Part shown: positions 1-64,000 of the stretch, piece by piece | Position numbering within the stretch: the first letter of the stretch is position 1 | Layout: each line of letters begins with the position of its first letter | Virus record (IMG/VR): IMGVR_UViG_3300032236_002285 | Coordinates: 186,001 to 250,000 of that record | Reading direction: 5' to 3' (one strand) | DNA: 64,000 nt | Notes under the pieces: generated by a model | What the model saw: the letters and a program-made list of their open reading frames with translations, nothing else | Database searches by the model: none | Told to the model about the DNA's origin: nothing | Program-made: the position numbers and the translations under genes

Positions 1-586
1 CATCATGATTTCCAAATTCTAAAGTTTTCTTAATTTCTCTTTTAGCAAAATCAATAGTGTTGTTTTTATAAGGCTTGTTCTTAGAAACATTAATGATTTT
101 TGTTGGCTTAGCATATTGAAGTTCAAAAAAGTTCAAACAATCCATATACTTTAAGTTTTCCAAATCTTCTTTCAATCCAATTGGGTCAAAGTCACCAAAT
201 AATTTACGAGAAAGATTTAACATATGTGTTTGAGTTTGGTCATTAAAACAATCCATATACTCTTCAAGTACGATATTTCTTTCATTCTCAAATTGTTCCT
301 TAGTAACATTAAATTCACCAAGTAAGTCCATAAACTCACCTTTCCACTTATTTACTTTTTCATCTAAACCTGTTAGATAGAAAACGATTTCATTTGAACT
401 CGTGTAAGCATTCCAATCAATACCATCTTTATCAAAATCTTCTTGAAGATGATCAAAGTTTTTACACATTAAATGTTCCATTAAATGGCTAATACCATAC
501 CAACCTTTTTTCTCAAGGTTTGTTGAACCTTCATAAACTACATAAAAACCAGAAAGGTCTGTTTGAGATTTTAAATTTATTATCAT
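1..586 (-). CDS. M16 (insulinase-family) zinc peptidase, runs off window start
   Basis: Hand translation from ATG at 586: MIINLKSQTDLSGFYVVYEGSTNLEKKGWYGISHLMEHLMCK...WNAYTS...ERNIVLEE; inverted HxxEH motif; missing from ORF track. Confidence 0.85.
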   Translation of the reverse strand, partial: MIINLKSQTDLSGFYVVYEGSTNLEKKGWYGISHLMEHLMCKNFDHLQEDFDKDGIDWNAYTSSNEIVFYLTGLDEKVNKWKGEFMDLLGEFNVTKEQFENERNIVLEEYMDCFNDQTQTHMLNLSRKLFGDFDPIGLKEDLENLKYMDCLNFFELQYAKPTKIINVSKNKPYKNNTIDFAKREIKKTLEFGNHD

Positions 587-636
587 TTATACACACTTTT
601 ATTTAGTGTTATATATTTAGTAAGTAAGAATGTTTA

Positions 637-1566
637 TTATTTATTAATGTCAAATTTAGACCAAATAACAAGGTCACCATCTACATACTGTACTTCAGTA
701 GGAACCCACTTTAAGTAAACAATAAATCTAGAAGATATTTCTTCACTAGTAATCTTAGTTCCAAATTTTGAATTTATTTTATCAGCAATACCTTGACAGA
801 AAATAATTAATCTATCTTCTTCAACTACTGAAAATTCATTTATTGTTATAAATTGTTCAACATAGCTTTTTACCGATTTATTATAGTTTGCGGTTGTTGG
901 ATTATCTGTTAGGTTTTTAGTAATTATTTTTGACCAGTTTTCTTTTAAGTCATCTTGTAAATAAGTAAGAGCTACTTCATGGTATTTTTCCATTAAACCA
1001 GGAATTTCGTTAATATAAAGCTGACCATAAGGTGTTTGATGATATCCATATTTATATCTAATTATGATTTCATCAACACCATTAAATAAAGCCCAACCAT
1101 CACCACCAAGAAAAATTTTATTTTTATCAAGTCCTAATTTATCGGCTGTAAAGTAAAGATAAACATCACAAAAACCATTTGTGCTATCTAATCTTGTTGA
1201 CTTATACCACTCAAAGAAATCCCTACCTGTTATTTTATTTGCTTCCTCTGAGAAGATAAGTTTAATAATTTCAAAAGTCCAACCTTTTTTCTCAAGTTCT
1301 GATTGTAGATATTGATAATCTTCTTCTGGTTTTGCATTTTCTCTTTTACAAAGGTCAGAAAAAGACAAAGTACTAAAATTTTCAGTTACTCCAATAATAT
1401 CATCAGAAAAAGTATCTCTTAATTCTATAAGTTCCTGTCTTTTATTATCAGCAATCATTTTTTTAACATCTGATTCTGATATAACAATTTGTTTTCCATT
1501 AACATCATAAACTACAATGTCTTCCTTAATGAATTCATTATACTTCTTCAACAACTTCTTCTTCAT
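637..1566 (-). CDS. hypothetical protein with N-terminal LKKYNEFIKE motif (T4 capsid-targeting-like)
   Basis: 309 aa ORF; no recognisable domain. Confidence 0.7.
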   Translation of the reverse strand: MKKKLLKKYNEFIKEDIVVYDVNGKQIVISESDVKKMIADNKRQELIELRDTFSDDIIGVTENFSTLSFSDLCKRENAKPEEDYQYLQSELEKKGWTFEIIKLIFSEEANKITGRDFFEWYKSTRLDSTNGFCDVYLYFTADKLGLDKNKIFLGGDGWALFNGVDEIIIRYKYGYHQTPYGQLYINEIPGLMEKYHEVALTYLQDDLKENWSKIITKNLTDNPTTANYNKSVKSYVEQFITINEFSVVEEDRLIIFCQGIADKINSKFGTKITSEEISSRFIVYLKWVPTEVQYVDGDLVIWSKFDINK

Positions 1567-1684
1567 GTAAAATTTGTTCTTTTTCTAATTCTTTTTTTGC
1601 AACTTCAGCAACATAATTAGCCCACTCTTCATCCATATAGCCGATGTCGCTATTGTTATAAAATGATATTGGTTCTTTTTTCAT
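1538..1684 (-). CDS. small acidic hypothetical protein (48 aa)
   Basis: Hand translation MKKEPISFYNNSDIGYMDEEWANYVAEVAKKELEKEQILHEEEVVEEV; TAATATATA motif just upstream at 1690-1698. Confidence 0.55.
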   Translation of the reverse strand: MKKEPISFYNNSDIGYMDEEWANYVAEVAKKELEKEQILHEEEVVEEV

Positions 1685-1695
1685 AAGAGTATATA

Positions 1696-2679
1696 TTAAG
1701 AAATTTTTCTGTTTTTTAAGTAATTTAAAAAATCAAAAGAGTTATCTTGATAAGTATTTAATATTTCTTTATTGATATTTATTTCTAAAATATCATCTAA
1801 ATATTGGTTCTTTTGGAAGTAGTGTTCAGCCGGATCTTTAGCGACTTTACTGATAACAGTTTTAGTTTTAATATTATTGAGTTCAAAAAAATCTTTTAGA
1901 ATAGCTGATGATCTTAACCCTACTTCATCTTTATCGGAAAAGATAACAATTGAAGAAGGTTTCTTTTTTATTACTTGATAAAGTTGAATACCTGACCACA
2001 TTGCACTTGAACAAGTAATCGCATTTTTACTTAAATTGACTAATGCCATTGTGTCAAAAATACCTTCTGTAATCCATATTTCTTTATCTTGTCCAAACCT
2101 ATCAAGACCCCAAACTGAAATATCAGGACAAGCTAATGAATATTTTAATGTTCTTGTAAAACCATTACTCTCGATTCCAATTTTTCTAATGGCGCAATTT
2201 ATTAATCTATCATTTTCATCAAATAAAGGTATTAATATACCACCTTGTTCAATAGCATCTTGTAAAATTGGACTTAATATAGGATGTATAGTAGCTCCTA
2301 AAATCTCAAGATGTCTTTTGTCATTAAAAGCAGACAAACCAACAATATCCCAATCAAGTATTGTTTTTTCGCCAAGACCTCTATTTTCTAAATAGTTATA
2401 TTCATCTGCACTTAGTAATCCACAATTTTCTCTAACAATCTCAGTTAAACTATATAAATCTTCTTTAGTAATAATAACATCTTCAGCTTTGGTGTTTAAC
2501 TCTTTTGAATTCACTTCAACCATTCTGTTATCATCTTGCCAGATAGATTTACATTCTTTTAATTGGTTTTCAATCCTTACTAAAGTAACTGGATTAAGCT
2601 CAGGTAGGAAATTTGAGACAACACCCTTAACCGATCGATTATTATAAAGGATATAACCGAGTTCTTCATTTGTGTACAT
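1696..2679 (-). CDS. DnaG-like primase (TOPRIM domain)
   Basis: WITEGIFDTMAL and VIFSDKDEVG TOPRIM motifs. Confidence 0.75.
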   Translation of the reverse strand: MYTNEELGYILYNNRSVKGVVSNFLPELNPVTLVRIENQLKECKSIWQDDNRMVEVNSKELNTKAEDVIITKEDLYSLTEIVRENCGLLSADEYNYLENRGLGEKTILDWDIVGLSAFNDKRHLEILGATIHPILSPILQDAIEQGGILIPLFDENDRLINCAIRKIGIESNGFTRTLKYSLACPDISVWGLDRFGQDKEIWITEGIFDTMALVNLSKNAITCSSAMWSGIQLYQVIKKKPSSIVIFSDKDEVGLRSSAILKDFFELNNIKTKTVISKVAKDPAEHYFQKNQYLDDILEININKEILNTYQDNSFDFLNYLKNRKIS

Positions 2680-2754
2680 AAAATATTATAATTTAAAATA
2701 GTTGTCTCGTTTGAATATATTTACTATATTTGTAGAAATTATATATTAAAACAA

Positions 2755-3372
2755 ATGATAAAAGTTGGACTTTCTGGTAATAGATATTCAGGTACTGATG
2801 AAATATGTAGTATATTTAGGCAGTATTCAATTCCTGTTTTTGAAGTCGATACTATATTGAAATTTATCATAAACCATGATATAACGGTTAGTTCTGATAT
2901 TCGTTCAAAATTAAAATCTATTCATAATGGCGCTGGTTATATTGACCCAAGGTTGATAAGAACAAAGACAGAGGCTGAGGCTGTTATTAACTCTGCTAAA
3001 CATGAATTGATGTCAGCTTATAATAAATTTTCTGAAAAACATAGACAATCAATTTATACAATATTTCATTCATCTATACTATTTGAAACAGGTTGGCAAA
3101 AAGAAATGAATTTTAATATAAATGTTTTTTGTCCAAAATCAACAAGAATAGAAAGGTGTAAACAAAATTTAAAAATTCCTATTTCAAGTGCAGCTGATTT
3201 GCTAAGAAATGAAATTGATGATTTGGATAAAAATAAAATGGCTAACTTTGTAATTCATAATTACAAAGGAAATAAAAGCCATTTAGATCAAGTTAATAAA
3301 ATTGACCAGTATATAATTGATGAGTATTTAGATAGAAAACATAAAAATACTATTATTGAAACACACTTTTAA
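2755..3372 (+). CDS. coaE: dephospho-CoA kinase-like protein with degenerate P-loop
   Basis: MIKVGLSGNRYSGTD...IPVFEVD...SSILFETG...INVFCPKSTRIER...ANFVIHN resembles the CoaE layout. Confidence 0.65.
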   Translation: MIKVGLSGNRYSGTDEICSIFRQYSIPVFEVDTILKFIINHDITVSSDIRSKLKSIHNGAGYIDPRLIRTKTEAEAVINSAKHELMSAYNKFSEKHRQSIYTIFHSSILFETGWQKEMNFNINVFCPKSTRIERCKQNLKIPISSAADLLRNEIDDLDKNKMANFVIHNYKGNKSHLDQVNKIDQYIIDEYLDRKHKNTIIETHF

Positions 3373-3376
3373 ACTT

Positions 3377-3859
3377 ATGGTCCTAAGCAAAGCGTTGAAA
3401 ACTATTAAAATAAAGTTAGTCGAACCAACTCCAAATAAGTTAGCTTTTGTCAAATTGATAAAAGATTGCAGTGGCCTTGGTTTAAGAGAGGCAAAAGATT
3501 TATGTGATAATATACATGGTAATCCTGAAAAAGTACATGAGATGCCTATTCGTGACTGGGAAAGCATGGATTATAATACCGGTAAAACAACACCTGCAAT
3601 TACTGATTTTAGAAAAAAGTTCAACACTGAGATTAAAAATGTTGGTGGTAGATTTATTGTTAATGGTGGTGTTCAATGGGATAGAAATGTAAAAATGTTG
3701 ACACTTGGGATAGCTGAAAAATCTGATTATATCGAATTTATGAAAGATTATATTTTAAATAAATTTGGTAATTCAGAAGATTTACTTACCTTTGTACTCG
3801 ATAAAATTTCTAAAGAAGATTTACAAGAAATTTTTAATAAAACTAATATAGAATTATAA
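3377..3859 (+). CDS. protein with ribosomal L7/L12 C-terminal-like domain
   Basis: KLAFVKLIKDCSGLGLREAKDLCD matches the L12 CTD signature; start reassigned to ATG 3377. Confidence 0.7.
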   Translation: MVLSKALKTIKIKLVEPTPNKLAFVKLIKDCSGLGLREAKDLCDNIHGNPEKVHEMPIRDWESMDYNTGKTTPAITDFRKKFNTEIKNVGGRFIVNGGVQWDRNVKMLTLGIAEKSDYIEFMKDYILNKFGNSEDLLTFVLDKISKEDLQEIFNKTNIEL

Positions 3860-4255
3860 ATGGCTAACGCTTATATTCACTCAAAGTCCTCTGCTCGAAA
3901 GTTTGGAGGCGAACCAGAAGATTATCTTTCAATCCACATGAAGATGGATTGTTCTAAAGCTTATGTTGCTGATAATAGACACAGAGCACTAACACATACT
4001 AACTTTTGGATTCATGAAGTAATGATACCAATTTTTGGTTATACAATGACTAATTCGGCTGGTAAAGTTGTTTCTGTTAAAGATGTTTGTGAACAACACA
4101 TACTTGAAGATTTTGGTATGAGATTTATTCCAACAGCTCAAGATTATCTTGAAAACATGGAATTTAAAGATTGGATGCAAAATGGAATAAAAGGTCATCC
4201 ATCTTCTTTTGAGAAAATTTCACAAAAAGGAAATATTAAAGTTAATCTCGACTAA
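3860..4255 (+). CDS. DUF6915-like conserved phage protein
   Basis: MANAYIHSKSSARKFGGEPEDY...HRALTH...EQHILEDFG pattern. Confidence 0.65.
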   Translation: MANAYIHSKSSARKFGGEPEDYLSIHMKMDCSKAYVADNRHRALTHTNFWIHEVMIPIFGYTMTNSAGKVVSVKDVCEQHILEDFGMRFIPTAQDYLENMEFKDWMQNGIKGHPSSFEKISQKGNIKVNLD

Positions 4256-4256
4256 T

Positions 4257-4982
4257 ATGATAGTAATTTGCAAAAGAGCAACAAAAAGAATTGTTAAAGG
4301 AGTTCGCTACGAGACGGGTAACCTATGGAACTCTGGAAACAATGCAAAATGGAGAGAAGGCAAAGTGGAAATTTTAGGAATTGGTATATTTGTAGTTGAT
4401 AACTTCACTGATACTAATGGTAATCCATTACCTAAAATTGACATTAGTGTACCTCGTCAAGTATCTGAAATATTAAAATATGAAGATGTAAAAAAAGGTG
4501 ATATCTTAGTTTGTACATCTGATATGTATAAAACCTTAGGTAAAGGTTGTATGTACCAAGTTGAATTACTAAATCAAACATCTGAACAATTAATGGGTTG
4601 GAATAAACAACCTTATACACGAGTTGAACAAACAGTAAAGTTTGTTGGTATACCTCGCACACTTAAATTTAGTGGTTGGAGATTTAGAAAATTAACTCCA
4701 CAAGAAGCTCGTGAGATTTCTCTAAATTCTGTTCTTCATGGTGAAGAACCAAAAATCACAAAGACAAAAGACATCCGTAAGATTGAAATGGCGGCTAACA
4801 AAGATTTAGAATTAATGTCTGCCATTTCAAAGTCAATAATTGACAATAATAGACACCATTTATCTATTTTAGATTGGGCTTGTCAAAAATCTAGTCAAAA
4901 TCTAGGTATAACACCTGATGATTATGTCACTCTTTTAAATATGCCTTTAAAAGATATTCTTGAAAAAATTGAAACAAAGTAA
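4257..4982 (+). CDS. hypothetical protein
   Basis: Long ORF; start reassigned to ATG 4257. Confidence 0.7.
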   Translation: MIVICKRATKRIVKGVRYETGNLWNSGNNAKWREGKVEILGIGIFVVDNFTDTNGNPLPKIDISVPRQVSEILKYEDVKKGDILVCTSDMYKTLGKGCMYQVELLNQTSEQLMGWNKQPYTRVEQTVKFVGIPRTLKFSGWRFRKLTPQEAREISLNSVLHGEEPKITKTKDIRKIEMAANKDLELMSAISKSIIDNNRHHLSILDWACQKSSQNLGITPDDYVTLLNMPLKDILEKIETK

Positions 4983-5002
4983 AAATTAAATATACGATAA
5001 CT

Positions 5003-5491
5003 ATGTCAAACGAAAAGTTCGCAATTCTAAAAGAAAAGCAAGCAGAGATTCAGAAATTAAAAAAAGAAATGTTAGAAGCATCTAACAAAATCTTCACTGA
5101 TTGTACAAAAACTATCTTTGAAGACCATCCAAAAGTAAAATCATTCTCTTGGACACAATATACACCTTACTTCAATGATGGTGATACTTGTACATTCTCA
5201 GCTGATACAAATTACATCACTGTAAATGATGAAAGAGTAGATGAAGCTGACTGGATGAGCCCAACAATCATCACTAAGTATGGTACTTGGAACCGTGAGA
5301 AAAGAGTGTATGAAGACCGTGAAGAGGAATTAAACCCTAAATATGATCCAGAAATGGTAAAAGCGGTTGATGAAATTAGAGATTTTCTTTCACACTTTGA
5401 TGATGATTTTTTCCTAAGTCAATTTGGCGACCACGCTGAAATCACAATAACATCAGAAGGTGTTAGTATTGATGAATACGAACACGAATAA
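5003..5491 (+). CDS. conserved hypothetical phage protein
   Basis: SFSWTQYTPYFNDGDTCTFS...FGDHAEITIT motif. Confidence 0.7.
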   Translation: MSNEKFAILKEKQAEIQKLKKEMLEASNKIFTDCTKTIFEDHPKVKSFSWTQYTPYFNDGDTCTFSADTNYITVNDERVDEADWMSPTIITKYGTWNREKRVYEDREEELNPKYDPEMVKAVDEIRDFLSHFDDDFFLSQFGDHAEITITSEGVSIDEYEHE

Positions 5492-5537
5492 ATTAAATAA
5501 AAAACAAATATAAATTAACAATTAAAAAAAGTAAAAA

Positions 5538-7448
5538 ATGGTAAATTTCATTAGTAATTATTGGTGGATAGGTGTTATCCTTCTTTGTGTAGTGATGTAT
5601 AAATTCATCCTACGAATGTTCTTCGGGTTAGTTATTGTACCTGAAAGTAAAATTGGTCTTGTAACAAAAAAGTTTGTTCTATTTGGACCTAATAAACAGC
5701 TAAGCGGTGATCGTATTATTGCGGTTAACGGTGAAGCGGGTTTACAAGCTGAAATGCTTATGCCAGGTTTGCACTGGATGATGTGGCCTTGGCAGTATAA
5801 CATTGATATGCAAGGATTCGTTGTAATCCCTGAAGGTCATATCGGTCTTGTATCATCTAAAGATGGTGCTGTTCCACAAACAGGTCGAATCTTAGGTCGT
5901 AGAGTTGAGTGTGAAAACTTCCAAGATGCTGTTGCATTCTTAAAAAATGGTGGTCAAAAAGGTCGTCAAGCCGCCTTTATCCCAAATGGTGTTTATAAAA
6001 TCAATACACACTTATTTGAAGTATCAACTGTTAAACAATCTACTATTCAAGAGAATATGGTAGGTGTTGTTACTACATTAGACGGTGAACCATTAAGTAC
6101 AGACCAGATTGCTGGTAAAAGTGTAGAAGGTCATAATAATTTCCAAGACTTTGATAAGTTCTTAGAATTAGGTGGTAATCGTGGTCTTCAACAACAAGTT
6201 ATCTTAGCTGGTTCTTATAACTTAAATCCTTGGGCTGTTCAAGTTGAAGAAGTTCAAATGACAGAAATTCCTATTGGTCACGTTGGTGTTGTTATTTCCT
6301 TTGTTGGTGATGATGGTGTAGACGTTACTGGTTCTGATTTCAAACATGGTAACTTAGTTAGTAAAGGACAAAAAGGTGTTTGGGCTGAGCCATTTGGACC
6401 AGGTAAGTATCCAATCAACAAATATACTAATCGTATTGAGTTGGTACCTACAACTAACCTTGTTCTTAACTGGGCAACTGCTCGTACTGAGTCTCACAAC
6501 TTAGATAAGAACTTGTCTACAATCACTGTTCGTTCTAAAGATGGTTTCCCATTCAATTTGGACGTATCTCAAATCATTCATATTCCTATGAATGAAGCGC
6601 CAAAAGTAATTGCTCGTTTCGGTTCAATGCAAAACCTTGTATCACAAGTGTTAGAGCCAACAATTGGTAACTACTTCCGTAATAGTGCTCAAGATAGTGA
6701 TGTAATTGCTTTCTTATCAACACGTCAATCTCGTCAAGATGCTGCTAAGAGTGCTATCTCTAAAGTATTGGATGAATATAACGTTCACGCTGTTGATACT
6801 TTGATTGGTGATATTACTCCACCAGAGTCTTTGATGAAAACCTTGACAGATCGTAAGATTGCTCAAGAACAAGAGGTGACTTTTGAAACTCAAAAGAAAG
6901 CCGCTATCTCTCGTCAAACTTATGAGAAAGAAACTGCGATTGCTGACATGCAAGCAGAAGTTGTAAAAGCTGACCAAGGTGTTCAAATCTCTGAAAGACT
7001 TGCTGATGCTTCTGTTAAGAAAGCAACAGGTGAGGCTCGTTCAATCAAGATTACTGCTGAAGCTAATGCTGAATCAACTAAGTTGAAAGCAGAAGCAGAT
7101 GCTACAAGAACATCACTTATTGGTAACGCTGAAGCTGAGGCCATCCTTGCAAAAGGTAAATCTACTGCTGAGGCATATAAATTAGCCGTTGAGGCGATGG
7201 GTAAAGAAAACTTTACTACATTTAAGGTCACTGAAGAGATTGGTAAAAATGGTGTGAAAATCATGCCTGACTTGTTAATCAACGGAGGTGGACAAAGCGG
7301 GAACGGTGCGATAGATGGATTATTGGGAGTTCAAATTCTTAATATGATGGGTAACCAAGTTAAGAACTTGAATGACACAACAGTGAAGTCAACTACAACT
7401 GATGCGCCTGTTGAAGACATTTCGGTCCAAACGAAAGGTAAGAAGTAA
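5538..7448 (+). CDS. SPFH/flotillin-family membrane protein
   Basis: N-terminal TM helix, SPFH core (TVRSKDGFPFNLDVSQIIHI), Ala/Glu-rich coiled coil. Confidence 0.9.
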   Translation: MVNFISNYWWIGVILLCVVMYKFILRMFFGLVIVPESKIGLVTKKFVLFGPNKQLSGDRIIAVNGEAGLQAEMLMPGLHWMMWPWQYNIDMQGFVVIPEGHIGLVSSKDGAVPQTGRILGRRVECENFQDAVAFLKNGGQKGRQAAFIPNGVYKINTHLFEVSTVKQSTIQENMVGVVTTLDGEPLSTDQIAGKSVEGHNNFQDFDKFLELGGNRGLQQQVILAGSYNLNPWAVQVEEVQMTEIPIGHVGVVISFVGDDGVDVTGSDFKHGNLVSKGQKGVWAEPFGPGKYPINKYTNRIELVPTTNLVLNWATARTESHNLDKNLSTITVRSKDGFPFNLDVSQIIHIPMNEAPKVIARFGSMQNLVSQVLEPTIGNYFRNSAQDSDVIAFLSTRQSRQDAAKSAISKVLDEYNVHAVDTLIGDITPPESLMKTLTDRKIAQEQEVTFETQKKAAISRQTYEKETAIADMQAEVVKADQGVQISERLADASVKKATGEARSIKITAEANAESTKLKAEADATRTSLIGNAEAEAILAKGKSTAEAYKLAVEAMGKENFTTFKVTEEIGKNGVKIMPDLLINGGGQSGNGAIDGLLGVQILNMMGNQVKNLNDTTVKSTTTDAPVEDISVQTKGKK

Positions 7449-7465
7449 TCACTTCTATTAATAAG

Positions 7466-7500
7466 AAACCCTTTGATTAATTTCAAAGGGTTTTTTTATT
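7466..7500 (+). terminator. intrinsic terminator
   Basis: AAACCCTTTGA-ttaatt-TCAAAGGGTTT followed by T run. Confidence 0.8.
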
Positions 7501-7526
7501 TTAAAATATTTGTGTATATTTGCTTT

Positions 7527-7766
7527 ATGCCAAGATATAAAAAAGGTGATATACTAGTTTGCGTAACCGATAAAATGTATGGAATGTCATACTCATTAAA
7601 AGTTGGTGAACAATACCAAGTTGATGATTTTATTGAAATGGCTGAAAAGAATTTAGTAAGTGTAAGTGATGTTAAAACTGGAGAACCGGTTAGTATATTT
7701 GATGATAAACACTTTATGCCATTAGATATTTGGCGTGAATTTCAACTAAGAAAGATATTAGAATAA
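7527..7766 (+). CDS. small hypothetical protein ending WREFQLRKILE
   Basis: ATG 7527 follows TATATTTG promoter element at 7515-7522. Confidence 0.65.
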   Translation: MPRYKKGDILVCVTDKMYGMSYSLKVGEQYQVDDFIEMAEKNLVSVSDVKTGEPVSIFDDKHFMPLDIWREFQLRKILE

Positions 7767-8302
7767 TGTTAAAAGGTAAAGACATATACACATTTGTAAG
7801 ATTCGGTGGTCTTGATTTGAAAAATCAAAAAGGTTTCTCTCAAGTTCCTGAAACTTATCATCAACCACCAGCTTCTCGTGGTTTTTATGCTATGCCTAAA
7901 ATTGCCCAAGAGTTCTTTCTTATTGGCTCATTGGATTCTACTCAACCAGGTGTTTTTGCTAAATCTGGTGAAAATGTAATCAACAAAAAATCACAAGATC
8001 CTAACTATTGGAGAAATAAACTCCGTCAAATCCGTAAAGAGTTCAAAAAAACTGATGGTGAAATCTGGCATCATCTTGAAGAATATACTGATATCAAAGA
8101 TATTCTTCAAAGACACGGCTCTTGGGTTAAAACTGATATCAAAGTTTGGGCTAAAGCTTTCTCTAAAATGTCTACTATTATGAGATATGGTCGTGCTAAA
8201 TATGATTTAGATAATGGTATGAATCAACATGGTGATGGTAAAGGTGTTGTTGGTTGGTATTCTAAAGACCACTGTGAAGTTTTTTTTGATGAAAAAGTAT
8301 AA
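7766..8302 (+). CDS. hypothetical protein
   Basis: 178 aa ORF, translationally coupled. Confidence 0.7.
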   Translation: MLKGKDIYTFVRFGGLDLKNQKGFSQVPETYHQPPASRGFYAMPKIAQEFFLIGSLDSTQPGVFAKSGENVINKKSQDPNYWRNKLRQIRKEFKKTDGEIWHHLEEYTDIKDILQRHGSWVKTDIKVWAKAFSKMSTIMRYGRAKYDLDNGMNQHGDGKGVVGWYSKDHCEVFFDEKV

Positions 8303-8304
8303 TT

Positions 8305-9015
8305 ATGTATAACAAGATATATGACTTTTGTAAGGTAAGAAATCTTGGTAGTGTTTACTCAAATGGAGATGAACCTACACCAAGAGTTAAGTTCATTACT
8401 GGTTTACTAGAATCAGAAGGAATTGACTATGAATTAGATATATTTAAGTCAAGAAATCTTTCTTGTTATAATGTTATTATGAAGGGCAATTCAACTAAAA
8501 TGGTTGTTGCTCATCATGATATTAGCAACCCTAATATTGATAATGCTAATGATAACTCAGCATCTGTTATCAATGCTATTATGATTAAGAAGTTAATGCC
8601 TCATATGAACGTAGTTCTTTTAGATGGTGAAGAATGTGGCGGTTTAGGATCTCAAAGAGTCTCAGATCAAATCAATGAAGGTTACTTTGGCAAAATTGAC
8701 TGGGTTCTTAATTTAGAATTGACTGGTCGTGGTGGTGATACCTTTTTCATCGGTGATTATAGAGGTGTATTATTTGACCATATTAAATCAATGTTTGATT
8801 GTGTAGTTTACAAAACTCCATTTAATGATTCTGTAGTATTCAGAAAAAATGGAATAGATTCATGTGTGATTAATCCTTTACCGACTTTAACTAACGGAAA
8901 TATGGATTATTCTATGTTATATAATTGTCATAATCAAAAGGATACATTATCAACAATCGATGTTAATGATATGCGTATTTTTGTTGAAAAAGTTTTATGT
9001 AAAATACTACAATAA
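8305..9015 (+). CDS. M28-family peptidase
   Basis: VVAHHD, ANDNSAS, DGEECG, LNLELTG, YNCHNQKDT metal-binding motifs. Confidence 0.8.
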   Translation: MYNKIYDFCKVRNLGSVYSNGDEPTPRVKFITGLLESEGIDYELDIFKSRNLSCYNVIMKGNSTKMVVAHHDISNPNIDNANDNSASVINAIMIKKLMPHMNVVLLDGEECGGLGSQRVSDQINEGYFGKIDWVLNLELTGRGGDTFFIGDYRGVLFDHIKSMFDCVVYKTPFNDSVVFRKNGIDSCVINPLPTLTNGNMDYSMLYNCHNQKDTLSTIDVNDMRIFVEKVLCKILQ

Positions 9016-9687
9016 CTTCCAACTCCAAAAATATCCATAACTTTTTTTAATATCACCATTACAACATTTTCTTATACATGCCCTATTGAATCCTAATTCT
9101 CTTTCAATACTACCAGTTGATATCCACTCTTTAATTAGGTTTTTATTAATATCATATTGATAAACACTTTTTTTATTTTGTTGAGACAATGATAGTTTTA
9201 TTTTAGTTTCATCACTTCTTTTTACTCTAAGTTTATTTTTAGTCTCTTCAGTTTGTTTTTTTCTACTAAATTTTTCTTTAAGATGTCCTTGTAGAATATC
9301 TTTTTCATCTTTGTATTTCCAAACATATCCTCCAGATGTTTTATATTTACCACTAGCAGCATTGCCTATGTTGATAATACCAGTTGATGAAATAGCCTCT
9401 TTTATCGAATTAAACTCACATATTAAAATATTATCCTTAAATTGCATGACAGGCTTAGACATTAGTTCGATTCTTTCTTTACTCTTATCTTTTCTACCCT
9501 CACCACCATCTGTTAAATTAACTAATGGACCAAGTTTCATATCTCTTCTACCTATTTCATTTATTACGAGAGATTCTAATTCAAAAGCTTTTTTCTCATC
9601 TAGCTTCTCATAAACTTTTATTATAATTGGATATTTTAATTTAAAATATGATGGATATGATGAAGGTGACGTGCCTGATAGATTCAA
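9007..9687 (-). CDS. NUMOD1/NUMOD3-containing homing endonuclease, probably N-terminally truncated (GIY-YIG/LEM-3-like remnant)
   Basis: AFELESLVINEIGRRD...LVNLTDGGEG plus two NUMOD1 repeats; no N-terminal GIY-YIG strands. Confidence 0.65.
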   Translation of the reverse strand: MNLSGTSPSSYPSYFKLKYPIIIKVYEKLDEKKAFELESLVINEIGRRDMKLGPLVNLTDGGEGRKDKSKERIELMSKPVMQFKDNILICEFNSIKEAISSTGIINIGNAASGKYKTSGGYVWKYKDEKDILQGHLKEKFSRKKQTEETKNKLRVKRSDETKIKLSLSQQNKKSVYQYDINKNLIKEWISTGSIERELGFNRACIRKCCNGDIKKSYGYFWSWKLL

Positions 9688-9711
9688 TATAGTACTAAGT
9701 TTATATAAATA

Positions 9712-9742
9712 AAAAAAACCTCAGATTTCTCTGAGGTTTTTT
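9712..9742. terminator. bidirectional intrinsic terminator
   Basis: A-run AAACCTCAGA-tttc-TCTGAGGTTT T-run. Confidence 0.75.
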
Positions 9743-9759
9743 CTTTCTGTAAAAATCTA

Positions 9760-10857
9760 TTAACCAATAGTTAAGAAGATTTTACGAGACATTCTATCCA
9801 CTGATAAAACTTTCACTTTAATTGCTTGACCAGCACTGAATTTTCTACCAAGTTTCTCCATTTCTGAAGTGTGGATAAGACCAACTGTCTCATCATCAAG
9901 GTTTACTAAAGTACCAAATGCTTTGGTGTCTTTAACGGTACCTTCAATGATTTGACCGTTTTTGATGTTGTCCCAAAGAGTTTCTCTCAAGATTTGAGTC
10001 AAGATAATTTTATCTTTAATCACTTCTTTGATATAGAACTCAATTTGGAATCCTGGTTGGATTTGAGTTAATTTCTCAGCCCATTCTGGATTAACGTTTG
10101 CCTTGTGAATCATTCCTGTAAGACATTCGTTGAACTCTACGAACACACCAAATGGTGTAGTTCCTGTAACGTGACCGTTATAGATTTTGTTGTATTCCAG
10201 TTGTTTAACAGCATCTGGGATAAGTGTTTGAAGATACTTACGTCTTGAAACGATATAAGTTCCTTCACTCTTTGAGTAAGATTCAATCATTACATTGAAT
10301 GTTTCACCTACTATTGACATAGGGTCGTGAAGTTTGTTGATTCCGGCTAAAGTATTTGGCATAAATCCTGGAAGTGTAACACCACCGTGATTTAATTCAA
10401 CATCATAACCAGCTGGGTTAAGACTCTTAACAGTAACCATAACTGATTCACCTTCAACAAGAGATTTAAGGTTAGCGTGAGCTCTTGATTCATAAAGAGA
10501 AGCAACGCTTCCTTTAATCATAAAAGCGTCTTGGTTTACTTCAGTTATCAAAACATCAATAGCATCACCAATGTTTAAGTTTTTGAAGTATTTAGATTCA
10601 CTAACTCGGTTATCCACTCTAACGTCATCTTTGTATCCTACTACACTGAATACATATTGGTCTGCTGACATGCCAATATATTTAGCGGATACTACTTGAT
10701 TTTCCTCAGGGATATTGATTACATCAAGGTTATAAAGTTTAATCATTTCTTGATACTCTTTTGTGCTTCTATTGCGAGTACCTTTTCGAGTAAATACTGA
10801 TTCATCAAAGATGTCCAATAATTCCTCATTTCCAATTGTGTTGTTATTCATATTCAT
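9760..10857 (-). CDS. rpsA: ribosomal protein S1-like protein (tandem S1 domains)
   Basis: Repeated S1/OB motifs: GHVTGTTPFGVFVEF...GMIHK, GTVKDTKAFGTLVNL...GLIHTSE...KVKVLSVD. Confidence 0.8.
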   Translation of the reverse strand: MNMNNNTIGNEELLDIFDESVFTRKGTRNRSTKEYQEMIKLYNLDVINIPEENQVVSAKYIGMSADQYVFSVVGYKDDVRVDNRVSESKYFKNLNIGDAIDVLITEVNQDAFMIKGSVASLYESRAHANLKSLVEGESVMVTVKSLNPAGYDVELNHGGVTLPGFMPNTLAGINKLHDPMSIVGETFNVMIESYSKSEGTYIVSRRKYLQTLIPDAVKQLEYNKIYNGHVTGTTPFGVFVEFNECLTGMIHKANVNPEWAEKLTQIQPGFQIEFYIKEVIKDKIILTQILRETLWDNIKNGQIIEGTVKDTKAFGTLVNLDDETVGLIHTSEMEKLGRKFSAGQAIKVKVLSVDRMSRKIFLTIG

Positions 10858-10915
10858 ATTTTTTAGAGTTACAAAGTAATATATTCAAATCGACTTTAAT
10901 AGTTTAGAAAAAAAA

Positions 10916-11323
10916 TTAATATCTTTTAATATTATTTCTATTCATATAGTCACGAACTCTTGCCGCTTCTTCATACTTCTCTTTTCTGATTAAGTCGTCA
11001 AGCTTTTTGTTTAATTCCTTAGTGACTTCTTCTATTCCTTTTTGCTTAGAAAGTTGTTGAATATCATCAATAAAAGAATTATAAAAATTTTCCATTTGAG
11101 AGATGTCTACAAAGTAGACAGGTACTGGAACAGGTAAGAGTTTTTGTTCAGAAGATTTTTCATCTTCATTTAACTCTTTTAATCTATCACTGTTTTTAAT
11201 TTTTCTAATAAACTCATCAGTAAGTGCTGAATTTTCAACCAGATACTTAGCTAAGTGATAAGGTCTATTTTTGAACATTTTGAGTAGAATAACTAAACTA
11301 CGATATAATTCCTCATTTTCCAT
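10916..11323 (-). CDS. protein with C-terminal UVR (UvrB/UvrC) coiled-coil motif
   Basis: LNKKLDDLIRKEKYEEAARVRD. Confidence 0.65.
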   Translation of the reverse strand: MENEELYRSLVILLKMFKNRPYHLAKYLVENSALTDEFIRKIKNSDRLKELNEDEKSSEQKLLPVPVPVYFVDISQMENFYNSFIDDIQQLSKQKGIEEVTKELNKKLDDLIRKEKYEEAARVRDYMNRNNIKRY

Positions 11324-11353
11324 ACAACTTTTATGTAGGAAATGGTAACTTGT

Positions 11354-12043
11354 TTAGATCCTTTCGAAGAAAATATTAAAGTAATAATCAAAGTTATATT
11401 GAGATGATGACTTCTCTTGACTGAAGTAAACTTTTATTTGAGAATCATCATATGCCAAATCCTTTTGAATTTTTGTTAGTAAGTTAGAATTTGATATGAT
11501 ATTTGGATTCCAAGTATTTACATATCTTAATACATTTTGATTCATTAAGTCTTTATAAGAAAGATATAAATCTATTCTACTAAACTTATATTTATTTAAC
11601 ACATTATTAGATATGTATTCTTTTAAAGCAGTATTTACATCATTATTCTTTGTTATTGAGTTACTAACTCCTTCAAAACTTCTATATCTTTTCATAATAG
11701 CAAATAAGTAATCGGATAAAATCGATTTTAAGTCAATATTTAATATCCATTTAGTATTGCCATCTTTTTGGTAGGATAATTGAGACGGATCAATCGTGAT
11801 TGTTTGATGACTTTTCATATTATCCGATGCAGAATAAACTTGTGTTGGTAAAGATGACTCAATTGATAAATCTAATTGCTCACCTGTAGCTTTTTGATAA
11901 TAGATAATATTTTGATTTGAAATATAAATACTATCTTCAATATACAACATTTTAGCACTAAAGAAGTTACTTTCTTCAACCATGTTATAAGTTCCGTATA
12001 TTGACGAATTAATGAATTCTGGTGATATGTAATTTCTTCTCAT
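11354..12043 (-). CDS. hypothetical (probable virion) protein
   Basis: In operon with two very large Asn/Ser/Thr-rich ORFs. Confidence 0.65.
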   Translation of the reverse strand: MRRNYISPEFINSSIYGTYNMVEESNFFSAKMLYIEDSIYISNQNIIYYQKATGEQLDLSIESSLPTQVYSASDNMKSHQTITIDPSQLSYQKDGNTKWILNIDLKSILSDYLFAIMKRYRSFEGVSNSITKNNDVNTALKEYISNNVLNKYKFSRIDLYLSYKDLMNQNVLRYVNTWNPNIISNSNLLTKIQKDLAYDDSQIKVYFSQEKSSSQYNFDYYFNIFFERI

Positions 12044-12044
12044 G

Positions 12045-15000
12045 TTATAAACTTATATTTTTAATTGGTGTTTGAATACCTCTTAAACCAACATCTTGTA
12101 TAAGTGTTGATTTAGATTCTAATGATGTGGCAACAGAAGGGTTATTAGCTGTTAAATAATGATAGTTCAAATCCCAAGTTGACTTAAATATAAATGAGTC
12201 TAATATAGTATAACCAAACTCATCAAGCATAGGATAAATTGACTTTTCACTAGTTACATTATTTAATTTAAGAACTGAGTTAACATGATTTATTTTTCTT
12301 ACCTTTCTTTCCTTTACAATACCGAATTCAGTTAAAGTTGTATCAAATTTATAATTGCTTAAAACCTGATATTGTGTTGATGTTGGTTCTTTAGGTGATT
12401 CAAATAATTGTATATCATAAAAAATAGGCATATAAAAACCACTAAATCTATAAATAACATCTTGTGTTATGTTAACATTGCCATTATAATTAGCAATTGG
12501 CTCTGGAACATCATTATTAGGTATTATCTCAGCCGCAACAGATACATTGTTATAATAATTTAAATTACTCAAATCAGCCGCAATGGATGTTAAAACTTTA
12601 GAAGCTTTAAGTTGTTTAGGTGTGTCTATAGCATTTGTTGTAATAGAATTGTGTTTCATCATAACTTCATCCGGTGTTTCACAAATTATATAGTGAGGCA
12701 ATCCTTGAATATTGTCATAATTATATCTTTTAATACTACCATCTTCTCCTATTATTATATAATTGATAAAATCAGTAAATCCATACTTATTTGATAAATC
12801 ATTTATACTTTGAATAAAATTATGAGCTGTTAGCTTTTTATTTAATTCATTGTATAAGGTATCTCTATCAACATTGCTTAAATTTGGAACCGTATTGTCA
12901 GATATATTTACATTGATAAGAATATTCTTCCACATTTTATTTATGTAGATATTAATACCGTTTTCCAATGTTGAGTTAGATGTATTACTATTTATCATAT
13001 AGTATGAGTTATTCATCTCAATTATTGGATTTGTTGTTGAGTTATAGACAATAGAAGTATCTGGTAGTAAACTATATTGTCTTGTCCAATCTTTTGAAAC
13101 GCCTGGTTCGTTACCCGCCATTGAAGATGTACAATAGTAAACTACTTCGTTATGAACAATATATGTATTTGTGTATGAAACACTAGGATTCCAAATACTT
13201 ATAGTTGACCATTTTGGACTATTTGATTGAGTTGCTACCCAGTAGTAACTACCTGTGTTGTCATATACAACTGTGCCTTCTAATTGACTTCTAAGTGGGT
13301 TATAAGATGTTGTTATATTATAAGGTTGTTGATAATCTGGTCTATGATGGTTTGATGAAGTCATAGACATATAATATTGACCTTTGAATAAAACAGTTGA
13401 ACCATAAGAATATCCGGGTGTATCAGATTGTGTTGGACTCCAGAAATCATCCGTACCACCAACATAGTAATAATAATCACCATGATTATAAACTATATCA
13501 TTGTTAAAACCAACTCCAGATCCTGGGTAAGTACCTATTGGACTCCAAAAAACTGACTTACCACTTACTGTTGTGTATGGTAACCAACCAACTTGATTAT
13601 ATGGTGCAGATATTACTCTTTTCATTGATGTGTAATCCTTACTAGGAACTGTAACAATATTATTGATTATCGTAGATTGATATAAAATATCATCTTTAAC
13701 TACAATGTCTCCAAGATTGTATGTTTTGTCCATTTTCCAGTTATCAAAAATAGTCCAACTCATTTGGTTTTGTGATTGAGTTAAAGCACCAATGTTGTTA
13801 CCAAGTGGTGAATCAATAACTGACCAGTCATTATCTGATAATAATATAGAAAACTTATACCCATCAAATGTATTTGATGTTTTTAGGTTCAACATACTTA
13901 TTTTACCAGTTTGGTCTTTTTTAATATCATCAATATCATAGATTAAAAACTTAATACCTTTGAAAACCGACATATTTGGTATAGAAGTATCTCCTGTGTT
14001 GAATAAAGAATACTTTTTAACATTTTTAGATACTTTATAGTTATCAAAATTAGCTGTTCTATTAAAGAAATAAGAAAAATAATCAAAACTATAAGTAGCA
14101 GAAGATCCAGTTGCTGTTGTATAAGTAGTTAAATTCAAATACTTATCAAGTTCAAAGTTAAATGATGTGTCTATACCAGACGATGTTTGATTCTCAACAT
14201 GTAAAGTATGATGTATATAAGATGATGTTGAAGAATTAATAGTATAGAAATAGTCTAAATTTCTTTCAATTCTTCGTGTGTCGGGATCGAAAGGATTAGC
14301 CGTTCTATTGTAATCTTCAAACATCAAAGAGTTATTCAATAAATAAGGAACATCATTTGCTGATAGTGAATTTTGAAATCCCCATCTACAATAAGTAGCA
14401 TTTTTTCTCCATATCTCAGAAAGACTACCGTTATCTATCTTAAATGTTTCATAATTAGCCGTATATTCAGATGATACAGGTATATTAACTACTTCTGAGT
14501 TATATACAAAGTCATCATAATGCTTTGGAAAAGTGTTGCTATTTAAATTTGTAAGATACATCTTAGTCTCATCTGTGTTAGTTAAGCTGAACTTATTTTC
14601 ATATTCATATTTAGAATATTCAGTATCAATAATTTTATCATCAAAGTCTTTAATATCCGTAAATTTAAGTTTATAAATATTAAACTTTTTAGGTGGATTA
14701 TTAGCATCAACAACAAAGCTTACTTTTTTAGTATAGCTAGGATCATTTTTATTAATCCAATATTGATAATCATTTTGATTAACCTTAAAAGAATAATCTG
14801 TATTGATTCTAATTCTTGTTGTAACGGTTTTAACCCCATTAACTAATTCTGGACCAGTTTCTCTAACTAAATTATGTAAAACGCCATCAATTTCAATTAA
14901 CCAAATATCAGCAGAATCCCACTCATCAAATAAGTAGTTACTATTATCATAGTTTAATAATCTATTAGGATATATTGAGTCATCAGCACCTATAGTACCA

Positions 15001-16157
15001 AAACCTTTGTTTAACATAGATTGTTTACCAGATAAATCAATATCCGATATAATTCTATACTTATTAGTTACTTTATCTGTATATTGTTGAGTAACAACAT
15101 TTCCAGTTTTAACTGGTTGTAAAACATTTGGTGTTGTTTGAGTGAACATTTCTACCTTATAATATTCTCCATTATATTCTACATAATAAATCTTATTATC
15201 TAAGAATCCTTCTACAAATGGGTCACCTGATGGTGAATATAATATATTACCTGGTTGAATAACAGCATCTGATTTAATAAATGGTGTGATATAAGGTGAA
15301 ATAGCTTTTACCTTAACCATATCTTCTAAATAAAAACCATAATATCTATTAATAGACCATTTTCTAATAGAATCAGAATCAGCAGGCATGTCGTTAAAAA
15401 GAAAAGACATATTGATTATATTAGGGAAAACAACTTTGTGGTTTTTATAACCATCAAAAACGAATTTTTCAAATTCGTATATTTCTTTTTCGTTTTCATA
15501 AACTGACTCTAAAAATTGAGACTTACTTATATAACCACCTGTTTCATAATCTATACCATTCCATTTAGTAAACTCTAAGTTTTGAAAACTCATTTCAAAT
15601 GGAGTTAAAGGAAAAAAAGAATTATTATTGAAATTTAAATCCAACCATTCACCTAACACGCTATTTTTAGTTAAATCAAATACCTTAACCGTTTTGAATT
15701 TATTAAGTATGTTAGATTTAAAATTATCTTTAGTAACTGATTCAATGCCTGTTCCATCTACTCTAAAAATAATAAACTTCTTAGGTAAATTATTTGGTGA
15801 AATATAAAGTGGAGAAAAATATTCAAATTCTTCTTGATAGTTTTTATTATCAGATATATTTCTAGCACCATACTGATAAAGTTCATCATATTGAGCAGAA
15901 TAATCTTTACTCATAGAATCAACATCATTATCATACTTTATGTAAAAAGCTGTATCAGCTGGTAAGCCATCATAAAAATAAGTTACTAATTCATCATAGT
16001 AATTCTTTTTAATAAAATCAACTTTTTTGAATTTAGTATTTGACAGCTCTTCTTTTGATTCAATACTATCAAGTGATAAATTATAGCTACTATCCACCAT
16101 TATTTTGATGTTAGTAGTTAATCCGACATTAGTTCTTAATATAGCAAAGCTCTTCAA
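12045..16157 (-). CDS. large putative virion structural protein (1370 aa)
   Basis: Length, S/T/N richness, repeated WxxxxxYxxGDxV-like modules. Confidence 0.65.
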   Translation of the reverse strand: MKSFAILRTNVGLTTNIKIMVDSSYNLSLDSIESKEELSNTKFKKVDFIKKNYYDELVTYFYDGLPADTAFYIKYDNDVDSMSKDYSAQYDELYQYGARNISDNKNYQEEFEYFSPLYISPNNLPKKFIIFRVDGTGIESVTKDNFKSNILNKFKTVKVFDLTKNSVLGEWLDLNFNNNSFFPLTPFEMSFQNLEFTKWNGIDYETGGYISKSQFLESVYENEKEIYEFEKFVFDGYKNHKVVFPNIINMSFLFNDMPADSDSIRKWSINRYYGFYLEDMVKVKAISPYITPFIKSDAVIQPGNILYSPSGDPFVEGFLDNKIYYVEYNGEYYKVEMFTQTTPNVLQPVKTGNVVTQQYTDKVTNKYRIISDIDLSGKQSMLNKGFGTIGADDSIYPNRLLNYDNSNYLFDEWDSADIWLIEIDGVLHNLVRETGPELVNGVKTVTTRIRINTDYSFKVNQNDYQYWINKNDPSYTKKVSFVVDANNPPKKFNIYKLKFTDIKDFDDKIIDTEYSKYEYENKFSLTNTDETKMYLTNLNSNTFPKHYDDFVYNSEVVNIPVSSEYTANYETFKIDNGSLSEIWRKNATYCRWGFQNSLSANDVPYLLNNSLMFEDYNRTANPFDPDTRRIERNLDYFYTINSSTSSYIHHTLHVENQTSSGIDTSFNFELDKYLNLTTYTTATGSSATYSFDYFSYFFNRTANFDNYKVSKNVKKYSLFNTGDTSIPNMSVFKGIKFLIYDIDDIKKDQTGKISMLNLKTSNTFDGYKFSILLSDNDWSVIDSPLGNNIGALTQSQNQMSWTIFDNWKMDKTYNLGDIVVKDDILYQSTIINNIVTVPSKDYTSMKRVISAPYNQVGWLPYTTVSGKSVFWSPIGTYPGSGVGFNNDIVYNHGDYYYYVGGTDDFWSPTQSDTPGYSYGSTVLFKGQYYMSMTSSNHHRPDYQQPYNITTSYNPLRSQLEGTVVYDNTGSYYWVATQSNSPKWSTISIWNPSVSYTNTYIVHNEVVYYCTSSMAGNEPGVSKDWTRQYSLLPDTSIVYNSTTNPIIEMNNSYYMINSNTSNSTLENGINIYINKMWKNILINVNISDNTVPNLSNVDRDTLYNELNKKLTAHNFIQSINDLSNKYGFTDFINYIIIGEDGSIKRYNYDNIQGLPHYIICETPDEVMMKHNSITTNAIDTPKQLKASKVLTSIAADLSNLNYYNNVSVAAEIIPNNDVPEPIANYNGNVNITQDVIYRFSGFYMPIFYDIQLFESPKEPTSTQYQVLSNYKFDTTLTEFGIVKERKVRKINHVNSVLKLNNVTSEKSIYPMLDEFGYTILDSFIFKSTWDLNYHYLTANNPSVATSLESKSTLIQDVGLRGIQTPIKNISL

Positions 16158-16172
16158 TTTTTAAAAATTATT

Positions 16173-19100
16173 TTATCTGATAGAAGTGTTAATTGCATTA
16201 GTTACTTTTCTAACGATTACTTTACTTCTATTTATATTAAACTTGATACTGAATACAAATGGTCTGTTTTCTGCCTCATTTTCTAAGAAGAATTTAACCT
16301 TCTTAACATGTTGTACCGTCTGTCTAGATGAATTTAGATTAATGTATTTATAGTTTAATCCACTTTGATTATTGTCTAAAGAATTCATTTTGAAGTAAAT
16401 ATTCAAAGGAATAACGGTAGAATTAGCATCACCAGTATCAATTGTTTTTATTTTATCTGAGTTTGTTTCTACAATTGTTTCTAAGTTATGAACAACTGGA
16501 TGTATAGTTGTTAATAATTTAGCCGTAGATGATACAGAAACATTCGTATCTATCCACTTTGAAGGATCTAATAAAGATTTATTATTACCAACAAATGATA
16601 AAATAGCTGTTTCATTAAATCCTACATTATATTCATTAGAAGATAAAACATTAGTAATAGAGTTTGATGCGTTTGTTGTAAATAAATTTCCTACATTTTC
16701 TGTTAACTTAGTAACAGATGTGTCTAAAACAGAATCATAATTTATCATCCAAACATATTGGTTATCTAATTGTGTTCTGGTTTGACCTGAAATATCTGAA
16801 GTTATTAACTCATCGTGGTCATTAACCCAGAATGTTTGAGGAACACCTGTGTTATAAACACTTGGGTTTTGTAAATAAGTTCTATTAGAAAGTAATCCTA
16901 ATGGAGAACTTGTTGACTTATTTCTAATCTTAACAACATAGTCTTTAATAACATAGATATTATTAGCATAAACTCTACCAGTTGGTATTCCAGAACCAGT
17001 ATATGGATCAAGATAATCTTCACACTCAACATTAAATGTTGTTTCACTTCCATTAGCAACTGCAAACTCTTGGTTATTTCTAAGAATAACAACTTCAAGT
17101 TCACCTTTAACCATTTTAATTTTCTCTTCAAGAGTAGCAATTCTATCTTGTAAGGATTTTAAGTAAGTAAATAAGTCTAAAGCAACACCATTGGCATCCT
17201 TAAATCCAGATAATATCTTAGTTGCATCATGATGAAAAGTAACATTATTTACAACAATAGTATCTGATAAGTGATCATCTAAACCTTTAGCTGATAACTC
17301 TTGATTTACCTTAACTTTTAAGTCTTCAGATGTTGCTGCTTGTAATATAAAGTCATTTTCATTTAAAACATTATTTAAATCATTTGGAAACTCAATAGTT
17401 AAAATATCAGACCAATCTGATTCTACTGGAGACTCAGGCCAACCTACTTCAGATATAGATTTAATTCTAACATCTATTTTTTCATTAGCTTGAATATCTA
17501 AGTCTAATTGGTTAATATTAGGAGTATCAGCACTTTCAATATTTTGGATCTCCCAAGTATATTCACCAGTACCTTGATTATAAACTCTTTTTCTAGCATC
17601 TGTTTTAAATTCATTCCAGTTAGAGAATGCTGCTTTTGTTTGAGTATTATCAACTGCAAATGTTTCAACTGGTGGTTCAGTACCATCTTTACTTAAATAT
17701 CTATATTGAACTCTAAATTGAACAATCTCTTGTGGTCTTGTACCTCTTGTAACAACAGCAGACGGTATAGTCCAGAAACCTCTAATTCTAAACTTAGGTT
17801 GTACCTTTGTTTGAGGACTATTTGATAACTGAATAATTTCTTGAGTTGTAGTAGCAAGTAATTTAGACTTACTATCTTTTTTTCTTGTAAGCTCTTCAAT
17901 TTCAAGATTTGCTTGTTTTTTATCAGATTCAGATTTGAATTTGACAAATTTAGCTTTAGCATTTTTATCAACAATAGCATCAGAAATTTGTTGTATCTCA
18001 GATTGTAACGTAAGATGATAATTATGCTTTTGTTTAATTAAATTAGAATCAGGAGTATCTGTTAAGTGTTTATTAATTTGAACAACTTTAAAGTTAGCCG
18101 AATTCAATGTTGGTGCAACTGGTGTGCCAGCTAAAGAATTAGGAGTCTTTTTGGCAACCAAGTCTTTCAATACCGTACCATAGTCATATACATAGTCTGT
18201 ATAGAATTGCTCCATTGTAAGACCATTTTGAGGTGATGTTGAATCTAATGTTAAATCATTAGTCCAATATCCTGTACCTAAGCTCCAATTTCTTGCCAAT
18301 AGATTAACATCGGCATTTAATGGTTTAATAAAAACTACATTTCTCTCGTTATAACCAACACTTACTTTTACTGTTTTAGTGTAAAGAACTGGTGAGTAAA
18401 TTTTAAGAGTTCCAATTCCAACAGGAATTGCTTCAACACCTTCAACTCTTTCAAATCTAACTCTTGGGCTAGATTCTGCAGTAGATACTTCAATTACTTT
18501 ATATCTTGTTGAAGTTTGAGCTGAATTAATAATAACTTCACTACCAACAGATAATTGAGCTGTTTGATTGGATGCTCTAACTAAATATGTTAAAGTATCT
18601 AAAACATACCAAAGTTTTCTATTAATTCTATCTTCTTGAATTCTAAGAACTGAAAACTGACCATCATATAACAAATCTTGAGGGTCTAAATCAAATACTT
18701 GCTCATCAAATTGAGGATTAGTAGGATAAAGAACACCTGGTGTTGTACTATGCCAGTTTTCAAAATCAGTTATAACAATTGAAGAATTACCTCTAAATAA
18801 AGTATTAAAGCTATTCAAAGCTGATTGTCCAAGTGCTGTTAAGTTACCTGAAGCATCAGTTGCAAAATCTACAATGTATCTTCTACTTAAAACCTTTCTT
18901 ACATTATCTTCTACTTTTCCAGTTAGATCTAATTCAATAGAAACAATTGGACTCATAAGTCCATCAAAAAACCAATTATTAACCGCCTTAAATTTAGTAA
19001 GTGTACCAAGTGTTCCGACAGCATTTGGTTCTCTATTTAAGTCAACTGTAATTATTTTTTTATATTTATTCTGGCTTGATGTTGATATCATCGAACCAGC

Positions 19101-19340
19101 AGTATCAATACTATAAAGTGAATTGATGTTGTTATTCAATCTATCTATATCAGCTTTTAATGAACTGAAAGAAGGAACTGCAAAATTTCTTAAAACTCCA
19201 TTTTCATCATAAATTTGAATATTTACAGATGGGTCTTGCGTTGTTGTTAAAGTATTAATCTGACCTAGTATTTCTATAATATTTTTATTAGAGGAAATGA
19301 CCTGGTCAGCTACCGTCGGAAATGAACTTTGAATTGGCAT
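16173..19340 (-). CDS. large putative virion structural protein (1055 aa)
   Basis: Central coiled coil and FN3-like segment; TAATATATA motif upstream at 19363-19371. Confidence 0.65.
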   Translation of the reverse strand: MPIQSSFPTVADQVISSNKNIIEILGQINTLTTTQDPSVNIQIYDENGVLRNFAVPSFSSLKADIDRLNNNINSLYSIDTAGSMISTSSQNKYKKIITVDLNREPNAVGTLGTLTKFKAVNNWFFDGLMSPIVSIELDLTGKVEDNVRKVLSRRYIVDFATDASGNLTALGQSALNSFNTLFRGNSSIVITDFENWHSTTPGVLYPTNPQFDEQVFDLDPQDLLYDGQFSVLRIQEDRINRKLWYVLDTLTYLVRASNQTAQLSVGSEVIINSAQTSTRYKVIEVSTAESSPRVRFERVEGVEAIPVGIGTLKIYSPVLYTKTVKVSVGYNERNVVFIKPLNADVNLLARNWSLGTGYWTNDLTLDSTSPQNGLTMEQFYTDYVYDYGTVLKDLVAKKTPNSLAGTPVAPTLNSANFKVVQINKHLTDTPDSNLIKQKHNYHLTLQSEIQQISDAIVDKNAKAKFVKFKSESDKKQANLEIEELTRKKDSKSKLLATTTQEIIQLSNSPQTKVQPKFRIRGFWTIPSAVVTRGTRPQEIVQFRVQYRYLSKDGTEPPVETFAVDNTQTKAAFSNWNEFKTDARKRVYNQGTGEYTWEIQNIESADTPNINQLDLDIQANEKIDVRIKSISEVGWPESPVESDWSDILTIEFPNDLNNVLNENDFILQAATSEDLKVKVNQELSAKGLDDHLSDTIVVNNVTFHHDATKILSGFKDANGVALDLFTYLKSLQDRIATLEEKIKMVKGELEVVILRNNQEFAVANGSETTFNVECEDYLDPYTGSGIPTGRVYANNIYVIKDYVVKIRNKSTSSPLGLLSNRTYLQNPSVYNTGVPQTFWVNDHDELITSDISGQTRTQLDNQYVWMINYDSVLDTSVTKLTENVGNLFTTNASNSITNVLSSNEYNVGFNETAILSFVGNNKSLLDPSKWIDTNVSVSSTAKLLTTIHPVVHNLETIVETNSDKIKTIDTGDANSTVIPLNIYFKMNSLDNNQSGLNYKYINLNSSRQTVQHVKKVKFFLENEAENRPFVFSIKFNINRSKVIVRKVTNAINTSIR

Positions 19341-19428
19341 TTTTTAATCTATTGATTTTTCTTATATATTAAATTCTACTCATTTCTTTAATATTTGTTT
19401 TTGTTAAATTATTTCCTTAATTTTGTTT

Positions 19429-19668
19429 ATGATGAAGATTTACAAAGTAACATTTAATGATGGTGGTTGGCATAGTGGACCACTACCTAGTACAACAATA
19501 GTTGCTGAATCTGGTGATGATGCAAAGGAAAAGGCACTATTATTAAACCCAATGTATAAAAATAGGTATGATGTTTGGGTCTCTGAATTCAAAATAGAAG
19601 GCTATGTAATAGAGGTTTATGATGAAAAAACATATAACCGTGAAAAGAATCTTAACAAAATTCTTTAA
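19429..19668 (+). CDS. small hypothetical protein ending YNREKNLNKIL
   Basis: ORF; recurrent C-terminal tag. Confidence 0.65.
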   Translation: MMKIYKVTFNDGGWHSGPLPSTTIVAESGDDAKEKALLLNPMYKNRYDVWVSEFKIEGYVIEVYDEKTYNREKNLNKIL

Positions 19669-19697
19669 TTAATAAAAAAATTAACTATCTTTGTAAA

Positions 19698-21527
19698 ATG
19701 ATTGAACAATTAAAAGCGCAAATTATTAAGGCTAATGATGCCTATAGATTGGGTAAGCCAATCATATCCGATGCTAAATACGACCAATTAGTTGAGGAAC
19801 TTCAAATGTTATCACCATCTGATGAAATACTTTCTAAAGTAGGTCATACAGTTGCTGATGAATCCCGCAAATCTCGTCTTCCTATAGAAATGGCTTCAAT
19901 GAATAAAATCAAGTCAATGGAAGATATCGAAGATTGGTCACGTCTTAAAGGTATTTCAAAATACGAATATGTTATTATTACTCCTAAGTTTGATGGTCTT
20001 TCATTATGTGTTAATGAAACAACATCCGAAGCTTGGACTCGTGGTGATGGTGTATTCGGCCAAAAATCAAATGAACACTACTCATTAATTCAAAATCATC
20101 TTAACCTACAAGAAGATTCATTTAGCTTTACCTATGGTGAAGTTATGATGCCTAAACAAGTATTTGTTGATAAATACTCAGCAGACTTTGCTAATCCTCG
20201 TAATCTTGTTGCTGGTCTTTTAAATTCAAAAGATCCAAGTAATATTCTTAAAGATTGTCAGTATATTAAGTACGGTGCTATTTGTAAAAGAAACTTCTTT
20301 ACTAAACAAAATGTTATTAATGAACTTAATAAAGGACAAGCATCAAAAGTACAATATCATATTTGTCAACTATCTGACTTATCAGAAGACTTACTAATTG
20401 AACTATTCCATAAATTCTCTACTGAATATGAAATCGATGGTTTGATTATAGAATTAAACCGTCTTGAATTACAAGATCAGTTAGGTCGTGAAACATCTTC
20501 AAACAATCCTGTTTGGGCTCGTGCTTTCAAGCATCCAAGTTTTGAACAATCTGCTGAAACTGATGTTATTGGTATTTCTTGGAATATATCTAAACAAGGC
20601 TTATTAAAGCCAATTCTACATATTAATCCTGTTAAACTAGATGGTGTAACCGTGTCTAATGTTACTGGTAACAACGCCAGATTCGTAAAAGACTTAGGAC
20701 TTGGTATTGGTGCTAAAGTAGTCGTAAAACGCTCCGGAATGGTTATTCCAATCATTGCTGATGTTATCACCCCAGTTGAATTTGTTCAACCTACAATTGA
20801 AGGTGTTGAAGTAGATTGGAATGAAGCTGGTATTGAGTTAATTACTTTAACTGAAACTGACGATCAAAAATTAAAAAAGATTGTTGCTTTCTTTGAAATC
20901 TTAGAAGCTGACAATGTGTCAGAAGGAGTTATCACTCAATTATGGGAAGCTGGTTACAAAACAATTAAAGATGTTCTTAATCTTAAAAAAGAAGATTTAG
21001 AGAAAATTGACCGTTTTGGTAAGAGAAAAGCTGAGATTGTTTTTAACTCTATTCAAAAGTCTGTTAGTGGTGTTCAGTTGTCTAAACTACAACACGCAAC
21101 AGGTATCTTCAAAGGATTAGGTTCTAAGAAATTAGTTCTTTTAGAAGATTTCAAAACTAAACCAACATTAGACCAAGTAATGTCAATTGAAGGATTTGCT
21201 GAAGTATCAGCTCAATCTTATATTGATTCATATGACACGTTCTTTGATTTCATTAAAGATTTACCTGTCACAATTATAGAAAAAGTAGAGGCGGTTAAAG
21301 TTGGCACAGACCTTGAAGGTAAATCATTTGTCTTTACCGGAGTTCGTAGACCAGATTTAGAATCTGTGATTGAATCTCGTGGTGGTAAAATTGGTTCTGG
21401 TGTGTCTAAAACAACTACTCACCTTGTGATGAAGGCGATTGGTAGTGGCTCTTCTAAAGAAAAGAAAGCTATTGAGTTAGGTGTTGAAGTGATTACAATT
21501 GAACAATTAGAAAAAATGTTATCATAA
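19698..21527 (+). CDS. ligA: NAD-dependent DNA ligase
   Basis: ITPKFDGLSL (KxDG), NPRNLVAG, EIDGLII, OB, HhH and BRCT (KSFVFTG...GSGVSKTTTHLV) regions. Confidence 0.95.
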   Translation: MIEQLKAQIIKANDAYRLGKPIISDAKYDQLVEELQMLSPSDEILSKVGHTVADESRKSRLPIEMASMNKIKSMEDIEDWSRLKGISKYEYVIITPKFDGLSLCVNETTSEAWTRGDGVFGQKSNEHYSLIQNHLNLQEDSFSFTYGEVMMPKQVFVDKYSADFANPRNLVAGLLNSKDPSNILKDCQYIKYGAICKRNFFTKQNVINELNKGQASKVQYHICQLSDLSEDLLIELFHKFSTEYEIDGLIIELNRLELQDQLGRETSSNNPVWARAFKHPSFEQSAETDVIGISWNISKQGLLKPILHINPVKLDGVTVSNVTGNNARFVKDLGLGIGAKVVVKRSGMVIPIIADVITPVEFVQPTIEGVEVDWNEAGIELITLTETDDQKLKKIVAFFEILEADNVSEGVITQLWEAGYKTIKDVLNLKKEDLEKIDRFGKRKAEIVFNSIQKSVSGVQLSKLQHATGIFKGLGSKKLVLLEDFKTKPTLDQVMSIEGFAEVSAQSYIDSYDTFFDFIKDLPVTIIEKVEAVKVGTDLEGKSFVFTGVRRPDLESVIESRGGKIGSGVSKTTTHLVMKAIGSGSSKEKKAIELGVEVITIEQLEKMLS

Positions 21528-21528
21528 T

Positions 21529-21876
21529 ATGTCACTAATATACCATTTAGGAAAAGCTGAGACTTCTCAAGAAGGGGTAAAGGATTTAGTAAAAGATTTA
21601 GAAACTTGTGTACAAACACTTGAGAATATTAATAGTATTCTAAAAGGTTCAAAATATGGAAGGTCATATGCGGAAACCGAAGTCAATAAAAAGATTGAAG
21701 ATGGTATTTTAGATTCAATTCACAATGCTAATAATCACCAATTAAGTGTTATATTAAATGGTGGATATAGATTCAGATTCTATACTGAATTGAACGATAA
21801 AGAATTATTAAGAAACGAAATACAAAAAAGATTAAGACATAACAAATTAAAAGAATTACTAAATGACAGAATTTAA
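21529..21876 (+). CDS. hypothetical protein ending RHNKLKELL
   Basis: ORF. Confidence 0.6.
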   Translation: MSLIYHLGKAETSQEGVKDLVKDLETCVQTLENINSILKGSKYGRSYAETEVNKKIEDGILDSIHNANNHQLSVILNGGYRFRFYTELNDKELLRNEIQKRLRHNKLKELLNDRI

Positions 21877-22273
21877 TTATAACCCAACAATAACTGATAG
21901 AGTTATTAAGACAAAAGAAGAACAATTTGATAAGTTTTTTTATCAAGGGCATCCTAAGTTTTTAATTCCGGATTTTAATCAAAATCCTGAGGATATTTGG
22001 TTATCATATATGGACTTCTTGGAAAATAATCATTCTTGTGAGATATATGATCAAGATGGTGGTGAAGTTCACTCAATTGAAATCATTGATGAAGATTCTG
22101 GTTTGACAAAATGTATCTATACTGCTTGTGGTATAACGCTTGATGAAAGTGATGAACCGCAAGATGTAGATGTCGAGATAGAAGGTTATGTTGTTGAAAT
22201 TCCAGAAAATGGATTTAATGACTATGTATTTGTTGCTAAAAAAGTTTTTGAAAATTATAAAATGTCAATTTAA
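21863..22273 (+). CDS. acidic hypothetical protein
   Basis: ORF. Confidence 0.65.
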   Translation: MTEFNYNPTITDRVIKTKEEQFDKFFYQGHPKFLIPDFNQNPEDIWLSYMDFLENNHSCEIYDQDGGEVHSIEIIDEDSGLTKCIYTACGITLDESDEPQDVDVEIEGYVVEIPENGFNDYVFVAKKVFENYKMSI

Positions 22274-22275
22274 TT

Positions 22276-22653
22276 ATGATTTGGTTAGGAATTTTAATAG
22301 GATTTATATTAGGTCTTCCAATTGGATTTATCAAGTGGAAGAAAAAGCCTGTTGTTGAAAAGTATTCAAGAAGAGGTTTATTAAAAAAGAACTTTTCTGT
22401 TACTGACAATCTTTCTAATAGAAAAAGTTCAGTTGATGTTATGTATGAGATTGGTGAGTTAGAATCAACTGATAAGTTATCAAAGATTGAAGTTATTGAT
22501 CTTAAATCTGACCAATCTGAATACAATACAGATTATAATAAAAAGAGATTAACCGATATGGTTAATAAAACCTGGCTTGGATCTGATGAAATTACTTGGA
22601 TTACAACTGCTGCTGATGTGAGAAATAAAAAAATCGACAAAATATTAAATTAA
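22276..22653 (+). CDS. membrane-anchored hypothetical protein ending RNKKIDKILN
   Basis: N-terminal hydrophobic helix. Confidence 0.7.
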   Translation: MIWLGILIGFILGLPIGFIKWKKKPVVEKYSRRGLLKKNFSVTDNLSNRKSSVDVMYEIGELESTDKLSKIEVIDLKSDQSEYNTDYNKKRLTDMVNKTWLGSDEITWITTAADVRNKKIDKILN

Positions 22654-22654
22654 T

Positions 22655-23107
22655 ATGGATAATCAAAAACTAGAGAAGATATTTAGTTATCTACCACCTT
22701 CACTTGATAAAGTTAAAAATAACTTGAGTGAGAATGGTCAGAAAATTGGTCTAAAAACAGGATATGAACCTTACATTCAACACATTCCAGAAATGATTGA
22801 AGAAGCTCAAAGTGTTTTCATTGAGCTATGTGTTCAAGAAGGTATTTTAGACAAAAAGTTTTTAAGTGGTAAAGTTCATCGTCAAGGTATTATTGGTAGA
22901 TATTTAGATGATTCTGGTTCTGGTATTTATAAGTATTGGAATAGATTTATGTGTATTGATGAAAAATATCGTGAGTGGGAACAACCATATTACGCAATCA
23001 ACTTTGAAAAAGAAGGTAAAGATTTTCATGGCTGTTGTATAAACACTATGTCTCCAGAATTGATTTCTTTTTTTAGAGACCAAAAAATTAATGAAGTATT
23101 ATCATGA
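22655..23107 (+). CDS. hypothetical protein ending RDQKINEVLS
   Basis: ORF. Confidence 0.65.
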   Translation: MDNQKLEKIFSYLPPSLDKVKNNLSENGQKIGLKTGYEPYIQHIPEMIEEAQSVFIELCVQEGILDKKFLSGKVHRQGIIGRYLDDSGSGIYKYWNRFMCIDEKYREWEQPYYAINFEKEGKDFHGCCINTMSPELISFFRDQKINEVLS

Positions 23108-23412
23108 ACGGATTTGAAAGTTTAAGAATACCACATATAAAGTATATTTCTGAAACTCAATCAAAGAGTAAAGGAGAAAGAACTTTATATTATTTAGGTG
23201 GAGAACCAGAAGAAAATCATTCAAGATTAACCATAGGTAAACAATATGTAGTTAGAACTGCTTCTTACTCACCAAGTGCTGATATTGAGCGAGTTAGTGT
23301 ATGGTTATGTTCTGATGATGAAAATAAAGGTAGATTATGTAGGGTAAATCTAAATAATTTCGGTACCTTTGCAGATGTGCGTGATAGAAAAATAGACCAG
23401 ATAATTAAGTAA
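23104..23412 (+). CDS. hypothetical protein ending RDRKIDQIIK
   Basis: ORF. Confidence 0.65.
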   Translation: MNGFESLRIPHIKYISETQSKSKGERTLYYLGGEPEENHSRLTIGKQYVVRTASYSPSADIERVSVWLCSDDENKGRLCRVNLNNFGTFADVRDRKIDQIIK

Positions 23413-23427
23413 AAACAAACCAAATAT

Positions 23428-24216
23428 ATGACTATTGAACCCCATGAAGAATTAAAAATTTCCCAAAATTATGATGAAAAAAATCTCTCAGGAGAGCCAA
23501 CTTTTGCTGATATATATAATATAAATTTAGGTGAGCAATCACCATTAACGGCAGAAAAAGGCAATACCATTGAGGATGAATTAATGACTCCTCAAACAAA
23601 AAATGAACGGCAAATTATGGAATCGAAGGCGATTTTATTCAGTGATCAAGAAAAACTATTTAGAGAAAGAACGGGTAAAGATTTCTCTACACTCTACACA
23701 AAGTATTACCCAAAATTAGTATATTTTACATCTAAAATATGCAATGACCCTCAAAAGGCAGAAGATATCTCAACAGATTCATTCATGGCAGCTTTTGAGA
23801 AGATTGAGAAATATGAAAAGGAAAAATCTCAATTCTCTACATGGCTATTCACAATAGCAAAAAACTTAGCACTTCAAGACCTTAAAAGCAACAAAAAAAC
23901 AATGTCTTTAGATATTGAGTTTGATGATGAAGGTACAACAATGAAAGACTTTATTCAAGAAGAAGATGGTGATAATCTTATTCATGAAATTCATGCCAAA
24001 AAAGCTGAAATTATGAAGAAGCACATTCAAAACTTGAAAAATCCTTATCGTGATGTAATTGAAATGCGTGAGTTAAAAAGAATGTCTTATAAAGATATTT
24101 CTGACCAACTTAATCTTAACCTATCAACGGTTAAGTCACAAATTCGTAATGGAAGAGCTATCTTAGTTCGTGAAACTAAGAAAGAGTTTGATGCGATTGA
24201 TGAAATGTTAATGTAA
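23428..24216 (+). CDS. ECF-type sigma-70 factor
   Basis: Region 2 (AEDISTDSFMAAFEKI...FSTWLFTIAKN) and region 4 (MSYKDISDQLNLNLSTVKSQIRNGR). Confidence 0.9.
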   Translation: MTIEPHEELKISQNYDEKNLSGEPTFADIYNINLGEQSPLTAEKGNTIEDELMTPQTKNERQIMESKAILFSDQEKLFRERTGKDFSTLYTKYYPKLVYFTSKICNDPQKAEDISTDSFMAAFEKIEKYEKEKSQFSTWLFTIAKNLALQDLKSNKKTMSLDIEFDDEGTTMKDFIQEEDGDNLIHEIHAKKAEIMKKHIQNLKNPYRDVIEMRELKRMSYKDISDQLNLNLSTVKSQIRNGRAILVRETKKEFDAIDEMLM

Positions 24217-24220
24217 TTAT

Positions 24221-25516
24221 ATGAACATAGAATCTCTAGGAAGACAGGCTATAGATAGAATCAAGTCTGAATGGGGCTTGCCCTTACACGGATTTGTCGC
24301 TGGAGGTGCCATCGCAAACATTGTTTGGGAATTGGTATCAGGCAACAAAGCAGTGGTCAATGATATTGACATCTTTGTTTTTGATGGTATTGAAAAAGAA
24401 ATAGATTCAAATAAAAATTCTCTTTTCAATTACCAAGAAAAAGAAACAAAGTATTATGAAGACTATAATGGTATGAATTTTAATAATTATACCAAGGATT
24501 TCTATTCTATAGTTGAGTCTGAGAGAGACGATATGTTTAATACTATTAAATATAAATCAAACACATCAGATCCTTCTTTAATTATTAAATCATTTGATAT
24601 TAATGCCACCCGCATCGGTTACGATATTGATAATGATAAAATCTATTGGACTTCTGAGTTTGAAGACTTCTTAAAAACTGGTGAACTAAAGATTACAAAT
24701 CTTATGACACCTTCTCACACCGCAATTCGCATTGCTAAAAAGAATAAAGAGTTAAATGCTAAACTTGATGAATTTGAATTCAAATTAATTCAATATGCTC
24801 TTTCTTATAGATTTATAGATAGAATCAAACTAAGATTTAGAGAAAGATATTTAGAAATGTGTAGAGAGTATAAAGATGTACTAACTAAGTATTTTCAAAT
24901 GTCAAGAGATTTAGAATCTGAGGAATGGGTTTTAAGAGAAAAAGGCGAAAAAGTAGAACTTTATTATCTAGTAGCTAGAGATTATGAACTGGAGAAAATT
25001 ACTGATGAGTTTGAAAAAATTGTTTACAGTAGTTTACCTAAAATCTTTGATGATGAGAATATTAATAAGATATTCAAGTCAACCGACTTCTTATTCTATA
25101 TGAGAAATATCTATAATAAAGAACAAAATATTAAAGATATGTGGTCTAAGCTATACTACTTCTTTAATGATGTTCACTATATAGATAGAGAAATTAACCA
25201 AGAAGATATGCAACTCTTAGAAAGATTTGCTAAATACGCTCCAGATTCTATTGAAAATCTTAAAGGTCTAAAAATCTCTGAGCAAATAGAAATTATTAAA
25301 AAGTTTTTAGATACATTTAAGGAAGATCCATTAATAGCAATTTCAATTTTAGAAAATACTAGAGTTGATAAGAACATTGTTTTAGATGAGCAAACTATGT
25401 TACTTTTAGAACTTTCTGTAAGAAAAAAAATTATTAATGATACTCGTGGTAAAGTCAATAAAATCTTGAATATTGAGGAAGCTGTTGAAAGTAAACCAGG
25501 TGATATCATCTGGTAA
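24221..25516 (+). CDS. class II nucleotidyltransferase (CCA-adding/poly(A) polymerase head-like)
   Basis: FVAGGAIAN...NDIDIF and SFDINATRIGY motifs. Confidence 0.7.
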   Translation: MNIESLGRQAIDRIKSEWGLPLHGFVAGGAIANIVWELVSGNKAVVNDIDIFVFDGIEKEIDSNKNSLFNYQEKETKYYEDYNGMNFNNYTKDFYSIVESERDDMFNTIKYKSNTSDPSLIIKSFDINATRIGYDIDNDKIYWTSEFEDFLKTGELKITNLMTPSHTAIRIAKKNKELNAKLDEFEFKLIQYALSYRFIDRIKLRFRERYLEMCREYKDVLTKYFQMSRDLESEEWVLREKGEKVELYYLVARDYELEKITDEFEKIVYSSLPKIFDDENINKIFKSTDFLFYMRNIYNKEQNIKDMWSKLYYFFNDVHYIDREINQEDMQLLERFAKYAPDSIENLKGLKISEQIEIIKKFLDTFKEDPLIAISILENTRVDKNIVLDEQTMLLLELSVRKKIINDTRGKVNKILNIEEAVESKPGDIIW

Positions 25517-25566
25517 TTCTAAACTTTCTTGATATATAAAATATAAAATAAAAAATAATAAGAAAT

Positions 25567-25890
25567 ATGGTAGCATATATAACAGAATTAAATGCAGATA
25601 ACTATGACAACTTTGTTAAAGAAGGATTAGTACTTGTTGACATTTGGGCGGCTTGGTGCGGTCCTTGTAAAATGATTTCACCTATTGTAGATGAAATCTC
25701 ATCAGACTATGTTGATAGACTTAAAGTTGGTAAATGTGACGCTGATGCAAATAGAGATAAAGTTATGGAACTTGGTGTTAGAAATATTCCTACACTTTTC
25801 CTTTACAAAGATGGCCAAATTGTTGAAACTACAAAAGGTGCTATAACAAAAAAGGCAATAACTGAACTCATTGATAAACACTTATCATAA
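25567..25890 (+). CDS. trxA: thioredoxin
   Basis: WCGPC active site, cis-Pro IPT. Confidence 0.95.
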   Translation: MVAYITELNADNYDNFVKEGLVLVDIWAAWCGPCKMISPIVDEISSDYVDRLKVGKCDADANRDKVMELGVRNIPTLFLYKDGQIVETTKGAITKKAITELIDKHLS

Positions 25891-26465
25891 TGAAAGATAT
25901 TGGTTACCTTTTTGACCTATTGAAAAAATCTAACATATCTCTATTGGGATATAAATTTAATCAAGAAAGGCTTAAAGATGAGATTATTTCAAAACTACCT
26001 CACTTGGTGGTTCATGAAATAAACTCGTCTTTTTCTTTTAAATCTTTTTTAAGAGATTTGAAACTTCAATCAATTTTAGAAACTAGTGAGACTATAAAAA
26101 ATCCAGAGTATCTTGTTTTAGATTTGAATGATATTAGATTTAAATCAGATGATTTAGGTGATAGACAAAGACAAATATCTAATATTCTAAATAGGCTTAG
26201 AGAAGATATGTACTCTGGTTCTGATGTGCCTTATAAACTTTTGATACTCACCTCACTATACAGTAGTGGAAAGAACGTCGATGATGTTAATATTACAAAT
26301 TTTTCTGGCGGTAGCAAACCAATCTTTATGAGTGACGTAGTATTTGTAATGCAAGAAGAATCAATGAAAGTAATAAAGAATAGATTTGATGAAAACAACA
26401 TTGATATTTCTTACAATAAATTAAAAGATTATAACTATATTTGCAACTATGAAAATAACAACTAA
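25890..26465 (+). CDS. hypothetical protein (possible degenerate RecA/DnaB-fold C-terminus)
   Basis: GGSKPIFMSDVVFVM...KVIKNRF. Confidence 0.55.
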   Translation: MKDIGYLFDLLKKSNISLLGYKFNQERLKDEIISKLPHLVVHEINSSFSFKSFLRDLKLQSILETSETIKNPEYLVLDLNDIRFKSDDLGDRQRQISNILNRLREDMYSGSDVPYKLLILTSLYSSGKNVDDVNITNFSGGSKPIFMSDVVFVMQEESMKVIKNRFDENNIDISYNKLKDYNYICNYENNN

Positions 26466-26895
26466 CAAAAAAGCTTATTACGAATACTTTGTCATTGAAG
26501 ACTTTGATGCTGGTATTATGCTTTTAGGAAGTGAAGTAAAGTCAATCAGAGAAGGTAACTTGAGTTTAATTGATTGTTTTGCTTACATTTCAGATGGTGA
26601 ACTTTGGTTAAAAAATATGAAAGTGGCTCGATATAAACAAGTCCATGTTGCTGAAAAACATGAAGAAAATCGAGACAAAAAATTACTTCTCAATAGAAAA
26701 GAAATAAATAAAATTGAAAAGTTACTTCAAGATAATGGAACAACTATGGTTCCTTTAGAAGTATTCACAGCACATAATCGAATTAAAGTTAAGATTGGTG
26801 TTGTTAAAGGTAAGAAGCTATATGATAAAAGATCCACTATTAAAGAGAGAGATATAAAAAGAGAGATAAACAGAGAAAGTAATTTTAATATATAA
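26449..26895 (+). CDS. smpB: SsrA-binding protein SmpB
   Basis: NKKAYYEYF...AGIMLLGSEVKSIR...RDKKLLLNRKEI...KGKKLYDKR. Confidence 0.95.
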   Translation: MKITTNKKAYYEYFVIEDFDAGIMLLGSEVKSIREGNLSLIDCFAYISDGELWLKNMKVARYKQVHVAEKHEENRDKKLLLNRKEINKIEKLLQDNGTTMVPLEVFTAHNRIKVKIGVVKGKKLYDKRSTIKERDIKREINRESNFNI

Positions 26896-26914
26896 GTAAA
26901 TATATTTATGTATT

Positions 26915-27787
26915 ATGTTAAACAATAAAGAAAAATCAATAAAATATTTATTGGAGAATTACTCAGTTAAATCAAAGGTTGAAATACAAAATGATTTAAA
27001 TTTATCTTGGTCTTATATACAAAAATTAGCATGTCTTAATGGTATTAAAAGAACATCAAATGAGTCACCAAATGATTGGAGATATAAAAAGTTAATAAAC
27101 TATAATGATAATATCTCTATGTATTGGATAGGATTTATGATAGCAGACGGTCATATTTCTAAAAAGAAGAATATACAGATTAATATATCTATAAAAGATA
27201 AACTACATCTGTTAAAAATAACAGAACATATTGGTAATATTTCTATAAATCTAACTGATAGTCAAATAAGAGCTACTATAAACGATAGAAGAACTACGAG
27301 TGTTTTATCAAATGATTTTAAATGGCTTTCTAATAAGACAAAAAATCCAATAGAAATACCAAAAATTATTTCTGAGGATTCTTTATTTAGTTTAATTATT
27401 GGATTTATAGATGGTGATGGTACCATAAATAAAAAAGGACATATTTTTGTTAAGTGTGATGGTTCTTGGAAGAATAATTTGGAATATTTTTATTATATAT
27501 TAACAGGTGAAAAAAAAGTATTTAATCTAACAAGTGATGGTTTATCCATAATCTATATTCTTAAATTTAAGAATTTAATTCAAATTAAAGAAAGAGCTAA
27601 ATTATTAAATTTACCAATAATGAGTAGAAAGTGGGATAGAATAGAAAATAAAGTTTTCAAGAGTGATAAATATGAGATTGTTAAAACTCTACTTAAAGAA
27701 GGTAATTCTATTAAAGAGACAATTGATAAAACAAACTTTGGACAAACTCTTGTTTATAAAGTTTATAAAGAAATTAATAAAATTTAA
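26915..27787 (+). mobile_element. free-standing LAGLIDADG homing endonuclease
   Basis: YWIGFMIADGHI and IIGFIDGDGTI motifs plus HTH-like ends. Confidence 0.85.
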
Positions 27788-27788
27788 A

Positions 27789-28151
27789 ATGGCTCGTAAA
27801 CCTAAAGATATAAATCCTCTTTTGGACAAACTCAGTAAATCACTTACTGAAGAAGAAATTCTTAAACATCTTGTTAAATTGGTAAAATCATTTGATCCTT
27901 ACCAGTATAAAGAAGTCATATATAATAACCCTTATTACAAGTCTTTAATTCCAGATATTCAAGTTGATATAATCAAAGATTTAGAAAATGTTAAAGATTC
28001 TTTAGTAAAAGAAATTGAAAAGATAGAGTCAGATCTTAAAAAGATTGGAAATAAAGACTCTGCGGAACAATTAAAAAATCTTAAAAGAGATTGTTTGGCT
28101 TTAATCTATGAAATTGATGAACGTAAAAGAGAGATAGATAGTTTATCTTAA
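27789..28151 (+). CDS. hypothetical coiled-coil protein
   Basis: Start reassigned to ATG 27789. Confidence 0.6.
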   Translation: MARKPKDINPLLDKLSKSLTEEEILKHLVKLVKSFDPYQYKEVIYNNPYYKSLIPDIQVDIIKDLENVKDSLVKEIEKIESDLKKIGNKDSAEQLKNLKRDCLALIYEIDERKREIDSLS

Positions 28152-29789
28152 TAAAGAGTCAACATATCTTTCAATGTGTTTAGCTTTCTTAATGTCTTCT
28201 ATAATTTCTTCTTCCCTTCTTTTATCAATTCTATCAATATAATACTCAGTATCACCAGAATACTGAAATTCATTTAAAATATTTCTGGTATAAAAAAACG
28301 TAAGTCCTCTTTCATTAGATAAACTTTTAATAGATTTTAATTTAGCTATAACCATTGATAAATCTTCAATAGTTTGAATATTCTGAGAAAGTAAATAATT
28401 TTTGATCTTTTTACCAATTTCCATAAATATTTTAAATATTTCCTTAATTGCCTCATTATTAGAATTATTAACTATGTTAAGAGACTTAATATATAGCTTT
28501 ATATAGTCCTCATTATAAGAATTTAGTGATTTGAAACTACTAACAATATTTGATAAGTAATAATGTCTATCTGATTCATCAGCTTTCATTATTTCATAAA
28601 TATTATTAGACATACTATCTAAAGTGTCAAATCCTGGTCTACTTTTATAAATTGAAATAAAAGCAAAATCACTACAAACTGATTTTATAACTAATTTTTG
28701 AAGATTTTTAAGTTCAGTAATATCTTGTTTAATACCCATTTTACCAACTAATGCAGACATGTATCTTTCAATGTTAGCCTTTTTTATTTCAGAATCACTT
28801 ACTAATCTAGTAGCACCTTCTCTTGATTCAGTTCTACTTTTTCTTACATCACTAACTTTAGTTCCAACAGATTTAAGTACATCACCAATCATTAAAACAA
28901 TAGCAAAGTCTGATCTATCAACTGATTTATAATCATATATTGACCAATCTGTTTCACCCCACTCTCTTAAATTATAATTTTTATTTACTGGAAGATTGAA
29001 ATCAAATGGATTTGATTCTTTTTTCTTTTCTTCTTCTTTTATTTTTCCTACTACATGTATAGGTTCATCTGATGGTGTATAAATATGTAGTTTACCATGG
29101 TCACTAGCTGGTGAATCCACATCACCCATTGTCCAAGAATCTATAAATCTTGAATCTTGATTTCTCCATTCTCTCCAATTTACTCCATCTACCGCACGGT
29201 CAGGTGTTCCACCATTAGCAACATTTTGAATGGCGTTAAGATGATCATTGTCATCTCTCCATATTTTAGCTAACGACAATCTATTTAAATCTTCATAATC
29301 TTCAGACCAAACACCAATAACTAATTGGCCATGTTGTAATTCATTATAATCTTTAACCGGTGTTAATTTACCTGTTTTTATATCTAATGTGTTTTTTATG
29401 TAATCTAATTCTTCATTACTAAATGGTTCATTCTGATTTGTTTTTGCATAACCTTTAAGATACTTATTAAAATCCATTGTAAGATCACCTGTACCTGTGA
29501 ATCCTAAATATCCCTCATCCATTGAGAACCAGAATTTCAAACAGTATAGACCTCTTTCATCTTCCTCAGTTGATTTTATTTTAAGTGCTTGATTTTTATT
29601 AAGATACTTAACATTATCATCTTTGATTTTATCAATAGGAATATCTAATTTAGCTATCATAGTTTTTAATTTATCACGGAATCTTTCTTTGGAATTATTA
29701 TCTACTTTACTTTTCAAAAATTTCATCATTTTTGACAAAGCATTAGATTCAAAAGCCTCAAATAACATTAGATATTTCATGTCTGACAT
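28143..29789 (-). CDS. hypothetical protein with N-terminal MKYLMLFEAFES tag
   Basis: 548 aa; TAATATATA motif at 29794-29802. Confidence 0.7.
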   Translation of the reverse strand: MSDMKYLMLFEAFESNALSKMMKFLKSKVDNNSKERFRDKLKTMIAKLDIPIDKIKDDNVKYLNKNQALKIKSTEEDERGLYCLKFWFSMDEGYLGFTGTGDLTMDFNKYLKGYAKTNQNEPFSNEELDYIKNTLDIKTGKLTPVKDYNELQHGQLVIGVWSEDYEDLNRLSLAKIWRDDNDHLNAIQNVANGGTPDRAVDGVNWREWRNQDSRFIDSWTMGDVDSPASDHGKLHIYTPSDEPIHVVGKIKEEEKKKESNPFDFNLPVNKNYNLREWGETDWSIYDYKSVDRSDFAIVLMIGDVLKSVGTKVSDVRKSRTESREGATRLVSDSEIKKANIERYMSALVGKMGIKQDITELKNLQKLVIKSVCSDFAFISIYKSRPGFDTLDSMSNNIYEIMKADESDRHYYLSNIVSSFKSLNSYNEDYIKLYIKSLNIVNNSNNEAIKEIFKIFMEIGKKIKNYLLSQNIQTIEDLSMVIAKLKSIKSLSNERGLTFFYTRNILNEFQYSGDTEYYIDRIDKRREEEIIEDIKKAKHIERYVDSLLR

Positions 29790-29809
29790 ACTCTATATAT
29801 TAAAAAATA

Positions 29810-29841
29810 TTTGGTAAAATAAAACTTTATTCTTAATTTTG
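29810..29841 (+). promoter_or_regulatory. Bacteroidota sigma70-type promoter
   Basis: TTTG-N20-TAATTTTG. Confidence 0.75.
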
Positions 29842-29852
29842 TATAACAAACA

Positions 29853-30245
29853 AAGAGTCGTTAAGACAAAAGTTAAGAAATTAACAAGTTGAAAGACTTC
29901 ACATTATAAACAATTTAGAAGATAAGTGTGAGTCTTAACGAAATTATGGTAGTAAGTAGCTGTTAAATATGTTAACACCCTTGTTAAAGCCAGTGAACTA
30001 CCTTGTATTATATTATATGATAATAGTAAGGGTGTAGATATCAAAGTCGTGTTGGTGATAGATGTCTCAAATATAACTAAATGAATAAACCCAACTCAAA
30101 GAAGATTAAACCGAGCAGAATGGTAACACTGCTCAACCGAGGCGAAAGCATATTAAAAGGTAATCCTAAGTGATGAGGTCACTAAAAGTTAAGGTAAGGT
30201 TCTCGGATTTCGACCATACTTAGCAGGCGTTCCAAACATCTTCTT
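29853..30245 (+). ncRNA. putative large structured ncRNA
   Basis: No ORF; many complementary segments, two crossing helix pairs and GNRA loops; directly after a promoter. Confidence 0.6.
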
Positions 30246-30276
30246 TTTTTATTAAAAATTATTAAAAACAAAGTAT

Positions 30277-30684
30277 ATGACACTGAAAGAAAAAATTAAC
30301 GCAGACTTCATTACAGCTTTTAAATCTAAAAACGCTGTTGCTAAAAGTATTTTATCCGTAGTAAAGGGTGAAATTCAAAATATTGAAAAGAACGTAGGCT
30401 CTGATAATCTTTCAGATGTTGAAGTAACTAAGATTTTAACAAAGACTGTTAAATCTCTTAAAGAAACTATTGCATTAAGCAATGACGAAAAATCTAAGCT
30501 TGAATTAGCTATTGTTGAAGTTTATCTTCCAAAGCAAATGTCTAAAGAAGAAGTTACTGCTAAAGTAACAGAACTTGTAAATTCTGGTATCACTCAAATT
30601 GGTGCCATCATGAAAGAATTTGCAACTCTTCCAGCTGACAAGAAAATGGTCTCTGAATCAATCAAAGAAGTTACTAAACAGTAA
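30277..30684 (+). CDS. GatB/YqeY domain protein
   Basis: MTLKEKINADFITAFKSK...ELAIVEVYLPKQMSKEEV...GAIMK. Confidence 0.85.
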   Translation: MTLKEKINADFITAFKSKNAVAKSILSVVKGEIQNIEKNVGSDNLSDVEVTKILTKTVKSLKETIALSNDEKSKLELAIVEVYLPKQMSKEEVTAKVTELVNSGITQIGAIMKEFATLPADKKMVSESIKEVTKQ

Positions 30685-31573
30685 TTTTTGTTGTAGATGA
30701 TGATGCACCAGCAACATTAACTGCATTCAAGGTAATAGTATATGTGTGACCGGTGTAAGCATAATTATAGTTATAGCTTCCACCGTTCACTACTGTTGTA
30801 GTTATTTGACTTGGGTTAAAATTCTGATTGTTATAAAGTTGGGTTCCTAATTCTGAGTATATTATACCACCTTCTGAAATAATCACTTGATAAGCATCAA
30901 CACCCGATAATTGATTCCAAGAGATATTTAATATTACATTATTATTCATTGGATTTATAGAACTACAAGTAAGACCTAAAGAGCCGGAAGGAATAGCAAA
31001 AGAGGCAGCTCTTTCACTCCACTTTGATATATTTCCATAAGAGCCATTAGCCCATTTAACAGTTTCAACTGTTCCAGAGACTGTAACTTTTTTAATAGAC
31101 CAAGTATTATCAGTATCAGCAGCATTCATATCATATGAATATCCATAATAAGTAACTGGTGGATTAATATCTCTTCTTATCCAATTTATAGCATTATAAG
31201 AACTAATAACTTTTTCTTCAACAATCATATATAATTGACCTGACTCGCTATATCTAGCTGACATACCACTACTACGAACTATTTTAACAGAATATGTATA
31301 TGTACCTGCAACTGGTGTATCAATAACCGACATAGCAACTGTCATATTTAATCCACCTGTTGGAGTTTCAATGTGTAAAACCTCACCAATAGCTGTTGAA
31401 TCTCTAAATATTTGCAATTCATGCCATCCAGATCCACCTGGCTCAGCATCACCTGTAACAGTTACTTGAACTGGAAATCCACTCGTTGTTATAGAAGCGG
31501 TTTGTATAGTACTACCCGTAGCACTTAACGTTACTTGTCCATTGTTACCAATTGTATAATTTAAATCTATCAT
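30674..31573 (-). CDS. hypothetical beta-rich (tail/surface-like) protein
   Basis: S/T/G-rich, FN3-like C-terminus; TAATATATA at 31596-31604. Confidence 0.6.
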   Translation of the reverse strand: MIDLNYTIGNNGQVTLSATGSTIQTASITTSGFPVQVTVTGDAEPGGSGWHELQIFRDSTAIGEVLHIETPTGGLNMTVAMSVIDTPVAGTYTYSVKIVRSSGMSARYSESGQLYMIVEEKVISSYNAINWIRRDINPPVTYYGYSYDMNAADTDNTWSIKKVTVSGTVETVKWANGSYGNISKWSERAASFAIPSGSLGLTCSSINPMNNNVILNISWNQLSGVDAYQVIISEGGIIYSELGTQLYNNQNFNPSQITTTVVNGGSYNYNYAYTGHTYTITLNAVNVAGASSSTTKITV

Positions 31574-31674
31574 TTTGAAGTTTTATAGTTTATTGTATAT
31601 ATTAAAAGTTTTTGTTTTAATTTCAGAAAAAACAAATTAATAAGTTTTCTATATAAAAAATAAAAATAAAAATT

Positions 31675-31887
31675 ATGGCTTATTTAAGAGATGGTGGAAT
31701 TATCACTGAAAGAGATTATGTTGGGAAAACATTAGAAGAAGCAACACAATATGCTGAAAGTGGTGGGTTTGAAGTAAGAGTTGTTGAGGTTGATGGTCAA
31801 TCTAAAATGCTTACTATGGATACTAAATCAAATAGAATTAATTTCAGAGTTCGTGGTGGTTATGTAACTGCGGCTTTTGGAGGATAA
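31675..31887 (+). CDS. peptidase inhibitor I78-like small protein
   Basis: YVGKTLEEA...RVVEVDG...TMDTKSNRINFRVRGGYV. Confidence 0.55.
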   Translation: MAYLRDGGIITERDYVGKTLEEATQYAESGGFEVRVVEVDGQSKMLTMDTKSNRINFRVRGGYVTAAFGG

Positions 31888-32026
31888 AAATTTAAAATAA
31901 TTTGGTGAATTAAAAATGTCACCGTATATTTGTATTCACAAAACAGAACTGATAACTGTAAATAATCAGTGGAGCCGTTATTGAAATTCACGTTAGAAAT
32001 TTCCTTAAAATTAAAAAGGAAAATCT

Positions 32027-32368
32027 ATGAAGTCATTATGGCAATGGGAAAAACACGATGTTGTTAATTACCTAAGAGCAAATTTTTTAGAGACAGATGT
32101 TGAGTTTACAACAGAATCTCTAATTAAAAAGATTAACAAATCAAAATCAAAATCTTACGGTTTTGGTTATATTGATAAGATAATATCAAAGCACTTATCT
32201 GATTTGGCAACAGACGGATATCTAACAGTTAGATATGTTTCTGTTAAAATGGAACCAAATGAAGAATACTGGTATTCTGAAAAATGTAAAAAAAGATTTG
32301 GTTCAAAGACAGTATCAGTCTATAAAATGGTAGGAAGAGAGGAAAAAATAAAAAAAATATTGAAATAA
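32027..32368 (+). CDS. hypothetical protein ending REEKIKKILK
   Basis: ORF behind host-type promoter 31901-31932. Confidence 0.65.
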   Translation: MKSLWQWEKHDVVNYLRANFLETDVEFTTESLIKKINKSKSKSYGFGYIDKIISKHLSDLATDGYLTVRYVSVKMEPNEEYWYSEKCKKRFGSKTVSVYKMVGREEKIKKILK

Positions 32369-32457
32369 ATTTGGTAGAATTAAAACTTTTTACTAATTTT
32401 GTATAAAATAAGAACAAAAATAACAAAAGAGACAATAACTTTTTAATATATAAAGAA

Positions 32458-32565
32458 ATGAGAACAAATAATACACATAAACATTTTAGTAAATCGAATA
32501 AGTGGTTTAGCAACCAGTTCGGTACTGAAAGTGTATTGCTCTCAAATAAGATGTTAAAAGTCTAA
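32458..32565 (+). CDS. attenuator leader peptide 1 (His/Phe/Trp)
   Basis: MRTNNTHKHFSKSNKWFSNQFGTESVLLSNKMLKV; between promoter 32370-32401 and terminator. Confidence 0.75.
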   Translation: MRTNNTHKHFSKSNKWFSNQFGTESVLLSNKMLKV

Positions 32566-32584
32566 TTTTAGATAAACAATATTC

Positions 32585-32620
32585 AAAAGTCCGAACTTCA
32601 AAAAAGTTCGGACTTTTTTG
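32585..32620 (+). terminator. attenuator terminator 1
   Basis: AAAAGTCCGAACTT / AAGTTCGGACTTTT followed by T run. Confidence 0.9.
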
Positions 32621-32628
32621 TTTTATAT

Positions 32629-32714
32629 GGTGTCGTTATTGTTAACGGAGAGTCGAAAGACGAGCATCTGGCTCTGTGAAAGCCAGGGTACGGGTTCAAA
32701 TCCCGTACGACACC
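32629..32714 (+). tRNA. tRNA-His(GUG) with G-1:C73 and a hairpin insertion in the D-loop
   Basis: Loop CT-GTG-AA; 8-bp acceptor; GTC-GAAA-GAC in D-loop. Confidence 0.75.
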
Positions 32715-32720
32715 CAAGAA

Positions 32721-32796
32721 GGAACCTAAGCTAATCAGGTGAAAGCACTGGACTGAAAATCCAGGGAGCCCGGATCGTTACCGGGAGGTTCCACCA
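32721..32796 (+). tRNA. tRNA-Phe(GAA)
   Basis: CTGGA-CTGAAAA-TCCAG; CCA encoded; atypical T-loop ATCGTTA. Confidence 0.85.
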
Positions 32797-32804
32797 AAAT
32801 AAAT

Positions 32805-32878
32805 GGTGTATGTAGCTCAATCGGTAGAGCGTCGGTTTGTGGAGCCGAAGGTAGCGGGATCGTAACCCGTCATTCACC
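32805..32878 (+). tRNA. tRNA-His(GUG)
   Basis: TCGGT-TTGTGGA-GCCGA; G-1 and C73. Confidence 0.85.
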
Positions 32879-32883
32879 CAAAA

Positions 32884-32955
32884 GGAGACTTAGCTGAGAC
32901 GGTTTAGCGTTTGGTTGAAGCCCAAAAGAGGTCGGTTCGATTCCGGCAGTCTCCA
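32884..32955 (+). tRNA. tRNA-Phe(GAA)
   Basis: TTTGG-TTGAAGC-CCAAA. Confidence 0.8.
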
Positions 32956-32961
32956 CAACAT

Positions 32962-33032
32962 ACGTCATACAGACAAGGTGTCGGTCAGGTCTCCAAAACC
33001 TCGACGGTGGGGTTCGATTCCTCAATGGCGTG
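32962..33032 (+). tRNA. tRNA-Trp(CCA)
   Basis: AGGT-CTCCAAA-ACCT; G73. Confidence 0.8.
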
Positions 33033-33038
33033 CTAAAT

Positions 33039-33110
33039 ACGGGTATGGTGTAATGGCTAACATTTTGGTCTCCAAAACCAAAGATCTTGATTCGAATTCA
33101 GGTACCCGTG
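33039..33110 (+). tRNA. tRNA-Trp(CCA)
   Basis: TTGGT-CTCCAAA-ACCAA; G73. Confidence 0.85.
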
Positions 33111-33174
33111 CTAAAAGGTTCGTGTCTTTTTTTGATGTTTCGGACTTAATATATAGAATAAATAAGTTTTATAT

Positions 33175-33717
33175 ATGAAAGAGGAAATATTAAAGTTAAG
33201 AAGTGAAGGTAAGACTTTTAATGAAATAAAAGAAATACTAAAATGTTCAAAATCTACAATATCTTACCATTGTAGTGATGAACAAAAAGAAAAATCTAGA
33301 AATAGAACTAGAAAAAGAAGAGAGAATTTAATTCACTCTAAACTTGAAAGTTTTATCTATAGAAAAGAAAAAAATGTAAAAGAAGGAATAAGAAAGTTTC
33401 AAAAAACTGACTCAAATTCTAAAGGAAGGGTTAATAGTAATATTAAAACAACATTTAATTGGGTTGATGTTTTGAATAAGTTTGGTGAAAATACATATTG
33501 TTATTTGTCTGGAGAGAAAATTAACCTATATGAAGATAACTACAACTTTGACCATATTATACCAGTTAGTAAAAATGGTAGTAATAGTTTAGAAAACTTA
33601 GGAATTCTACACGAAAAAGTAAATAGAATGAAATCTGACTTATCACCAGAAGAATTAATAGAATGGTGTAAAAAGATTTTAGAGTTTAATAATTATAAAA
33701 TAGAAAAATTAGATTAA
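33175..33717 (+). mobile_element. HTH-HNH endonuclease inserted in tRNA array
   Basis: DHIIPVSKNGSNSLENLGILHEKVNRMKSD. Confidence 0.85.
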
Positions 33718-33791
33718 GAGTATGAAAACTAAATTGAAATATAAACGCTAGGCAACGATTCGAGTCACGGATCGTTGCCCTCAACAACAAT

Positions 33792-33864
33792 GATTCCGTA
33801 GCTCAATTGGTGGAGCTTCCGGCTTTTAACCGGAAGGATGTGAGTTCGAACCTCACCGGAATCA
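33792..33864 (+). tRNA. tRNA-Lys(UUU)
   Basis: TCCGG-CTTTTAA-CCGGA. Confidence 0.9.
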
Positions 33865-33871
33865 CTAAAAT

Positions 33872-33958
33872 GGTTCTGTCGCTTAGCGGCTATAGCAACT
33901 GGCTTTTAACCAGTAGAGATAATGTTCTCAACCGTGGGTTCGAGTCCCACCAGGACCA
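33872..33958 (+). tRNA. tRNA-Lys(UUU) with long variable arm
   Basis: ACTGG-CTTTTAA-CCAGT then GAGA-taatgt-TCTC arm. Confidence 0.8.
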
Positions 33959-33966
33959 CTAAAAAC

Positions 33967-34050
33967 ACTCCTGTCGCTCAGAGGTCGAGAGCAACTGGCT
34001 TTTAACCAGTAGACGCAAGTCCATCGTAGGTTCGAATCCTACCAGGAGTA
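33967..34050 (+). tRNA. tRNA-Lys(UUU) with long variable arm
   Basis: ACTGG-CTTTTAA-CCAGT then GAC-GCAA-GTC arm. Confidence 0.8.
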
Positions 34051-34054
34051 CTAA

Positions 34055-34137
34055 CGATTCGTCGCATAGTGGCTATTGCACCTGACTCTTAATCAGGCGA
34101 AGAAATTCAATCGTGGGTTCGAGTCCCACCGGGTCGA
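34055..34137 (+). tRNA. tRNA-Lys(CUU) with long variable arm
   Basis: CCTGA-CTCTTAA-TCAGG then GAA-gaaa-TTC arm. Confidence 0.8.
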
Positions 34138-34145
34138 CAAAAAAT

Positions 34146-34251
34146 AGTCAAGTGGCGAAAAGGCGAGACGCATAAGAGTTAATCTTTTGGGGTAGACCGA
34201 AGAACCGCGAAAAAGAAGGTTCCCATACAGGTTCGAGTCCTGTCTTGACTA
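34146..34251 (+). tRNA. atypical tRNA-Leu(UAA)-like gene with very long variable region
   Basis: AGTCAAG/CTTGACT acceptor, A73, Leu-like D arm, weak anticodon arm GT-TAA-TC, ~35 nt variable region. Confidence 0.55.
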
Positions 34252-34260
34252 CAAAAATAT

Positions 34261-34404
34261 GGAGAGAGTAGCTCAGTTGGTTAGAGCACGTATTCATTCT
34301 CTGACAAGGATTCTCTGATTATGGTCAACATAATTAGTAGTGATGTTAAGAGATACTTCGGTCTGTTAAACCCGTGGTCGTAGGTTCGAGTCCTACCTCT
34401 CTCC
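34261..34404 (+). tRNA. tRNA-Asn(GUU) interrupted by ~69 nt structured insert
   Basis: Removing 34291-34359 restores CGGGT-CTGTTAA-ACCCG; extra G-1:C73 pair. Confidence 0.7.
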
Positions 34405-34432
34405 CAAATATTAGATTATTAAAAAAATAAAA

Positions 34433-35065
34433 ATGGAAATAAAATTAGAAAGTACTTACAAAGGAACAAGGATTCTTTTTAAGGACAGCGCTAAAAATAA
34501 AAGAAAGTTACTAAATAGCATGATTGATATTTTAGAATCATATGGTTATCAGGAAATAATGATACCTATTATTCAAAAACAAGAAACATTTCAGTCAAAA
34601 GTTGGTGATGAAAACAGAAATATGATGTTTAACTTCAAAGACAGAGGTGATAGAGATTTGTGTTTATCTCCAGAGTACACGGCAATTGTTCAACAATTAT
34701 CAAGTGATAAAATGAAATATGATAAAGATGTAAAAATGTTTTATATCGGTGAATGTTTCAGAGGAGAAAATACACAATCTGGAAGATGGAGACAATTTAC
34801 ACAATTTGGAGTTGAAGTTATAAATCCAAGTAAAGATTATACTGATGAAATGGTTGAAATTGCCAGTAAACTAATTGAGTTAGTTACAAAAAATTATGAA
34901 GTAAATCTGGAAACTACAAGAGGACTTGACTACTACAAAGGTGGAAAAGGATTTGAAATTGCTTGTCCCGAATTAGGATCATCTAAGCAAATTTGTGGAG
35001 GTGGTTCATATGATGGTGGTATTGGATTTGCTGTTGGTGTAGATAGATTACTATTATGTAAATAA
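34433..35065 (+). CDS. minimal histidyl-tRNA synthetase-like catalytic core (no anticodon-binding domain)
   Basis: Motif 1 GYQEIMIPII, LSPEYTA, motif 2 FRGENTQSGRWRQFTQFGVE, GLDYY, motif 3 GGGSYD-GGIGFAVGVDRL; only 210 aa. Confidence 0.8.
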   Translation: MEIKLESTYKGTRILFKDSAKNKRKLLNSMIDILESYGYQEIMIPIIQKQETFQSKVGDENRNMMFNFKDRGDRDLCLSPEYTAIVQQLSSDKMKYDKDVKMFYIGECFRGENTQSGRWRQFTQFGVEVINPSKDYTDEMVEIASKLIELVTKNYEVNLETTRGLDYYKGGKGFEIACPELGSSKQICGGGSYDGGIGFAVGVDRLLLCK

Positions 35066-35074
35066 AAATAAATT

Positions 35075-35202
35075 GGGGATGTAGCTCAGTGGTAGAGAAA
35101 ACTATCTCTTTTGAAAATTTACCTCATAAGAGTGTTGATTGAGAGAGTTACTTCGTATATTTTGAAATTATAAGGTCGTGGGTTCGAATCCCACCATCCC
35201 CA
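35075..35202 (+). tRNA. tRNA (anticodon probably UGA) interrupted by ~55-60 nt structured insert
   Basis: GGGGATG/CATCCCC acceptor, canonical D and T arms, insert ending TTACTTCG; anticodon assignment uncertain. Confidence 0.6.
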
Positions 35203-35281
35203 CAAAAAAGATTTGGTAAATCAATAAAAAAGATTTACTTTTGTAAAAACAAAGAAAAGAAAATTAATATATAATAAAGTT

Positions 35282-35359
35282 ATGAAAACAATTATGCTTA
35301 CATCGAAGTCGTCAAGTAGTCGCTCGTCAAAACCGAGTGAGGTTCGATCGTATTCATAA
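35282..35359 (+). CDS. attenuator leader peptide 2 (Ser/Arg)
   Basis: MKTIMLTSKSSSSRSSKPSEVRSYS; 10 Ser and 2 Arg in 25 aa; promoter 35212-35243. Confidence 0.85.
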   Translation: MKTIMLTSKSSSSRSSKPSEVRSYS

Positions 35360-35382
35360 TATTCGTATAAAGATATTTTATG

Positions 35383-35415
35383 AAACCCTCGAACTTAATG
35401 TTTGAGGGTTTTTTT
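35383..35415 (+). terminator. attenuator terminator 2
   Basis: AAACCCTCGAAC-ttaat-GTTTGAGGGTTT followed by T run. Confidence 0.9.
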
Positions 35416-35426
35416 GTTTTATATAT

Positions 35427-35501
35427 GGTTCTATAGTTTAAATGGATAAAACACTCGGCTACGAACCGAGAGACGTGAAGGTTCGAATCCTTCTGGAACT
35501 A
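35427..35501 (+). tRNA. tRNA-Arg(ACG)
   Basis: CTCGG-CTACGAA-CCGAG. Confidence 0.9.
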
Positions 35502-35507
35502 CAAATT

Positions 35508-35598
35508 GGAGAAGTCAACCGAAATTGGTATCGGCCTAGTCTTGAAAACTAGTCATCGGCGATGAGTTGGTGTGTCGGTTCGAGTCCGACCTTCTCCG
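35508..35598 (+). tRNA. tRNA-Ser(UGA)
   Basis: CTAGT-CTTGAAA-ACTAG, long V arm, G73. Confidence 0.9.
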
Positions 35599-35603
35599 CA
35601 ACC

Positions 35604-35689
35604 GGAAGGAGTCCGAATGGACGAGGAACTTGTCTTGAAAACAAGCGGCTGTAAAAGGTTTGGGGGTTCGATTCCCTCTTCTTCCGCCA
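35604..35689 (+). tRNA. tRNA-Ser(UGA)
   Basis: CTTGT-CTTGAAA-ACAAG, G73, CCA. Confidence 0.9.
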
Positions 35690-35691
35690 AT

Positions 35692-35777
35692 GGAGAGTAA
35701 AGTAGCCAGGGTGCTACCACCGCCTGCTAAGCGAGTGGCCCATTAATTTGGGTGTGATTCGAGTTCACTGCTCTCCG
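35692..35777 (+). tRNA. tRNA-Ser(GCU)
   Basis: CGC-CTGCTAA-GCG, long V arm, G73. Confidence 0.85.
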
Positions 35778-35789
35778 CAAAAGATAACT

Positions 35790-35876
35790 GGAGAGTTGTC
35801 CGAGTGGTTTATGGAGCACGCTTGGAAAGCGTGTGTACTCGAAAGGGTACCGAAGGTTCGAATCCTTCACTCTCCG
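35790..35876 (+). tRNA. tRNA-Ser(GGA)
   Basis: CACGC-TTGGAAA-GCGTG, long V arm, G73. Confidence 0.9.
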
Positions 35877-35891
35877 CAAAAAAATTATATT

Positions 35892-36194
35892 ATGGATACA
35901 AGATATTTGACAAGACCAACATCATTTGAAACTACATTAGCTATTCTACAAGAATTGCTAAGTGAAAGATTATCACCGGAATGGAGGAGAATTTGGGTGC
36001 AAGGGTCTAATTCTGGTAGAACAAGATTCTGCTTTACTATATTTCCCAATACTGGAACATATACGATGAGATTTCATGATGTTGGTTCGTTTAGACAATT
36101 TAGAACCGATGGTGAATTAGAATCTGAATTTGAGCTATTAAATAGATTTATTACTTCTTTATCTGAAGGTGTATTAAAAGACATAATTATCTGA
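35892..36194 (+). CDS. hypothetical protein
   Basis: Start reassigned to ATG 35892; the upstream extension in the ORF track overlaps tRNAs. Confidence 0.55.
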   Translation: MDTRYLTRPTSFETTLAILQELLSERLSPEWRRIWVQGSNSGRTRFCFTIFPNTGTYTMRFHDVGSFRQFRTDGELESEFELLNRFITSLSEGVLKDIII

Positions 36195-36292
36195 AATTAA
36201 GAAAGGCTTTACTAATATATAGATTTATGAAAATTTTATCTATTTTAGTAAAGCCTTTAATTATGTATGTTAATTGGAGAATTAAATCTAGG

Positions 36293-37801
36293 TTAACTAA
36301 CCATTGATATCATAAACCAAGATCCTCCTCCATTTTTAAGAATTGTTATTGAACCATAATTACTATTTATGGTTTTTGCACCAGTTGAACCATCAATAGT
36401 TTCACCTAAATGTGGAGTTATAGTAATATTATTAGAACTTGCATTACCCGCTTCGTCTTTTATAATAACTATTTTACCATCTGTTAAAGTAGCAACACTT
36501 GCTAATGTTATACTAACAGATGTAGCAGTAGTATCTACCGGCCAATACTCTGGTTGAATTGATGGTAGTGCTAGAGGTGTTAATATAAAGCCAGATGGTG
36601 CTGAGATTGATGGATTAACAATAGGTCCGCCACTAACACCTGAAACACCTGAAGTACCGGATGAACCAGATGATCCGGAAACACCAGTTGATCCAATTTT
36701 ACCATCGTAATTCCAACTTATAGTATAAATATCTTCATCTATCAAAGTTACATTTGCTGGAGTAACCGATGATGCTGAACCTGATATTGTAAGATATGAA
36801 TAACCACCTGATACATTTTTAGCAACACTACCTCCTGTATTTTTGTTAATGGTATAGATACCTATAGGATCATTTGCTCCAAATCTTTTCAATTGAATAT
36901 AAGCCACTCTTCCTCTAAAAACTTGGTTGTATAAATCATCTAATAAATAATAATAGTCTGTTCCAACATAATCAAGTTGACCTATTGTTATTTGAGTTAA
37001 TGTTGTTACGTCAGTTGTATCAGTGTGAAAATGGTTAGGGTTATAAAGAGAACTTGAATACTTCCATCTACCTGAAAGTGCAGCACCATCATTACCACTT
37101 ACTCCTGATGAACCGGATGAACCCGATACACCACTTGTGCCTGAACTACCTGATGTGCCTGAACTACCAGATGAACCTGATGAACCTGATGAGCCAGACT
37201 GACCCATAGTTACCCAACTAATTGAATAGTTTTTACCACCTATTGCCATTCCATTTGATGAAACCTTAGTACAGTTAAAATTCCAAGAAGAACCCATATC
37301 TAAACCATTATTAACTTGGTAAATAACATAGTTATTAGCAGCATCGATCTGAGTTATCTTCATATATCCTTGATTTGGATAAGAAGTTAAAAAACTTCCT
37401 AAAGATGCTAACCAACTTGTGGCATCACCGCTTTCACTATAATAGTTTATATTAACATTATTACTTACTTGAGAAAAATCTGTATTACCTAAATTATATT
37501 GACCATTAATAGAATTGCTACCATAAACCCATCTTAGTGTATTAGAGCCATCAGCGCCACTTAAACCCGAAGTTCCTGATGAACCATTAGGACCAGTAGC
37601 ACCAACATGACCTGAGGTACCTGATGAACCTGATGAGCCAGATGACCCACTTCCACCACCACCTGAACCTATTACGGTAACATTACCTGATGTATCTTTT
37701 TGTTTAAGTACTCCGTCTAGATCTAGACCCATTAAAATACCTGATGACGGAGTTGCTGCTCCGGACATATCAATATAAGTAGAAAGTGAAATTAAACTCA
37801 T
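36293..37801 (-). CDS. Ser/Gly-repeat fibre-like (tail fibre/decoration) protein
   Basis: Three blocks of SGSSG/SGTSG/SGVSG repeats; TAATATATA at 37826-37834. Confidence 0.7.
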   Translation of the reverse strand: MSLISLSTYIDMSGAATPSSGILMGLDLDGVLKQKDTSGNVTVIGSGGGGSGSSGSSGSSGTSGHVGATGPNGSSGTSGLSGADGSNTLRWVYGSNSINGQYNLGNTDFSQVSNNVNINYYSESGDATSWLASLGSFLTSYPNQGYMKITQIDAANNYVIYQVNNGLDMGSSWNFNCTKVSSNGMAIGGKNYSISWVTMGQSGSSGSSGSSGSSGTSGSSGTSGVSGSSGSSGVSGNDGAALSGRWKYSSSLYNPNHFHTDTTDVTTLTQITIGQLDYVGTDYYYLLDDLYNQVFRGRVAYIQLKRFGANDPIGIYTINKNTGGSVAKNVSGGYSYLTISGSASSVTPANVTLIDEDIYTISWNYDGKIGSTGVSGSSGSSGTSGVSGVSGGPIVNPSISAPSGFILTPLALPSIQPEYWPVDTTATSVSITLASVATLTDGKIVIIKDEAGNASSNNITITPHLGETIDGSTGAKTINSNYGSITILKNGGGSWFMISMVS

Positions 37802-37870
37802 CTATAATAATTTTTTTTATTACTCTATATATTATTTTGTTAAATGGCTTTTATATTTTATATTTGTGGT

Positions 37871-38272
37871 ATGGGACATTGTATATCAGTATATCTAATG
37901 AATAAATCAGAGTTAAGAGACGAAAAGATTAGCTCTATACTAGATAATAAAGAAAAAAGTAAACAAATAAAATGGACTGAGCTACCAAAAGGTATTTTAG
38001 CAACTACTTATATTCCTAATGTAAGAGAGTTTGGTAAAGATAAAACAATTGCTAAAATATCAACTGACTACTTTGGTGGTAGTGGTTACCAAGAAGCAAA
38101 ATTATTTATTAATAATAAAAAAGTCTATAACGAATCGGATGAACAAGTAAATTTTGGTATCCGCCCAATCAATGATGTATTGAAAATGATGGGTATTGTT
38201 GCAAATAGTGGCATGGATGAATTTGATACAATCAACCTAAGTAATTACAGAAGTAACGAAGATTTCAAATGA
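37871..38272 (+). CDS. hypothetical protein with RDEKISSIL motif near N-terminus
   Basis: ORF after TATATTTG. Confidence 0.6.
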   Translation: MGHCISVYLMNKSELRDEKISSILDNKEKSKQIKWTELPKGILATTYIPNVREFGKDKTIAKISTDYFGGSGYQEAKLFINNKKVYNESDEQVNFGIRPINDVLKMMGIVANSGMDEFDTINLSNYRSNEDFK

Positions 38273-38427
38273 AAATAAAATTAATCCTAGCAATACCAAT
38301 GCTTCTTTTAGCTACTCTAATATTTAATGAGGTTATCAACAAAGATTATGATATTTGGTATAAAATAATAATTTCAATATTTGGTGCATTTTTTATCTAT
38401 GAACCAATTAGAATTCTTTTACATAAA
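38269..38427 (+). CDS. small two-TM membrane protein (52 aa)
   Basis: Hand translation MKIKLILAIPMLLLATLIFNEVINKDYDIWYKIIISIFGAFFIYEPIRILFT. Confidence 0.55.
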
Positions 38428-38445
38428 ACAAAGTAAATTAGTAAT

Positions 38446-39516
38446 ATGAAAATAAACGAGCAGTTTTTAGAGAGCTATCTTAATAGCAATTCACCAACCG
38501 GATTTGAATACGAGTTAGGTGGTCAAAAAGTTTGGATGGACTACGTTTCCAAATTTGTAAATAAAGTAGAAATTGATAACTACGGCACCGCCTACGGTGT
38601 TATGGGTAATATGGACTCTAAGTTCAAAGTAGTTATTGAAGCTCACTCTGATGAAATTAGTTGGTTTGTAAACTATATTGATTCAAAAGGCTACATCAAA
38701 GTAATCAAAAACGGTGGTTCTGATGCCCAAATTGCTCCTTCTATGAGAGTTAATCTTTGGGGAAGTAAAGGACCAGTTAGTGGTGTATTTGGACACCCAG
38801 CAATTCACATTCATTATCGCAAAGACAAAGTAGATTTAGATTCTATCTTTATTGACGTTGGTGCTTCATCTAAAGAAGAAGTTTTAGAAATGGGTATCAA
38901 TGTTGGTACCGTTGCTACTTTCCAAGACCAATTCATGAAGTTAGGTACAAGTTATTACACTGGTCGTGCTTTAGACAACCGTATTGGTGGATTTATGATT
39001 GCTGAAGTAGCTCGTAGATTAAAAGAAAAAGGTAAAGAATTACCTTACCAATTATATGTTGTTAACTCAGTTCAAGAAGAAATTGGTTTAAGAGGCGCTG
39101 AAATGATTGCTAACACAATCAAACCTAATGTGGCTATCGTAACGGATGTTTGTCATGAAACTTCTTCTCCTTGTTATACCGCTTCTAAAGAAGGTGAACA
39201 CGTTGCTGGTCAAGGTGGTGTTATCACAAGAGCACCGGCTGTTCATAACAAATTAAGACAATTAGTAATTGATACAGCAACTAAGAAAGAAATTCCTTTC
39301 CAATTGGCGGCTTCTTCTCGTTCTACTGGAACCGATACAGATGCTTTTGCTTATTCAAATGGTGGAGTTCCTTCAGTTTTAATTTCACTTCCTCTAAAAT
39401 ATATGCACACAACGTGTGAGACCGTCCACAAAGACGATGTTGAAAATGTGATTAAGTTAATCTACAATACTCTCTTAAAGATTGAAGAAAATCACAATTT
39501 TAAGTATAATGCTTAA
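38446..39516 (+). CDS. M42-family aminopeptidase
   Basis: EAHSDEI, ALDNRIG, VQEEIGLRGA, TDVCH, YMHT motifs. Confidence 0.9.
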   Translation: MKINEQFLESYLNSNSPTGFEYELGGQKVWMDYVSKFVNKVEIDNYGTAYGVMGNMDSKFKVVIEAHSDEISWFVNYIDSKGYIKVIKNGGSDAQIAPSMRVNLWGSKGPVSGVFGHPAIHIHYRKDKVDLDSIFIDVGASSKEEVLEMGINVGTVATFQDQFMKLGTSYYTGRALDNRIGGFMIAEVARRLKEKGKELPYQLYVVNSVQEEIGLRGAEMIANTIKPNVAIVTDVCHETSSPCYTASKEGEHVAGQGGVITRAPAVHNKLRQLVIDTATKKEIPFQLAASSRSTGTDTDAFAYSNGGVPSVLISLPLKYMHTTCETVHKDDVENVIKLIYNTLLKIEENHNFKYNA

Positions 39517-39518
39517 AA

Positions 39519-39552
39519 AGAAAAACCCACTCAACTGAGTGGGTTTTTTATT
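39519..39552. terminator. bidirectional terminator between convergent genes
   Basis: AAAACCCACTC-aact-GAGTGGGTTTT. Confidence 0.85.
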
Positions 39553-39916
39553 AGTATTTAGGTATTTTCATATCTGTTGTAATTTCAATTCTGAAACCAA
39601 ATCCAGTATCATCATCTGAACTATATTTTACTTCAGAGTCGTAACCTCTATTACCATCAAAAGTCATAGGTTTTGGACCATTCATTCTAGCTTTTTTTCT
39701 CATTTCTTCTTCTCTCAACTTGGCTTCTTCTTGAGCAACCATTTCTTCAAATGTTAATCCAGGATTTGAAGGTTGTTGAGGTTCTTCTCTAGTTGAAAAT
39801 TGTTGAGGTTGATGTCCATATTTACGAAGTAGTTGTTCAGCCTCCCAACTATCAATATTAACTGGTGAAGTTTGTTCTTCTTGACTTTGTATAATTCTTA
39901 CTTCTGGTCTGTTCAT
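39551..39916 (-). CDS. hypothetical protein
   Basis: ORF. Confidence 0.65.
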   Translation of the reverse strand: MNRPEVRIIQSQEEQTSPVNIDSWEAEQLLRKYGHQPQQFSTREEPQQPSNPGLTFEEMVAQEEAKLREEEMRKKARMNGPKPMTFDGNRGYDSEVKYSSDDDTGFGFRIEITTDMKIPKY

Positions 39917-39920
39917 AAAA

Positions 39921-40352
39921 TTAATTTATTTTATCTAAATATATTTCATTTCCATATCTATCTAATTCCCAACCCTCTATTGGGTTGTTTTGTAAATATC
40001 GGTAATATATTTTTGTTCTTTGATGTAGTGCATCTTTTTCAGTTCCTTTACCTAAGCCTTTAATAGTTATCATCTGACACCAATCATTCTTACTAATAAA
40101 GTCGGGTAGAATACCATCAAAGATAGTTTTTAATAATCTGAATATATTTGTTTGTACTACTTTGAAAGTCCATTCTTCACCTTCTTTAACACGATAAAGT
40201 ATTTCTGCTTCACCTTCTGGTTTTCTATCTATTTCAACTCTGAATTCATTTTGACCATCTGAGAAAAAATAATAGTAGGTAGCACCTTCGTGACCACCGT
40301 ATTCAAATGTGTAAAACTCAATAGATTCAAATATAGATTTGATGTATTTCAT
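39921..40352 (-). CDS. hypothetical protein with MKYIKSIFES tag
   Basis: TAATATATA at 40357-40365. Confidence 0.7.
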   Translation of the reverse strand: MKYIKSIFESIEFYTFEYGGHEGATYYYFFSDGQNEFRVEIDRKPEGEAEILYRVKEGEEWTFKVVQTNIFRLLKTIFDGILPDFISKNDWCQMITIKGLGKGTEKDALHQRTKIYYRYLQNNPIEGWELDRYGNEIYLDKIN

Positions 40353-40408
40353 AGTGTATATATTAAAACTTTTGTTATTATTAAAGTATAAAATAATAAA
40401 ATATAATT

Positions 40409-40963
40409 ATGGCACATAAAGCACAACAAGATTTTTTTGAAAGCGTCAGAGTTAAATTTCCTGAGTATTTTACCGATGTTAAAGTTTTGGATATTGGTTC
40501 TTTAGATATAAATGGTAATACTAGACACTTTTTAAAACAACCTTACTACTACACTGGTTTGGATTTAGATAATGGTCCTAATGTTGATGTAGTTTGCCCA
40601 GCACATTTATATGATTGTGGATTTCAATTTGATTTAATTATGTCAGGTGAATGCTTTGAACATGATATGTTTTATCCAAAGTCAATAAAAAATCTTGTAC
40701 GTCTTTTAAGAAGTGGAGGATTATTTGTTTTTACTTGTGCGTCCACAGATAGACCAGAACATGGAACTTTAAGAACATCACCAGAGAATGCTCCATTTTT
40801 AGAAAAGTATGGAGAAGAGTGGTGTAGTTATTACAAAAACTTAACAGAGTCTGATATTAGAGAAGTGATTAATATTGAAGAAACTTTTAGTGATTTTTAT
40901 TTTCAAGAATCATTTTCTGGATACATTGGTAATGACTTATACTTTTGGGGTATAAAAAAATAA
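40409..40963 (+). CDS. class I SAM-dependent methyltransferase
   Basis: VLDIGSLDING, FDLIMSGECFEHD, LRSGGLFVFT. Confidence 0.85.
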   Translation: MAHKAQQDFFESVRVKFPEYFTDVKVLDIGSLDINGNTRHFLKQPYYYTGLDLDNGPNVDVVCPAHLYDCGFQFDLIMSGECFEHDMFYPKSIKNLVRLLRSGGLFVFTCASTDRPEHGTLRTSPENAPFLEKYGEEWCSYYKNLTESDIREVINIEETFSDFYFQESFSGYIGNDLYFWGIKK

Positions 40964-40971
40964 AATATTAA

Positions 40972-42660
40972 ATGATATCAGTATTAGTAGTAAACTTAAA
41001 TAATTTAGAATTTACAAAAAATTGTGTTAATGATTTAATGTTACAAGATTGTGAATTCAATCTAACAATTATTGATCAAAATAGTTCAGAAGAAGGAACT
41101 AAAGAATACTTTTCAACACTACCTTCAAATATAGAATTTATACAGAATGGTCAAAACACACATCTAAATCAACTTTGGAATTGGTTTGTAATGAAATCAA
41201 ATACACCATACATATGTTTATTAAACAATGATGTTAGAATTGCTCCTAATTTTTTATCATCAGCAATTCAAGTATTTGAGAAAGAACCAAATGTTGGTTT
41301 TGTTAACCATGTTTCAAATAATAAAGATTATCAAGAATGGTCTAATACGTTAGATTATAAAATAATTGAAACTCCTTATAGACAAGGATGGGATCCAATT
41401 TTTAGAAAAGAGTGTTATAATCAAATACCTCAAGAGTTATCTTTCTTTTATGGAGATGACTACATTTATTCTAAATTATATTCATCAGGAATGAAAGGTG
41501 CTTATGTGTTAAATTCACCTATGATTCACTTTGAAAGAAGTACAACAGTTGGAAAAGGAGGACAAAGAGATGCTTCACCTGATAATTTATATTTTCATCA
41601 ATTAGATTTGGATTATAAAAATATGTCTTTTGTGGAAGAATTAAGTAAATGGAAACCTGAATTTTTAACTTTAAAAAGTAAAAACACAAGAACTTATATA
41701 ACACACGTTACTAGAGATTACTTAGAAGTAGCTCTTAATTTAGCAAAATCAGTTAGATTATTTTCTAACTTACCTTTATTGGTTTATTGTATAAATTTAC
41801 AAGAAGAAGATAAACAAAGATTTGATGAATATGAAAATGTTCAACTTAGAAATGTTGATTTGGATATTTCTGAACGAACATCTGAAGATTACACATCTGT
41901 TGATTCTGGTAACTTTTATATAAATAGATATAGTGCTAGAATTTATAATATTTTATGTGCTAAGACTATTGCTATGGAAATGGCTTTAGAAGAAGGTTGG
42001 GATGAGGTTTGTTATTTAGACTCCGATTGTTTAGCAACGCCTTTAGTTGATGAATTATTTGACTGGATGTCTATTATAACTGACTATCCTATAGCTACAC
42101 AGGGTATTCATGATTATATGATTTGGTTTGAAAATGGTATTGAACTTGGAAATCCTTTTGCTGGTGGATCTTGGCCTAATGTTGATAATAAACTTTGCTT
42201 AGAATGGCCTTTGATGAGTTTCTTAGAAGTTGATGAAAATCAAAGAGGTTCTTATAGAACAACCGGTATAATGTTGATGAACCAGGACTGTTTACCTTTT
42301 ATAAAAACTTGGAGAGAATTTTGTTTTATTTTACCTAAATTAGTTAATATAAGAAAGTATGCTACTTATCACGAAGAAACCATTTATAATGTACTTTCTT
42401 GGAAAAAAACAAATCAAGGGTTTCCACTTTGTTATGTTAATATAGGCGAAGGCTTAGAAACTGTAAAACATTTTTATTCTGATGATGCGGTCGAGGGTAA
42501 ATTAAGATGGGATGATAATGATAATTCAAAAAACTTTTATAAAATTCCAGATAATAAAAGAAACTCTAAAGTTTTACATGGTGAAAAAAGAACATCAGAA
42601 GTTGATTTAATTTTAGACTACCTAGTAGAATTAAAAAATAATAAATATTTTAATGATTAG
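40972..42660 (+). CDS. two-domain glycosyltransferase (GT2 plus second GT-A-like domain)
   Basis: ICLLNNDV and CYLDSD DxD-type motifs. Confidence 0.75.
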   Translation: MISVLVVNLNNLEFTKNCVNDLMLQDCEFNLTIIDQNSSEEGTKEYFSTLPSNIEFIQNGQNTHLNQLWNWFVMKSNTPYICLLNNDVRIAPNFLSSAIQVFEKEPNVGFVNHVSNNKDYQEWSNTLDYKIIETPYRQGWDPIFRKECYNQIPQELSFFYGDDYIYSKLYSSGMKGAYVLNSPMIHFERSTTVGKGGQRDASPDNLYFHQLDLDYKNMSFVEELSKWKPEFLTLKSKNTRTYITHVTRDYLEVALNLAKSVRLFSNLPLLVYCINLQEEDKQRFDEYENVQLRNVDLDISERTSEDYTSVDSGNFYINRYSARIYNILCAKTIAMEMALEEGWDEVCYLDSDCLATPLVDELFDWMSIITDYPIATQGIHDYMIWFENGIELGNPFAGGSWPNVDNKLCLEWPLMSFLEVDENQRGSYRTTGIMLMNQDCLPFIKTWREFCFILPKLVNIRKYATYHEETIYNVLSWKKTNQGFPLCYVNIGEGLETVKHFYSDDAVEGKLRWDDNDNSKNFYKIPDNKRNSKVLHGEKRTSEVDLILDYLVELKNNKYFND

Positions 42661-44239
42661 ATTCGAGCAACCATCAAATGAAAATCCATTTGGAAAAATC
42701 TTAGTAAATATAGATTCAAATTACGATCATTCTTTATTTAAACTACCTTTTACTTTTAAGGTGGTAAATGATATAGATAAACAAGTAAAATGGCAGACTA
42801 ATGATATGCAAAATGGTTGGTGGGCAACTTATGTAGAGCCTTGTAACTCAGAAGCCTTTTTACTTGACTCAATGGATAATATATTATATAGTTGGAAGTG
42901 GGACACAGATAAACATGGTGATAAATCTCATAAATTCTTTTTAGATTGGTGTAAAAAAAATAAAGGGTCTAAAGGTATAGCTATTGGAACACATAATGGT
43001 ACAACAGGTGAATGGGTAGTTCCTGTTATGGATAATCTAATCGAGGCTTATTTAGTAGAAGCATCAGATAAACAATATAGCGAATTAGTTGAAAATTATA
43101 AAAGTAGTTCAAATGCTCATACTATAAAAAGCCTAATAACTTCTGATGGATCGGAAATTGAATTTTTTGAAAGTGAGGATGGATTTACAAATTCAACTTC
43201 AAAAGAACATGTTTTAAAATTTCATAATGATGTTAACTCAGTTATTAAAAAATCAATATCATTGAATGATTTAATAATTCAGTGCGGATTACAAAATGAT
43301 TTAAAATGGTTACATTTAGATGTTGAAGGTATTGATGATGAATTAATACTTAGTCTAGATGATACTAAAGTTAAATTGCCGGAAATAATTATCTACGAAA
43401 GTCTTAATCTAAGTGATGAAAGGAAAAAGAATGTCATTGAGTGGTTAGAATCAAAAAATTACCAATGTGAAGAATCTGGATGGAATACAATAGCTATTTT
43501 GAATAAATTAGATTTATCCTTATTAGTACATACTTGTGATTCTTATGAACAATTTTGGGGTGGTATGTTTTATACTTTAGATTCATACTGGGATTATAAT
43601 ATTCCTGTTTATTTTGCAAATGAAGAAAAAGAAATGTCTGATATAGTTATTGACTGCAAAGGAACACCATATAAACCAGATACAAGAATAAAGCAAATAT
43701 TAACTGGTAAAACTGATAAAAATGGATTCTCAACTAGATTTATTGAAGCAGTTAAACAAATACCAACTAAATATGTTCTTTATATACAAGAAGATATGTG
43801 GTTAAAAAGAGGAATAGATAATAAAGTATTTTCAGATATAATTTCTTTTATGGATGAAGTAAATGCTGACTCTGTTAAAATTCACGCAAAGTTATTTTAT
43901 TATGATAATTATCTTTTAGAACCTACTGAACATTTTATTGATAATCAAAGACTTTTAAAATATTTAGATTGTGACGCTTTATTAACACATAATGCTACAA
44001 TATGGAGAAAAGATTATATTTTAGAACATCAAATACCCGGTGAGGATCCTTGGGTAAATGAAATATCAGGTAGTAGAAGAATGTGCTCGAAAAAACACAA
44101 TCACTATCACTATAATATACATTGGTATTGTCAACCAGGAACAGTTGATAAAGGTGAACCATCTCAAGAATTTGTTGTCTATGCTCATATAGTTGATGAA
44201 ATGAAAAGTATGGAATTAAAATTAAATTTGAAAAAATAA
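42653..44239 (+). CDS. FkbM-family methyltransferase fused to glycosyltransferase-like domain
   Basis: IAIGTHNG...LVEAS...LHLDVEGID; C-terminal VLYIQEDMW. Confidence 0.7.
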   Translation: MIRFEQPSNENPFGKILVNIDSNYDHSLFKLPFTFKVVNDIDKQVKWQTNDMQNGWWATYVEPCNSEAFLLDSMDNILYSWKWDTDKHGDKSHKFFLDWCKKNKGSKGIAIGTHNGTTGEWVVPVMDNLIEAYLVEASDKQYSELVENYKSSSNAHTIKSLITSDGSEIEFFESEDGFTNSTSKEHVLKFHNDVNSVIKKSISLNDLIIQCGLQNDLKWLHLDVEGIDDELILSLDDTKVKLPEIIIYESLNLSDERKKNVIEWLESKNYQCEESGWNTIAILNKLDLSLLVHTCDSYEQFWGGMFYTLDSYWDYNIPVYFANEEKEMSDIVIDCKGTPYKPDTRIKQILTGKTDKNGFSTRFIEAVKQIPTKYVLYIQEDMWLKRGIDNKVFSDIISFMDEVNADSVKIHAKLFYYDNYLLEPTEHFIDNQRLLKYLDCDALLTHNATIWRKDYILEHQIPGEDPWVNEISGSRRMCSKKHNHYHYNIHWYCQPGTVDKGEPSQEFVVYAHIVDEMKSMELKLNLKK

Positions 44240-44997
44240 TGAAACCCAAAGTTAGTGTAATAATACCTTGTTATAATTATGATAAGTATATTGAACAATG
44301 TCTTATGTCTGTTGTTTTGCAAAATCGAGATTTTAATATTGAGGTTTTAATAGGTGATGACAATTCAACAGATAAGAGTATTGAAATTATTGAAAGATTT
44401 AGTAGGTATTATAGATATGATAATTTAAAATATAAAATATACTCACATGATAAAAATTTAGGTGAAATTAATAATACAAAATTTCTTTTAGATAATTGTG
44501 AAGGTGAATATATTGCTTATTTAGATGCTGATGATTACTGGACAGATCCAAATAAATTAAAAAATCAATTAGAGTTTTTAGATAATAATAAAGACTACTC
44601 ACTTTGTATAACAGGCTATATTCAATTAAAAAATGGTGTTGATTATAACCCAAATGTTAATTTTAAAAGCTGGCTTTGCCCTAAAGATATAAATAATATG
44701 AATTCTGATGCTCTGTCTAAAGGTAATATAGTTGGTTCATCATCTTCTAGAGTATTCAGAAATTATAAAGATTTAGTTAAAGATTACTTTTATGATTTTC
44801 CTTATTCAGATTGGGTAATGAATTTTGAATTATCTCTAAAAGGTAAAATAGGTTATTTAAATTTTCCAAGTTATGTTTATCGAATGCATGATAATTCTTT
44901 ATCTACAAAAGATTTACAAGCTGAGAATAAAGAAGAACTATATAATAAAAGAGTTAGTATTTTAAAGTCTGAGCTAAATAAATATCTAAATAATTAA
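44239..44997 (+). CDS. GT2 glycosyltransferase
   Basis: VSVIIPCYN, GDDNSTD, YIAYLDADDYW. Confidence 0.9.
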   Translation: MKPKVSVIIPCYNYDKYIEQCLMSVVLQNRDFNIEVLIGDDNSTDKSIEIIERFSRYYRYDNLKYKIYSHDKNLGEINNTKFLLDNCEGEYIAYLDADDYWTDPNKLKNQLEFLDNNKDYSLCITGYIQLKNGVDYNPNVNFKSWLCPKDINNMNSDALSKGNIVGSSSSRVFRNYKDLVKDYFYDFPYSDWVMNFELSLKGKIGYLNFPSYVYRMHDNSLSTKDLQAENKEELYNKRVSILKSELNKYLNN

Positions 44998-45073
44998 AAA
45001 TTTTATTGTATATTTGTAAAAAATAAGAAAAGGGACTAAACTTTTTTAATATATACACATACAATAAAAACAT

Positions 45074-45145
45074 TGCGGGGTAGAGAAGAGGCATCTCGCC
45101 AGGCTCATAACCTGGAGGTCAGTGGTTCGAATCCACTCCCCGCTA
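45074..45145 (+). tRNA. initiator tRNA-fMet(CAU)
   Basis: 1:72 mismatch, CCAGG-CTCATAA-CCTGG. Confidence 0.85.
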
Positions 45146-45309
45146 CAAATAGAAAGACAGGACAAATATCTGATCAGCCCCAAGAAGGTAGGGTAGAGTA
45201 CTCTGAACAAGTCTTTCTAAGGAATTAAAAAAATATTAAAAATATTTGGTGAAATAAAAATTTCACCGTATATTTGTAAAACAATTAAGAAATTATAAAA
45301 ACTAAAACA

Positions 45310-45387
45310 ATGACAACTATTACTAACATAGCGTATTATTATGAGGGAGAGCGTAGCTCAAACGTCAGACTAATGTCTATGTCGTAA
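45310..45387 (+). CDS. attenuator leader peptide 3 (Tyr/Glu)
   Basis: MTTITNIAYYYEGERSSNVRLMSMS; promoter 45245-45276. Confidence 0.85.
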   Translation: MTTITNIAYYYEGERSSNVRLMSMS

Positions 45388-45409
45388 TGGTTTCATTATG
45401 ATATTTTCT

Positions 45410-45440
45410 AACCCAGTCTGACTTTCAGACTGGGTTTTTT
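45410..45440 (+). terminator. attenuator terminator 3
   Basis: AACCCAGTCTG-acttt-CAGACTGGGTT followed by T run. Confidence 0.9.
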
Positions 45441-45455
45441 GTTTTAAAATAAATT

Positions 45456-45540
45456 GGGAGTATAACGTCAGCGGTGTGTAAGCCGCCCCTAATCAAAGAG
45501 ACGTATAGAGGTAACTTGTGTGCAAATCCAGGTACTCCCA
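45456..45540 (+). tRNA. degenerate tRNA-like element (no resolvable anticodon arm)
   Basis: Perfect GGGAGTA/TACTCCC acceptor and TGCAAAT T-loop-like segment; middle does not fold canonically. Confidence 0.4.
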
Positions 45541-45546
45541 CAAAAT

Positions 45547-45618
45547 GGTCCTGTCGACTAATGGTCAGGTTACAAGACTTTCAATCTTGAGATGCGGGTT
45601 CGATTCCCGTCAGGACTA
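45547..45618 (+). tRNA. tRNA-Glu(UUC)
   Basis: CAAGA-CTTTCAA-TCTTG. Confidence 0.9.
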
Positions 45619-45625
45619 CAAATAT

Positions 45626-45711
45626 GCTACGGTATGCAAACCGGAATAAGCGACCAGACTTTCAATCTGGACATCGAAAGATGTGTGCGGGTTCGAGCCC
45701 CGTCCGTAGTA
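45626..45711 (+). tRNA. tRNA-Glu(UUC) with long variable arm
   Basis: CCAGA-CTTTCAA-TCTGG then ACATC-GAAA-GATGT. Confidence 0.8.
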
Positions 45712-45718
45712 CAAATAA

Positions 45719-45802
45719 GGGAGAGCGCCAACGTTGGAGAGTTGGGCTTGTCTGTAAAACAAGTGGCTTACGCCTGAGTGGGTTCGATTCCCACCTCTCC
45801 CA
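45719..45802 (+). tRNA. tRNA-Tyr(GUA)
   Basis: CTTGT-CTGTAAA-ACAAG, V arm. Confidence 0.85.
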
Positions 45803-46103
45803 CAAAAAATTAAACAAAAAAAATGAAAAGTTGAAAGTGAAAGATGATAATTATGTTGGTAGTTATCTTTTTATCAAAACCAGTAATGTCACAGAACATT
45901 ATTAAATACCAACAAAAAACAAAAATTGATTTGAGATTAAATAAGTCAATTGAAAACCAAAAGGTTCTTTTTAAGAAAACTAAATTAGAATCTGATAACT
46001 TTGAAATTAAAATTAGTCACGATTAGCTGATTAATAAAAAGTTTAGAATCAGGTTTACTTTATGTTTAGACATGAAAGAATTTTTTACCAAAGAGTAAAA
46101 AAT

Positions 46104-46176
46104 GATGCTATCGACTAATGGTTTAGGTCGCCATCCTCTCAAGGTGGAAATACGGGTTCGAATCCCGTTAGCATTA
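46104..46176 (+). tRNA. tRNA-Glu(CUC)
   Basis: CCATC-CTCTCAA-GGTGG. Confidence 0.9.
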
Positions 46177-46241
46177 CAAAAAATTAAACAAATGTTTGGA
46201 TATTAAAAAAGTATCCTTATCTTTGTAAAAGAATAAAAAAT

Positions 46242-46313
46242 GGTCCCGTCGTCTAATGGTTAGGACAATGCCCTTTCACGGCATAGATTTCGGTTCAAAT
46301 CCGTGCGGGACTA
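46242..46313 (+). tRNA. tRNA-Glu(UUC)
   Basis: ATGCC-CTTTCAC-GGCAT. Confidence 0.9.
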
Positions 46314-46402
46314 CAATAAAAACAGATAACTCCGGTATGGTCTCAATCATTACTTAGAACCGGGCTTTGGAAAGTTACAAGTTGAGATTCTGTTTTTTAT
46401 AT

Positions 46403-46485
46403 TGGAAGGTGGCCGAGTGGTTAATGGCGCTTGACTGTAAATCAAGTCTCTTGCGAGTACGGGGGTTCGAATCCCTCCCTTCCAA
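46403..46485 (+). tRNA. tRNA-Tyr(GUA)
   Basis: CTTGA-CTGTAAA-TCAAG, V arm. Confidence 0.9.
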
Positions 46486-46550
46486 CAAAAATAAAAAAAA
46501 TTAAAAGGGAAGACAAAACTTTTTATATATACATTAATATAATTAAAACG

Positions 46551-46631
46551 ATGAAAAATTTAACTAACATATCAACAGCAATCATAGGAGGCGGCGCGGG
46601 AGCGAATGTCACTGGCTGGACTATGTTATAA
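46551..46631 (+). CDS. attenuator leader peptide 4 (Gly/Ala/Ile)
   Basis: MKNLTNISTAIIGGGAGANVTGWTML. Confidence 0.85.
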   Translation: MKNLTNISTAIIGGGAGANVTGWTML

Positions 46632-46655
46632 TCTTTCATCAAAAGAATTAAACGT

Positions 46656-46688
46656 AACCCAGTCAGTGAAAATTGACTGGGTTTTTTT
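46656..46688 (+). terminator. attenuator terminator 4
   Basis: AACCCAGTCAGT-GAAA-ATTGACTGGGTT followed by T run. Confidence 0.9.
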
Positions 46689-46692
46689 ATTT

Positions 46693-46776
46693 CGGCAGGT
46701 ACCGATGGTGTCTTATACACACTATAACCGTAGCGGGAAGTTGAAAACGTGGGTTCGAATCCCACCCTGCCGACCA
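46693..46776 (+). tRNA. D-arm-deficient tRNA-like gene, anticodon UAU (Ile-like)
   Basis: CGGCAGG/CCTGCCG acceptor, A73-CCA, canonical T arm, GGTGT-CTTATAC-ACACT, long V region, almost no D arm. Confidence 0.5.
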
Positions 46777-46836
46777 ACTGAGAAAACAGTAAATCGTGAG
46801 CCAACACTAAAACCATCCCACCAGGATGTAAAACTC

Positions 46837-46908
46837 GCGGGTATCGTATAGTGGCTATTACTCCTTCCTTCCAAGTAGGAGACGTCGGTTCGATTCCGGC
46901 TACCCGCT
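46837..46908 (+). tRNA. tRNA-Gly(UCC)
   Basis: Loop CT-TCC-AA; GCG acceptor, U73. Confidence 0.9.
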
Positions 46909-46916
46909 CAAATTTT

Positions 46917-46991
46917 GGGGTCACATGTACCAAGGCTAGGCGATGATGCTTTGCAAGCATCGTGTGGTGAGTTCGATTCTCACTGGCTCCA
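46917..46991 (+). tRNA. tRNA-Ala(UGC)
   Basis: GATGC-TTTGCAA-GCATC; G3:U70. Confidence 0.85.
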
Positions 46992-47010
46992 CAAAAAATG
47001 AATAGTAAAA

Positions 47011-47178
47011 ATGACTATATTCAAATATTTAGTAGATGGAAAACTTTACTTCTTGTACAATGGAGTAAATGGATATATTGCTATACCATTTGAGCATAGT
47101 GGAAATACTATATCAAATCCAAATCTTGATGAATTTGTACCAGTGAAAATGGGCAATGGTTCTGATGGATTTGTATAA
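47011..47178 (+). CDS. small hypothetical protein (55 aa) inside tRNA array
   Basis: Hand translation MTIFKYLVDGKLYFLYNGVNGYIAIPFEHSGNTISNPNLDEFVPVKMGNGSDGFV. Confidence 0.5.
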   Translation: MTIFKYLVDGKLYFLYNGVNGYIAIPFEHSGNTISNPNLDEFVPVKMGNGSDGFV

Positions 47179-47181
47179 AAT

Positions 47182-47256
47182 GCGAAAGTCGTATAGTGGC
47201 TATTATATCAGCTTGCCAAGCTGAGGACGGCAGTTCGATTCTGCTCTTTCGCTCCA
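47182..47256 (+). tRNA. tRNA-Gly(GCC)
   Basis: TCAGC-TTGCCAA-GCTGA; U73-CCA. Confidence 0.9.
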
Positions 47257-47260
47257 ATAT

Positions 47261-47298
47261 GCCGGATGATCCACCGTTGAATCGCGGTGCCGGCTCCA
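47261..47298 (+). ncRNA. tRNA minihelix-like element (acceptor plus T-like arm, ends UCCA)
   Basis: GCCGG/CCGGC and CACCG/CGGTG stems, TTGAATCG loop. Confidence 0.5.
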
Positions 47299-47372
47299 GG
47301 GGAATTAGCTCATTTGGCTAGAGCGCTTGTCTGGCAGACAAGAGGTGACGAGTTCAAATCTCGTATTCTCCA
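47299..47372 (+). tRNA. tRNA-Ala(GGC)
   Basis: CTTGT-CTGGCAG-ACAAG; G3:U70. Confidence 0.9.
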
Positions 47373-47379
47373 CTAATAA

Positions 47380-47459
47380 GCGGGTGTCGTATAGTGGCAC
47401 GTAGTAGATTATGCCGGTCTTCCAAACCGGAGATGTGAGTTCGATTCTCATCACCCGCT
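47380..47459 (+). tRNA. tRNA-Gly(UCC) with enlarged D-loop
   Basis: CCGGT-CTTCCAA-ACCGG; U73. Confidence 0.85.
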
Positions 47460-47461
47460 CA

Positions 47462-47605
47462 AAGATAGTAGTAATGTACGAGTGTTACTTCGTATTTCCA
47501 ACGACTAGTTCAGGTTCGAATCCTGGGTTCCGCTCAAATGATAATATGCGGGATTAGTGTAACGGTAGCACAGTAAAAACACACTCAGCAAATTTTCTCT
47601 ATCTT
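47462..47605 (+). tRNA. circularly permuted tRNA (Gly-type acceptor) flanked by the split insert module
   Basis: 3' half (anticodon, T arm, GTTCCGC-T) at 47491-47534 precedes 5' half (GCGGGAT plus D arm) at 47548-47574; flanks pair AAGATAG/CTATCTT and GAGTGT/ACACTC. Confidence 0.7.
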
Positions 47606-47609
47606 ATTA

Positions 47610-47679
47610 GGGCCAGATGCCAACGGCAGGTCAACTCGCTTGCACCGAGATTGTTTGGGTTCGATTCCCACTGTGTCCA
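47610..47679 (+). tRNA. degenerate tRNA-Ala(UGC)-like gene
   Basis: CTCG-CTTGCAC-CGAG; G3:U70-like pair; bulged acceptor. Confidence 0.5.
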
Positions 47680-47835
47680 CTATATTTATTTTTCATAGCT
47701 ACCTAAACTTCAATATATTAATTATATATATACCATTAGATTAGATTAAAGAAAGGTTTTTAGACAGTTTAGTATTTTTAGATTAAAGAATGACTTGAAG
47801 TTAGACAATTAACTAAAAAATAACTATGCTAAAAA

Positions 47836-50799
47836 ATGAAAAAGATCCTAAAGTTCTTACTAGTGTCATTGACTCTAGTATTTTTTGTGCCTAAACAAGC
47901 ACAAGCCTCTCATTGCGCTGGAGCTGAATTATTATTCCAATGGCTTCATGACTCAACTTATCAACTTTATTACAAGTTTTACCGTGATTGTGCCGGTATT
48001 AATGAGCCAACAAATGTTACAGTTTGTTGTAGTAACAATTGTAATTCAACTACAATCAACGTAATTTTAAACAAAGTTACTACACTTATTCCTCCTGGTG
48101 TAAATAATGGAAATGAAGTTGCTAGAGTTTGTCCTGGTATACATACCACTTGTGGTAATCCAGCCGGAACAACACCTGGCTACAGAGAATGGTGGTATGC
48201 TAATACTGTAACTCTACCATCAAGATGTAACCACTGGACTTTTTCAGTAAGTCAGTCAGCTAGAAACTCTGGTATTACTAATTTATCTAATCCAGGTTCT
48301 CAAAATCTTTATACAGAAGCCACACTTGATAATAGAGATGCTCAAGGTGATACCTCACCTTTCTTTTCTGTTAAGCCGGTCCCGTATATCTGTGCTAATA
48401 TACCATACACTTATAACAATGGAGCTTATGACTTAAATAACGACTCTATGGTGTTTAAAATTGTTCAACCAAATGGTGGCTCAGGTTGTCCTCCAACCAC
48501 GTCAGCCATTGCTTTTGCTAATACAACACCAAGTTTAAATCTAACTGATAATCCTTTACAAACAAACAATACTTTTTCTATAAATGCTCAAAATGGATTG
48601 ATGAGTTTTACTCCAGCTGGAACACAAATTGCAGTTGTAACTATTCAAGTAGATGAATATAGAAATGGTAGAAAAATTGGTTCTGTAATGCGTGATATTC
48701 AAATTATTGTTTTGTCTTGTAATGTTCAGCAACCAGAAGTAAATATATCTGCTGCTTCTTTAAATAATGCAACTCTTGATAATAATGGAAACATTACAGC
48801 TTGTGCTGGAACACCTTTTAGTTTTTGTTTTGATGCTACAACACCAGATTCAAATGGTATTTTACTCGCATCTGATAACTCAAATATTGTAATGCCTAAT
48901 TCAGTAGTATCATATACTAATCAAACTACAGATACGGTTACTGGTTGTTTTTCTTGGTGGCCTTCTGTGTATGATACAGGTTATAAAATTTTTACAATAA
49001 CTATAATGGATTCATCTTGTCGTCCTCCTGGCTTAATGTTTTCACAAACATTTACCTTACCAATTTATGTTTGGCCTGCGACTAATATTCTAAGTGATAC
49101 CACAATCTGTAGAGGTGGTGCTGCAAATTTACTTGCTGTTGGTGGTGGAAATTTTATTTGGTCGGTTTTACCAGGAGGTTCTGCTTTATCAACTTTAAAC
49201 TGCACAAACTGCTCAAATCCAGTTGCTACTCCAATAATCACAACTCAGTATGTAGCTACATCTCAAATAACAAATGCTATTTGTAAAAATAAAGATACGG
49301 TAACAGTAGCGGTTATTCAACCATTTCAGATTATACTACCTGATACAACAACATGTGTTAATAATTCTTTACAATTAAATGCAGTAGTTAATACAACAAA
49401 TAATTATACTATATCCTGGACACCAAATACTTATTTAAGTAATGCTGGTATTAATAATCCAATTGTAACACCACCATCTGGTCAATCATTGATAACTTAC
49501 TATGTTAAAGTTTCTTCAATTGGTTCATCAGCTTGTTCAGTTACAGATACATTCAAATTAAAAGTTTTACAAGGATTTACTATCTATAATCATGATACAA
49601 CAATTTGTCTTGGTAAATCAGTAAATATAGCCGGCTCTGGTGATGCTTTATATAATTATACTTGGACACCAACCAGTGGTATAAGTACAATACTTACACC
49701 ATCAATAACACCAAATGTAGTTACAACAACAACGTATATTTTAACAGGTAAATATCCTGGTTGTAAAGATTCTACTAATAAAATTAAAATCACAACAGAA
49801 CCTGTACCAACTGTAGTAGCTGGTGCTGATAGACAAATATGTAGTGGTGATACTATTCATCTTACACCTTTAGTTACTCCAAGTTATCCATATGTTTACA
49901 CTTGGACACCAGGATCTTCATTAGATAATCCAAATTCTGAATTTGCTATCTTTTCAGGATTAATCACAACTCATTTATCACTAACTGTTAAATCACCAGT
50001 TGCTAATTGTTCATCAGCTGATAGTTTAATTATTAATGTAGTTAAACAATCTTTCTTAAAGGTTTCACCACAAGACACTTCAATTTGTCCATCTGATACA
50101 GTTATGATTAAATTAACCACACCTAATGATAAGTTAGTTATTTTTAATTGGAGCCCTCATAATTTTATCAGTGATTATAATTCAGTTAATCCTTATTTAT
50201 ACCCACCAACATCAATGGTTTATACTGCTTGGGCTACTGATACAGCTGGTTGTAATGATACTATATCAGCTTATATTGAAATTAGACCAGGTGCTGTAAT
50301 TGACATGCCTACATCAATTGGTTTATATCCTGGTGATTCTTATCAAATAACACCTCAAACTAACTGTACTAAATTTATTTGGTTTCCATCAAGTGGTTTA
50401 AATTATGACTCATTATCAAATCCAACAGTGACCAACTTAGGAGTTAATACTAAGTATATAGTTATTGGTCAAACAGAATGGGGATGTAAAGTATCTGATT
50501 CAATAAATGTAATGGTTATTAATGATTCTTATATTGATATACCTAATGCTTTTTCACCTACAGGTGATCACAATAAAACACTAAAAGTAATTCATTTAGG
50601 TTCTGCTACTCTTGAATATTTTAGAATATACAATAGATGGGGTAATAAAGTTTTTGAAACAAATGATATTAATGTTGGATGGGATGGTACTTATAATGGT
50701 CAAGCTCAATCACAAGGTGTTTATGTTTATGAAGTAAAAGCAATAACATATAAAGGTAGGGTCTTTATTAAACAAGGCAATATAACTTTGATGAAATAA
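47836..50799 (+). CDS. secreted adhesin-like protein with T9SS type-B (gliding motility-associated) C-terminal domain
   Basis: Signal peptide, ASHCAGAE start, Ig/PKD-like repeats, IPNAFSP...FRIYNRWGNKVFE...WDGTYNG...GVYVY...GNITLMK. Confidence 0.9.
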   Translation: MKKILKFLLVSLTLVFFVPKQAQASHCAGAELLFQWLHDSTYQLYYKFYRDCAGINEPTNVTVCCSNNCNSTTINVILNKVTTLIPPGVNNGNEVARVCPGIHTTCGNPAGTTPGYREWWYANTVTLPSRCNHWTFSVSQSARNSGITNLSNPGSQNLYTEATLDNRDAQGDTSPFFSVKPVPYICANIPYTYNNGAYDLNNDSMVFKIVQPNGGSGCPPTTSAIAFANTTPSLNLTDNPLQTNNTFSINAQNGLMSFTPAGTQIAVVTIQVDEYRNGRKIGSVMRDIQIIVLSCNVQQPEVNISAASLNNATLDNNGNITACAGTPFSFCFDATTPDSNGILLASDNSNIVMPNSVVSYTNQTTDTVTGCFSWWPSVYDTGYKIFTITIMDSSCRPPGLMFSQTFTLPIYVWPATNILSDTTICRGGAANLLAVGGGNFIWSVLPGGSALSTLNCTNCSNPVATPIITTQYVATSQITNAICKNKDTVTVAVIQPFQIILPDTTTCVNNSLQLNAVVNTTNNYTISWTPNTYLSNAGINNPIVTPPSGQSLITYYVKVSSIGSSACSVTDTFKLKVLQGFTIYNHDTTICLGKSVNIAGSGDALYNYTWTPTSGISTILTPSITPNVVTTTTYILTGKYPGCKDSTNKIKITTEPVPTVVAGADRQICSGDTIHLTPLVTPSYPYVYTWTPGSSLDNPNSEFAIFSGLITTHLSLTVKSPVANCSSADSLIINVVKQSFLKVSPQDTSICPSDTVMIKLTTPNDKLVIFNWSPHNFISDYNSVNPYLYPPTSMVYTAWATDTAGCNDTISAYIEIRPGAVIDMPTSIGLYPGDSYQITPQTNCTKFIWFPSSGLNYDSLSNPTVTNLGVNTKYIVIGQTEWGCKVSDSINVMVINDSYIDIPNAFSPTGDHNKTLKVIHLGSATLEYFRIYNRWGNKVFETNDINVGWDGTYNGQAQSQGVYVYEVKAITYKGRVFIKQGNITLMK

Positions 50800-50803
50800 A
50801 AAT

Positions 50804-50834
50804 AAAACCCATCTTAAAAAGATGGGTTTTTTAT
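50804..50834. terminator. bidirectional terminator
   Basis: AAAACCCATCTT-aaa-AAGATGGGTTTT. Confidence 0.85.
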
Positions 50835-50863
50835 TTTAAAACTTTTCCAGTAATAATAATTGT

Positions 50864-51067
50864 CTATTTGTTTAAAACATAATTTTGGTACATTGATTCG
50901 ATGTCAATATCTTCTGTACCTCCAACACTAGTAACATCAAAAAAATCAAGTTCATATTTCTCTCTTTCAGCAGTAGTTAATCCATTCCACCATTTTAGTG
51001 CCTTATCTCTAATTTTTTCAGAGTTATCACTTTTTGAAAAAAATTCAAACAATTTAATATATTTCAT
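50864..51067 (-). CDS. small protein with MKYIKLFEFF tag
   Basis: ORF. Confidence 0.6.
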   Translation of the reverse strand: MKYIKLFEFFSKSDNSEKIRDKALKWWNGLTTAEREKYELDFFDVTSVGGTEDIDIESMYQNYVLNK

Positions 51068-51215
51068 AAGATAGATTTTATTTTATTTATATATAAAATT
51101 TGTAGAATTAGAATCTTTATCGTATATTTGTAATATAATATCAACTATCATTTTTCTTTGTCAAAAGGTGGTGAAAAAATTTCAAAGAAATTTGAATTAA
51201 AAAGAAAAATGTAGT

Positions 51216-52034
51216 ATGAAAAACAAAGACTTCGGTGATCGTATGAAAATGTACGAAAACCAAACCTGCGGAATCAGATTGATTCCCAGAATTCCGGTAA
51301 TTGCTCGCCTTGATGGAAAAGGCTTTTCCAAATTCACTAAAGGTCTTAAAAGACCGTATGATGAAAGATTATCACGTTTGATGGCTGAAACAACTAAGTA
51401 TTTAGTTAAAGAAACTAATGCTAATTGTGGATATACTCAATCAGATGAAATTACTTTAATGTGGTACACTGATAAGATTGATGCTTCAATTTACTTTGAT
51501 GGTCGTCTTTTCAAAATGTTATCTGATCTTTCAGCAATGGCTTCTGTATTTTTTAACAGAAAACTTAGTGAATATCTTCCAGAAAAGTCTGACAAGATGC
51601 CAAGGTTTGACTGTAGAGTTTACAATGTACCTACTTTAGATGAGGCTATGAATTCATTCCTTTGGAGAGAACAAGATGCTACTAAGAACTCAATTACTAT
51701 GGCGGCTTCTGCTTATTACTCTCACAAAGAGTTAATGAATAAGAATGGATCTGAAAAACAAGAAATGCTTTTTCAAAAAGGTGTTAATTGGAATGATTAT
51801 CCAACTTTTTTCAAAAGAGGTTCTTATGTACAAAGAAAAAGAGTTTTAACTCCTTTCACTGCTGAAGAAATTGAAAGATTACCAGCTAAACACAATGCTA
51901 GAAAAGACCCTAGTATGTTAATTGAAAGATGGGTTATTGATGTAGTTGAACTACCTAAATTATCAAGTATTGAAAACTCAGTTGAAGTTATTGTATTTGG
52001 TGAAGAACCTAAACTAAAAAGTCCAGTTATTTAA
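51216..52034 (+). CDS. thg1: tRNA(His) guanylyltransferase Thg1 / Thg1-like 3'-5' polymerase
   Basis: RLDGKGFSKFT, YTQSDEITL, FDCRV, WREQDATKNSI. Confidence 0.9.
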   Translation: MKNKDFGDRMKMYENQTCGIRLIPRIPVIARLDGKGFSKFTKGLKRPYDERLSRLMAETTKYLVKETNANCGYTQSDEITLMWYTDKIDASIYFDGRLFKMLSDLSAMASVFFNRKLSEYLPEKSDKMPRFDCRVYNVPTLDEAMNSFLWREQDATKNSITMAASAYYSHKELMNKNGSEKQEMLFQKGVNWNDYPTFFKRGSYVQRKRVLTPFTAEEIERLPAKHNARKDPSMLIERWVIDVVELPKLSSIENSVEVIVFGEEPKLKSPVI

Positions 52035-52041
52035 CTGGACT

Positions 52042-52713
52042 TTATTTTAAATCAAAGACTATAATTTCCGACTCTTCTTTTGGTGAAATATCTATTAAAT
52101 TCTCTTCTATGTAACTTAAACCATCACCTTCGATTAGTTCTAATCCATTTATAGTAACTGAACCAGTTACAATGTATAAATAGTATTTTCTATTATTATT
52201 AATTTCAAAAGTAAAATCTTCAGTAAAAATACCTGCTAATAGTTTAGCATCTTGTTTAATTGGTAACTTTTCTGTTATATCACAGAATTTATTTAATTTA
52301 TCTTCTCTTGTGAATTGATACCAATCGTGATAAGAATCTGTATTAAATTCATTTGGTCTAATCCATAGTTGTAAATAACGATTTGGTTTATCAGAAGCAT
52401 TACCTTCAGTGTGCCAGATACTTTTACCAGCGCTCATTCTTTGTACAGCACCTGCCGGTATATCTAAAACTTTACCATGACTATCTGTGTGACGACAAGT
52501 TCCTTCCACAACATATCCAAATATTTCCATATTTTGGTGTTCGTGCCAAGGAACGTGTCCATTAGGTTGAACTCTATCATCGTTGATAGTTTGAAGGTCA
52601 CTAAAGTTCATATAACGAGCATCATAATAAGCTGGAAAACTAAAAGTTCTATATGAATTAATCCAACTAGCTCTAGGGTTACCTCTTGTATTATATGGTC
52701 TATGTACTATCAT
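52042..52713 (-). CDS. pirin-family protein
   Basis: HEHQNMEI, HTDSHG, QRMSAGKSIWHTEGN, LQLWI. Confidence 0.9.
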   Translation of the reverse strand: MIVHRPYNTRGNPRASWINSYRTFSFPAYYDARYMNFSDLQTINDDRVQPNGHVPWHEHQNMEIFGYVVEGTCRHTDSHGKVLDIPAGAVQRMSAGKSIWHTEGNASDKPNRYLQLWIRPNEFNTDSYHDWYQFTREDKLNKFCDITEKLPIKQDAKLLAGIFTEDFTFEINNNRKYYLYIVTGSVTINGLELIEGDGLSYIEENLIDISPKEESEIIVFDLK

Positions 52714-52723
52714 AAATTATATA

Positions 52724-53533
52724 TTAACACCAGTTATTACCCTCTGATGATACTAAAGGTGTGTAAATTGTAAATGTAGCAGGGAAGTAAAATGTTCCGG
52801 CTAAACTAGGGTTTACCGGATAACCTGGTCCACTATTTAAGTACCAATCATTATAAGCGGTATCAACCGCGCTAATAAGAAATTGATTATAACTAGAATT
52901 TACTCCAATTCTAACAAGTCCAGTACTTATAGAACTACCAGCACCCCAAGTTACGTTAAATATATAACCATCAGCATTTGTTCCTAAACTATTAGTGTTA
53001 AATATATTTGTAATTTCTGATAATTTTTGAGATGTTAATGCGTAATTAACAATTTGAAATATTATATTATCATTACCAGCTGAAATATATCCTAATAATC
53101 CATTAGTAGTAATTCCGCTACCAGTACCCAAAAGATTTGCGATGTCTGCTGTAGCTATTGTAAATGTAACTAAACCCCAAGAAGTCCAGTAACCATTATT
53201 ATTTAACCAAGTTTTAGCATCATCACCAGTTGTGAAATTTTGACCAGTAAGGTTATTTGCTTCTTCAAGAAAAGAAGCTTCTGTTAAAGTTGCTGATCTG
53301 CGAAAAGCAACATAAGCAAAAACACCATAAACCGGTGTGTGTTGGTCACCATTTAAATTAGGCTTAGCGATTACATATCCTATTGATTCATCTGGTCCAT
53401 TCCACCATTGTAATCCGGTTGAATCAAATCCAGCAATTGGTGTTCCAATTGCTAAACTTCCAACTTGGTCAGTTCCGGATATTGGCGCACCGGTGTTATA
53501 TGCGAAGGGTCTACTTACTTGAGGTCTTGACAT
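52724..53533 (-). CDS. hypothetical (probable virion-associated) protein
   Basis: G/T/S/N-rich ORF. Confidence 0.6.
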   Translation of the reverse strand: MSRPQVSRPFAYNTGAPISGTDQVGSLAIGTPIAGFDSTGLQWWNGPDESIGYVIAKPNLNGDQHTPVYGVFAYVAFRRSATLTEASFLEEANNLTGQNFTTGDDAKTWLNNNGYWTSWGLVTFTIATADIANLLGTGSGITTNGLLGYISAGNDNIIFQIVNYALTSQKLSEITNIFNTNSLGTNADGYIFNVTWGAGSSISTGLVRIGVNSSYNQFLISAVDTAYNDWYLNSGPGYPVNPSLAGTFYFPATFTIYTPLVSSEGNNWC

Positions 53534-54149
53534 CTTTATTAAATATTTTTTCTAAATACAAGTAAATGTATTTTTTGTATCTATTAATTGTTTTTTCATC
53601 ACAGAAACGTTTAATATCAGCCCAAAGGTGACCAGCTTGTCCACCAACACCTCTTTGTAATTTCTCCATACCTTTTTCCACACTTTTTGTAACTTTAGCA
53701 AGTTCATTAGCAATTGTAAAAGAGAAAGCCATAACTTCTTCTTTATTAGAAAAATAAGATTTTCTATCAAGAGGGCTTGGTAGATTATAATCTATTTTAC
53801 CTTTTCTTAAACTTTGTTCAGCGTGAACTCTTTCGTGACTAATGATATCTAACATAATTTCCTTGAAGTTAGGAATAAATCTAGCAGCATTTACATCTAC
53901 TAAAACAAACATAGGTTTTTTTCTAACTGGATTGAAAAGAGCAAAGAAAGGAACACCCATTCTTGGCGGTGCTGATTTTTTATTTTCTTCACTTAATGAA
54001 TTAAAGAACTCATCATAACCAACAACATCAAAGCCATTTCTTTCACCGAATTCTTTAGCTGATTCAAAAGAATTAACAGGTGCTTTATCCTCAATTGGTG
54101 TTGGCATAATAACTGCTTCAAATATGTTAAAAGGTTTTAGATGTTTCAT
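53511..54149 (-). CDS. HExxH metalloprotease-like protein with MKHLKPFNIFEA tag
   Basis: IISHERVHAEQ...EEVMAF; start reassigned to ATG 54149. Confidence 0.6.
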   Translation of the reverse strand: MKHLKPFNIFEAVIMPTPIEDKAPVNSFESAKEFGERNGFDVVGYDEFFNSLSEENKKSAPPRMGVPFFALFNPVRKKPMFVLVDVNAARFIPNFKEIMLDIISHERVHAEQSLRKGKIDYNLPSPLDRKSYFSNKEEVMAFSFTIANELAKVTKSVEKGMEKLQRGVGGQAGHLWADIKRFCDEKTINRYKKYIYLYLEKIFNKDVKTSSK

Positions 54150-54199
54150 AAAAGTATATATTAAAATAAACAAGTTGATAATTTTAAATTATAAGATTT

Positions 54200-54859
54200 A
54201 TGGAATTATTTCACTTTGATATTGAAACTGCGGGAAATTATAAAGATTATGATTCCTTCTTAGATAATGATGAAAGAGGAGCTAAACTCTTTGCTGGTAA
54301 GTATGAAAAAATGAACTGGTCAGAAAAATACACTGATATCAATGAGGCTTATCTCGAAAATGCTGGTATCATTTCTACTTATGGTAGAATCGTTTGTATT
54401 TCTTTTGGGTATATTGATAATGAAGGTAATAATAAAATATCATCTTTTTATGGAGATGATGAAGAGGATATTGTTAATTCATTTAACAACTTGTTGAAGA
54501 AGATTGAAACTAAGAGTTTTAATCTTAGTGGGTTCAGAATCAATTATTTCGACCTGCCTTGGTTGCTCCACAAACTACATAAATACGGCATTGAACCAGC
54601 AAATATGATTTACTTATATGATAAAAAGCCTTGGGACTTGCGTGTTGTTGATATGTCGGATGATTGGAAAGGTAAGTTTGCTTGGGCATTCTCGTTTGAC
54701 GAAATGTGTTATGAATTAGGCGTGGTATCACCAAAAGATATTATCAATGGTTCTGATGTTCATAAGTATTACTGGTCTGGTAAGATTGAACAAATTAAGA
54801 CTTACTGTGAGAAAGACGTTCATTCATCAATTGAAGTTTCTAAAAAATTGTATAAGTAG
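54200..54859 (+). CDS. PolB-related 3'-5' exonuclease
   Basis: FDIETAG, INYFDLPWL, YCEKDV (DEDD-type). Confidence 0.85.
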   Translation: MELFHFDIETAGNYKDYDSFLDNDERGAKLFAGKYEKMNWSEKYTDINEAYLENAGIISTYGRIVCISFGYIDNEGNNKISSFYGDDEEDIVNSFNNLLKKIETKSFNLSGFRINYFDLPWLLHKLHKYGIEPANMIYLYDKKPWDLRVVDMSDDWKGKFAWAFSFDEMCYELGVVSPKDIINGSDVHKYYWSGKIEQIKTYCEKDVHSSIEVSKKLYK

Positions 54860-55224
54860 TGAATAGAATAATACTATACATTGACCGTGATTGGAATTAT
54901 ATAGATTTAATAATATCAGATAGAGACTTTGAGACTCTTAAAGAATTACATACGATTAATTTTGATGTAGAGTTTGATATTTCATTTGATAATAAAACTC
55001 TTGATGAATCGTTAAATCATGAAAATCTTAAATATAGAAGAGATTATTTATTTGATAGTCTTTTACAAAATGGAGTTGATAAAATATTTATTGAAAAATC
55101 ACTTAGTTTAGGTTTGCCAATACCTGGTCATCTTTATAGAAACAATCATCCATTTGATATTGATAAAGCTTGGAGAGTTTCTTATAATAGAGACCAAAAA
55201 ATAAATAAAATATTAAAAAATTAA
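54859..55224 (+). CDS. hypothetical protein ending RDQKINKILKN
   Basis: ORF with probable GTG start. Confidence 0.6.
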   Translation: MNRIILYIDRDWNYIDLIISDRDFETLKELHTINFDVEFDISFDNKTLDESLNHENLKYRRDYLFDSLLQNGVDKIFIEKSLSLGLPIPGHLYRNNHPFDIDKAWRVSYNRDQKINKILKN

Positions 55225-55299
55225 TTTTTTTCAGATATTTATGATTTTGAACATTGTTAAGTCAATTAACTTCCTTATCTTTGTAAAAATAAACACCAA

Positions 55300-58200
55300 A
55301 TGAAGGAAATCATATACGTCTATACAACAGATACTTACAAAAGTAAAAATTGGTTTAAAATTGGAATGACTAATCAAGAGTCAGGCTCAGTTCGTATTTC
55401 TCAACAGGATGGAACATCAAATCCAGAGAGATTAGAAAAAAAATATGAAATGGACATTTCGGGAGAAACCGAATTATCTGCTTATGAGGTTGAACAAAAA
55501 ATTCACAGGTATTATGATAGACTTGGTAAAAGAGTTCGTGATAATCGTGAATGGTTTGAGGTTGAAGGTGGTGTTGATGAAATTAAAAAAGTTATTGAAT
55601 CTATTTTAGATAATTCGGACTTACATAAATCTCAAATTAAATTAAAGCCACATCAAATTGAAGCAAACATTAAAATTAATGAATGTTTTAATTCTGATGA
55701 TAAAAAATGTCTCTTGGCGCACAAACCAAGATCTGGTAAAACATTTACAACAATCTTTAATATTAAAGAAAATAACTACAAAAATGTTGTTATTTTAACT
55801 TCATATCCTATCTTAAATTATCAATGGGAGGAAGTTATAACTAGTTTTAAAGGATTTTCTAATACTGAAATTATTATTGGATCTGGCTTATCTAAAATTG
55901 AATTAAATTCAGAAAAAAATTCTATTGTTCTTCTTTCATTACAAGATGTTAAAGGTGGTGAAGAAGTTTTTGAAAAAGAAAAGTTTGACCTAATTAAGGA
56001 TATTGAGTTTGATTTACTCGTTATTGATGAGGTTCACTATGGAGTTGAGACGGAGAAAACACAAAATTTCCTTAACAAGATTAAATTTACAAGAATGTTG
56101 GGTTTATCAGCAACACCAACAAGAAATCTATTATGTGGTAGATTCTCTAAAGATCAAATTCACAATTATACATTAGTTGAAGAGGTTCAATTAAAGAAAC
56201 AATATCCAGATTTATATCCTTATGCTGATATTAATTTTCTTATTTGGAATTTATCTAATAATGAAAAGTCCGAGTTGAAATATTTTTCAGATGAAGAGCA
56301 ATTCAAGTTTGATAAGTTTTTCAGAATTGAAGGTGGTGAATTCTATTACAAATCAGATATTATATTTCTATTTAAGAAATTAATTGGTGATAAGGATATT
56401 TGTCGTAGAGATAAGCTAGGAACATCATATCCATTTAAAAATAATGGCGAGTTTTCTGTTATAAAGTCAATTTTATTATTTGTTCCGGGTATAGATGTTC
56501 AATATAAATTGAAATCACTTCTGGAAGAATTAGAATCATATGATGATTTTAATATTCATATTACAAATAGTAATGAGTATTCCTCCAAGAAATTAATAAG
56601 TAAGATTAAGAGAGACTTCAAGTCCGGTGATAAAAGAAGTCTAATTTTAGCAGTAGACCAATTAACAACAGGCATCACTTTGGATGATTGTGATATGTCA
56701 GCTTTAATGAATGATTGGAGATCAGTTGATAAATATGTTCAATCATCATTTAGGTGCCAATCACCAAGAGAAGGTAAGAATAATTGTTTTGTATTGGACT
56801 TCAATGCTGCTAGAAGTTTTGAATTGATGTGGGAATATCAAAATATCATTTCAAAAAATAATGGTAAACAATTGACTGAAAATATTTTGGACTGGGTGGA
56901 ATGTGTCAATATTTTCAATAGAGTTGACGGTGAACTTAAAAGAGTTGATTTTGATGGTTTTAATAGTGAGTACAACAAGGCTGTTTTAGAGAGACCAAGG
57001 TTTAATTATCAATCTGTTATTTTATCTGAGAAATTATCAGATGTTGAAGTTGGAAAGGCTTTACAAGCAATTGGTGTAAAAGGTGGTTCATCTTCTTCTG
57101 ATGAATATTTAAATGATGATGGTATTGAACGTGGTAAGAGTAAGGAAGGTGTCAAAGGTGGTAGTAAAAAGACTGATAAGAAAGACGAAATAAGTCAAGT
57201 TAAATTAATGGAGATTGCTAAAGCATTAGTTGATAAAACTATGTTGTTAAGTATATTTACTTACTTTAAACATGATAATGTTGATGATTGCTTTAAGGCA
57301 TTGTTGGAAGATAATACGATAGTTGAAGGAATTGGAGAATTGGGAAGAAAGATGTATTTAGAGACATTATTACTAGGAATGAATGATGTTGACAATATTA
57401 ATTTAGGTGTTATTAAGTTCATTTATGATAATATTTTTGACAAGGATGTAATCAATAAAAAGTTATATCTATTCAACCAAAACGTAAATTTAATATATAA
57501 TAGTATCGGGGAAAATCCTGGTGATATTAGTACTATGTTAGTAAATTTAATGGAATTGGTGGATAGTTATTTGAAGCCCTCAAATACAGAGAAGAAAATG
57601 CTTGGTGAAGTTTTCACCAGTTTAGAATTAGTTGAAGAAATGTTGAATAAACTTCCAGTTGAAGTTTGGTCTAATCCTGATTTAAAATTTTTGGATCCAT
57701 CAAATGGAATTGGAAATTTTCCAGTTATTCTTGTTAAGAAGTTAATGGTTGGATTGAAAGAATGGCAACCTGACTCAGAATTGAGATTAAAACATATCTT
57801 AGAAAATCAAATTTATGTTTGTGAATTACAATCTAAGAATATGTTTATTTACTTACAATTATTTGATTCAGAAAATCAATATAAGCTAAATTTTCATAGA
57901 GGATCTTTCCTAGATGAAAATTTTACAGAAGTTATGAAGAAATGGGGAGTTGATAAATTTGATGTTGTTGTCGGTAATCCTCCTTATAACAATGACCAAA
58001 AAGCGGAAGGTAAAAGAGGCGGTGGTGATACTTTGTGGGATAAATTTGTTATAAAAATCATTAATTCATTTTTAAAGGAAAATGGATATTTGGTTTTTGT
58101 TCACCCTACTCTTTGGAGAAAACCTCAATCTGATAGAAGTACATCAAAAGATGTAAGTGAATTAATGATGAAAAAACAAATTCATTATTTAGAGTGCCAT

Positions 58201-58809
58201 GACTCAAATGATGGAATGAAAGTTTTCAATGCTGGAACAAGATATGATTTTTACGTTTTGGAAAATTGTTCTATATATAAAGAAACATTAATAAATGGTG
58301 AGGATAGAAAAGATGTTTTAGTTAATCTTAAAAATTATGATTTTATTCCAAATTATAATCTTCAACTATTTGATAAAATAATAGCCAAAGATGGTGATGA
58401 AAAATGTCCTATACTTTTCAATGTTTCAAATTATGAGACTCGTAAATCATGGGTATCTGATGAAAAAAATGAAGAGTATAAATATACACTGATACACTCT
58501 ACTCCAAAAGGAGGAACAAGGTATAAATATTCATCAAAAAATGATAATGGTCATTTTGGTATATCAAAGGTTATATTTGGTGAGAGTGGAATAGGAGATG
58601 TTATAATTGATATGAATGGTGATTATGGTATGACGCAAGGTGCTATGTCAATAATAATATCTTCATTAGAAGAGGCCAACAATATTAAAAAAGCATTGAT
58701 GAGTGGTAAATTTAATGAATTTTTAAAGACAGTAATGTGGTCAAACTTTCGTATAGACTGGAGATTATTTAGTTATCTTAAAAAAGACTTTTGGAAGGAA
58801 TTTATATGA
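55300..58809 (+). CDS. T5orf172/GIY-YIG-like nuclease + SF2 helicase + N6-adenine methyltransferase fusion (restriction-modification-like)
   Basis: FKIGMT...EQKIH...REWF; KPRSGKT, IDEVH, GLSATP; FLDPSNGIG and VGNPPY. Confidence 0.85.
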   Translation: MKEIIYVYTTDTYKSKNWFKIGMTNQESGSVRISQQDGTSNPERLEKKYEMDISGETELSAYEVEQKIHRYYDRLGKRVRDNREWFEVEGGVDEIKKVIESILDNSDLHKSQIKLKPHQIEANIKINECFNSDDKKCLLAHKPRSGKTFTTIFNIKENNYKNVVILTSYPILNYQWEEVITSFKGFSNTEIIIGSGLSKIELNSEKNSIVLLSLQDVKGGEEVFEKEKFDLIKDIEFDLLVIDEVHYGVETEKTQNFLNKIKFTRMLGLSATPTRNLLCGRFSKDQIHNYTLVEEVQLKKQYPDLYPYADINFLIWNLSNNEKSELKYFSDEEQFKFDKFFRIEGGEFYYKSDIIFLFKKLIGDKDICRRDKLGTSYPFKNNGEFSVIKSILLFVPGIDVQYKLKSLLEELESYDDFNIHITNSNEYSSKKLISKIKRDFKSGDKRSLILAVDQLTTGITLDDCDMSALMNDWRSVDKYVQSSFRCQSPREGKNNCFVLDFNAARSFELMWEYQNIISKNNGKQLTENILDWVECVNIFNRVDGELKRVDFDGFNSEYNKAVLERPRFNYQSVILSEKLSDVEVGKALQAIGVKGGSSSSDEYLNDDGIERGKSKEGVKGGSKKTDKKDEISQVKLMEIAKALVDKTMLLSIFTYFKHDNVDDCFKALLEDNTIVEGIGELGRKMYLETLLLGMNDVDNINLGVIKFIYDNIFDKDVINKKLYLFNQNVNLIYNSIGENPGDISTMLVNLMELVDSYLKPSNTEKKMLGEVFTSLELVEEMLNKLPVEVWSNPDLKFLDPSNGIGNFPVILVKKLMVGLKEWQPDSELRLKHILENQIYVCELQSKNMFIYLQLFDSENQYKLNFHRGSFLDENFTEVMKKWGVDKFDVVVGNPPYNNDQKAEGKRGGGDTLWDKFVIKIINSFLKENGYLVFVHPTLWRKPQSDRSTSKDVSELMMKKQIHYLECHDSNDGMKVFNAGTRYDFYVLENCSIYKETLINGEDRKDVLVNLKNYDFIPNYNLQLFDKIIAKDGDEKCPILFNVSNYETRKSWVSDEKNEEYKYTLIHSTPKGGTRYKYSSKNDNGHFGISKVIFGESGIGDVIIDMNGDYGMTQGAMSIIISSLEEANNIKKALMSGKFNEFLKTVMWSNFRIDWRLFSYLKKDFWKEFI

Positions 58810-59378
58810 TACTAACTAATATTGAGTATAAAATAAGATTAGATGATAATCTAATAGTTATAGATAAATTAGATGGTAATACTTATATAAGTATTTCACT
58901 TCCTTTATATTGGACACAACATGTTGATGATTGTGATGATTGTAAATCATTTTATTCTAAATTAAAAAATGAATCAAAGGATGACTGGTTTGTAAATTAC
59001 AATGATGAATATTATAAATTGGAATTTTTAGACAACCAATATATTGGAAATGGACATAATACTATTATGGATTCTAAAATAGACTTAAAAAAAGTTGACA
59101 TATCAAATATTAACCATACTGAGTATTATAAAATACAAAATATTAAATTAATAAGTGTTAATAAATATGAAAGTATTGAAATTAATAGAAATGATAAGTT
59201 GGATCACTTAATTCCATCAGAATATAATGATACAGATAAAGTTATTTATAAAAATATGTTCTTCACTCCTATATCAAAAGAATTTTCAGAAGATATTACA
59301 AATAATGAACAAACTATTAAAATAGAATTAGATAAATTAGAATCATTTGATTTTAAAATCCTAATTTCTAAAAAATAA
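58806..59378 (+). CDS. hypothetical protein
   Basis: Internal RNDKLDHL motif. Confidence 0.55.
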   Translation: MILTNIEYKIRLDDNLIVIDKLDGNTYISISLPLYWTQHVDDCDDCKSFYSKLKNESKDDWFVNYNDEYYKLEFLDNQYIGNGHNTIMDSKIDLKKVDISNINHTEYYKIQNIKLISVNKYESIEINRNDKLDHLIPSEYNDTDKVIYKNMFFTPISKEFSEDITNNEQTIKIELDKLESFDFKILISKK

Positions 59379-59387
59379 CCCTATGAA

Positions 59388-59657
59388 ATGGATATCCAAC
59401 AATATTACCTAATAATTAAACAAAAGCTAGAATCGGGCGACTACACAACAACCAATCAAAGAGAAATAAATACTCATTTAGAAGCGATAAACTATCTACA
59501 ATGGGAATTTATGTCTGATAGAAAAGATCCAAGAATAAATAGAGTTTTCTCAGATATTTGTATTCCAAATAATATCAATCAGGGAGAACTTGATGTTGAT
59601 TTTTCTAAATATTCTGTTGAGGAATTTCTAAGAGATATCATGACCTTGAAAGATTAA
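59388..59657 (+). CDS. hypothetical protein
   Basis: ORF. Confidence 0.55.
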   Translation: MDIQQYYLIIKQKLESGDYTTTNQREINTHLEAINYLQWEFMSDRKDPRINRVFSDICIPNNINQGELDVDFSKYSVEEFLRDIMTLKD

Positions 59658-59707
59658 TTTCTAATTCAAATTATTTTCCTTATCTTTGTATTCTAAACAA
59701 AATCACT

Positions 59708-59845
59708 ATGGGAAGAGTAAAAGAAATCTATATGGAAATCCAAGAAAAACTTGGAGAAGACGTTGAAGTAACTGAAGAAGTATTTACTCAACATCTAATT
59801 GAAAAAGGAATTTACAAAGAAGACAATTCCGACGAAGAAGAATAA
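59708..59845 (+). CDS. small acidic protein (45 aa)
   Basis: Hand translation MGRVKEIYMEIQEKLGEDVEVTEEVFTQHLIEKGIYKEDNSDEEE, after TATCTTTG at 59681-59688. Confidence 0.6.
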   Translation: MGRVKEIYMEIQEKLGEDVEVTEEVFTQHLIEKGIYKEDNSDEEE

Positions 59846-59911
59846 ATTTGTTAGACATAAAATAAAGAAACCCATCTAATTTTTTAGATGGGTTTTTTTA
59901 TATATAGTATA

Positions 59912-60373
59912 ATGAAATATTTAAAAACATATAAAATATTTGAGGCTAAGTTAAAAACTATTCAGTATAAAGATATGACTGACTGGGGAAGTACTGAACC
60001 ACAAAAGGTTAATAAGCAAATAGAACCTGAATATTTTAATTTAGTATTTGCTGATTTTATTGATGATGGCGCTGAAGTTGAATCTAATACAACCGAAGAC
60101 CATATAGAAGATTATTGGGAAATAATTATTAAAGAGCCAGTATTAAGAGGTTCAAGAGCAGTATCAAGAGATTCAATAGATATTGATAATCATATTAAAA
60201 CTATTGAAAAGTTAAATGAGTTATACTTAGATATTAAATCTTGTATAAATAAAATAAAGGATGAATACCCTAATATCAATGTAGAATTTTCTATTGAAGA
60301 ATTTGGAGAGAATAATGCTTGGGAAAATAAAATTGAAAGAAATATACACTTAATATTTAATTACAAACAATGA
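59912..60373 (+). CDS. tagged hypothetical protein (MKYLKTYKIFEA)
   Basis: Start reassigned to ATG 59912. Confidence 0.7.
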   Translation: MKYLKTYKIFEAKLKTIQYKDMTDWGSTEPQKVNKQIEPEYFNLVFADFIDDGAEVESNTTEDHIEDYWEIIIKEPVLRGSRAVSRDSIDIDNHIKTIEKLNELYLDIKSCINKIKDEYPNINVEFSIEEFGENNAWENKIERNIHLIFNYKQ

Positions 60374-60879
60374 GATATTTAAAAACATATAAAATATTTG
60401 AATCTTCAGATGATATACAATCTGAGATTATAGATATATTTCAACCGCTTATAGATATAAGTAATGTGAAGATGAGACATCATCCGAGCTTACCAGAACT
60501 TGGTAATAAGAAAACTTTAGAAATATCTATTAACTTCGACCGTTTAGCTGAACCTACTTCAATAAAAAGTGAGTATGATGTAGATTACAGACCGGTTAAA
60601 GATGGTAATTCTATAGCTACTGAGTTAGCAGATGCCATTGATAGATGTGTTAATATTTTAGGAATAGAATTAAAAAGAGCCGAAGTTGGTTGGATAAATG
60701 CTGGCGAATGGTCTCAATGTGCTAATAACGGATCACTAGGTAAGATATTTACATCTGATGGTGTAGTTGGACCTTTAGATAAATTAACTAAAGGCGAATA
60801 TTCTACTGATTTATTACCGGAGTTTATTGTTCAGAAAGGTGATAGAATAAGAAATATTAAATTAACATTTAGATACTAA
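60370..60879 (+). CDS. tagged hypothetical protein (MRYLKTYKIFES)
   Basis: ORF. Confidence 0.7.
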   Translation: MRYLKTYKIFESSDDIQSEIIDIFQPLIDISNVKMRHHPSLPELGNKKTLEISINFDRLAEPTSIKSEYDVDYRPVKDGNSIATELADAIDRCVNILGIELKRAEVGWINAGEWSQCANNGSLGKIFTSDGVVGPLDKLTKGEYSTDLLPEFIVQKGDRIRNIKLTFRY

Positions 60880-62123
60880 TGAGACACTTAGAAACATATA
60901 AAATATTTGAATCACTAGTTGATAAAAAGATACAACTACTAAAGGACCTTGCTATTGAATTACAAGATGCTGGTCTTCAAGTAGAAGTGATTAATGGTTC
61001 TCATTCTCATTTACTTAGAGACCCAAGGGTTTCTATTCACACCGGTTCAAGATATACTAATGATTATAAGAAGTTTATAGTTATGAAAGTAACTGACGAT
61101 GATAATAAGTTTAATGCTGATTTATATTTTACTGATACTATACAAGATTTTATAGAAACATTGAAGTCATATGGTATGAATCCAAGAGGAATGTCTGGTG
61201 GTAATCATTTTACCGTATTCAAATTTGATAAACATGGTAGTATGACCAACTCACCAATTGTTAGAGAGTCAAAGATATTTGAGGCTAAGAAGTCTTTAGT
61301 AGATGATTATCTTTCTAAGATAGACGCAACTCGTCAAGATGTGATTGATGTCTTTCAAGGTATTATAGACTTAGGTTTTAATCCAAAGTTTAAGTTATCT
61401 TACATAGATAAGAATGGTAGAGCAAAAGAAGAGAAAACAAGTGGTCAAGAAACGCCATTATTGACTATTAAGTTTGAATCATCTCGTGAAAAGTATATTG
61501 GTGGCTCTGTTAGATTTGATAACTTAGATTACTTAGAAAATCTTTATCATAGTTTAGCTATGTTTATGTCAATGTATAAAGACAAGTGTAATATTGAATA
61601 TGATTTAGATAATATGATTGAATTAAAATTAAGATTACAATTTGATACTGAGTATGATGAGAATAAATTATCTATAAGTAGAGATGATGTTTATGATGCT
61701 TTAGAATCGGCTCTTCAAATTATACCACAAGATTATTCAAATAGTCTAAGATCAGATTATCGTACAATTAGTTTAGATATAGAACCAACTGATGATGTGA
61801 CTGAAGAATTAGCTAAAGAATTAGAAAGTTCTAAGGATAAGAAAGAGGTTGATAATTCTACTGAGGTTAATAAGATAGCTAAAGATGTTGTTAATGAAGT
61901 GGCAAAGATAATGTCAGTTAATCTTAAAAAAGATATTAAATATGAATCCAAATATCGTGCCAAATCAGGTCTTTATTGTGGTGAGCAACTACTTTGTAAT
62001 GTATCTATAGATGAAAGTGATGATTCTAAGAAATATTCATATCATGTTAAAAGAGGATTTTTAAGAACTGATAAATGTTATATTAAGATAGCCCCTATAA
62101 GAATAGAAATTCAATTAGCATAA
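60879..62123 (+). CDS. tagged hypothetical protein (MRHLETYKIFES; internal ESKIFEA)
   Basis: ORF. Confidence 0.7.
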   Translation: MRHLETYKIFESLVDKKIQLLKDLAIELQDAGLQVEVINGSHSHLLRDPRVSIHTGSRYTNDYKKFIVMKVTDDDNKFNADLYFTDTIQDFIETLKSYGMNPRGMSGGNHFTVFKFDKHGSMTNSPIVRESKIFEAKKSLVDDYLSKIDATRQDVIDVFQGIIDLGFNPKFKLSYIDKNGRAKEEKTSGQETPLLTIKFESSREKYIGGSVRFDNLDYLENLYHSLAMFMSMYKDKCNIEYDLDNMIELKLRLQFDTEYDENKLSISRDDVYDALESALQIIPQDYSNSLRSDYRTISLDIEPTDDVTEELAKELESSKDKKEVDNSTEVNKIAKDVVNEVAKIMSVNLKKDIKYESKYRAKSGLYCGEQLLCNVSIDESDDSKKYSYHVKRGFLRTDKCYIKIAPIRIEIQLA

Positions 62124-62647
62124 TGAAACATATAAAGACATATAAACTATTTGAAAGTATTGATACTGATAAAATTTATAATAACATAGATACTTCTGAT
62201 AATGATGTTTATTATCAAATACCATTCCAATGGTTTTATGACGGTAAAGAATTTGGTGATGACTTTAAGTTATTTCTTGGTGAAAGATTTATTTATGATT
62301 ACATAAAAGATGAAGAAATAACAAAAGAATTAGAATCTGATTTAAGTAATGTTGATTTAAGTAAAGGGTGGGAATCTGATACATTTCATTCTGGTGATAA
62401 TAAAGATAACATACACACTAAAAGGATTGCTAAATTAGTTCAGTCATTACAAAATAATGAGCCACTAAGACCTATATCTTTTTGGGTATCAGAAAATAGT
62501 TATATGCATGATTGTTATAATTTCATAGAAGATGGAAATCATAGGTTAAGAGCTTTACAGTATTTAGGTTATGATTATTTCCCAGCTTATGTTTATGGTT
62601 CTCATGAGAAGTTTATTTTAGAAGAATTAAAAAAATTAAATAGTTAA
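62123..62647 (+). CDS. tagged ParB/Srx-like domain protein (MKHIKTYKLFES)
   Basis: FIEDGNHRLRALQYLG. Confidence 0.65.
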   Translation: MKHIKTYKLFESIDTDKIYNNIDTSDNDVYYQIPFQWFYDGKEFGDDFKLFLGERFIYDYIKDEEITKELESDLSNVDLSKGWESDTFHSGDNKDNIHTKRIAKLVQSLQNNEPLRPISFWVSENSYMHDCYNFIEDGNHRLRALQYLGYDYFPAYVYGSHEKFILEELKKLNS

Positions 62648-62658
62648 TATATACTATA

Positions 62659-63132
62659 ATGAAACATCTAAAGACATACAAGATATTTGAAAATATTGAT
62701 ACGATAATAAATGATCTTAAAGATATCTTATTAGAGTTACAAGATAAGAACTTTAACATACGAATTGCGAGTATTGAACATCATGCTGGTGAAAATGCCT
62801 TAGATATAACTATATCTAAAGATGGTGGTAATTTTGATTTCTGGACAGAAAGTAATATAGGTGAACTCACACCTTTCAATTTTATTGAGGTTAAAGAGGA
62901 TCTAATAAGATTATTAGAATATGCTAATAGTGAAGGATGGTATGACTTTAACTTTGAAATTATTACACCATCAAACACATTAAATGGTAGTAAAAAATTT
63001 AATGATGGTACATACCAAGCTTCGGTGGAAGTTAAAGGTGATGAGATTGTAACTAATTACAGTTGGAATCAAGGTGAACCAATTAAAGATGATGAAAAGA
63101 TCCTTTGTGTTTATATTGGATTGTTGAAATAA
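62659..63132 (+). CDS. tagged hypothetical protein (MKHLKTYKIFEN)
   Basis: ORF. Confidence 0.7.
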   Translation: MKHLKTYKIFENIDTIINDLKDILLELQDKNFNIRIASIEHHAGENALDITISKDGGNFDFWTESNIGELTPFNFIEVKEDLIRLLEYANSEGWYDFNFEIITPSNTLNGSKKFNDGTYQASVEVKGDEIVTNYSWNQGEPIKDDEKILCVYIGLLK

Positions 63133-63143
63133 TATATACTCTA

Positions 63144-63536
63144 ATGAAACATCTAAAATCATATAAAGTATTTGAGTCAACTGAGACAGAGCAAGACTTA
63201 AAAGATATCCTACTTGAGCTACAAGATGAAGGATATAAAGTTATACATAATGATGATGTTATGTTAGGGGTTACTGGTGAACCAGGAAATATTAAAGCTA
63301 TCTGGGTAAGAGATGTTAATAATCCAAGTTATAGTGAAGGTAAAGATTGGGAAGAGTTAAGAGATTACGCTTTAAGAATTAAAGATTACTTAGGTGATAA
63401 GTATTTGAGCTTTGCTTGGAGACCTATTCTTTTAGGAAGTCAAGGTAAAGAAAATCCTTATCATACTGTTAAGTTAAATGAAGATACCCAAATAGATGAA
63501 AAAATATACTCATTCGTAATAAAATACAAAGAATAA
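63144..63536 (+). CDS. tagged hypothetical protein (MKHLKSYKVFES)
   Basis: Start reassigned to ATG 63144. Confidence 0.7.
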   Translation: MKHLKSYKVFESTETEQDLKDILLELQDEGYKVIHNDDVMLGVTGEPGNIKAIWVRDVNNPSYSEGKDWEELRDYALRIKDYLGDKYLSFAWRPILLGSQGKENPYHTVKLNEDTQIDEKIYSFVIKYKE

Positions 63537-63566
63537 AAAAGCCCTCTTAATGAGGGCTTTCTTTTT
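63537..63566. terminator. bidirectional terminator
   Basis: AAAAGCCCTC-ttaat-GAGGGCTTT. Confidence 0.8.
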
Positions 63567-64000
63567 ATCTTAATAAAGTGATATTACCTTTCTTATAGAA
63601 TCTCTTACCTTTATATGAATAAGCTTCTGCTTCATAAACATAAACACCAATCGGACAAGGCTCACCTTTAAATCTACCATCCCAGCCTTCATCTATATTC
63701 TTTGTTTCAAATACCATCTGACCCCATCTATTGAATATTCTAAAATGATCCAATGTAGCAATACCATGATGTTGTACTTTAATTATATCATTAGGTGAAG
63801 AACCCGGTGAAAAAGCATTAGCCACATCAATATAAGAATCATCTTCTACAATCACAACAACTGTATCAGTTACTTCACAACCATATTCTGTTTTAGCATT
63901 GACAGTATAAATAATACTAGATTGTACTGAAGTAATAGGTGATGATATACAAGGATTACTTAAACCATTAAGCGGAAACCAATTAAAGTATAAACAATTA
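63565..64000 (-). CDS. second T9SS type-B CTD protein, 3' end only (frame open to window edge)
   Basis: VANAFSPG...FRIFNRWGQMVFE...WDGRFKG...GVYVY...GNITLLR; paralogous to 47836-50799. Confidence 0.85.
   Translation of the reverse strand, partial: NCLYFNWFPLNGLSNPCISSPITSVQSSIIYTVNAKTEYGCEVTDTVVVIVEDDSYIDVANAFSPGSSPNDIIKVQHHGIATLDHFRIFNRWGQMVFETKNIDEGWDGRFKGEPCPIGVYVYEAEAYSYKGKRFYKKGNITLLR

What the first reader, a model, noticed from the sequence alone, without database searches (positions are those of the whole stretch)
29853..30245. ~390 nt ORF-free, promoter-driven, pseudoknotted ncRNA candidate
It starts just after a TTTG-N20-TAATTTTG promoter. Visible helices: TCGTTAAGAC(29858)/GTCTTAACGA(29932); GGTAGT(29948)/ACTACC(29997) crossing ACACCCTT(29975)/AAGGGTGT(30028); GAGCAG/CTGCTC hairpin with GTAA loop; GC-GAAA-GC; CCGAG(30137)/CTCGG(30202) crossing CTAAGT(30166)/ACTTAG(30218). 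It lacks tmRNA termini and RNase P signatures, although SmpB is encoded 3 kb away and YqeY follows directly.
Basis: partly seen in the sequence, partly recalled or inferred. Interest (0 to 1): 0.65.

Follow-up and report, generated by a model that had tools for sequence, protein, structure and literature searches.

The report
New pseudoknotted RNA of huge phages
The gap between two genes of this 476-kb phage of Bacteroidota encodes a real, roughly 390-nucleotide, heavily knotted non-coding RNA that matches no described RNA family, recurs in about a hundred related huge-phage sequences from lakes, rivers and seas, and sits among the phage's own translation genes, so it is a new large RNA whose job is still to be found.

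Summary
The finding holds. Window 29842-30245 (+) is a non-coding RNA gene behind an invariant Bacteroidota-type promoter (TTTG 29810, TAATTTTG 29834). About 100 homologues turned up in viral and metagenome contigs and none in 185,579 species genomes. Compensatory changes support a 5' four-way junction, three pseudoknots and a highly conserved 140-nt 3' domain. A different pseudoknot replaces them: AAUCC/GGAUU crossing GUUAAG/CUUAGC.

Rfam 15 gives no match at E<=10 in seven members, and ARAGORN finds no tmRNA. There is no tRNA-like domain and no tag reading frame.

Contigs from four metatranscriptome studies cover the RNA, start near the predicted start site and stop at a conserved ...GUUCCA (30234). 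Conservation stops at that same base.

Synteny smpB - orf120 - orf548 - RNA - yqeY, with tRNA arrays nearby, is widespread but not universal. All six large genomes with this RNA have SmpB and no recognisable tmRNA.

Best reading: a new family of stable, trans-acting structured RNA in the phage's tRNA/translation module. Its partner and chemistry are unknown. Rival readings are a yqeY leader, an aberrant SmpB partner, or a ribozyme.

The parts
29810..29841 (+). Bacteroidota-type promoter: -33 TTTG (29810-29813) and -7 TAATTTTG (29834-29841)
   Evidence: Read. The TAnnTTTG box is present at the expected place in 10 of 11 distinct viral-contig homologues. The motif is enriched in the window, 16 against 5.8 expected, and near-identical copies precede tRNA arrays at 32370, 35212, 45245 and 46195.
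29842..30245 (+). The RNA gene. 29842 is the first base after the promoter's -7 box and the first column of my alignment; the start site is predicted about 29847-29852. The first base covered by an RNA-library contig is 29857. The observed mature 3' end is A30234 of ...GUUCCA. The precursor runs at least to 30245.
   Evidence: homologue alignments; contigs from 4 metatranscriptome studies; one contig is bounded by adapter at 30095 and 30234, others end at about 30233, and one starts at 29857.
29858..29941 (+). 5' domain. Closing helix H1 is 29858-29867 / 29932-29941, around a junction with two GAAA-capped hairpins and helix UCACA 29899 / UGUGA 29927. Size and content vary between lineages.
   Evidence: 135 double-change cells against 45 in shuffles, 0 of 200 shuffles as high; duplex energy of a sequence's own strands -9.7 against -5.3 kcal/mol for strands from different sequences.
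29948..30035 (+). Pseudoknot A. H2 is 29948-29953 / 29997-30002 and H3 is 29959-29962 / 29991-29994, separated by an invariant AAGUA / GA(A) internal loop that fits the sarcin-ricin (loop E) consensus. H4, 29975-29982 / 30028-30035, crosses both. An AU-rich variable loop lies at 30003-30027.
   Evidence: H2 96.8%, H3 99.7% and H4 95.9% of cells paired, with 33, 55 and 64 double-change cells against 7, 10 and 19 in shuffles. Present in every lineage examined. The loop-E assignment rests on my own knowledge of the motif.
30036..30097 (+). Pseudoknot B. The loop GUGUUGG 30049-30055 of hairpin H5 (30036-30042 / 30061-30067) pairs with CCAACUC 30091-30097. It is absent from the L063 lineage, so it is dispensable.
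   Evidence: H5 84 double-change cells against 28; H12 27 against 9.
30099..30245 (+). 3' domain closed by the long-range helix H6, AAGAAGAU 30099-30106 / AUCUUCUU 30238-30245. This is the most conserved part of the RNA.
   Evidence: own -9.1 against cross -6.0 kcal/mol. The column counts are blurred by register shifts. Covariance model R1 finds this domain in 99 of 100 loci at 86-179 bits, and once in the 476-kb genome.
30113..30134 (+). Hairpin H7, GAGCAG / CUGCUC, with the invariant loop AAUGGUAACA (UG/CA plus a GUAA tetraloop)
   Evidence: CG 56, UA 16, UG 10 at the covarying pair. Loop variants are listed.
30141..30150 (+). Hairpin H8, GC-GAAA-GC here; up to about 30 nt longer in relatives
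   Evidence: length-variable, always self-complementary.
30162..30224 (+). Pseudoknot C. H10 AAUCC 30162-30166 / GGAUU 30205-30209 crosses H11 GUUAAG 30188-30193 / CUUAGC 30219-30224 and H13 GGUU 30198-30201 / GACC 30212-30215. The invariant hairpin H9, AGUGA 30169 / UCACU 30179, lies between.
   Evidence: H10 99.2% paired with 19 double-change cells against 2.9; H11 99.4% with 63 against 15. Independent compensations of H10 occur in L038, L058 and L100.
30225..30234 (+). 3' tail AGGCGUUCCA. GUUCC is invariant in 94 of 99 sequences, and conservation ends at the A of CCA.
26449..26895 (+). smpB (canonical, 175 bits to PF01668)
   Evidence: synteny.
28143..29789 (-). orf548, a divergently transcribed conserved hypothetical protein sharing the intergenic region
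30277..30684 (+). yqeY (GatB/YqeY tRNA-binding-type domain), starting 32 nt after H6
   Evidence: synteny.

Best explanation
This is the founding example of a previously undescribed family of large (about 385-440 nt), stable, structured non-coding RNA, carried as a single copy by huge ('Mahaphage'-type) phages of Bacteroidota. Shown: it has its own promoter of the host type, of the same sub-class that drives the phage's tRNA operons. Shown: the + strand folds into a variable 5' junction, a universally present pseudoknot A with a loop-E-like module, an optional pseudoknot B, and a near-invariant 140-nt 3' domain (a junction of a GNRA hairpin, a variable hairpin and a nested pseudoknot C). Shown with less certainty: the RNA accumulates in nature as a discrete species running from near the promoter to a conserved 3'-terminal ...GUUCCA, and does not continue at the same level into yqeY. 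Inferred: it acts in trans as an RNA or RNP component of the phage's translation and tRNA take-over module, alongside smpB, yqeY, 53 tRNAs and a CCA-adding enzyme. The most likely action is binding a tRNA-shaped ligand or a tRNA-binding protein through its invariant loops (UGGUAAC, GGUAAUCC, AGUA/GAA). Helix H6, which covaries but lies beyond the observed 3' end, would then serve the precursor, in folding or processing. The exact partner and any chemistry are not known.
For: About 100 homologues were found. Conservation exceeds that of the flanking proteins: the 3' domain is nearly invariant, while orf548 is 27-97% and YqeY 50-94% identical. Covariation is strong. The nested helices have 98.6% of cells paired, 87 double-change cells against 21 in shuffles (0 of 500 as high), and only 25-47% paired in slid controls. 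Every pseudoknot helix beats all 200 shuffles. Duplexes between a sequence's own strands are more stable than duplexes between strands of different sequences, and the negative control is flat. G-U pairs fix the strand as +. No Rfam family matches at E<=10 here or at E<=1 in six diverse members. No copy exists in 185,579 species genomes by two patterns. The genome holds one copy. Contigs from four metatranscriptome studies lie on 29857-30234. One is bounded by sequencing adapter exactly at ...CCA 30234, a 417-nt contig ends at GUUCC, and only shallower contigs lie on yqeY. Sequence conservation stops at CCA. The RNA persists where yqeY is absent (L059, L063, L115), where orf548 is absent (L063 and L038 lineages), and where smpB is not nearby (L098 group), so it is not an appendage of any single neighbour. 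The context is translational: SmpB, YqeY, tRNA arrays, a CCA-adding enzyme family member, and shared promoter type with tRNA operons.
Against: No experiment or computation here identifies a partner or an activity. The RNA-library evidence comes from assembled contigs of relatives. Depth is not quantitative, DNA carry-over cannot be excluded, and the less conserved flanks would not align anyway (caveats). No intrinsic terminator separates the RNA from yqeY, so the two are probably co-transcribed at least initially. H6 covaries although it lies beyond the observed 3' end. The L038 lineage lacks the GUUCCA tail. Twelve other phage smpB loci have neither this RNA nor a tmRNA within 4 kb, so linkage to smpB need not be functional. 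The proposed pairing of the H7 loop with the 3' tail has no covariation support.
Confidence: 0.6

Rival explanations
1. It is a cis-acting 5' leader, riboswitch-like or T-box-like, that senses a ligand or a tRNA and controls the yqeY-orf70 operon immediately downstream.
For: A co-oriented gene starts about 30 nt after the RNA in nearly all loci: yqeY, or orf70 where yqeY is missing. There is no terminator in between. In a more distant phage, tRNAs occupy the same place directly upstream of yqeY, so co-transcription of structured RNA with yqeY has a precedent. Low-depth RNA contigs do cross 30236-30271.
Against: The RNA is kept unchanged when the downstream gene differs (L059, L063, L115) or lies 1.5-2.6 kb away (L046, L095). 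RNA-library contigs end at CCA, and conservation ends there too. No expression platform (alternative terminator/antiterminator or start-codon sequestering helix) is conserved. At 390 nt with three pseudoknots it is far larger than known leaders. No riboswitch or T-box model matches.
Confidence: 0.2
2. It is a highly aberrant tmRNA, or another RNA partner of the phage SmpB, used in ribosome rescue or its subversion.
For: smpB lies 1-3 kb upstream in most loci, across lineages as far apart as L038 and L063. All six large genomes carrying the RNA encode SmpB yet have no tmRNA above threshold. A string of pseudoknots and a 3' CCA are features of tmRNA.
Against: There is no acceptor stem formed by the two ends, no G3-U70, no T arm and no D-loop analogue. 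The GGAUU that resembles the tmRNA D-loop motif covaries as a helix strand instead. There is no conserved reading frame: indels are not multiples of three and stops occur in all frames. ARAGORN and all Rfam tmRNA models are silent. The phage SmpB is canonical and could simply use host tmRNA. Some lineages have the RNA without smpB nearby. Other phage smpB loci have neither RNA. No AlaRS is encoded.
Confidence: 0.08
3. It is a ribozyme: an RNase-P-like tRNA-processing catalyst, or a self-processing RNA that creates its own CCA end. Alternatively it is an RNA that assembles with itself into a multimer, as ROOL and GOLLD do.
For: Size and pseudoknot density are typical of large ribozymes. The invariant UGG-containing loop and GGUAA motifs recall the CCA-binding and elbow-binding elements of RNase P and T-box RNAs (my own knowledge). 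The RNA is linked to 53 tightly packed tRNA genes, some with unusual insertions. It has a defined 3' end. Covariation cannot tell intramolecular from intermolecular loop pairings.
Against: No sequence or model similarity to any ribozyme class. No cleavage site or catalytic core can be named. Host RNase P would suffice for tRNA processing. Nothing here tests catalysis or oligomerisation.
Confidence: 0.1
4. It is not a functional RNA: a conserved DNA element (origin, packaging or regulatory site) or an unrecognised small protein gene.
For: It lies in a divergent intergenic region that also holds the promoter of orf548.
Against: Compensatory base changes that keep Watson-Crick and G-U pairs on one strand only are not expected of a DNA site or a coding region. 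There is no conserved ORF. It is found in RNA libraries.
Confidence: 0.02

Closest known systems
tmRNA (SsrA; Rfam RF00023 and the permuted forms RF01849-51, RF02544)
   Same: Similar length. Several H-type pseudoknots in a row. The gene lies near smpB. The 3' end is CCA. It is a promoter-driven stable RNA in a translation context.
   Different: It has no tRNA-like domain (acceptor stem, G3-U70, T arm), no tag reading frame, no model or ARAGORN match, and its 5' end is a local hairpin domain rather than one strand of an acceptor stem.
GOLLD (RF01998) and ROOL (RF03087), large ornate RNAs of phages and prophages
   Same: A large, intricately folded, pseudoknotted RNA of unknown biochemical function. 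It is phage-borne and close to tRNA gene arrays.
   Different: There is no sequence or structure match. It is smaller (about 390 nt against about 580-800 nt). The host range differs (Bacteroidota huge phages against mostly Bacillota and others). Whether it multimerises is untested.
tRNA-binding RNAs: RNase P RNA (RF00010/RF00011) and T-box leaders (RF00230)
   Same: It has an invariant loop with UGG that could pair with a CCA end, GGUAA-type motifs, a GNRA tetraloop, and genomic association with tRNAs. These are resemblances recalled from memory, not tests.
   Different: There is no model match. It has no P4-type conserved core, no P1 formed by the two ends, no specifier or antiterminator, and no terminator.

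Membership tests
tmRNA | tRNA-like domain: acceptor stem formed by the 5' and 3' ends with G3-U70, plus a T arm | tested here: not met
   ARAGORN finds no tmRNA in the window or in the 476-kb genome. The seven nucleotides before the U-CCA tail (CAGGCGU here; CAGACGU and CAGAAGU in relatives) have no complement at the 5' end. No hairpin has a T-loop.
tmRNA | mRNA-like tag reading frame with a resume codon and an in-frame stop | tested here: not met
   The single-stranded stretches differ between homologues by 1-2-nt indels and carry stops in all frames. Candidate frames differ in length and content.
tmRNA | Match to the curated covariance models (standard and permuted) | tested here: not met
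   No match at the gathering score or at E<=10. RF00023 hits in the genome are tRNAs only.
tmRNA | 3'-terminal CCA | tested here: inconclusive
   UUCCA is conserved in most members (about 90 of 99). One RNA-library contig is bounded by adapter right after it, and others end there. It is not preceded by an acceptor stem and is absent from the L038 lineage.
tmRNA | Linkage with smpB (typical, not defining) | tested here: met
   smpB lies 1-3 kb upstream in most loci long enough to show it, but not in the L098/L119/L120 group.
RNase P RNA | Match to RF00010/RF00011/RF00373; a conserved P4 core and a P1 formed by the two ends | tested here: not met
   No Rfam match. The 5' end forms a local hairpin domain. 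The CR-I and CR-V sequences are not present, judged by reading and my own knowledge.
GOLLD / ROOL | Match to RF01998 / RF03087 | tested here: not met
   No match at E<=10 or at E<=1 in six other members.
GOLLD / ROOL | Homo-oligomeric RNA-only assembly | not testable with these tools
   This needs native gels or cryo-EM of the transcript.
T-box leader / riboswitch | A model match and an expression platform (terminator/antiterminator or start-site sequestration) | tested here: not met
   No Rfam match. No terminator-like site in 29600-30500.
   No match. The element lies between a promoter and a separate gene, not inside one.
The new family itself (working definition) | Pseudoknot A with the AAGUA/GA(A) loop, plus the 3' domain (H7 loop AAUGGUAACA, H9 AGUGA-N5-UCACU-AAAAGU, pseudoknot C, GUUCCA tail) | tested here: met
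   The window scores 169 bits against model R1. 99 of 100 related loci score 86-179 bits. The architecture was compared across ten diverse members.

The most novel reading that the evidence does not exclude
The RNA is a new kind of partner for the trans-translation and tRNA machinery: a tRNA-domain-less, tag-less RNA that the phage deploys with its own SmpB and/or YqeY to capture or re-route stalled host ribosomes or tRNAs. This would be a viral replacement, or decoy, for tmRNA. Equally unexcluded is a new large ribozyme acting on the phage's unusual tRNAs.
Probability: 0.12. Interest if true: 0.95.

Novelty: categorically new. Interest (0 to 1): 0.78.

Why it matters
Large RNAs with complex, covariation-proven folds are rare. 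Only about a dozen bacterial or phage classes are known, and nearly every one whose function was solved turned out to be a ribozyme or a core RNP. This one is new at the level of RNA family: no Rfam 15 match and no mention in the literature held here. It is restricted to the largest known phages and is embedded in their translation take-over module, so it bears on an open question: what huge phages do with their own tRNAs, SmpB and ribosome factors. It is also practical to study. It is about 390 nt, has a clear promoter and 3' end, has about 100 natural variants for structure modelling, and has three obvious candidate protein partners encoded next to it. 'New' here means new family. Whether its mechanism is also new cannot be said yet.

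Tried and rejected
- **Rfam.** I ran Rfam 15 on the window at gathering scores, on 29700-30400 at E<=10, on six diverse homologues at E<=1, and on 24 related yqeY or smpB loci. Only tRNAs were found.
- **ARAGORN.** No tmRNA in the window or the whole genome.
- **Manual mapping to tmRNA.** I tried both the standard and the permuted layout. The GGAUUUCGAC that looks like the tmRNA 5' motif is in fact a covarying helix strand, and no acceptor stem, T arm or tag exists.
- **Sub-threshold RF00023 hit.** The hit at 35075-35205 (31 bits) is a tRNA-shaped gene with an insertion, not a tmRNA piece belonging to this RNA.
- **Folding energy.** The z-scores are -1.5 (+ strand) and -0.9 (- strand). They are uninformative in this AT-rich sequence.
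- **All-against-all column covariation.** The scan was swamped by the co-inherited changes of one divergent lineage (L038 group) and gave no reliable new pairs.
- **H7 loop with the 3' tail.** UGG(U)AAC with GUUCCA is plausible as six pairs with a variable bulge. Both sides are invariant, and the L038 lineage does not compensate, so it remains unproven.
- **orf548 as a clue.** There is no Pfam, PHROG or NCBIfam family. It has 193 homologues, all unnamed apart from a few automatic 'RimP' or 'Jag' labels. The atlas search was blank. The AlphaFold model (pLDDT 80) has no Foldseek match at E<=0.001 and only Z<=5.6 helical look-alikes by VIA-align. No conclusion.
- **Do other phage smpB loci carry a canonical tmRNA where this RNA sits?** Twelve loci have neither, so the test gives no support for a replacement.
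- **Cellular homologue.** Two pattern scans of 185,579 species genomes found none.
- **Chance matches.** Loci L039, L040, L042 and L043, and probably L041 (dropped as a duplicate and never examined), were chance matches to a 17-base pattern and were discarded.
- **Not used.** Complex prediction was not used, because it takes proteins only and no protein pair is claimed to bind.

Full report
**Setting.**
The window is bases 186001-250000 of a 476,236-bp virus record, 97% complete by CheckV, with about 30% G+C. The genome carries 53 tRNA genes and no tmRNA by ARAGORN. It also carries a canonical smpB, a sigma-70 factor, a thioredoxin, a NAD-dependent DNA ligase, a protein with a CHU_C type-IX-secretion domain, and a CCA-adding/poly(A)-polymerase family enzyme. 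The nearest named relative of the locus is LR745206.1, the 634,780-bp 'uncultured phage'. Its size matches one of the four largest curated genomes of the huge-phage survey PMC7162821, which assigns its largest genomes (those over 634 kb) to the Mahaphage clade with predicted Bacteroidetes hosts.

**The observation.**
- The finding lies in the 487-bp gap between orf548 (28143-29789, minus strand) and yqeY (30277-30684, plus strand). No ORF of 60 aa or more lies in the gap.
- This -33/-7 pair is the Bacteroidota sigma-A consensus (my own knowledge). It occurs 16 times in the window against 5.8 expected, with 0 of 100 shuffles as high.
- Near-identical extended copies sit directly upstream of the tRNA arrays at 32370, 35212, 45245 and 46195.

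**Homologues.**
- BLAST and pattern scans found 11 distinct copies in viral contigs.
- A further 91 stretches turned up in metagenome contigs from lakes, rivers, seas and other waters.
- Two specific patterns found nothing in one genome each of 185,579 bacterial and archaeal species.
- A covariance model of the 3' domain (R1) hits 99 of 100 related loci at 86-179 bits and the 476-kb genome exactly once.
- The -7 box is present at the expected place in 10 of the 11 distinct viral-contig copies and in most metagenome ones.

**Structure.**
I derived helices from the alignments and tested them in four ways.
1. Per-pair counts on 79 distinct sequences.
2. Shuffle and slide controls.
3. Duplex energy of a sequence's own two strands against strands taken from different sequences, with a negative control.
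4. The session's own counter on the model-based alignment of the 3' domain. It gave 98.6% of cells paired, 87 double-change cells against 21 in shuffles (0 of 500 as high), and 25-47% paired when partners are slid.

The supported model, in window coordinates:
- **H1:** 29858-67 / 29932-41, closing a variable junction.
- **Pseudoknot A:** H2 is 29948-53 / 29997-30002 and H3 is 29959-62 / 29991-94. They are separated by an invariant AAGUA / GA(A) internal loop that fits the loop-E (sarcin-ricin) consensus. H4 (29975-82 / 30028-35) crosses them.
- **Pseudoknot B:** H5 is 30036-42 / 30061-67, and its loop 30049-55 pairs with 30091-97.
- **H6:** 30099-106 / 30238-45, closing the 3' domain.
- **Inside the 3' domain:** H7 (30113-18 / 30129-34, loop AAUGGUAACA), the length-variable H8, the invariant hairpin H9 (30169-73 / 30179-83), and pseudoknot C.
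- **Pseudoknot C:** H10 (30162-66 / 30205-09) crosses H11 (30188-93 / 30219-24) and H13 (30198-201 / 30212-15).

Further points:
- G-U pairs that would be C-A on the other strand fix the RNA as the + strand.
- Pseudoknot A and the 3' domain are present in every lineage. Pseudoknot B is missing in the L063 lineage, and the 5' domain varies from about 60 to 110 nt.

**Expression and ends.**
- Six metatranscriptome runs hold part of the stretch. I laid four of them, from four studies (sponge, two freshwater, riverine), as contigs.
- Contigs 80-99% identical to the window lie on 29857-30234. None lies on 29700-29847, and only shallower ones lie on yqeY.
- One contig, 99% identical, spans 30095-30234 with Illumina adapter on both sides, so that insert ended at the A of ...GUUCCA.
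- A 417-nt riverine contig ends at GUUCC and is about as long as the whole RNA.
- A third contig ends at the same place, and a fourth begins at 29857.
- Independently, alignment conservation stops at that CCA. GUUCC is invariant in 94 of 99 sequences, and the next three bases are free to vary.
- The caveats are real. These are assembled contigs of relatives, depth is not a measure of expression, DNA carry-over cannot be excluded, and the divergent flanks might not align.
- I therefore treat 'discrete stable RNA ending at CCA' as likely, not proven.
- H6 covaries although its 3' strand lies beyond that end. I read this as a role in the precursor (inference).

**What it is not.**
- Rfam 15 gives nothing at E<=10 on the region and nothing at E<=1 on six diverse members. 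That covers tmRNA in all forms, RNase P, GOLLD, ROOL, OLE, group I introns, T-box and riboswitches.
- A tmRNA reading fails on both defining parts. There is no acceptor stem, G3-U70 or T arm, and there is no tag frame (indels of 1-2 nt, stops in all frames).
- The GGAUUUCGAC that resembles the tmRNA 5' motif is one strand of the covarying H10.

**Context.**
- The order smpB - orf120 - orf548 (opposite strand) - RNA - yqeY - orf70 holds in most loci. In this window a LAGLIDADG ORF is inserted after smpB.
- No single neighbour is constant. The L063 lineage has smpB-orf120-RNA-orf70 without orf548 or yqeY. L059 and L115 lack yqeY. The L098, L119 and L120 group has no smpB within 5 kb.
- tRNA arrays lie within 0.5-2.5 kb in this window, in L059 and in L063. 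In a more distant phage, tRNAs occupy the place directly upstream of yqeY.
- All six large genomes with the RNA (this one, LR745206.1 and four IMG/VR records) have SmpB and no tmRNA above threshold.
- That pattern is weak evidence, because twelve other phage smpB loci have neither RNA within 4 kb.
- orf548 gave no clue.

**Mechanism.**
- The best-supported statement is that this is a stable, trans-acting, intricately folded RNA that belongs functionally to the phage's tRNA and translation module.
- Its invariant single-stranded elements are the likeliest contact surfaces for a tRNA-shaped ligand or for tRNA-binding proteins such as SmpB or YqeY. These elements are the UGG-containing H7 loop, the GGUAAUCC stretch, the AGUA/GAA loop and the CCA tail. 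This step is inference.
- I give the overall statement 0.6. The rivals are a cis leader of yqeY (0.2), a ribozyme or self-assembling RNA (0.1), an aberrant SmpB partner or tmRNA surrogate (0.08), and not an RNA at all (0.02).

**Novelty.**
No Rfam family and no paper in the held library describes it. The two 2026 preprints on genome-language-model mining of non-coding space do not mention it. It is a new RNA family. Whether its function is new is open.

The flanking genes are intact under table 11.

Noticed in passing
window 35075-35205 (+), next to ORF 34433-35065: A 131-nt tRNA-shaped gene with canonical acceptor, D and T arms and an internal insertion of about 55 nt. ARAGORN misses it, and it scores 31 bits (below threshold) against the tmRNA model through its tRNA-like ends only. 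It directly follows a 210-aa ORF that matches only the N-terminal part of histidyl-tRNA synthetase. It could be an intron-bearing tRNA or a tRNA-like regulatory element.
   Followed up: partly
window 33872-33959, 33967-34051, 34055-34138, 45626-45712; genome 255781, 257011, 257626, 257997, 258256, 272129: Many phage tRNAs for amino acids that normally have short variable loops (Lys, Glu, Ile, Asn, Thr, Met, Gln) are 83-88 nt long, with an insertion of about 11 nt or more in the variable region. Each often stands beside a normal-length isoacceptor. ARAGORN also reports two tRNA-like genes with irregular anticodon loops at genome 257917 and 271550.
   Followed up: no
window 26915-27787 (+) and 33175-33717 (+): A LAGLIDADG-type ORF is inserted between smpB and orf120. 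Among about 100 related loci only one other (L125) has it. An HNH endonuclease ORF sits between tRNA clusters. Both look like homing endonuclease insertions in the translation-gene region.
   Followed up: partly
window 19394, 31901, 32370, 35212, 45245, 46195, 51099 (+): A family of extended promoters, TTTGGTnnAnTnAAAnnTTT...TAnnTTTG, shared by the RNA gene and the tRNA arrays. It may be a phage-specific middle or late class, possibly read with the phage sigma factor encoded at 23428-24216.
   Followed up: partly
window 28143-29789 (-): orf548 is a two-domain protein (N-terminal beta-rich, C-terminal helical; pLDDT 80) with 193 homologues. It has no family, no name and no solved-structure match. 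A few automatic 'RimP' or 'Jag' labels hint weakly at RNA binding.
   Followed up: partly
window 47836-50799 (+); genome 378839-379207: A 987-aa ORF ends in a CHU_C type-IX-secretion sorting domain, which supports a Bacteroidota host. The phage also encodes a CCA-adding/poly(A)-polymerase family enzyme but no alanyl-tRNA synthetase.
   Followed up: no
L016:1402-2986 and 4334-4970: In a more distant huge-phage contig, an array of tRNA genes ends 15 nt before the yqeY homologue. yqeY is therefore linked to tRNA genes in phages that lack this RNA.
   Followed up: no

Follow-up and report, generated by a model that had tools for sequence, protein, structure and literature searches.

Codon-matched leader ORFs and terminators in front of the tRNA genes of a huge phage: putative ribosome-mediated attenuators

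A huge phage of Bacteroidota places a short leader ORF and an intrinsic terminator in front of each of four groups of its tRNA genes, and the codons of each leader match the tRNAs encoded downstream, such that these tRNAs appear to be made only when ribosomes struggle to read the matching codons. The window analysed is a 64,000-nucleotide stretch of the IMG/VR record IMGVR_UViG_3300032236_002285 (positions 186,001 to 250,000), and all coordinates below are those of the window. A preliminary description, made from the sequence alone, had proposed that four tRNA clusters are each governed by a trp/his-type attenuator whose leader is enriched in the amino acids of its own cluster; we could confirm that this arrangement is present, and our analyses support the proposed reading as attenuation. 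The principle is a classic one in bacteria, but its action on tRNA genes, or in a virus, has to our knowledge not been reported: the preliminary description had left its claim of novelty to be checked against the literature, and the claim survived our full-text searches, which found no earlier description.

Organization of the tRNA units

The tRNA genes of the window all lie on the + strand between 32.6 and 47.7 kb, where ARAGORN with default settings finds 22, and relaxed settings add about seven more that are partly backed by Rfam. Four strong hairpins of 12-14 bp (-17.6 to -18.7 kcal/mol), followed by tails of 6-7 T, precede the clusters, and each is itself preceded by a leader ORF of 25-35 codons (L1-L4) that opens at the first ATG of the transcript. 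A segment in the 3' part of each ORF is complementary to the 5' arm of the terminator, at -11.1 to -19.5 kcal/mol. The first tRNA or tRNA-like gene begins 12, 14, 19 and 9 nt after the stem in the four units, respectively, slightly wider than the 5-16 nt that had initially been given. Bacteroidota-type promoters (TTTG / TAnnTTTG) precede L1-L3, whereas L4, for which an upstream promoter element had also been claimed, has only a conserved AAAAGGGA..TTTTTATATATA box.

In the first unit (all features on the + strand), the promoter comprises TTTG (-33) at 32370 and TAATTTTG (-7) at 32394-32401, and between it and the leader lies a conserved box, AAAAGAGA-N-TTTTTAATATATA (32425-32452), of unknown role, that occurs only three times in the 64 kb, each time before a tRNA unit, and is also present in relatives. 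The L1 ORF (32458-32565, 35 aa) has the sensor codons His7, His9, Phe10, Trp16 and Phe17, and in addition Lys8, Lys12 and Lys15, which the preliminary description had missed, and is conserved in L001, L002 and L010 (handles of this form with three digits denote relatives of the window). Its segment 2 (32516-32526) can pair either with segment 1 (about 32484-32499), over the sensor codons, or with the terminator 5' arm at 32588-32597 (-12.8 kcal/mol). The terminator (32585-32617, -17.6 kcal/mol) has a 14-bp stem followed by TTTTTTGTTTT, and leads into cluster 1 (32630-33111), a His-type tRNA-like gene followed by Phe, His, Phe, Trp and Trp. A fifth unit of a different kind, also missed initially, is located at 33722-33779, and consists of a Lys mini-ORF (33722-33751; 9 codons, 4 of them AAA) and a 12-bp hairpin that starts in its stop codon (33751-33779) and has no T tract. 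The peptide is conserved in five genomes, in which every hairpin has a different sequence. The Lys cluster that follows (33792-34138) has four tRNA-Lys genes, three with a long extra arm, and in L001 and L002 it directly follows cluster 1 with no promoter of its own.

The second unit has its promoter at 35212 (TTTG) and 35236-35243 (TACTTTTG), and its leader (L2, 35282-35359, 25 aa) contains 10 Ser and 2 Arg codons, all 12 of which are readable by the anticodons of the cluster. The antiterminator strand (35340-35355) pairs with 35382-35396, in the 5' arm of the terminator (35382-35412, -18.1 kcal/mol), and cluster 2 (35427-35877) encodes Arg(ACG), Ser(UGA), Ser(UGA), Ser(GCU) and Ser(GGA). In the third unit, with TTTG at 45245 and TATATTTG at 45269-45276, the L3 ORF (45310-45387, 25 aa) has the sensor Tyr-Tyr-Tyr-Glu-Gly-Glu at codons 9-14, and homologues in L003, L004 and L009 keep 3-4 Tyr and 3 Glu. 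Its antiterminator strand (45364-45371) pairs with 45415-45422 (-13.1 kcal/mol) in the terminator (45410-45436, -18.7 kcal/mol). Cluster 3 (45456-45803) begins with a tRNA-like element at 45456, called a tRNA by neither ARAGORN nor Rfam, followed by Glu(UUC), Glu(UUC, long arm) and Tyr(GUA).

In the fourth unit, the conserved box (46503-46531) is not accompanied by a TAnnTTTG motif, and the L4 ORF (46551-46631, 26 aa), with homologues in L003, L004 and L009, has the sensor Ala-Ile-Ile-Gly-Gly-Gly-Ala-Gly-Ala at codons 10-18. The antiterminator strand (46609-46619) pairs with 46659-46669 (-19.5 kcal/mol) in the terminator (46656-46683, -18.0 kcal/mol), and cluster 4 (46693-47679) encodes Ile(UAU)-like, Gly(UCC), Ala(UGC), Gly(GCC), Ala(GGC) and further Gly/Ala-like genes. 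Not every tRNA unit has a leader, since tRNA-Met at 45074 and Glu/Tyr at 46242-46486, which the preliminary description had not mentioned, are fed directly by a promoter. As a negative control, we examined the region of T5 with 25 tRNAs, which has no terminator within 250 nt upstream of a tRNA.

Leader codons track the downstream tRNAs

Whether homologous leaders in related phages would keep the codon-cluster match had been named in advance as a point on which the proposal could fail. The units are conserved in three complete Bacteroidetes phage genomes of 630-735 kb and about ten IMG/VR contigs, and the homologous leaders in diverged relatives keep the match while the rest of the sequence drifts. 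In addition, clusters of different composition carry differently composed leaders: in the relatives, seven Gln codons precede four tRNA-Gln genes, eight Leu, using six codon types, precede five tRNA-Leu isoacceptors, six Lys precede two tRNA-Lys, and an Asn/Leu/Thr/Val/Ile/Met-rich leader precedes a cluster of 21 tRNAs. TAnnTTTG lies within 130 nt upstream of 20/32 leaders, against 10% of random 130-nt windows.

Over 32 non-identical leaders, 331/861 residues (38.4%) belong to the amino acids of the leader's own cluster, against an expectation of 17.7%, and the match holds only in the reading frame of the ORF, with frames +1 and +2 giving 17.5% and 10.0%. Permuting clusters among leaders gave 149 +/- 16 matches, and 0/20000 permutations reached 331; over 14 non-homologous leader types the match was 0.377 against 0.163 +/- 0.027, with 0/100000 permutations as high. 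Of the 331 matching codons, 290 are readable by an anticodon in the cluster, although some tRNAs, e.g., Ser(GGA) and Ala(GGC), have no codon in the leader. Within the window, own-cluster residues number 6/34, 12/24, 5/24 and 8/25 in L1-L4 (binomial P of 0.04, 3e-6, 0.13 and 1.5e-3), and each of the four ranks its own cluster first among 14 cluster types. Taken alone, L1 and L3 are only modestly enriched, and AT-rich DNA holds many short ORFs, which raised the possibility of accidental ORFs beside the terminators of upstream genes, but chance is contradicted by the permutation and frame controls, by conservation in genomes that share only about 70-80% identity over the tRNAs, and by the clean T5 control, and we consider it extremely unlikely.

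Promoter, ORF and terminator together are also the layout of a minimal gene, and the short ORFs might be ordinary small protein genes with their own terminators, with the tRNAs transcribed from other signals. This reading is also very unlikely: only 9-19 nt separate terminator and first tRNA, leaving no room for a promoter, and no promoter motif lies there, as the T tail holds TTTG but lacks the TA and a -33 element. The peptides diverge freely except at the sensor codons, and a 1-nt frameshift between the window and its relatives leaves the 3' part conserved as RNA, not as peptide.

Antiterminator pairing and ribosome position

When the transcript is truncated at the terminator loop, the 5' arm pairs with the 3' end of the ORF (mean z of -2.6, with 24/32 leaders having z below -2). 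The pairing is unit-specific, in that duplexes with the own arm average -11.5 kcal/mol, against -7.1 for non-cognate arms, with 0/20000 permutations as low, and for L4 no non-cognate leader pairs as well. A search of the relatives for covarying stems, suggested at the outset, revealed compensatory changes: in six homologues of L2, 97.6% of cells are paired and two pairs change on both sides, and in L4 a G-C to C-G swap separates the window from its relatives.

Folding of the leaders with and without the segment covered by a ribosome had likewise been proposed beforehand, and masking a ribosome footprint placed the last sensor codon of the four window leaders at the boundary where a stalled ribosome still leaves the antiterminator free. 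In L1 the antiterminator is favoured only while the A site is at codons 6-16, and in L3 the switch falls after Glu14. The mask model is crude and gave no clear OFF state at the stop codon for roughly half of the 32 leaders, and L2 and L4, unlike trp, fold into the antiterminator even without a ribosome. Nevertheless, every sequence-level prediction of the attenuation reading that we could test was borne out.

An alternative is that the terminators block tRNA transcription until a phage or host antiterminator protein, or a modified polymerase, overrides them at a certain stage of infection, the short ORFs not being the sensor. In its favour are the conserved box upstream of three tRNA units, the resemblance of the terminators to each other in sequence, and a similar leader-terminator unit that precedes a small basic protein and an L7/L12 gene without an obvious codon theme. 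However, factor-dependent or timed antitermination does not explain why leader composition tracks cluster composition, and only in the ORF frame, nor why the 3' end of each ORF pairs specifically with its own terminator arm, and we regard it as unlikely.

A model for feedback-controlled tRNA supply

Based on these findings, our best explanation, to which we would assign a probability of roughly 0.8, is that each unit is a ribosome-mediated (leader-peptide) transcription attenuator in front of a polycistronic tRNA operon. The sequence itself shows a Bacteroidota promoter at which host-type RNA polymerase would start, and a first ATG that opens a short ORF whose middle part is packed with codons read by the tRNAs encoded downstream; the events that follow are our inference. 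If those codons are read quickly, the ribosome would run into or past the segment at the 3' end of the ORF, the terminator hairpin would form, and transcription would stop 9-19 nt before the first tRNA gene. If a matching aminoacyl-tRNA is scarce, the ribosome would stall on the sensor codons, and the 3' segment would stay free to pair with the 5' arm of the terminator as an antiterminator, allowing the polymerase to read on into the tRNA genes. No experiment supports the model, and translation of the leaders, pausing and conditional read-through are all inferred, nor did we document coupling of transcription and translation in Bacteroidota. The phage is uncultured and its host unknown. In this view, the products are the very tRNAs that relieve the stall, and each unit is a negative-feedback loop that holds decoding capacity for its own codon set at a set point, channel by channel.

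Leaders favour rare G-ending codons that U34 tRNAs read by wobble (54/129 sensor codons of U34 boxes, or 42%, against 16% expected from genome usage), a preference that would make the sensor more sensitive. The sequence does not say whether the shortage comes from the codon demand of an AT-rich giant phage, from loss of host tRNAs, or from tRNA-cleaving defence systems, and the trigger by anticodon nucleases put forward in the preliminary description is only one possibility. In relatives, the same cassette precedes the phage genes for IleRS (a leader with seven Ile codons), AsnRS (three Asn codons) and non-discriminating AspRS (Asp and Asn codons), which points to a general sensing of aminoacyl-tRNA supply.

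These synthetase units also lend some support to a reading in which the attenuators report amino-acid starvation or general translation stress, as in classic operons, and tRNA output is a by-product, for example of co-regulation with the synthetases, rather than tRNA homeostasis. A stalled ribosome cannot tell missing tRNA from uncharged tRNA, and extra tRNA would not help if the amino acid itself were limiting. That more tRNA does not relieve amino-acid shortage also speaks against this reading, which we consider improbable, while the matching of leaders at the level of codon and isoacceptor, including the six Leu codon types for five isoacceptors, and their preference for wobble-read rare codons both fit sensing of tRNA species.

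Comparison with known systems

The Bacteroid-trp motif (RF01692; PMC2864571) is a candidate cis-regulatory RNA before trp genes in Bacteroidetes. It carries a short Trp-codon ORF, which would be a precedent for attenuation in this phylum, but it is a host element for a biosynthetic operon and did not match the window. T-box riboswitches share the amino-acid-specific read-through of a terminator in response to the state of one tRNA species, but a T-box binds uncharged tRNA directly, without translation, through a specifier codon and the conserved T-box sequence, whereas here there is an ORF with many sensor codons, and no T-box match was found. Phage-encoded tRNAs that compensate for host tRNAs lost to defence nucleases have been described (PMC11555353, PMC12409363), but those papers concern which tRNAs rescue infection, and they were not retrieved in our searches for codon-matched conditional transcription of the tRNA genes.

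In the pheM leader attenuator of the E. coli pheST operon, a gene of the translation apparatus is under ribosome-mediated attenuation by codons of the cognate amino acid, and the IleRS, AsnRS and AspRS units of the relatives are direct analogues, although the units of the window control tRNAs, not a synthetase, and sit in a phage. The leader-peptide attenuators of the enterobacterial trp, his, leu, thr, ilv and pheA operons have a short ORF rich in regulatory codons, an intrinsic terminator, and a mutually exclusive antiterminator built from the 5' arm of the terminator, with ribosome position deciding which forms. L1 also has a 1:2 protector helix over the sensor codons, which L2 and L4 lack, and the use of rare codons recalls the CUA codons of the leu leader. 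No sequence homology to the Rfam leader families was detected, and the genes regulated here are tRNA genes, not biosynthetic enzymes, so the output feeds straight back on the sensor, each leader senses two to seven amino acids at once, and many such units form an array in one viral genome.

Architecture of the tRNA units

The window is AT-rich, with about 30% G+C, and its tRNA genes all lie on the + strand between 32.6 and 47.7 kb, where ARAGORN finds 22 with default settings and where relaxed settings and Rfam add about seven more, several of odd shape. A terminator scan of this strand produced four strong hairpins with T tails, at 32585-32617, 35382-35412, 45410-45436 and 46656-46683, with folding energies of -17.6 to -18.7 kcal/mol. 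A short ORF ends 19-24 nt upstream of each hairpin and starts at the first ATG after the promoter region: L1 at 32458-32565 (35 aa), L2 at 35282-35359 (25 aa), L3 at 45310-45387 (25 aa) and L4 at 46551-46631 (26 aa). The four leader-terminator-tRNA units noticed in the preliminary description are therefore really there. L1-L3 are preceded by the Bacteroidota promoter pattern TTTG ... TAnnTTTG, a motif that lies within 130 nt upstream of 20/32 leaders of the set collected from the window and its relatives, against 10% of random windows. L4 has only a conserved box, AAAAGGGA-N-TTTTTATATATA. This box (AAAAG[GA]GA-N8-12-TTTTT(A)ATATATA) occurs only three times in the 64 kb, at 32425-32452, 45028-45055 and 46503-46531, each time upstream of a tRNA unit, one of which is the leaderless tRNA-Met; it is also present in relatives, and could be a special promoter or a binding site. 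The promoter type, together with a CHU_C type IX secretion domain in a neighbouring ORF, points to a Bacteroidota host.

The first tRNA or tRNA-like gene starts 9-19 nt after the terminator stem, so that no separate promoter fits in between. The possibility that a promoter is hidden in the T tail of the terminator was considered and rejected, since the tail holds TTTG but lacks the TA and a -33 element. Several tRNA-like genes, at 34146-34252, 34262-34405, 35075-35203, 45456-45543, 46693-46776 and 47465-47680, have inserts, a missing D arm or other odd shapes that ARAGORN and Rfam call poorly, and three of them are the first gene after a terminator. Part of the tRNA set is not under attenuation, i.e., tRNA-Met (45074-45146) and a second Glu(UUC)/Tyr(GUA) pair (46242-46486, with a -7 box at 46218-46225) lie directly behind TAnnTTTG promoters, with no leader or terminator. 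As a negative control, a 50-kb region of phage T5 with 25 tRNAs has no terminator within 250 nt upstream of any tRNA.

The Lys tRNAs depart from this pattern. In the relatives, the four Lys tRNAs follow cluster 1 without a promoter, whereas in the window an HNH endonuclease gene (33175-33717) sits inside the His/Phe/Trp-Lys tRNA operon and is absent at that place in two relatives. They are preceded by a conserved 9-codon, Lys-rich mini-ORF, M-K-[TS]-K-x-K-Y-K-x, whose stop codon runs into a stable hairpin with no T tract (window 33722-33779, and in the related loci L001 at 7789, L002 at 8766, L009 at 2323 and L011 at 3507), and which lies 10-25 nt before the first tRNA-Lys. The L001 copy was flagged as the T tract of a minus-strand terminator, but we rejected this reading, since nothing is transcribed on that strand nearby, and ATG, stop, frame and the alternating AAA codons are kept in five genomes while the hairpin sequence is completely different in each. 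It may be a second kind of ribosome-sensing device, although we have no explanation for how it works. Three of the tRNA-Lys genes (33872-33959, 33967-34051 and 34055-34138) and one tRNA-Glu gene (45626-45712) are 84-88 nt long and fold as cloverleaves with an extra 3-5 bp variable arm, a shape normally limited to Leu, Ser and Tyr tRNAs in bacteria; the same lengths occur in the relative L001.

Codon match in the window and its relatives

The leader codons correspond to the tRNAs downstream. L1 has His, His, Phe, Trp and Phe, plus three Lys, before His-like/Phe/His/Phe/Trp/Trp; L2 has ten Ser and two Arg in 25 codons before Arg/Ser/Ser/Ser/Ser; L3 has Tyr-Tyr-Tyr-Glu-Gly-Glu before Glu/Glu/Tyr; and L4 has Ala-Ile-Ile-Gly-Gly-Gly-Ala-Gly-Ala before Ile-like/Gly/Ala/Gly/Ala. 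Binomial P values against the window's proteome are 0.04, 3e-6, 0.13 and 1.5e-3, respectively, and two of the four are therefore weak on their own. All four leaders rank their own cluster first of 14.

The closest records are uncultured giant phages, LR745206 (635 kb), LR756502 (642 kb) and, more distantly, LR756501 (735 kb), and the paper describing them assigns the genomes above 634 kb to Bacteroidetes hosts. A neighbouring ORF (34433-35065), a 210-aa HisRS-like class II core without an anticodon-binding domain that is conserved in 22 viral contigs, was used to retrieve 22 IMG/VR loci, one of which is the window's own 476-kb contig (IMGVR_UViG_3300032236_002285); ten of the 22 had few or no tRNAs nearby and added nothing. 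An objective pipeline, requiring a strong terminator, the longest ATG ORF ending within 70 nt upstream of it, and ARAGORN tRNAs downstream, gave 32 non-identical units. Homologous leaders lacking the codon-cluster match had been named in advance as an outcome that would count against the attenuation reading, but all four window leaders have homologues that keep the sensor residues while the rest drifts. In addition, clusters of other composition carry leaders of matching composition: seven consecutive Gln codons before four tRNA-Gln genes, eight Leu codons of six types before five tRNA-Leu isoacceptors, six Lys codons before two tRNA-Lys genes, a His/Asn/Ile/Trp/Ser-rich leader before that set of tRNAs, and an Asn/Leu/Thr/Val/Ile/Met-rich leader before a 21-tRNA cluster. 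Leaders with unrelated sensor blocks, in the window and in loci L003-L033, share the start M-[KNT]-x-[ILF]-x-N-I (AAC ATA), which suggests one ancestral cassette that was duplicated and re-fitted.

Over the 32 leaders, 331/861 residues (38.4%) belong to the amino-acid set of the leader's own cluster, against 17.7% expected and 17.5% and 10.0% in frames +1 and +2, so that the enrichment is confined to the reading frame of the ORF. Permuting clusters among the 32 leaders gave 149 +/- 16 matches, with 0/20000 permutations as high as the observed 331. Homologous leaders are not independent and the P values from the full set are inflated, a problem addressed by a test of 14 non-homologous leader types, for which the mean match was 0.377 against 0.163 +/- 0.027, with 0/100000 permutations as high. 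Under simple wobble rules, 290/331 matching codons are readable by a cluster anticodon. In boxes read by U34 tRNAs, 54/129 codons (42%) are G-ending, against 16% expected from genome usage, e.g., TCG outnumbers TCA 17 to 11 in leaders, although TCG makes up only 8% of TCA+TCG in the genome. The frame, permutation and conservation controls together reject the reading of the leaders as chance ORFs.

Alternative structure and ribosome position

When the transcript is cut at the terminator loop, the 5' arm pairs with the last codons of the ORF; mean z against shuffled upstream sequence is -2.6, and 24/32 leaders have z below -2. The pairing is specific to each unit, since the 3' end of each ORF pairs with its own arm at -11.5 kcal/mol on average, whereas arms of other units give -7.1, and 0/20000 permutations are as low. 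A search of related huge phages for covarying stems had been proposed as a check, and such changes were found: in six Ser/Arg leaders the seven-pair helix is 97.6% paired, with two pairs changed on both sides, while slid controls give 2-52%, and the Gly leader shows a G-C to C-G swap. The window and its relatives also differ by a 1-nt frameshift just after the Gly/Ala block, and the 3' part is therefore conserved as RNA, not as peptide.

Folding each leader with and without the segment covered by a ribosome, a check proposed at the outset, was carried out by forcing a 28-nt footprint to stay unpaired at each A-site codon. The probability that the terminator arm is held by the antiterminator was 0.70 for L1 up to Trp16, 0.82 for L2 up to Ser16, 0.60 for L3 up to Glu14, and 0.75-0.83 for L4 up to Gly17, and in each case it fell immediately after that codon. 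The switch is thus clear in silico for the four window leaders, but the same crude model gave no clear OFF state in about half of the 32 leaders, so that over the full set the geometry is neither borne out nor contradicted. A single switch-codon metric for all 32 leaders was not robust, and the positional profile is uninformative apart from the drop after the switch. Without a ribosome, L1 (0.31) and L3 (0.07) fold into the terminating state, as a protector (1:2) helix would require, whereas L2 (0.80) and L4 (0.83) do not, a divided outcome that does not settle whether such a helix is part of the design.

Extension to synthetase genes

The screening of 101 strong terminators in 364 kb for the full unit (promoter or box, short stop-to-stop ORF, and arm complementarity) found 23 units, 17 before tRNA clusters and 6 before protein genes. 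NCBIfam identified the protein genes as IleRS, with seven Ile codons in the leader; AsnRS, with three Asn codons; non-discriminating AspRS (two genes), with Asp and Asn codons; and ribosomal protein L7/L12, with no evident codon theme. These cassettes lie in the related giant phage loci L028 (36524-37944), L029 (32899-35254 and 41375-42700), L031 (47214-48640) and L033 (8959-9505, minus strand). The sixth gene encodes a small, very basic protein of 65-67 aa and of unknown family, and a homologous unit occurs in a second genome; its leader-plus-terminator unit (L001 9738-9832, L002 12834-12931, L008 about 8990-9040) has a conserved L-H-T-Y-K but no obvious codon theme. The cassette is thus a general device of these phages for translation-supply genes, with the synthetase cases following classical logic.

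Interpretation

The best-supported mechanism is ribosome-mediated attenuation of tRNA operons, and the interpretation offered in the preliminary description is in that respect supported. In this view, a stall on sensor codons would free the antiterminator and let the polymerase read into the tRNA genes, whose products would then end the stall, a feedback loop on decoding capacity with one loop per codon set. What the sequences themselves demonstrate is the architecture, the codon match, the covariation and the conservation, whereas translation of the leaders, pausing, conditional read-through and the natural trigger are inferences, and read-through under scarcity of the cognate aminoacyl-tRNA was not measured here. 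The earlier suggestion that the units respond to anticodon nucleases is possible. The matched synthetase leaders and the preference for rare codons fit a broader sensing of aminoacyl-tRNA supply during infection by a very large AT-rich phage.

Phage tRNAs are usually discussed as a static gift, either as codon-usage compensation or as replacements for tRNAs destroyed by defence nucleases, but these units suggest that their synthesis is regulated, species by species, by a direct read-out of decoding capacity. A more far-reaching and tentative reading, which we consider somewhat less likely than not, is that giant Bacteroidota phages carry a modular, multi-channel decoding-capacity homeostat built from one evolvable cassette, with a shared M-x-x-[ILF]-x-N-I start, a swappable sensor-codon block and a private antiterminator/terminator pair, that has been copied in front of nearly every tRNA operon and several aminoacyl-tRNA synthetase genes. 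This would let the virus measure, codon family by codon family, what the infected cell can still decode, and then rebuild exactly the missing part of the translation system, including after attack by tRNA-cleaving defence systems; the terminator-less Lys mini-ORF plus hairpin would add a different, still unknown ribosome-sensing mechanism inside an operon. The leaders are short, portable and make sharp predictions, so that how giant phages manage the translation system they carry is now open to testing, and they could also serve as natural, ready-made reporters of the in-cell availability of individual tRNAs.

Comparison with known systems

The preliminary description had asked that its claim of novelty be held against the literature. 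Full-text searches found no report of leader-peptide attenuation of tRNA genes, in phages or in any other organism, although most subscription-journal papers lay outside their reach and an earlier report cannot be excluded; the paper describing the related giant genomes makes no mention of leaders, attenuation or terminators. A T-box riboswitch, with its Stem I specifier loop and conserved T-box sequence in the antiterminator, was sought with Rfam and had no match in 31.5-48.5 kb. The Rfam leader families (His, Trp, Leu, Thr and Phe leaders, and Bacteroid-trp) likewise gave no match at the four leaders at E <= 0.1, the only weak Phe/Leu-leader hits lying on a gene-end terminator at 39.5 kb. 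With leader-peptide transcription attenuators the four units share a short ORF that starts at the first ATG of the transcript, codons in frame that relate to the regulated genes, an intrinsic terminator before the first of those genes (a feature not shared by the Lys mini-ORF unit, which has no T tract), and an alternative helix between the 3' end of the ORF and the terminator's 5' arm that is supported by covariation. They differ from the classic amino-acid operon attenuators (trp, his, leu, thr, ilv and pheA) in that the regulated genes are tRNAs and not enzymes for synthesis of the sensed amino acid, and the classic attenuation mechanism would here work as an autoregulatory loop on the tRNA genes themselves.

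Follow-up and report, generated by a model that had tools for sequence, protein, structure and literature searches.

A putative ribosome-mediated attenuator in front of a phage tRNA array

Does a short open reading frame (ORF) that is followed by a terminator hairpin and then by an array of tRNA genes serve as a translated leader that decides whether these tRNAs are transcribed? The window analysed here, by which we mean the whole stretch of 64,000 nucleotides (30% G+C), holds four such leader, terminator and tRNA units, designated A to D (Table 1), and a first-pass annotation had read unit A as a leader-peptide attenuator. We consider it likely that unit A is a ribosome-mediated, four-segment transcription attenuator regulating tRNA genes, a conclusion reached in the absence of RNA-level or experimental evidence.

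Table 1. Window coordinates of the four units and of the features surrounding unit A
Feature	Coordinates	Strand	Details
Bacteroidota-type promoter consensus	32370..32401	+	-33 TTTG, -7 TAATTTTG; 5' of the unit A leader
TTAATATATA motif	32443..32452	+	5 nt 5' of the leader ATG
Unit A leader ORF	32458..32565	+	ATG at 32458, TAA ending at 32565; 35 codons
Unit A regulatory zone	codons 7-16		His7, Lys8, His9, Phe10, Lys12, Lys15, Trp16
Segments 1:2 hairpin	32484..32530	+	19 bp, 32484-32507 with 32512-32530; -13.0 kcal/mol; MFE helices
Segment 2, antiterminator strand	32516..32526	+	Inside the ORF, codons 20-23; partner 32588-32597
Intrinsic terminator	32585..32622	+	14-bp stem, 5-nt loop, T-tract; -17.6 kcal/mol; 5' arm (segment 3) 32585-32598, 3' arm (segment 4) 32604-32617
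tRNA array	32629..33111	+	His-like, Phe, His, Phe, Trp-like, Trp
HNH endonuclease ORF	33175..33717	+	Pfam HNH_4, 5.7e-10
Putative distal operon part	33792..34415	+	tRNA-Lys x4, tRNA-like gene, Asn(GTT)-like gene with insertion
HisRS-like class II core	34433..35065	+	210 aa; Pfam tRNA-synt_His, 2.7e-26
Unit B	35282..35412	+	Leader 35282-35359, terminator 35382-35412; before tRNA Arg-Ser-Ser-Ser
Unit C	45310..45436	+	Leader 45310-45387, terminator 45410-45436; YYYEGE run; before Glu/Tyr tRNAs
Unit D	46551..46683	+	Leader 46551-46631, terminator 46656-46683; IIGGGAGA run; before Ile-like/Gly/Ala tRNAs

The anatomy of unit A is shown directly by its sequence. The leader ORF, which begins with MRTNNTHKHFSKSNKWFSNQF, carries His at codons 7 and 9, Phe at 10, 17 and 21 and Trp at 16, an exact match to the positions claimed in the first-pass annotation. 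Lys codons stand at 8, 12, 15, 31 and 34 and Asn codons at 4, 5, 14, 19 and 30, and the earlier remark that the leader has several of both thus held as a codon count. The proposal that went with it, that these codons answer to Lys and Asn tRNAs further downstream, held for Lys, whose codons belong to the conserved regulatory ones. For Asn it is weak, since Asn codons are frequent in all leaders of this type and the unit-A arrays of relatives lack a tRNA-Asn.

The terminator begins 19 bases past the TAA stop of the leader. The first-pass annotation had claimed that positions 32516-32526 can pair with the 5' arm of this terminator and closely copy its 3' arm, and both claims held. The duplex comprises 10 bp and one bulged T (-12.8 kcal/mol), as compared with -5.8 ± 1.8 kcal/mol when the ORF was dinucleotide-shuffled 500 times (p=0.004), and the unit A ORF pairs with its own 5' arm better than do all 46 leader ORFs taken from units with unrelated terminators. 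Moreover, segment 2 co-varies with both arms among the homologues described below. In the minimum free energy (MFE) fold the 1:2 hairpin sequesters segment 2 when segment 1 is free of a ribosome. As folds, the segments show the classical 1:2, 2:3 and 3:4 arrangement; its operation is predicted by the model only.

The effect of a ribosome on these alternative pairings was modeled by cutting the transcript before the 3' arm and masking a 29-nt ribosome footprint at each A-site codon in turn. With no ribosome on unit A, the 1:2 hairpin forms and the 5' arm of the terminator is left free. With a ribosome at any of codons 1-16 the 2:3 antiterminator is predicted to form, and from codon 17 on it is not. 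In the other nine unit-A homologues the switch boundary falls at codons 16-20, just past the Lys-Trp-Phe cluster, and in units B-D it falls right past the Ser/Arg, Tyr/Glu and Ile/Gly/Ala clusters, respectively. Phe17 and Phe21 fall within segment 2 or adjoin it, outside the zone in which a stall would be productive, and according to the model they cannot be productive sensors. In units B-D, which have no 1:2 hairpin, and in several unit-A homologues, the antiterminator folds even without a ribosome. Closing these units would need a ribosome to get as far as the end of the ORF, and termination would hinge on tight coupling of transcription and translation, which counts against the model.

We propose the following mechanism. 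That the promoters are used, that transcription and translation are coupled, which way the response goes and what triggers it physiologically are all inferences, and coupling in the presumed Bacteroidota host is assumed. Transcription would begin at the promoter-like motifs upstream, and the leader would be translated as RNA polymerase moves on. With ample aminoacyl-tRNAs for His, Lys, Phe and Trp the ribosome would pass codon 16, segment 2 would be covered, or segment 1 (32484-32507) would capture it again, the terminator (32585-32617) would form, and the transcript would stop short of the tRNA genes. Under a shortage of these aminoacyl-tRNAs the ribosome would stall within codons 7-16 and mask segment 1; segment 2 would then pair with the 5' arm of the terminator, and polymerase would carry on past the terminator into His-Phe-His-Phe-Trp-Trp and the Lys tRNAs, with the HisRS-like gene probably included. 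Without any translation unit A would be closed, as it would be with smooth translation. The outcome would be a negative feedback in which the phage tops up just those decoders that ribosomes are short of, the shortage arising either because host tRNAs are run down or cleaved in infection or because the AT-rich codon usage of the phage overdraws them.

Unit A by itself is merely suggestive (enrichment p≈0.03, pairing p≈0.004), and it is the context that carries the case. His, Phe and Trp make up 6 of the 34 residues of its leader, an enrichment with a binomial p=0.03 over the whole ORF and with p=0.18 when judged against random short ORFs of these AT-rich genomes. A skeptical reading would be that an ordinary terminator lies next to a chance or independent mini-ORF, that the hairpin just ends an upstream unit or a tiny gene, that the likeness of codons and tRNAs is coincidental, and that the tRNAs are expressed by constitutive leak-through or from an unrecognised promoter. 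In favor of this reading are the weak enrichment, the many Lys/Asn/Phe-rich short ORFs that AT-rich genomes produce, and the lack of RNA data; two sequencing runs labelled 'RNA-Seq' are probably DNA, consist of short contigs of relatives and are uninformative on 3' ends and read-through. The amino-acid signal of unit A becomes compelling only because paralogous and homologous units agree with it.

Such units are numerous. The leader of unit B contains an SKSSSSRSS run, and Ser or Arg accounts for 12 of its 24 residues (p=4e-6). The nearest GenBank relatives of the window, both uncultured, are phages of 635 and 642 kb; these two huge phages, LR745206 and LR756502, carry all four units, and one has a fifth, in which a leader with MNLNMNLNTLTVVNNTL precedes an Asn-Asn-Leu-Val-Ile-Thr... 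array. Among GenBank phages the leader is common to only these two, with no cultured relative found. In IMG/VR we recovered 47 units on more than 30 contigs by a terminator pattern scan and then by a blind finder of short ORF, terminator and tRNA that picked the ORF without regard to tRNA identity. Most of the 120 loci returned by the generic terminator scan of IMG/VR were unrelated terminators, and only loci followed by tRNAs were used. Among them, a leader with QQQQQ precedes Gln-Gln-Gln, a Tyr/Lys-rich one stands 5' of Lys-Lys-Tyr-Lys, and one rich in Asn/Ile/Tyr/Cys/Glu is followed by Tyr-Glu-Asn-Tyr-Cys-Ile. Where a Glu-Tyr-Glu-Ile-Gly-Ala array is merged, its leader likewise combines the two compositions. 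A comparable leader and terminator are found 5' of the HisRS-like gene in relatives. The leaders of all units have similar N-termini (M-K/R/T-T-I/N...).

Leader composition follows array content down to codon choice. Scored against their own arrays, the leaders of 50 non-identical units had a mean z of 3.0, as compared with 0.2 ± 0.2 for permuted arrays (p<=5e-5), and all 18 of the 18 amino acids tested were commoner in leaders whose array has the corresponding tRNA. When nine families were each reduced to one representative, the true assignment of leaders to arrays was essentially the best of 362,880. At the level of codons, 19 of the 21 Arg codons in leaders can be read by the array's own tRNA-Arg (5.1 expected); most are CGN, fitting tRNA-Arg(ACG), in genomes that are dominated by AGA. 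The corresponding figures were 25/28 for Ala (12.6 expected) and 39/56 for Ile (26.3 expected). The permutation and similar p-values should be interpreted with some caution since the units are related to one another and independence is consequently overstated.

Conservation was assessed among homologues of unit A. A first, stricter pattern matched only the window's own contig, IMGVR_UViG_3300032236_002285 (476 kb); the pattern scans for unit A gave 11 viral and 67 metagenomic loci with 61 non-identical copies, all of them 5' of His/Phe/Trp/Lys arrays. A scan of 185,579 species genomes of bacteria and archaea returned no copy of the unit-A leader motif. Within codons 2-19, two His are present in 50/61 copies, three Lys in 49/61, two Phe in 58/61 and one Trp in 61/61. 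The ATG is kept in all 61 copies, as the collection required, and the indels inspected are in frame. The regulatory codons and pairing segments are invariant and other leader positions vary freely, with a His codon moving between positions 9 and 14 among homologues. In one lineage with a Lys-Phe-Ser-Ser-Ser-Phe-Trp array the leader has one His fewer and more Ser and Phe, and no tRNA-His was called in the 1.1 kb of available sequence.

Antiterminator and terminator change together among these copies. At least three clearly different unit-A stems occur, each with its own mimic inside the ORF at codons 20-24, the stem cores being CCGAAC, CCCAAGTT, GACCGAAT, CTCGAAT and TCTGAAT. For each of the three common stem forms the best partner of the 5' arm is its own ORF (-11 to -13 kcal/mol), as against -4.8 to -10 kcal/mol for cross-pairs between forms. 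Where the pairing register is shared, to which the count was restricted, the ORF base just 5' of TTCGG, the base it pairs with in the 5' arm and the corresponding base of the 3' arm read G/C/G in 30 copies and A/T/A in five, and mixed combinations were absent. These results come from duplex searches run sequence by sequence, a matrix of cross-compatibility and a contingency table. Column-wise pair counting on a MAFFT alignment was dropped; segment 2 of two copies (L004 and L096) was misregistered, and the stem types differ in register. The pairing is not uniformly strong. In 27 of 50 units the own ORF beats at least 95% of unrelated ORFs at pairing with its own 5' arm; some related units, e.g. 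L023, L038 and L115, have no good pairing between ORF and 5' arm, and two rare unit-A types (L004 and L131) have weak antiterminators.

The comparative data leave the chance reading very unlikely. First, it would have to account for a correspondence that extends across at least nine unit families, 18/18 amino acids and the codons themselves. Secondly, the start of the ORF is kept, the inspected indels preserve its frame, and segment 2 co-varies with the terminator. Thirdly, a mere ~8 nt separates the T-tract from the first tRNA-like gene (~32629), a gap that leaves no space for a promoter belonging to the unit A array. In the other units the first tRNA or tRNA-like gene follows the terminator after a few to ~20 nt, again too little for the arrays to have separate promoters. 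We also considered whether the A/T-rich stretch that separates terminator from tRNA might be a promoter and ruled this out, as the tRNA starts 0-8 nt after it.

The same elements could in principle have another output or the opposite sign: they might act in the processing or stability of the tRNA precursor, produce an RNA or peptide that acts in trans, or turn a stall into termination. Precedent exists in rhizobial trpL, for which terminated attenuator RNAs and leader peptides with functions in trans are known (PMC6614838, PMC7298713), and a stall at Phe17 or Phe21 would indeed block the antiterminator. Against this, the peptide can vary freely except at the regulatory codons. Over codons 1-19 of the unit A homologues the variable columns are distributed 7/7/8 over the three codon positions, with no third-position bias, and the variant codons comprise 4 synonymous and 23 non-synonymous ones; a coding-type substitution pattern was looked for in these leaders and not found. 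Freely varying positions and the lack of a coding-type pattern therefore fit a leader peptide without a function of its own. Moreover, in each of the units most regulatory codons precede the switch boundary, and the covariation of the pairing points to a decision at the terminator. We regard these alternatives as very unlikely and retain the reading in which a stall opens the terminator.

What would be opened was examined gene by gene. The His-Phe-His-Phe-Trp-Trp order given in the first-pass annotation held in part. ARAGORN and Rfam call Phe at 32721, His at 32806, Phe at 32884 and Trp at 33039, together with four Lys tRNAs at 33792-34138; the first 'His' (~32629-32712) and the first 'Trp' (32961-33035) score below threshold and are only tRNA-like, their anticodon loops being GUG and CCA, respectively, and their D regions deviant. 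The homologue of the first His-like gene in LR745206 is called as a tRNA-His. That the two most promoter-proximal tRNA-like genes are structurally deviant counts against the model. The tRNA-Asn of the earlier annotation also held in part: a gene at 34260-34415 has the GTT loop, contains an insertion of ~70 nt and scores below the Rfam threshold. Both tRNA-like genes behind the Lys genes bear insertions.

The HNH ORF between the Trp and Lys genes is absent from LR745206, and a related metagenomic contig skips 33022-33705. This ORF is an insertion rather than an ancestral member of the operon, and in the ancestral operon the His/Phe/Trp genes therefore run directly into the Lys genes. HNH endonuclease and ligase-like genes near the tRNA arrays are common ground with known phage tRNA clusters. 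A scan of the + strand for terminator-like hairpins from 32617 to 35382, where the attenuator of unit B is reached, found none. Read-through would therefore also reach the Lys genes, the tRNA-like genes and the HisRS-like core, whose co-transcription with the array we infer, from sequence alone, to be likely.

Upstream of the leader, two motifs are candidates for transcription initiation. Of the pattern TTTG-N17-21-TAnnTTTG the window has 15 copies (3.9 expected), a number reached in 0 of 100 shuffles; it is also found 5' of units B (35212) and C (45245) and is kept in homologues. That the copy at 32370..32401 works as a promoter is possible and is inferred from the consensus only. The TTAATATATA motif occurs 22 times against 3.2 expected. 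It precedes leaders A, B and D and the HNH ORF, stands directly before tRNA-Met at 45074, and is kept in homologues. It is a general phage motif and probably a promoter element, the function again being inferred.

An attenuator of this kind could also sense general translation capacity (ribosome availability, phage takeover or stress) and open all tRNA operons together. This explanation gains some support from units B-D, where in the absence of a 1:2 hairpin the antiterminator would be the default if no ribosome reaches the end of the ORF, and from the likeness of the N-termini in all leaders. However, it leaves unexplained why leaders carry the amino acids and the rare codons of their own array, and why merged arrays have merged leaders, and we consider it unlikely. 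The CGN Arg codons in an AGA-dominated genome suggest instead that the sensors read single isoacceptors and not amino-acid pools.

A further alternative is an RNA-only, T-box-like sensor that binds uncharged tRNA directly, the ORF being incidental. T-boxes likewise place the choice between antiterminator and terminator under the control of tRNA status, before translation-related genes, and in this the units resemble them. However, T-boxes bind uncharged tRNA without a ribosome, by means of Stem I with its specifier loop and the T-box antiterminator sequence, and unit A has neither. The leader, at ~165 nt, is too short and lacks the Stem I or specifier architecture; one leader would need to read four to five tRNA identities, and features of the ORF are conserved. 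No match to the T-box (RF00230) or to any other riboswitch was found with Rfam at E<=1 in 32300-36300 and 44900-48000. This alternative is all but excluded.

The ribosome-mediated reading, on the other hand, places unit A beside the classical leaders of Proteobacteria (trpL, hisL, pheL, leuL, thrL and ilvL), with which it has in common a short translated leader in which the regulatory codons cluster, a set of 1:2, 2:3 and 3:4 pairings that exclude one another, and a terminator directly 5' of the regulated genes. The trp terminator is more stable than its antiterminator, and the relative stabilities in unit A are similar. At the level of sequence and modeled folds, unit A has the features of a leader-peptide attenuator: a short same-strand ORF with a start codon lies 5' of the regulated genes; cognate regulatory codons are enriched and conserved, weakly for unit A alone but strongly across units; an intrinsic terminator separates ORF and tRNAs with no intervening promoter, as inferred from the 8-nt gap; the antiterminator pairing on the 5' arm is backed by covariation; and a stall at the regulatory codons is predicted by the model to favor the antiterminator, while one beyond them is not. 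The leader-peptide reading of the first-pass annotation is thus supported, with all sequence-level requirements fulfilled and each backed by comparative data. The resemblance is one of kind only. At permissive thresholds Rfam matches to Thr_leader, His_leader, the trpB motif and L10_leader were at chance level and driven by the terminator; His_leader, Thr_leader and the trpB motif remained below threshold (24-30 bits against gathering cutoffs of 49-59; E 0.18-0.53).

Attenuators of the trpL type regulate enzymes, whereas the phage units would regulate tRNAs and so feed the aminoacyl-tRNA signal back on the tRNA pool. Classical leaders have runs of one residue, whereas phage leaders are multi-amino-acid 'barcodes' whose codons are matched to the anticodons downstream. 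Furthermore, the system is encoded by a phage, apparently in an SD-poor Bacteroidota setting. A further parallel is E. coli pheST with its pheM leader, in which ribosome-mediated attenuation of a translation component also reads the supply of charged tRNA; pheST differs in that a synthetase protein is controlled, one amino acid is sensed and the operon is chromosomal. Clusters of tRNA genes are found in phages T4, T5, KVP40 and huge phages (Al-Shayeb et al. 2020), and the window resembles these in combining large arrays with a large phage. In the full-text literature searched, which did not cover older subscription papers, we came across no account of tRNA genes being controlled by leader-peptide attenuation. 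As far as this search extends, the proposed attenuation of tRNA genes, the composite barcode leaders and the viral nature of the system are new.

Phage tRNAs have been proposed to compensate for codon usage, to replace decaying host tRNAs or to permit escape from anticodon nucleases. We hypothesize, more broadly, that a clade of large freshwater or aquatic phages using Bacteroidota-type promoters gates nearly every tRNA operon by an isoacceptor-barcode leader, a reading toward which the balance of the evidence tips by a modest margin. If true, the phage would measure decoding capacity codon by codon and transcribe only those tRNAs that are in deficit, whether these run short through decay of host tRNAs, through a defence by anticodon nucleases or through the demand of its own AT-rich codons. 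Such a system would be the first in which leader peptides attenuate tRNA genes and the first in which a virus encodes homeostasis of the tRNA pool.

Our results bear on the long-standing question of why phages carry tRNAs and how these are expressed. Because the sensor is built from the codons of the array, the notion that a phage makes its tRNAs on demand, upon a failure of decoding, becomes directly testable. Attenuation of the trp type would be extended to stable RNA genes and to viruses, and the units would offer dozens of naturally occurring, orthogonal sensors of ribosome stalling at specific codons. Finally, the signature of leader, terminator and tRNA may help to annotate tRNA operons and to infer which codons limit translation in infection.

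Three Lys and one Glu tRNA genes in the arrays are 84-88 nt in size, and their variable arm forms a stem-loop, so that they resemble class II tRNAs. They neighbour Lys and Glu genes of normal size (33792 and 45547, respectively) and are likewise present in LR745206 and LR756502, two uncultured 630-640 kb phages that are the nearest GenBank relatives. Among tRNAs, long variable arms are usually found only in those for Leu, Ser, Tyr and Sec, and the charging of these genes with Lys or Glu is therefore not settled.

Other genes depart from the canonical form in different ways. In three tRNA-like genes, for which ARAGORN gave no call, the acceptor, D and T parts are normal but roughly 60-90 extra nt separate the D arm from the anticodon arm. 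At 34288-34376 the window has 87 nt; in the contig of a relative, a plain anticodon arm (Asn GTT) of 18 nt takes their place. The extra sequence could represent a non-canonical intron or an inserted element. Moreover, the first gene behind several attenuators is a tRNA-like sequence of deviant structure; all four deviant genes listed fall below both the ARAGORN and the Rfam thresholds. At locus L125, on a phage contig bearing similar leader/terminator/tRNA units, a tRNA with anticodon CTA (at ∼3155) was labeled 'Pyl' by ARAGORN. It is conceivable that this tRNA acts as a TAG suppressor, and it hints at stop-codon recoding in the L125 lineage.

Coordinates of tRNA-like genes, protein genes and promoter-like elements (window positions unless a locus is named)
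Feature	Position	Detail
tRNA-Lys, long variable arm	33872-33959	UUU
tRNA-Lys, long variable arm	33967-34051	UUU
tRNA-Lys, long variable arm	34055-34138	CUU
tRNA-Glu, long variable arm	45626-45712	UUC
Insertion-bearing tRNA-like	34143-34252	
Insertion-bearing tRNA-like	34260-34415	
Insertion-bearing tRNA-like	35075-35205	
Deviant tRNA-like	32629-32712	loop His GUG
Deviant tRNA-like	32961-33035	loop Trp CCA
Deviant tRNA-like	45455-45541	loop unknown
Deviant tRNA-like	46693-46772	loop Ile UAU
HNH endonuclease	33175-33717	N-terminal HTH
HisRS-like class II catalytic core	34433-35065	210 aa; relative: L003 20086-21061
Repeat ORF	36293-37801	- strand, 502 aa
tRNA-Met	45074-45146	CAT
Bacteroidota-type promoter consensus	46195-46225	
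TTAATATATA/TTTATATATA motif, example copies	32443-32452, 33146-33155, 35264-35273, 45046-45055, 46522-46531	

The HNH endonuclease gene interrupts the tRNA operon. It is missing in LR745206 and in a close metagenomic relative, where the contig joint leaves out 33022-33705, and has the appearance of a mobile insertion of the homing type. The HisRS-like core is without an anticodon-binding domain. Its LR745206 homologue is preceded by a short leader of its own, 14 codons long with a single conserved His, and by a terminator that is mimicked by a segment within the leader ORF. It is followed by two ligase-like ORFs that carry a KxDG motif, which may point to similar control of genes for tRNA repair or splicing. 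The repeat ORF carries long collagen-like repeats of the GSSGSSGTSG type and likely encodes a tail-fibre-like protein.

A Bacteroidota-type promoter consensus internal to the array behind attenuator unit C lies immediately upstream of tRNA-Glu (46242), and some tRNAs might consequently escape attenuator control. The tRNA-Met gene has the promoter-like TTAATATATA/TTTATATATA motif immediately upstream and, in contrast to the adjacent arrays, neither leader ORF nor terminator. Across the window the TTAATATATA/TTTATATATA motif occurs in 22 copies versus 3.2 expected, frequently 5-20 nt upstream of a start codon or tRNA, and we regard it as a probable phage-specific promoter element. If so, leader mRNAs initiated from it would be nearly leaderless.
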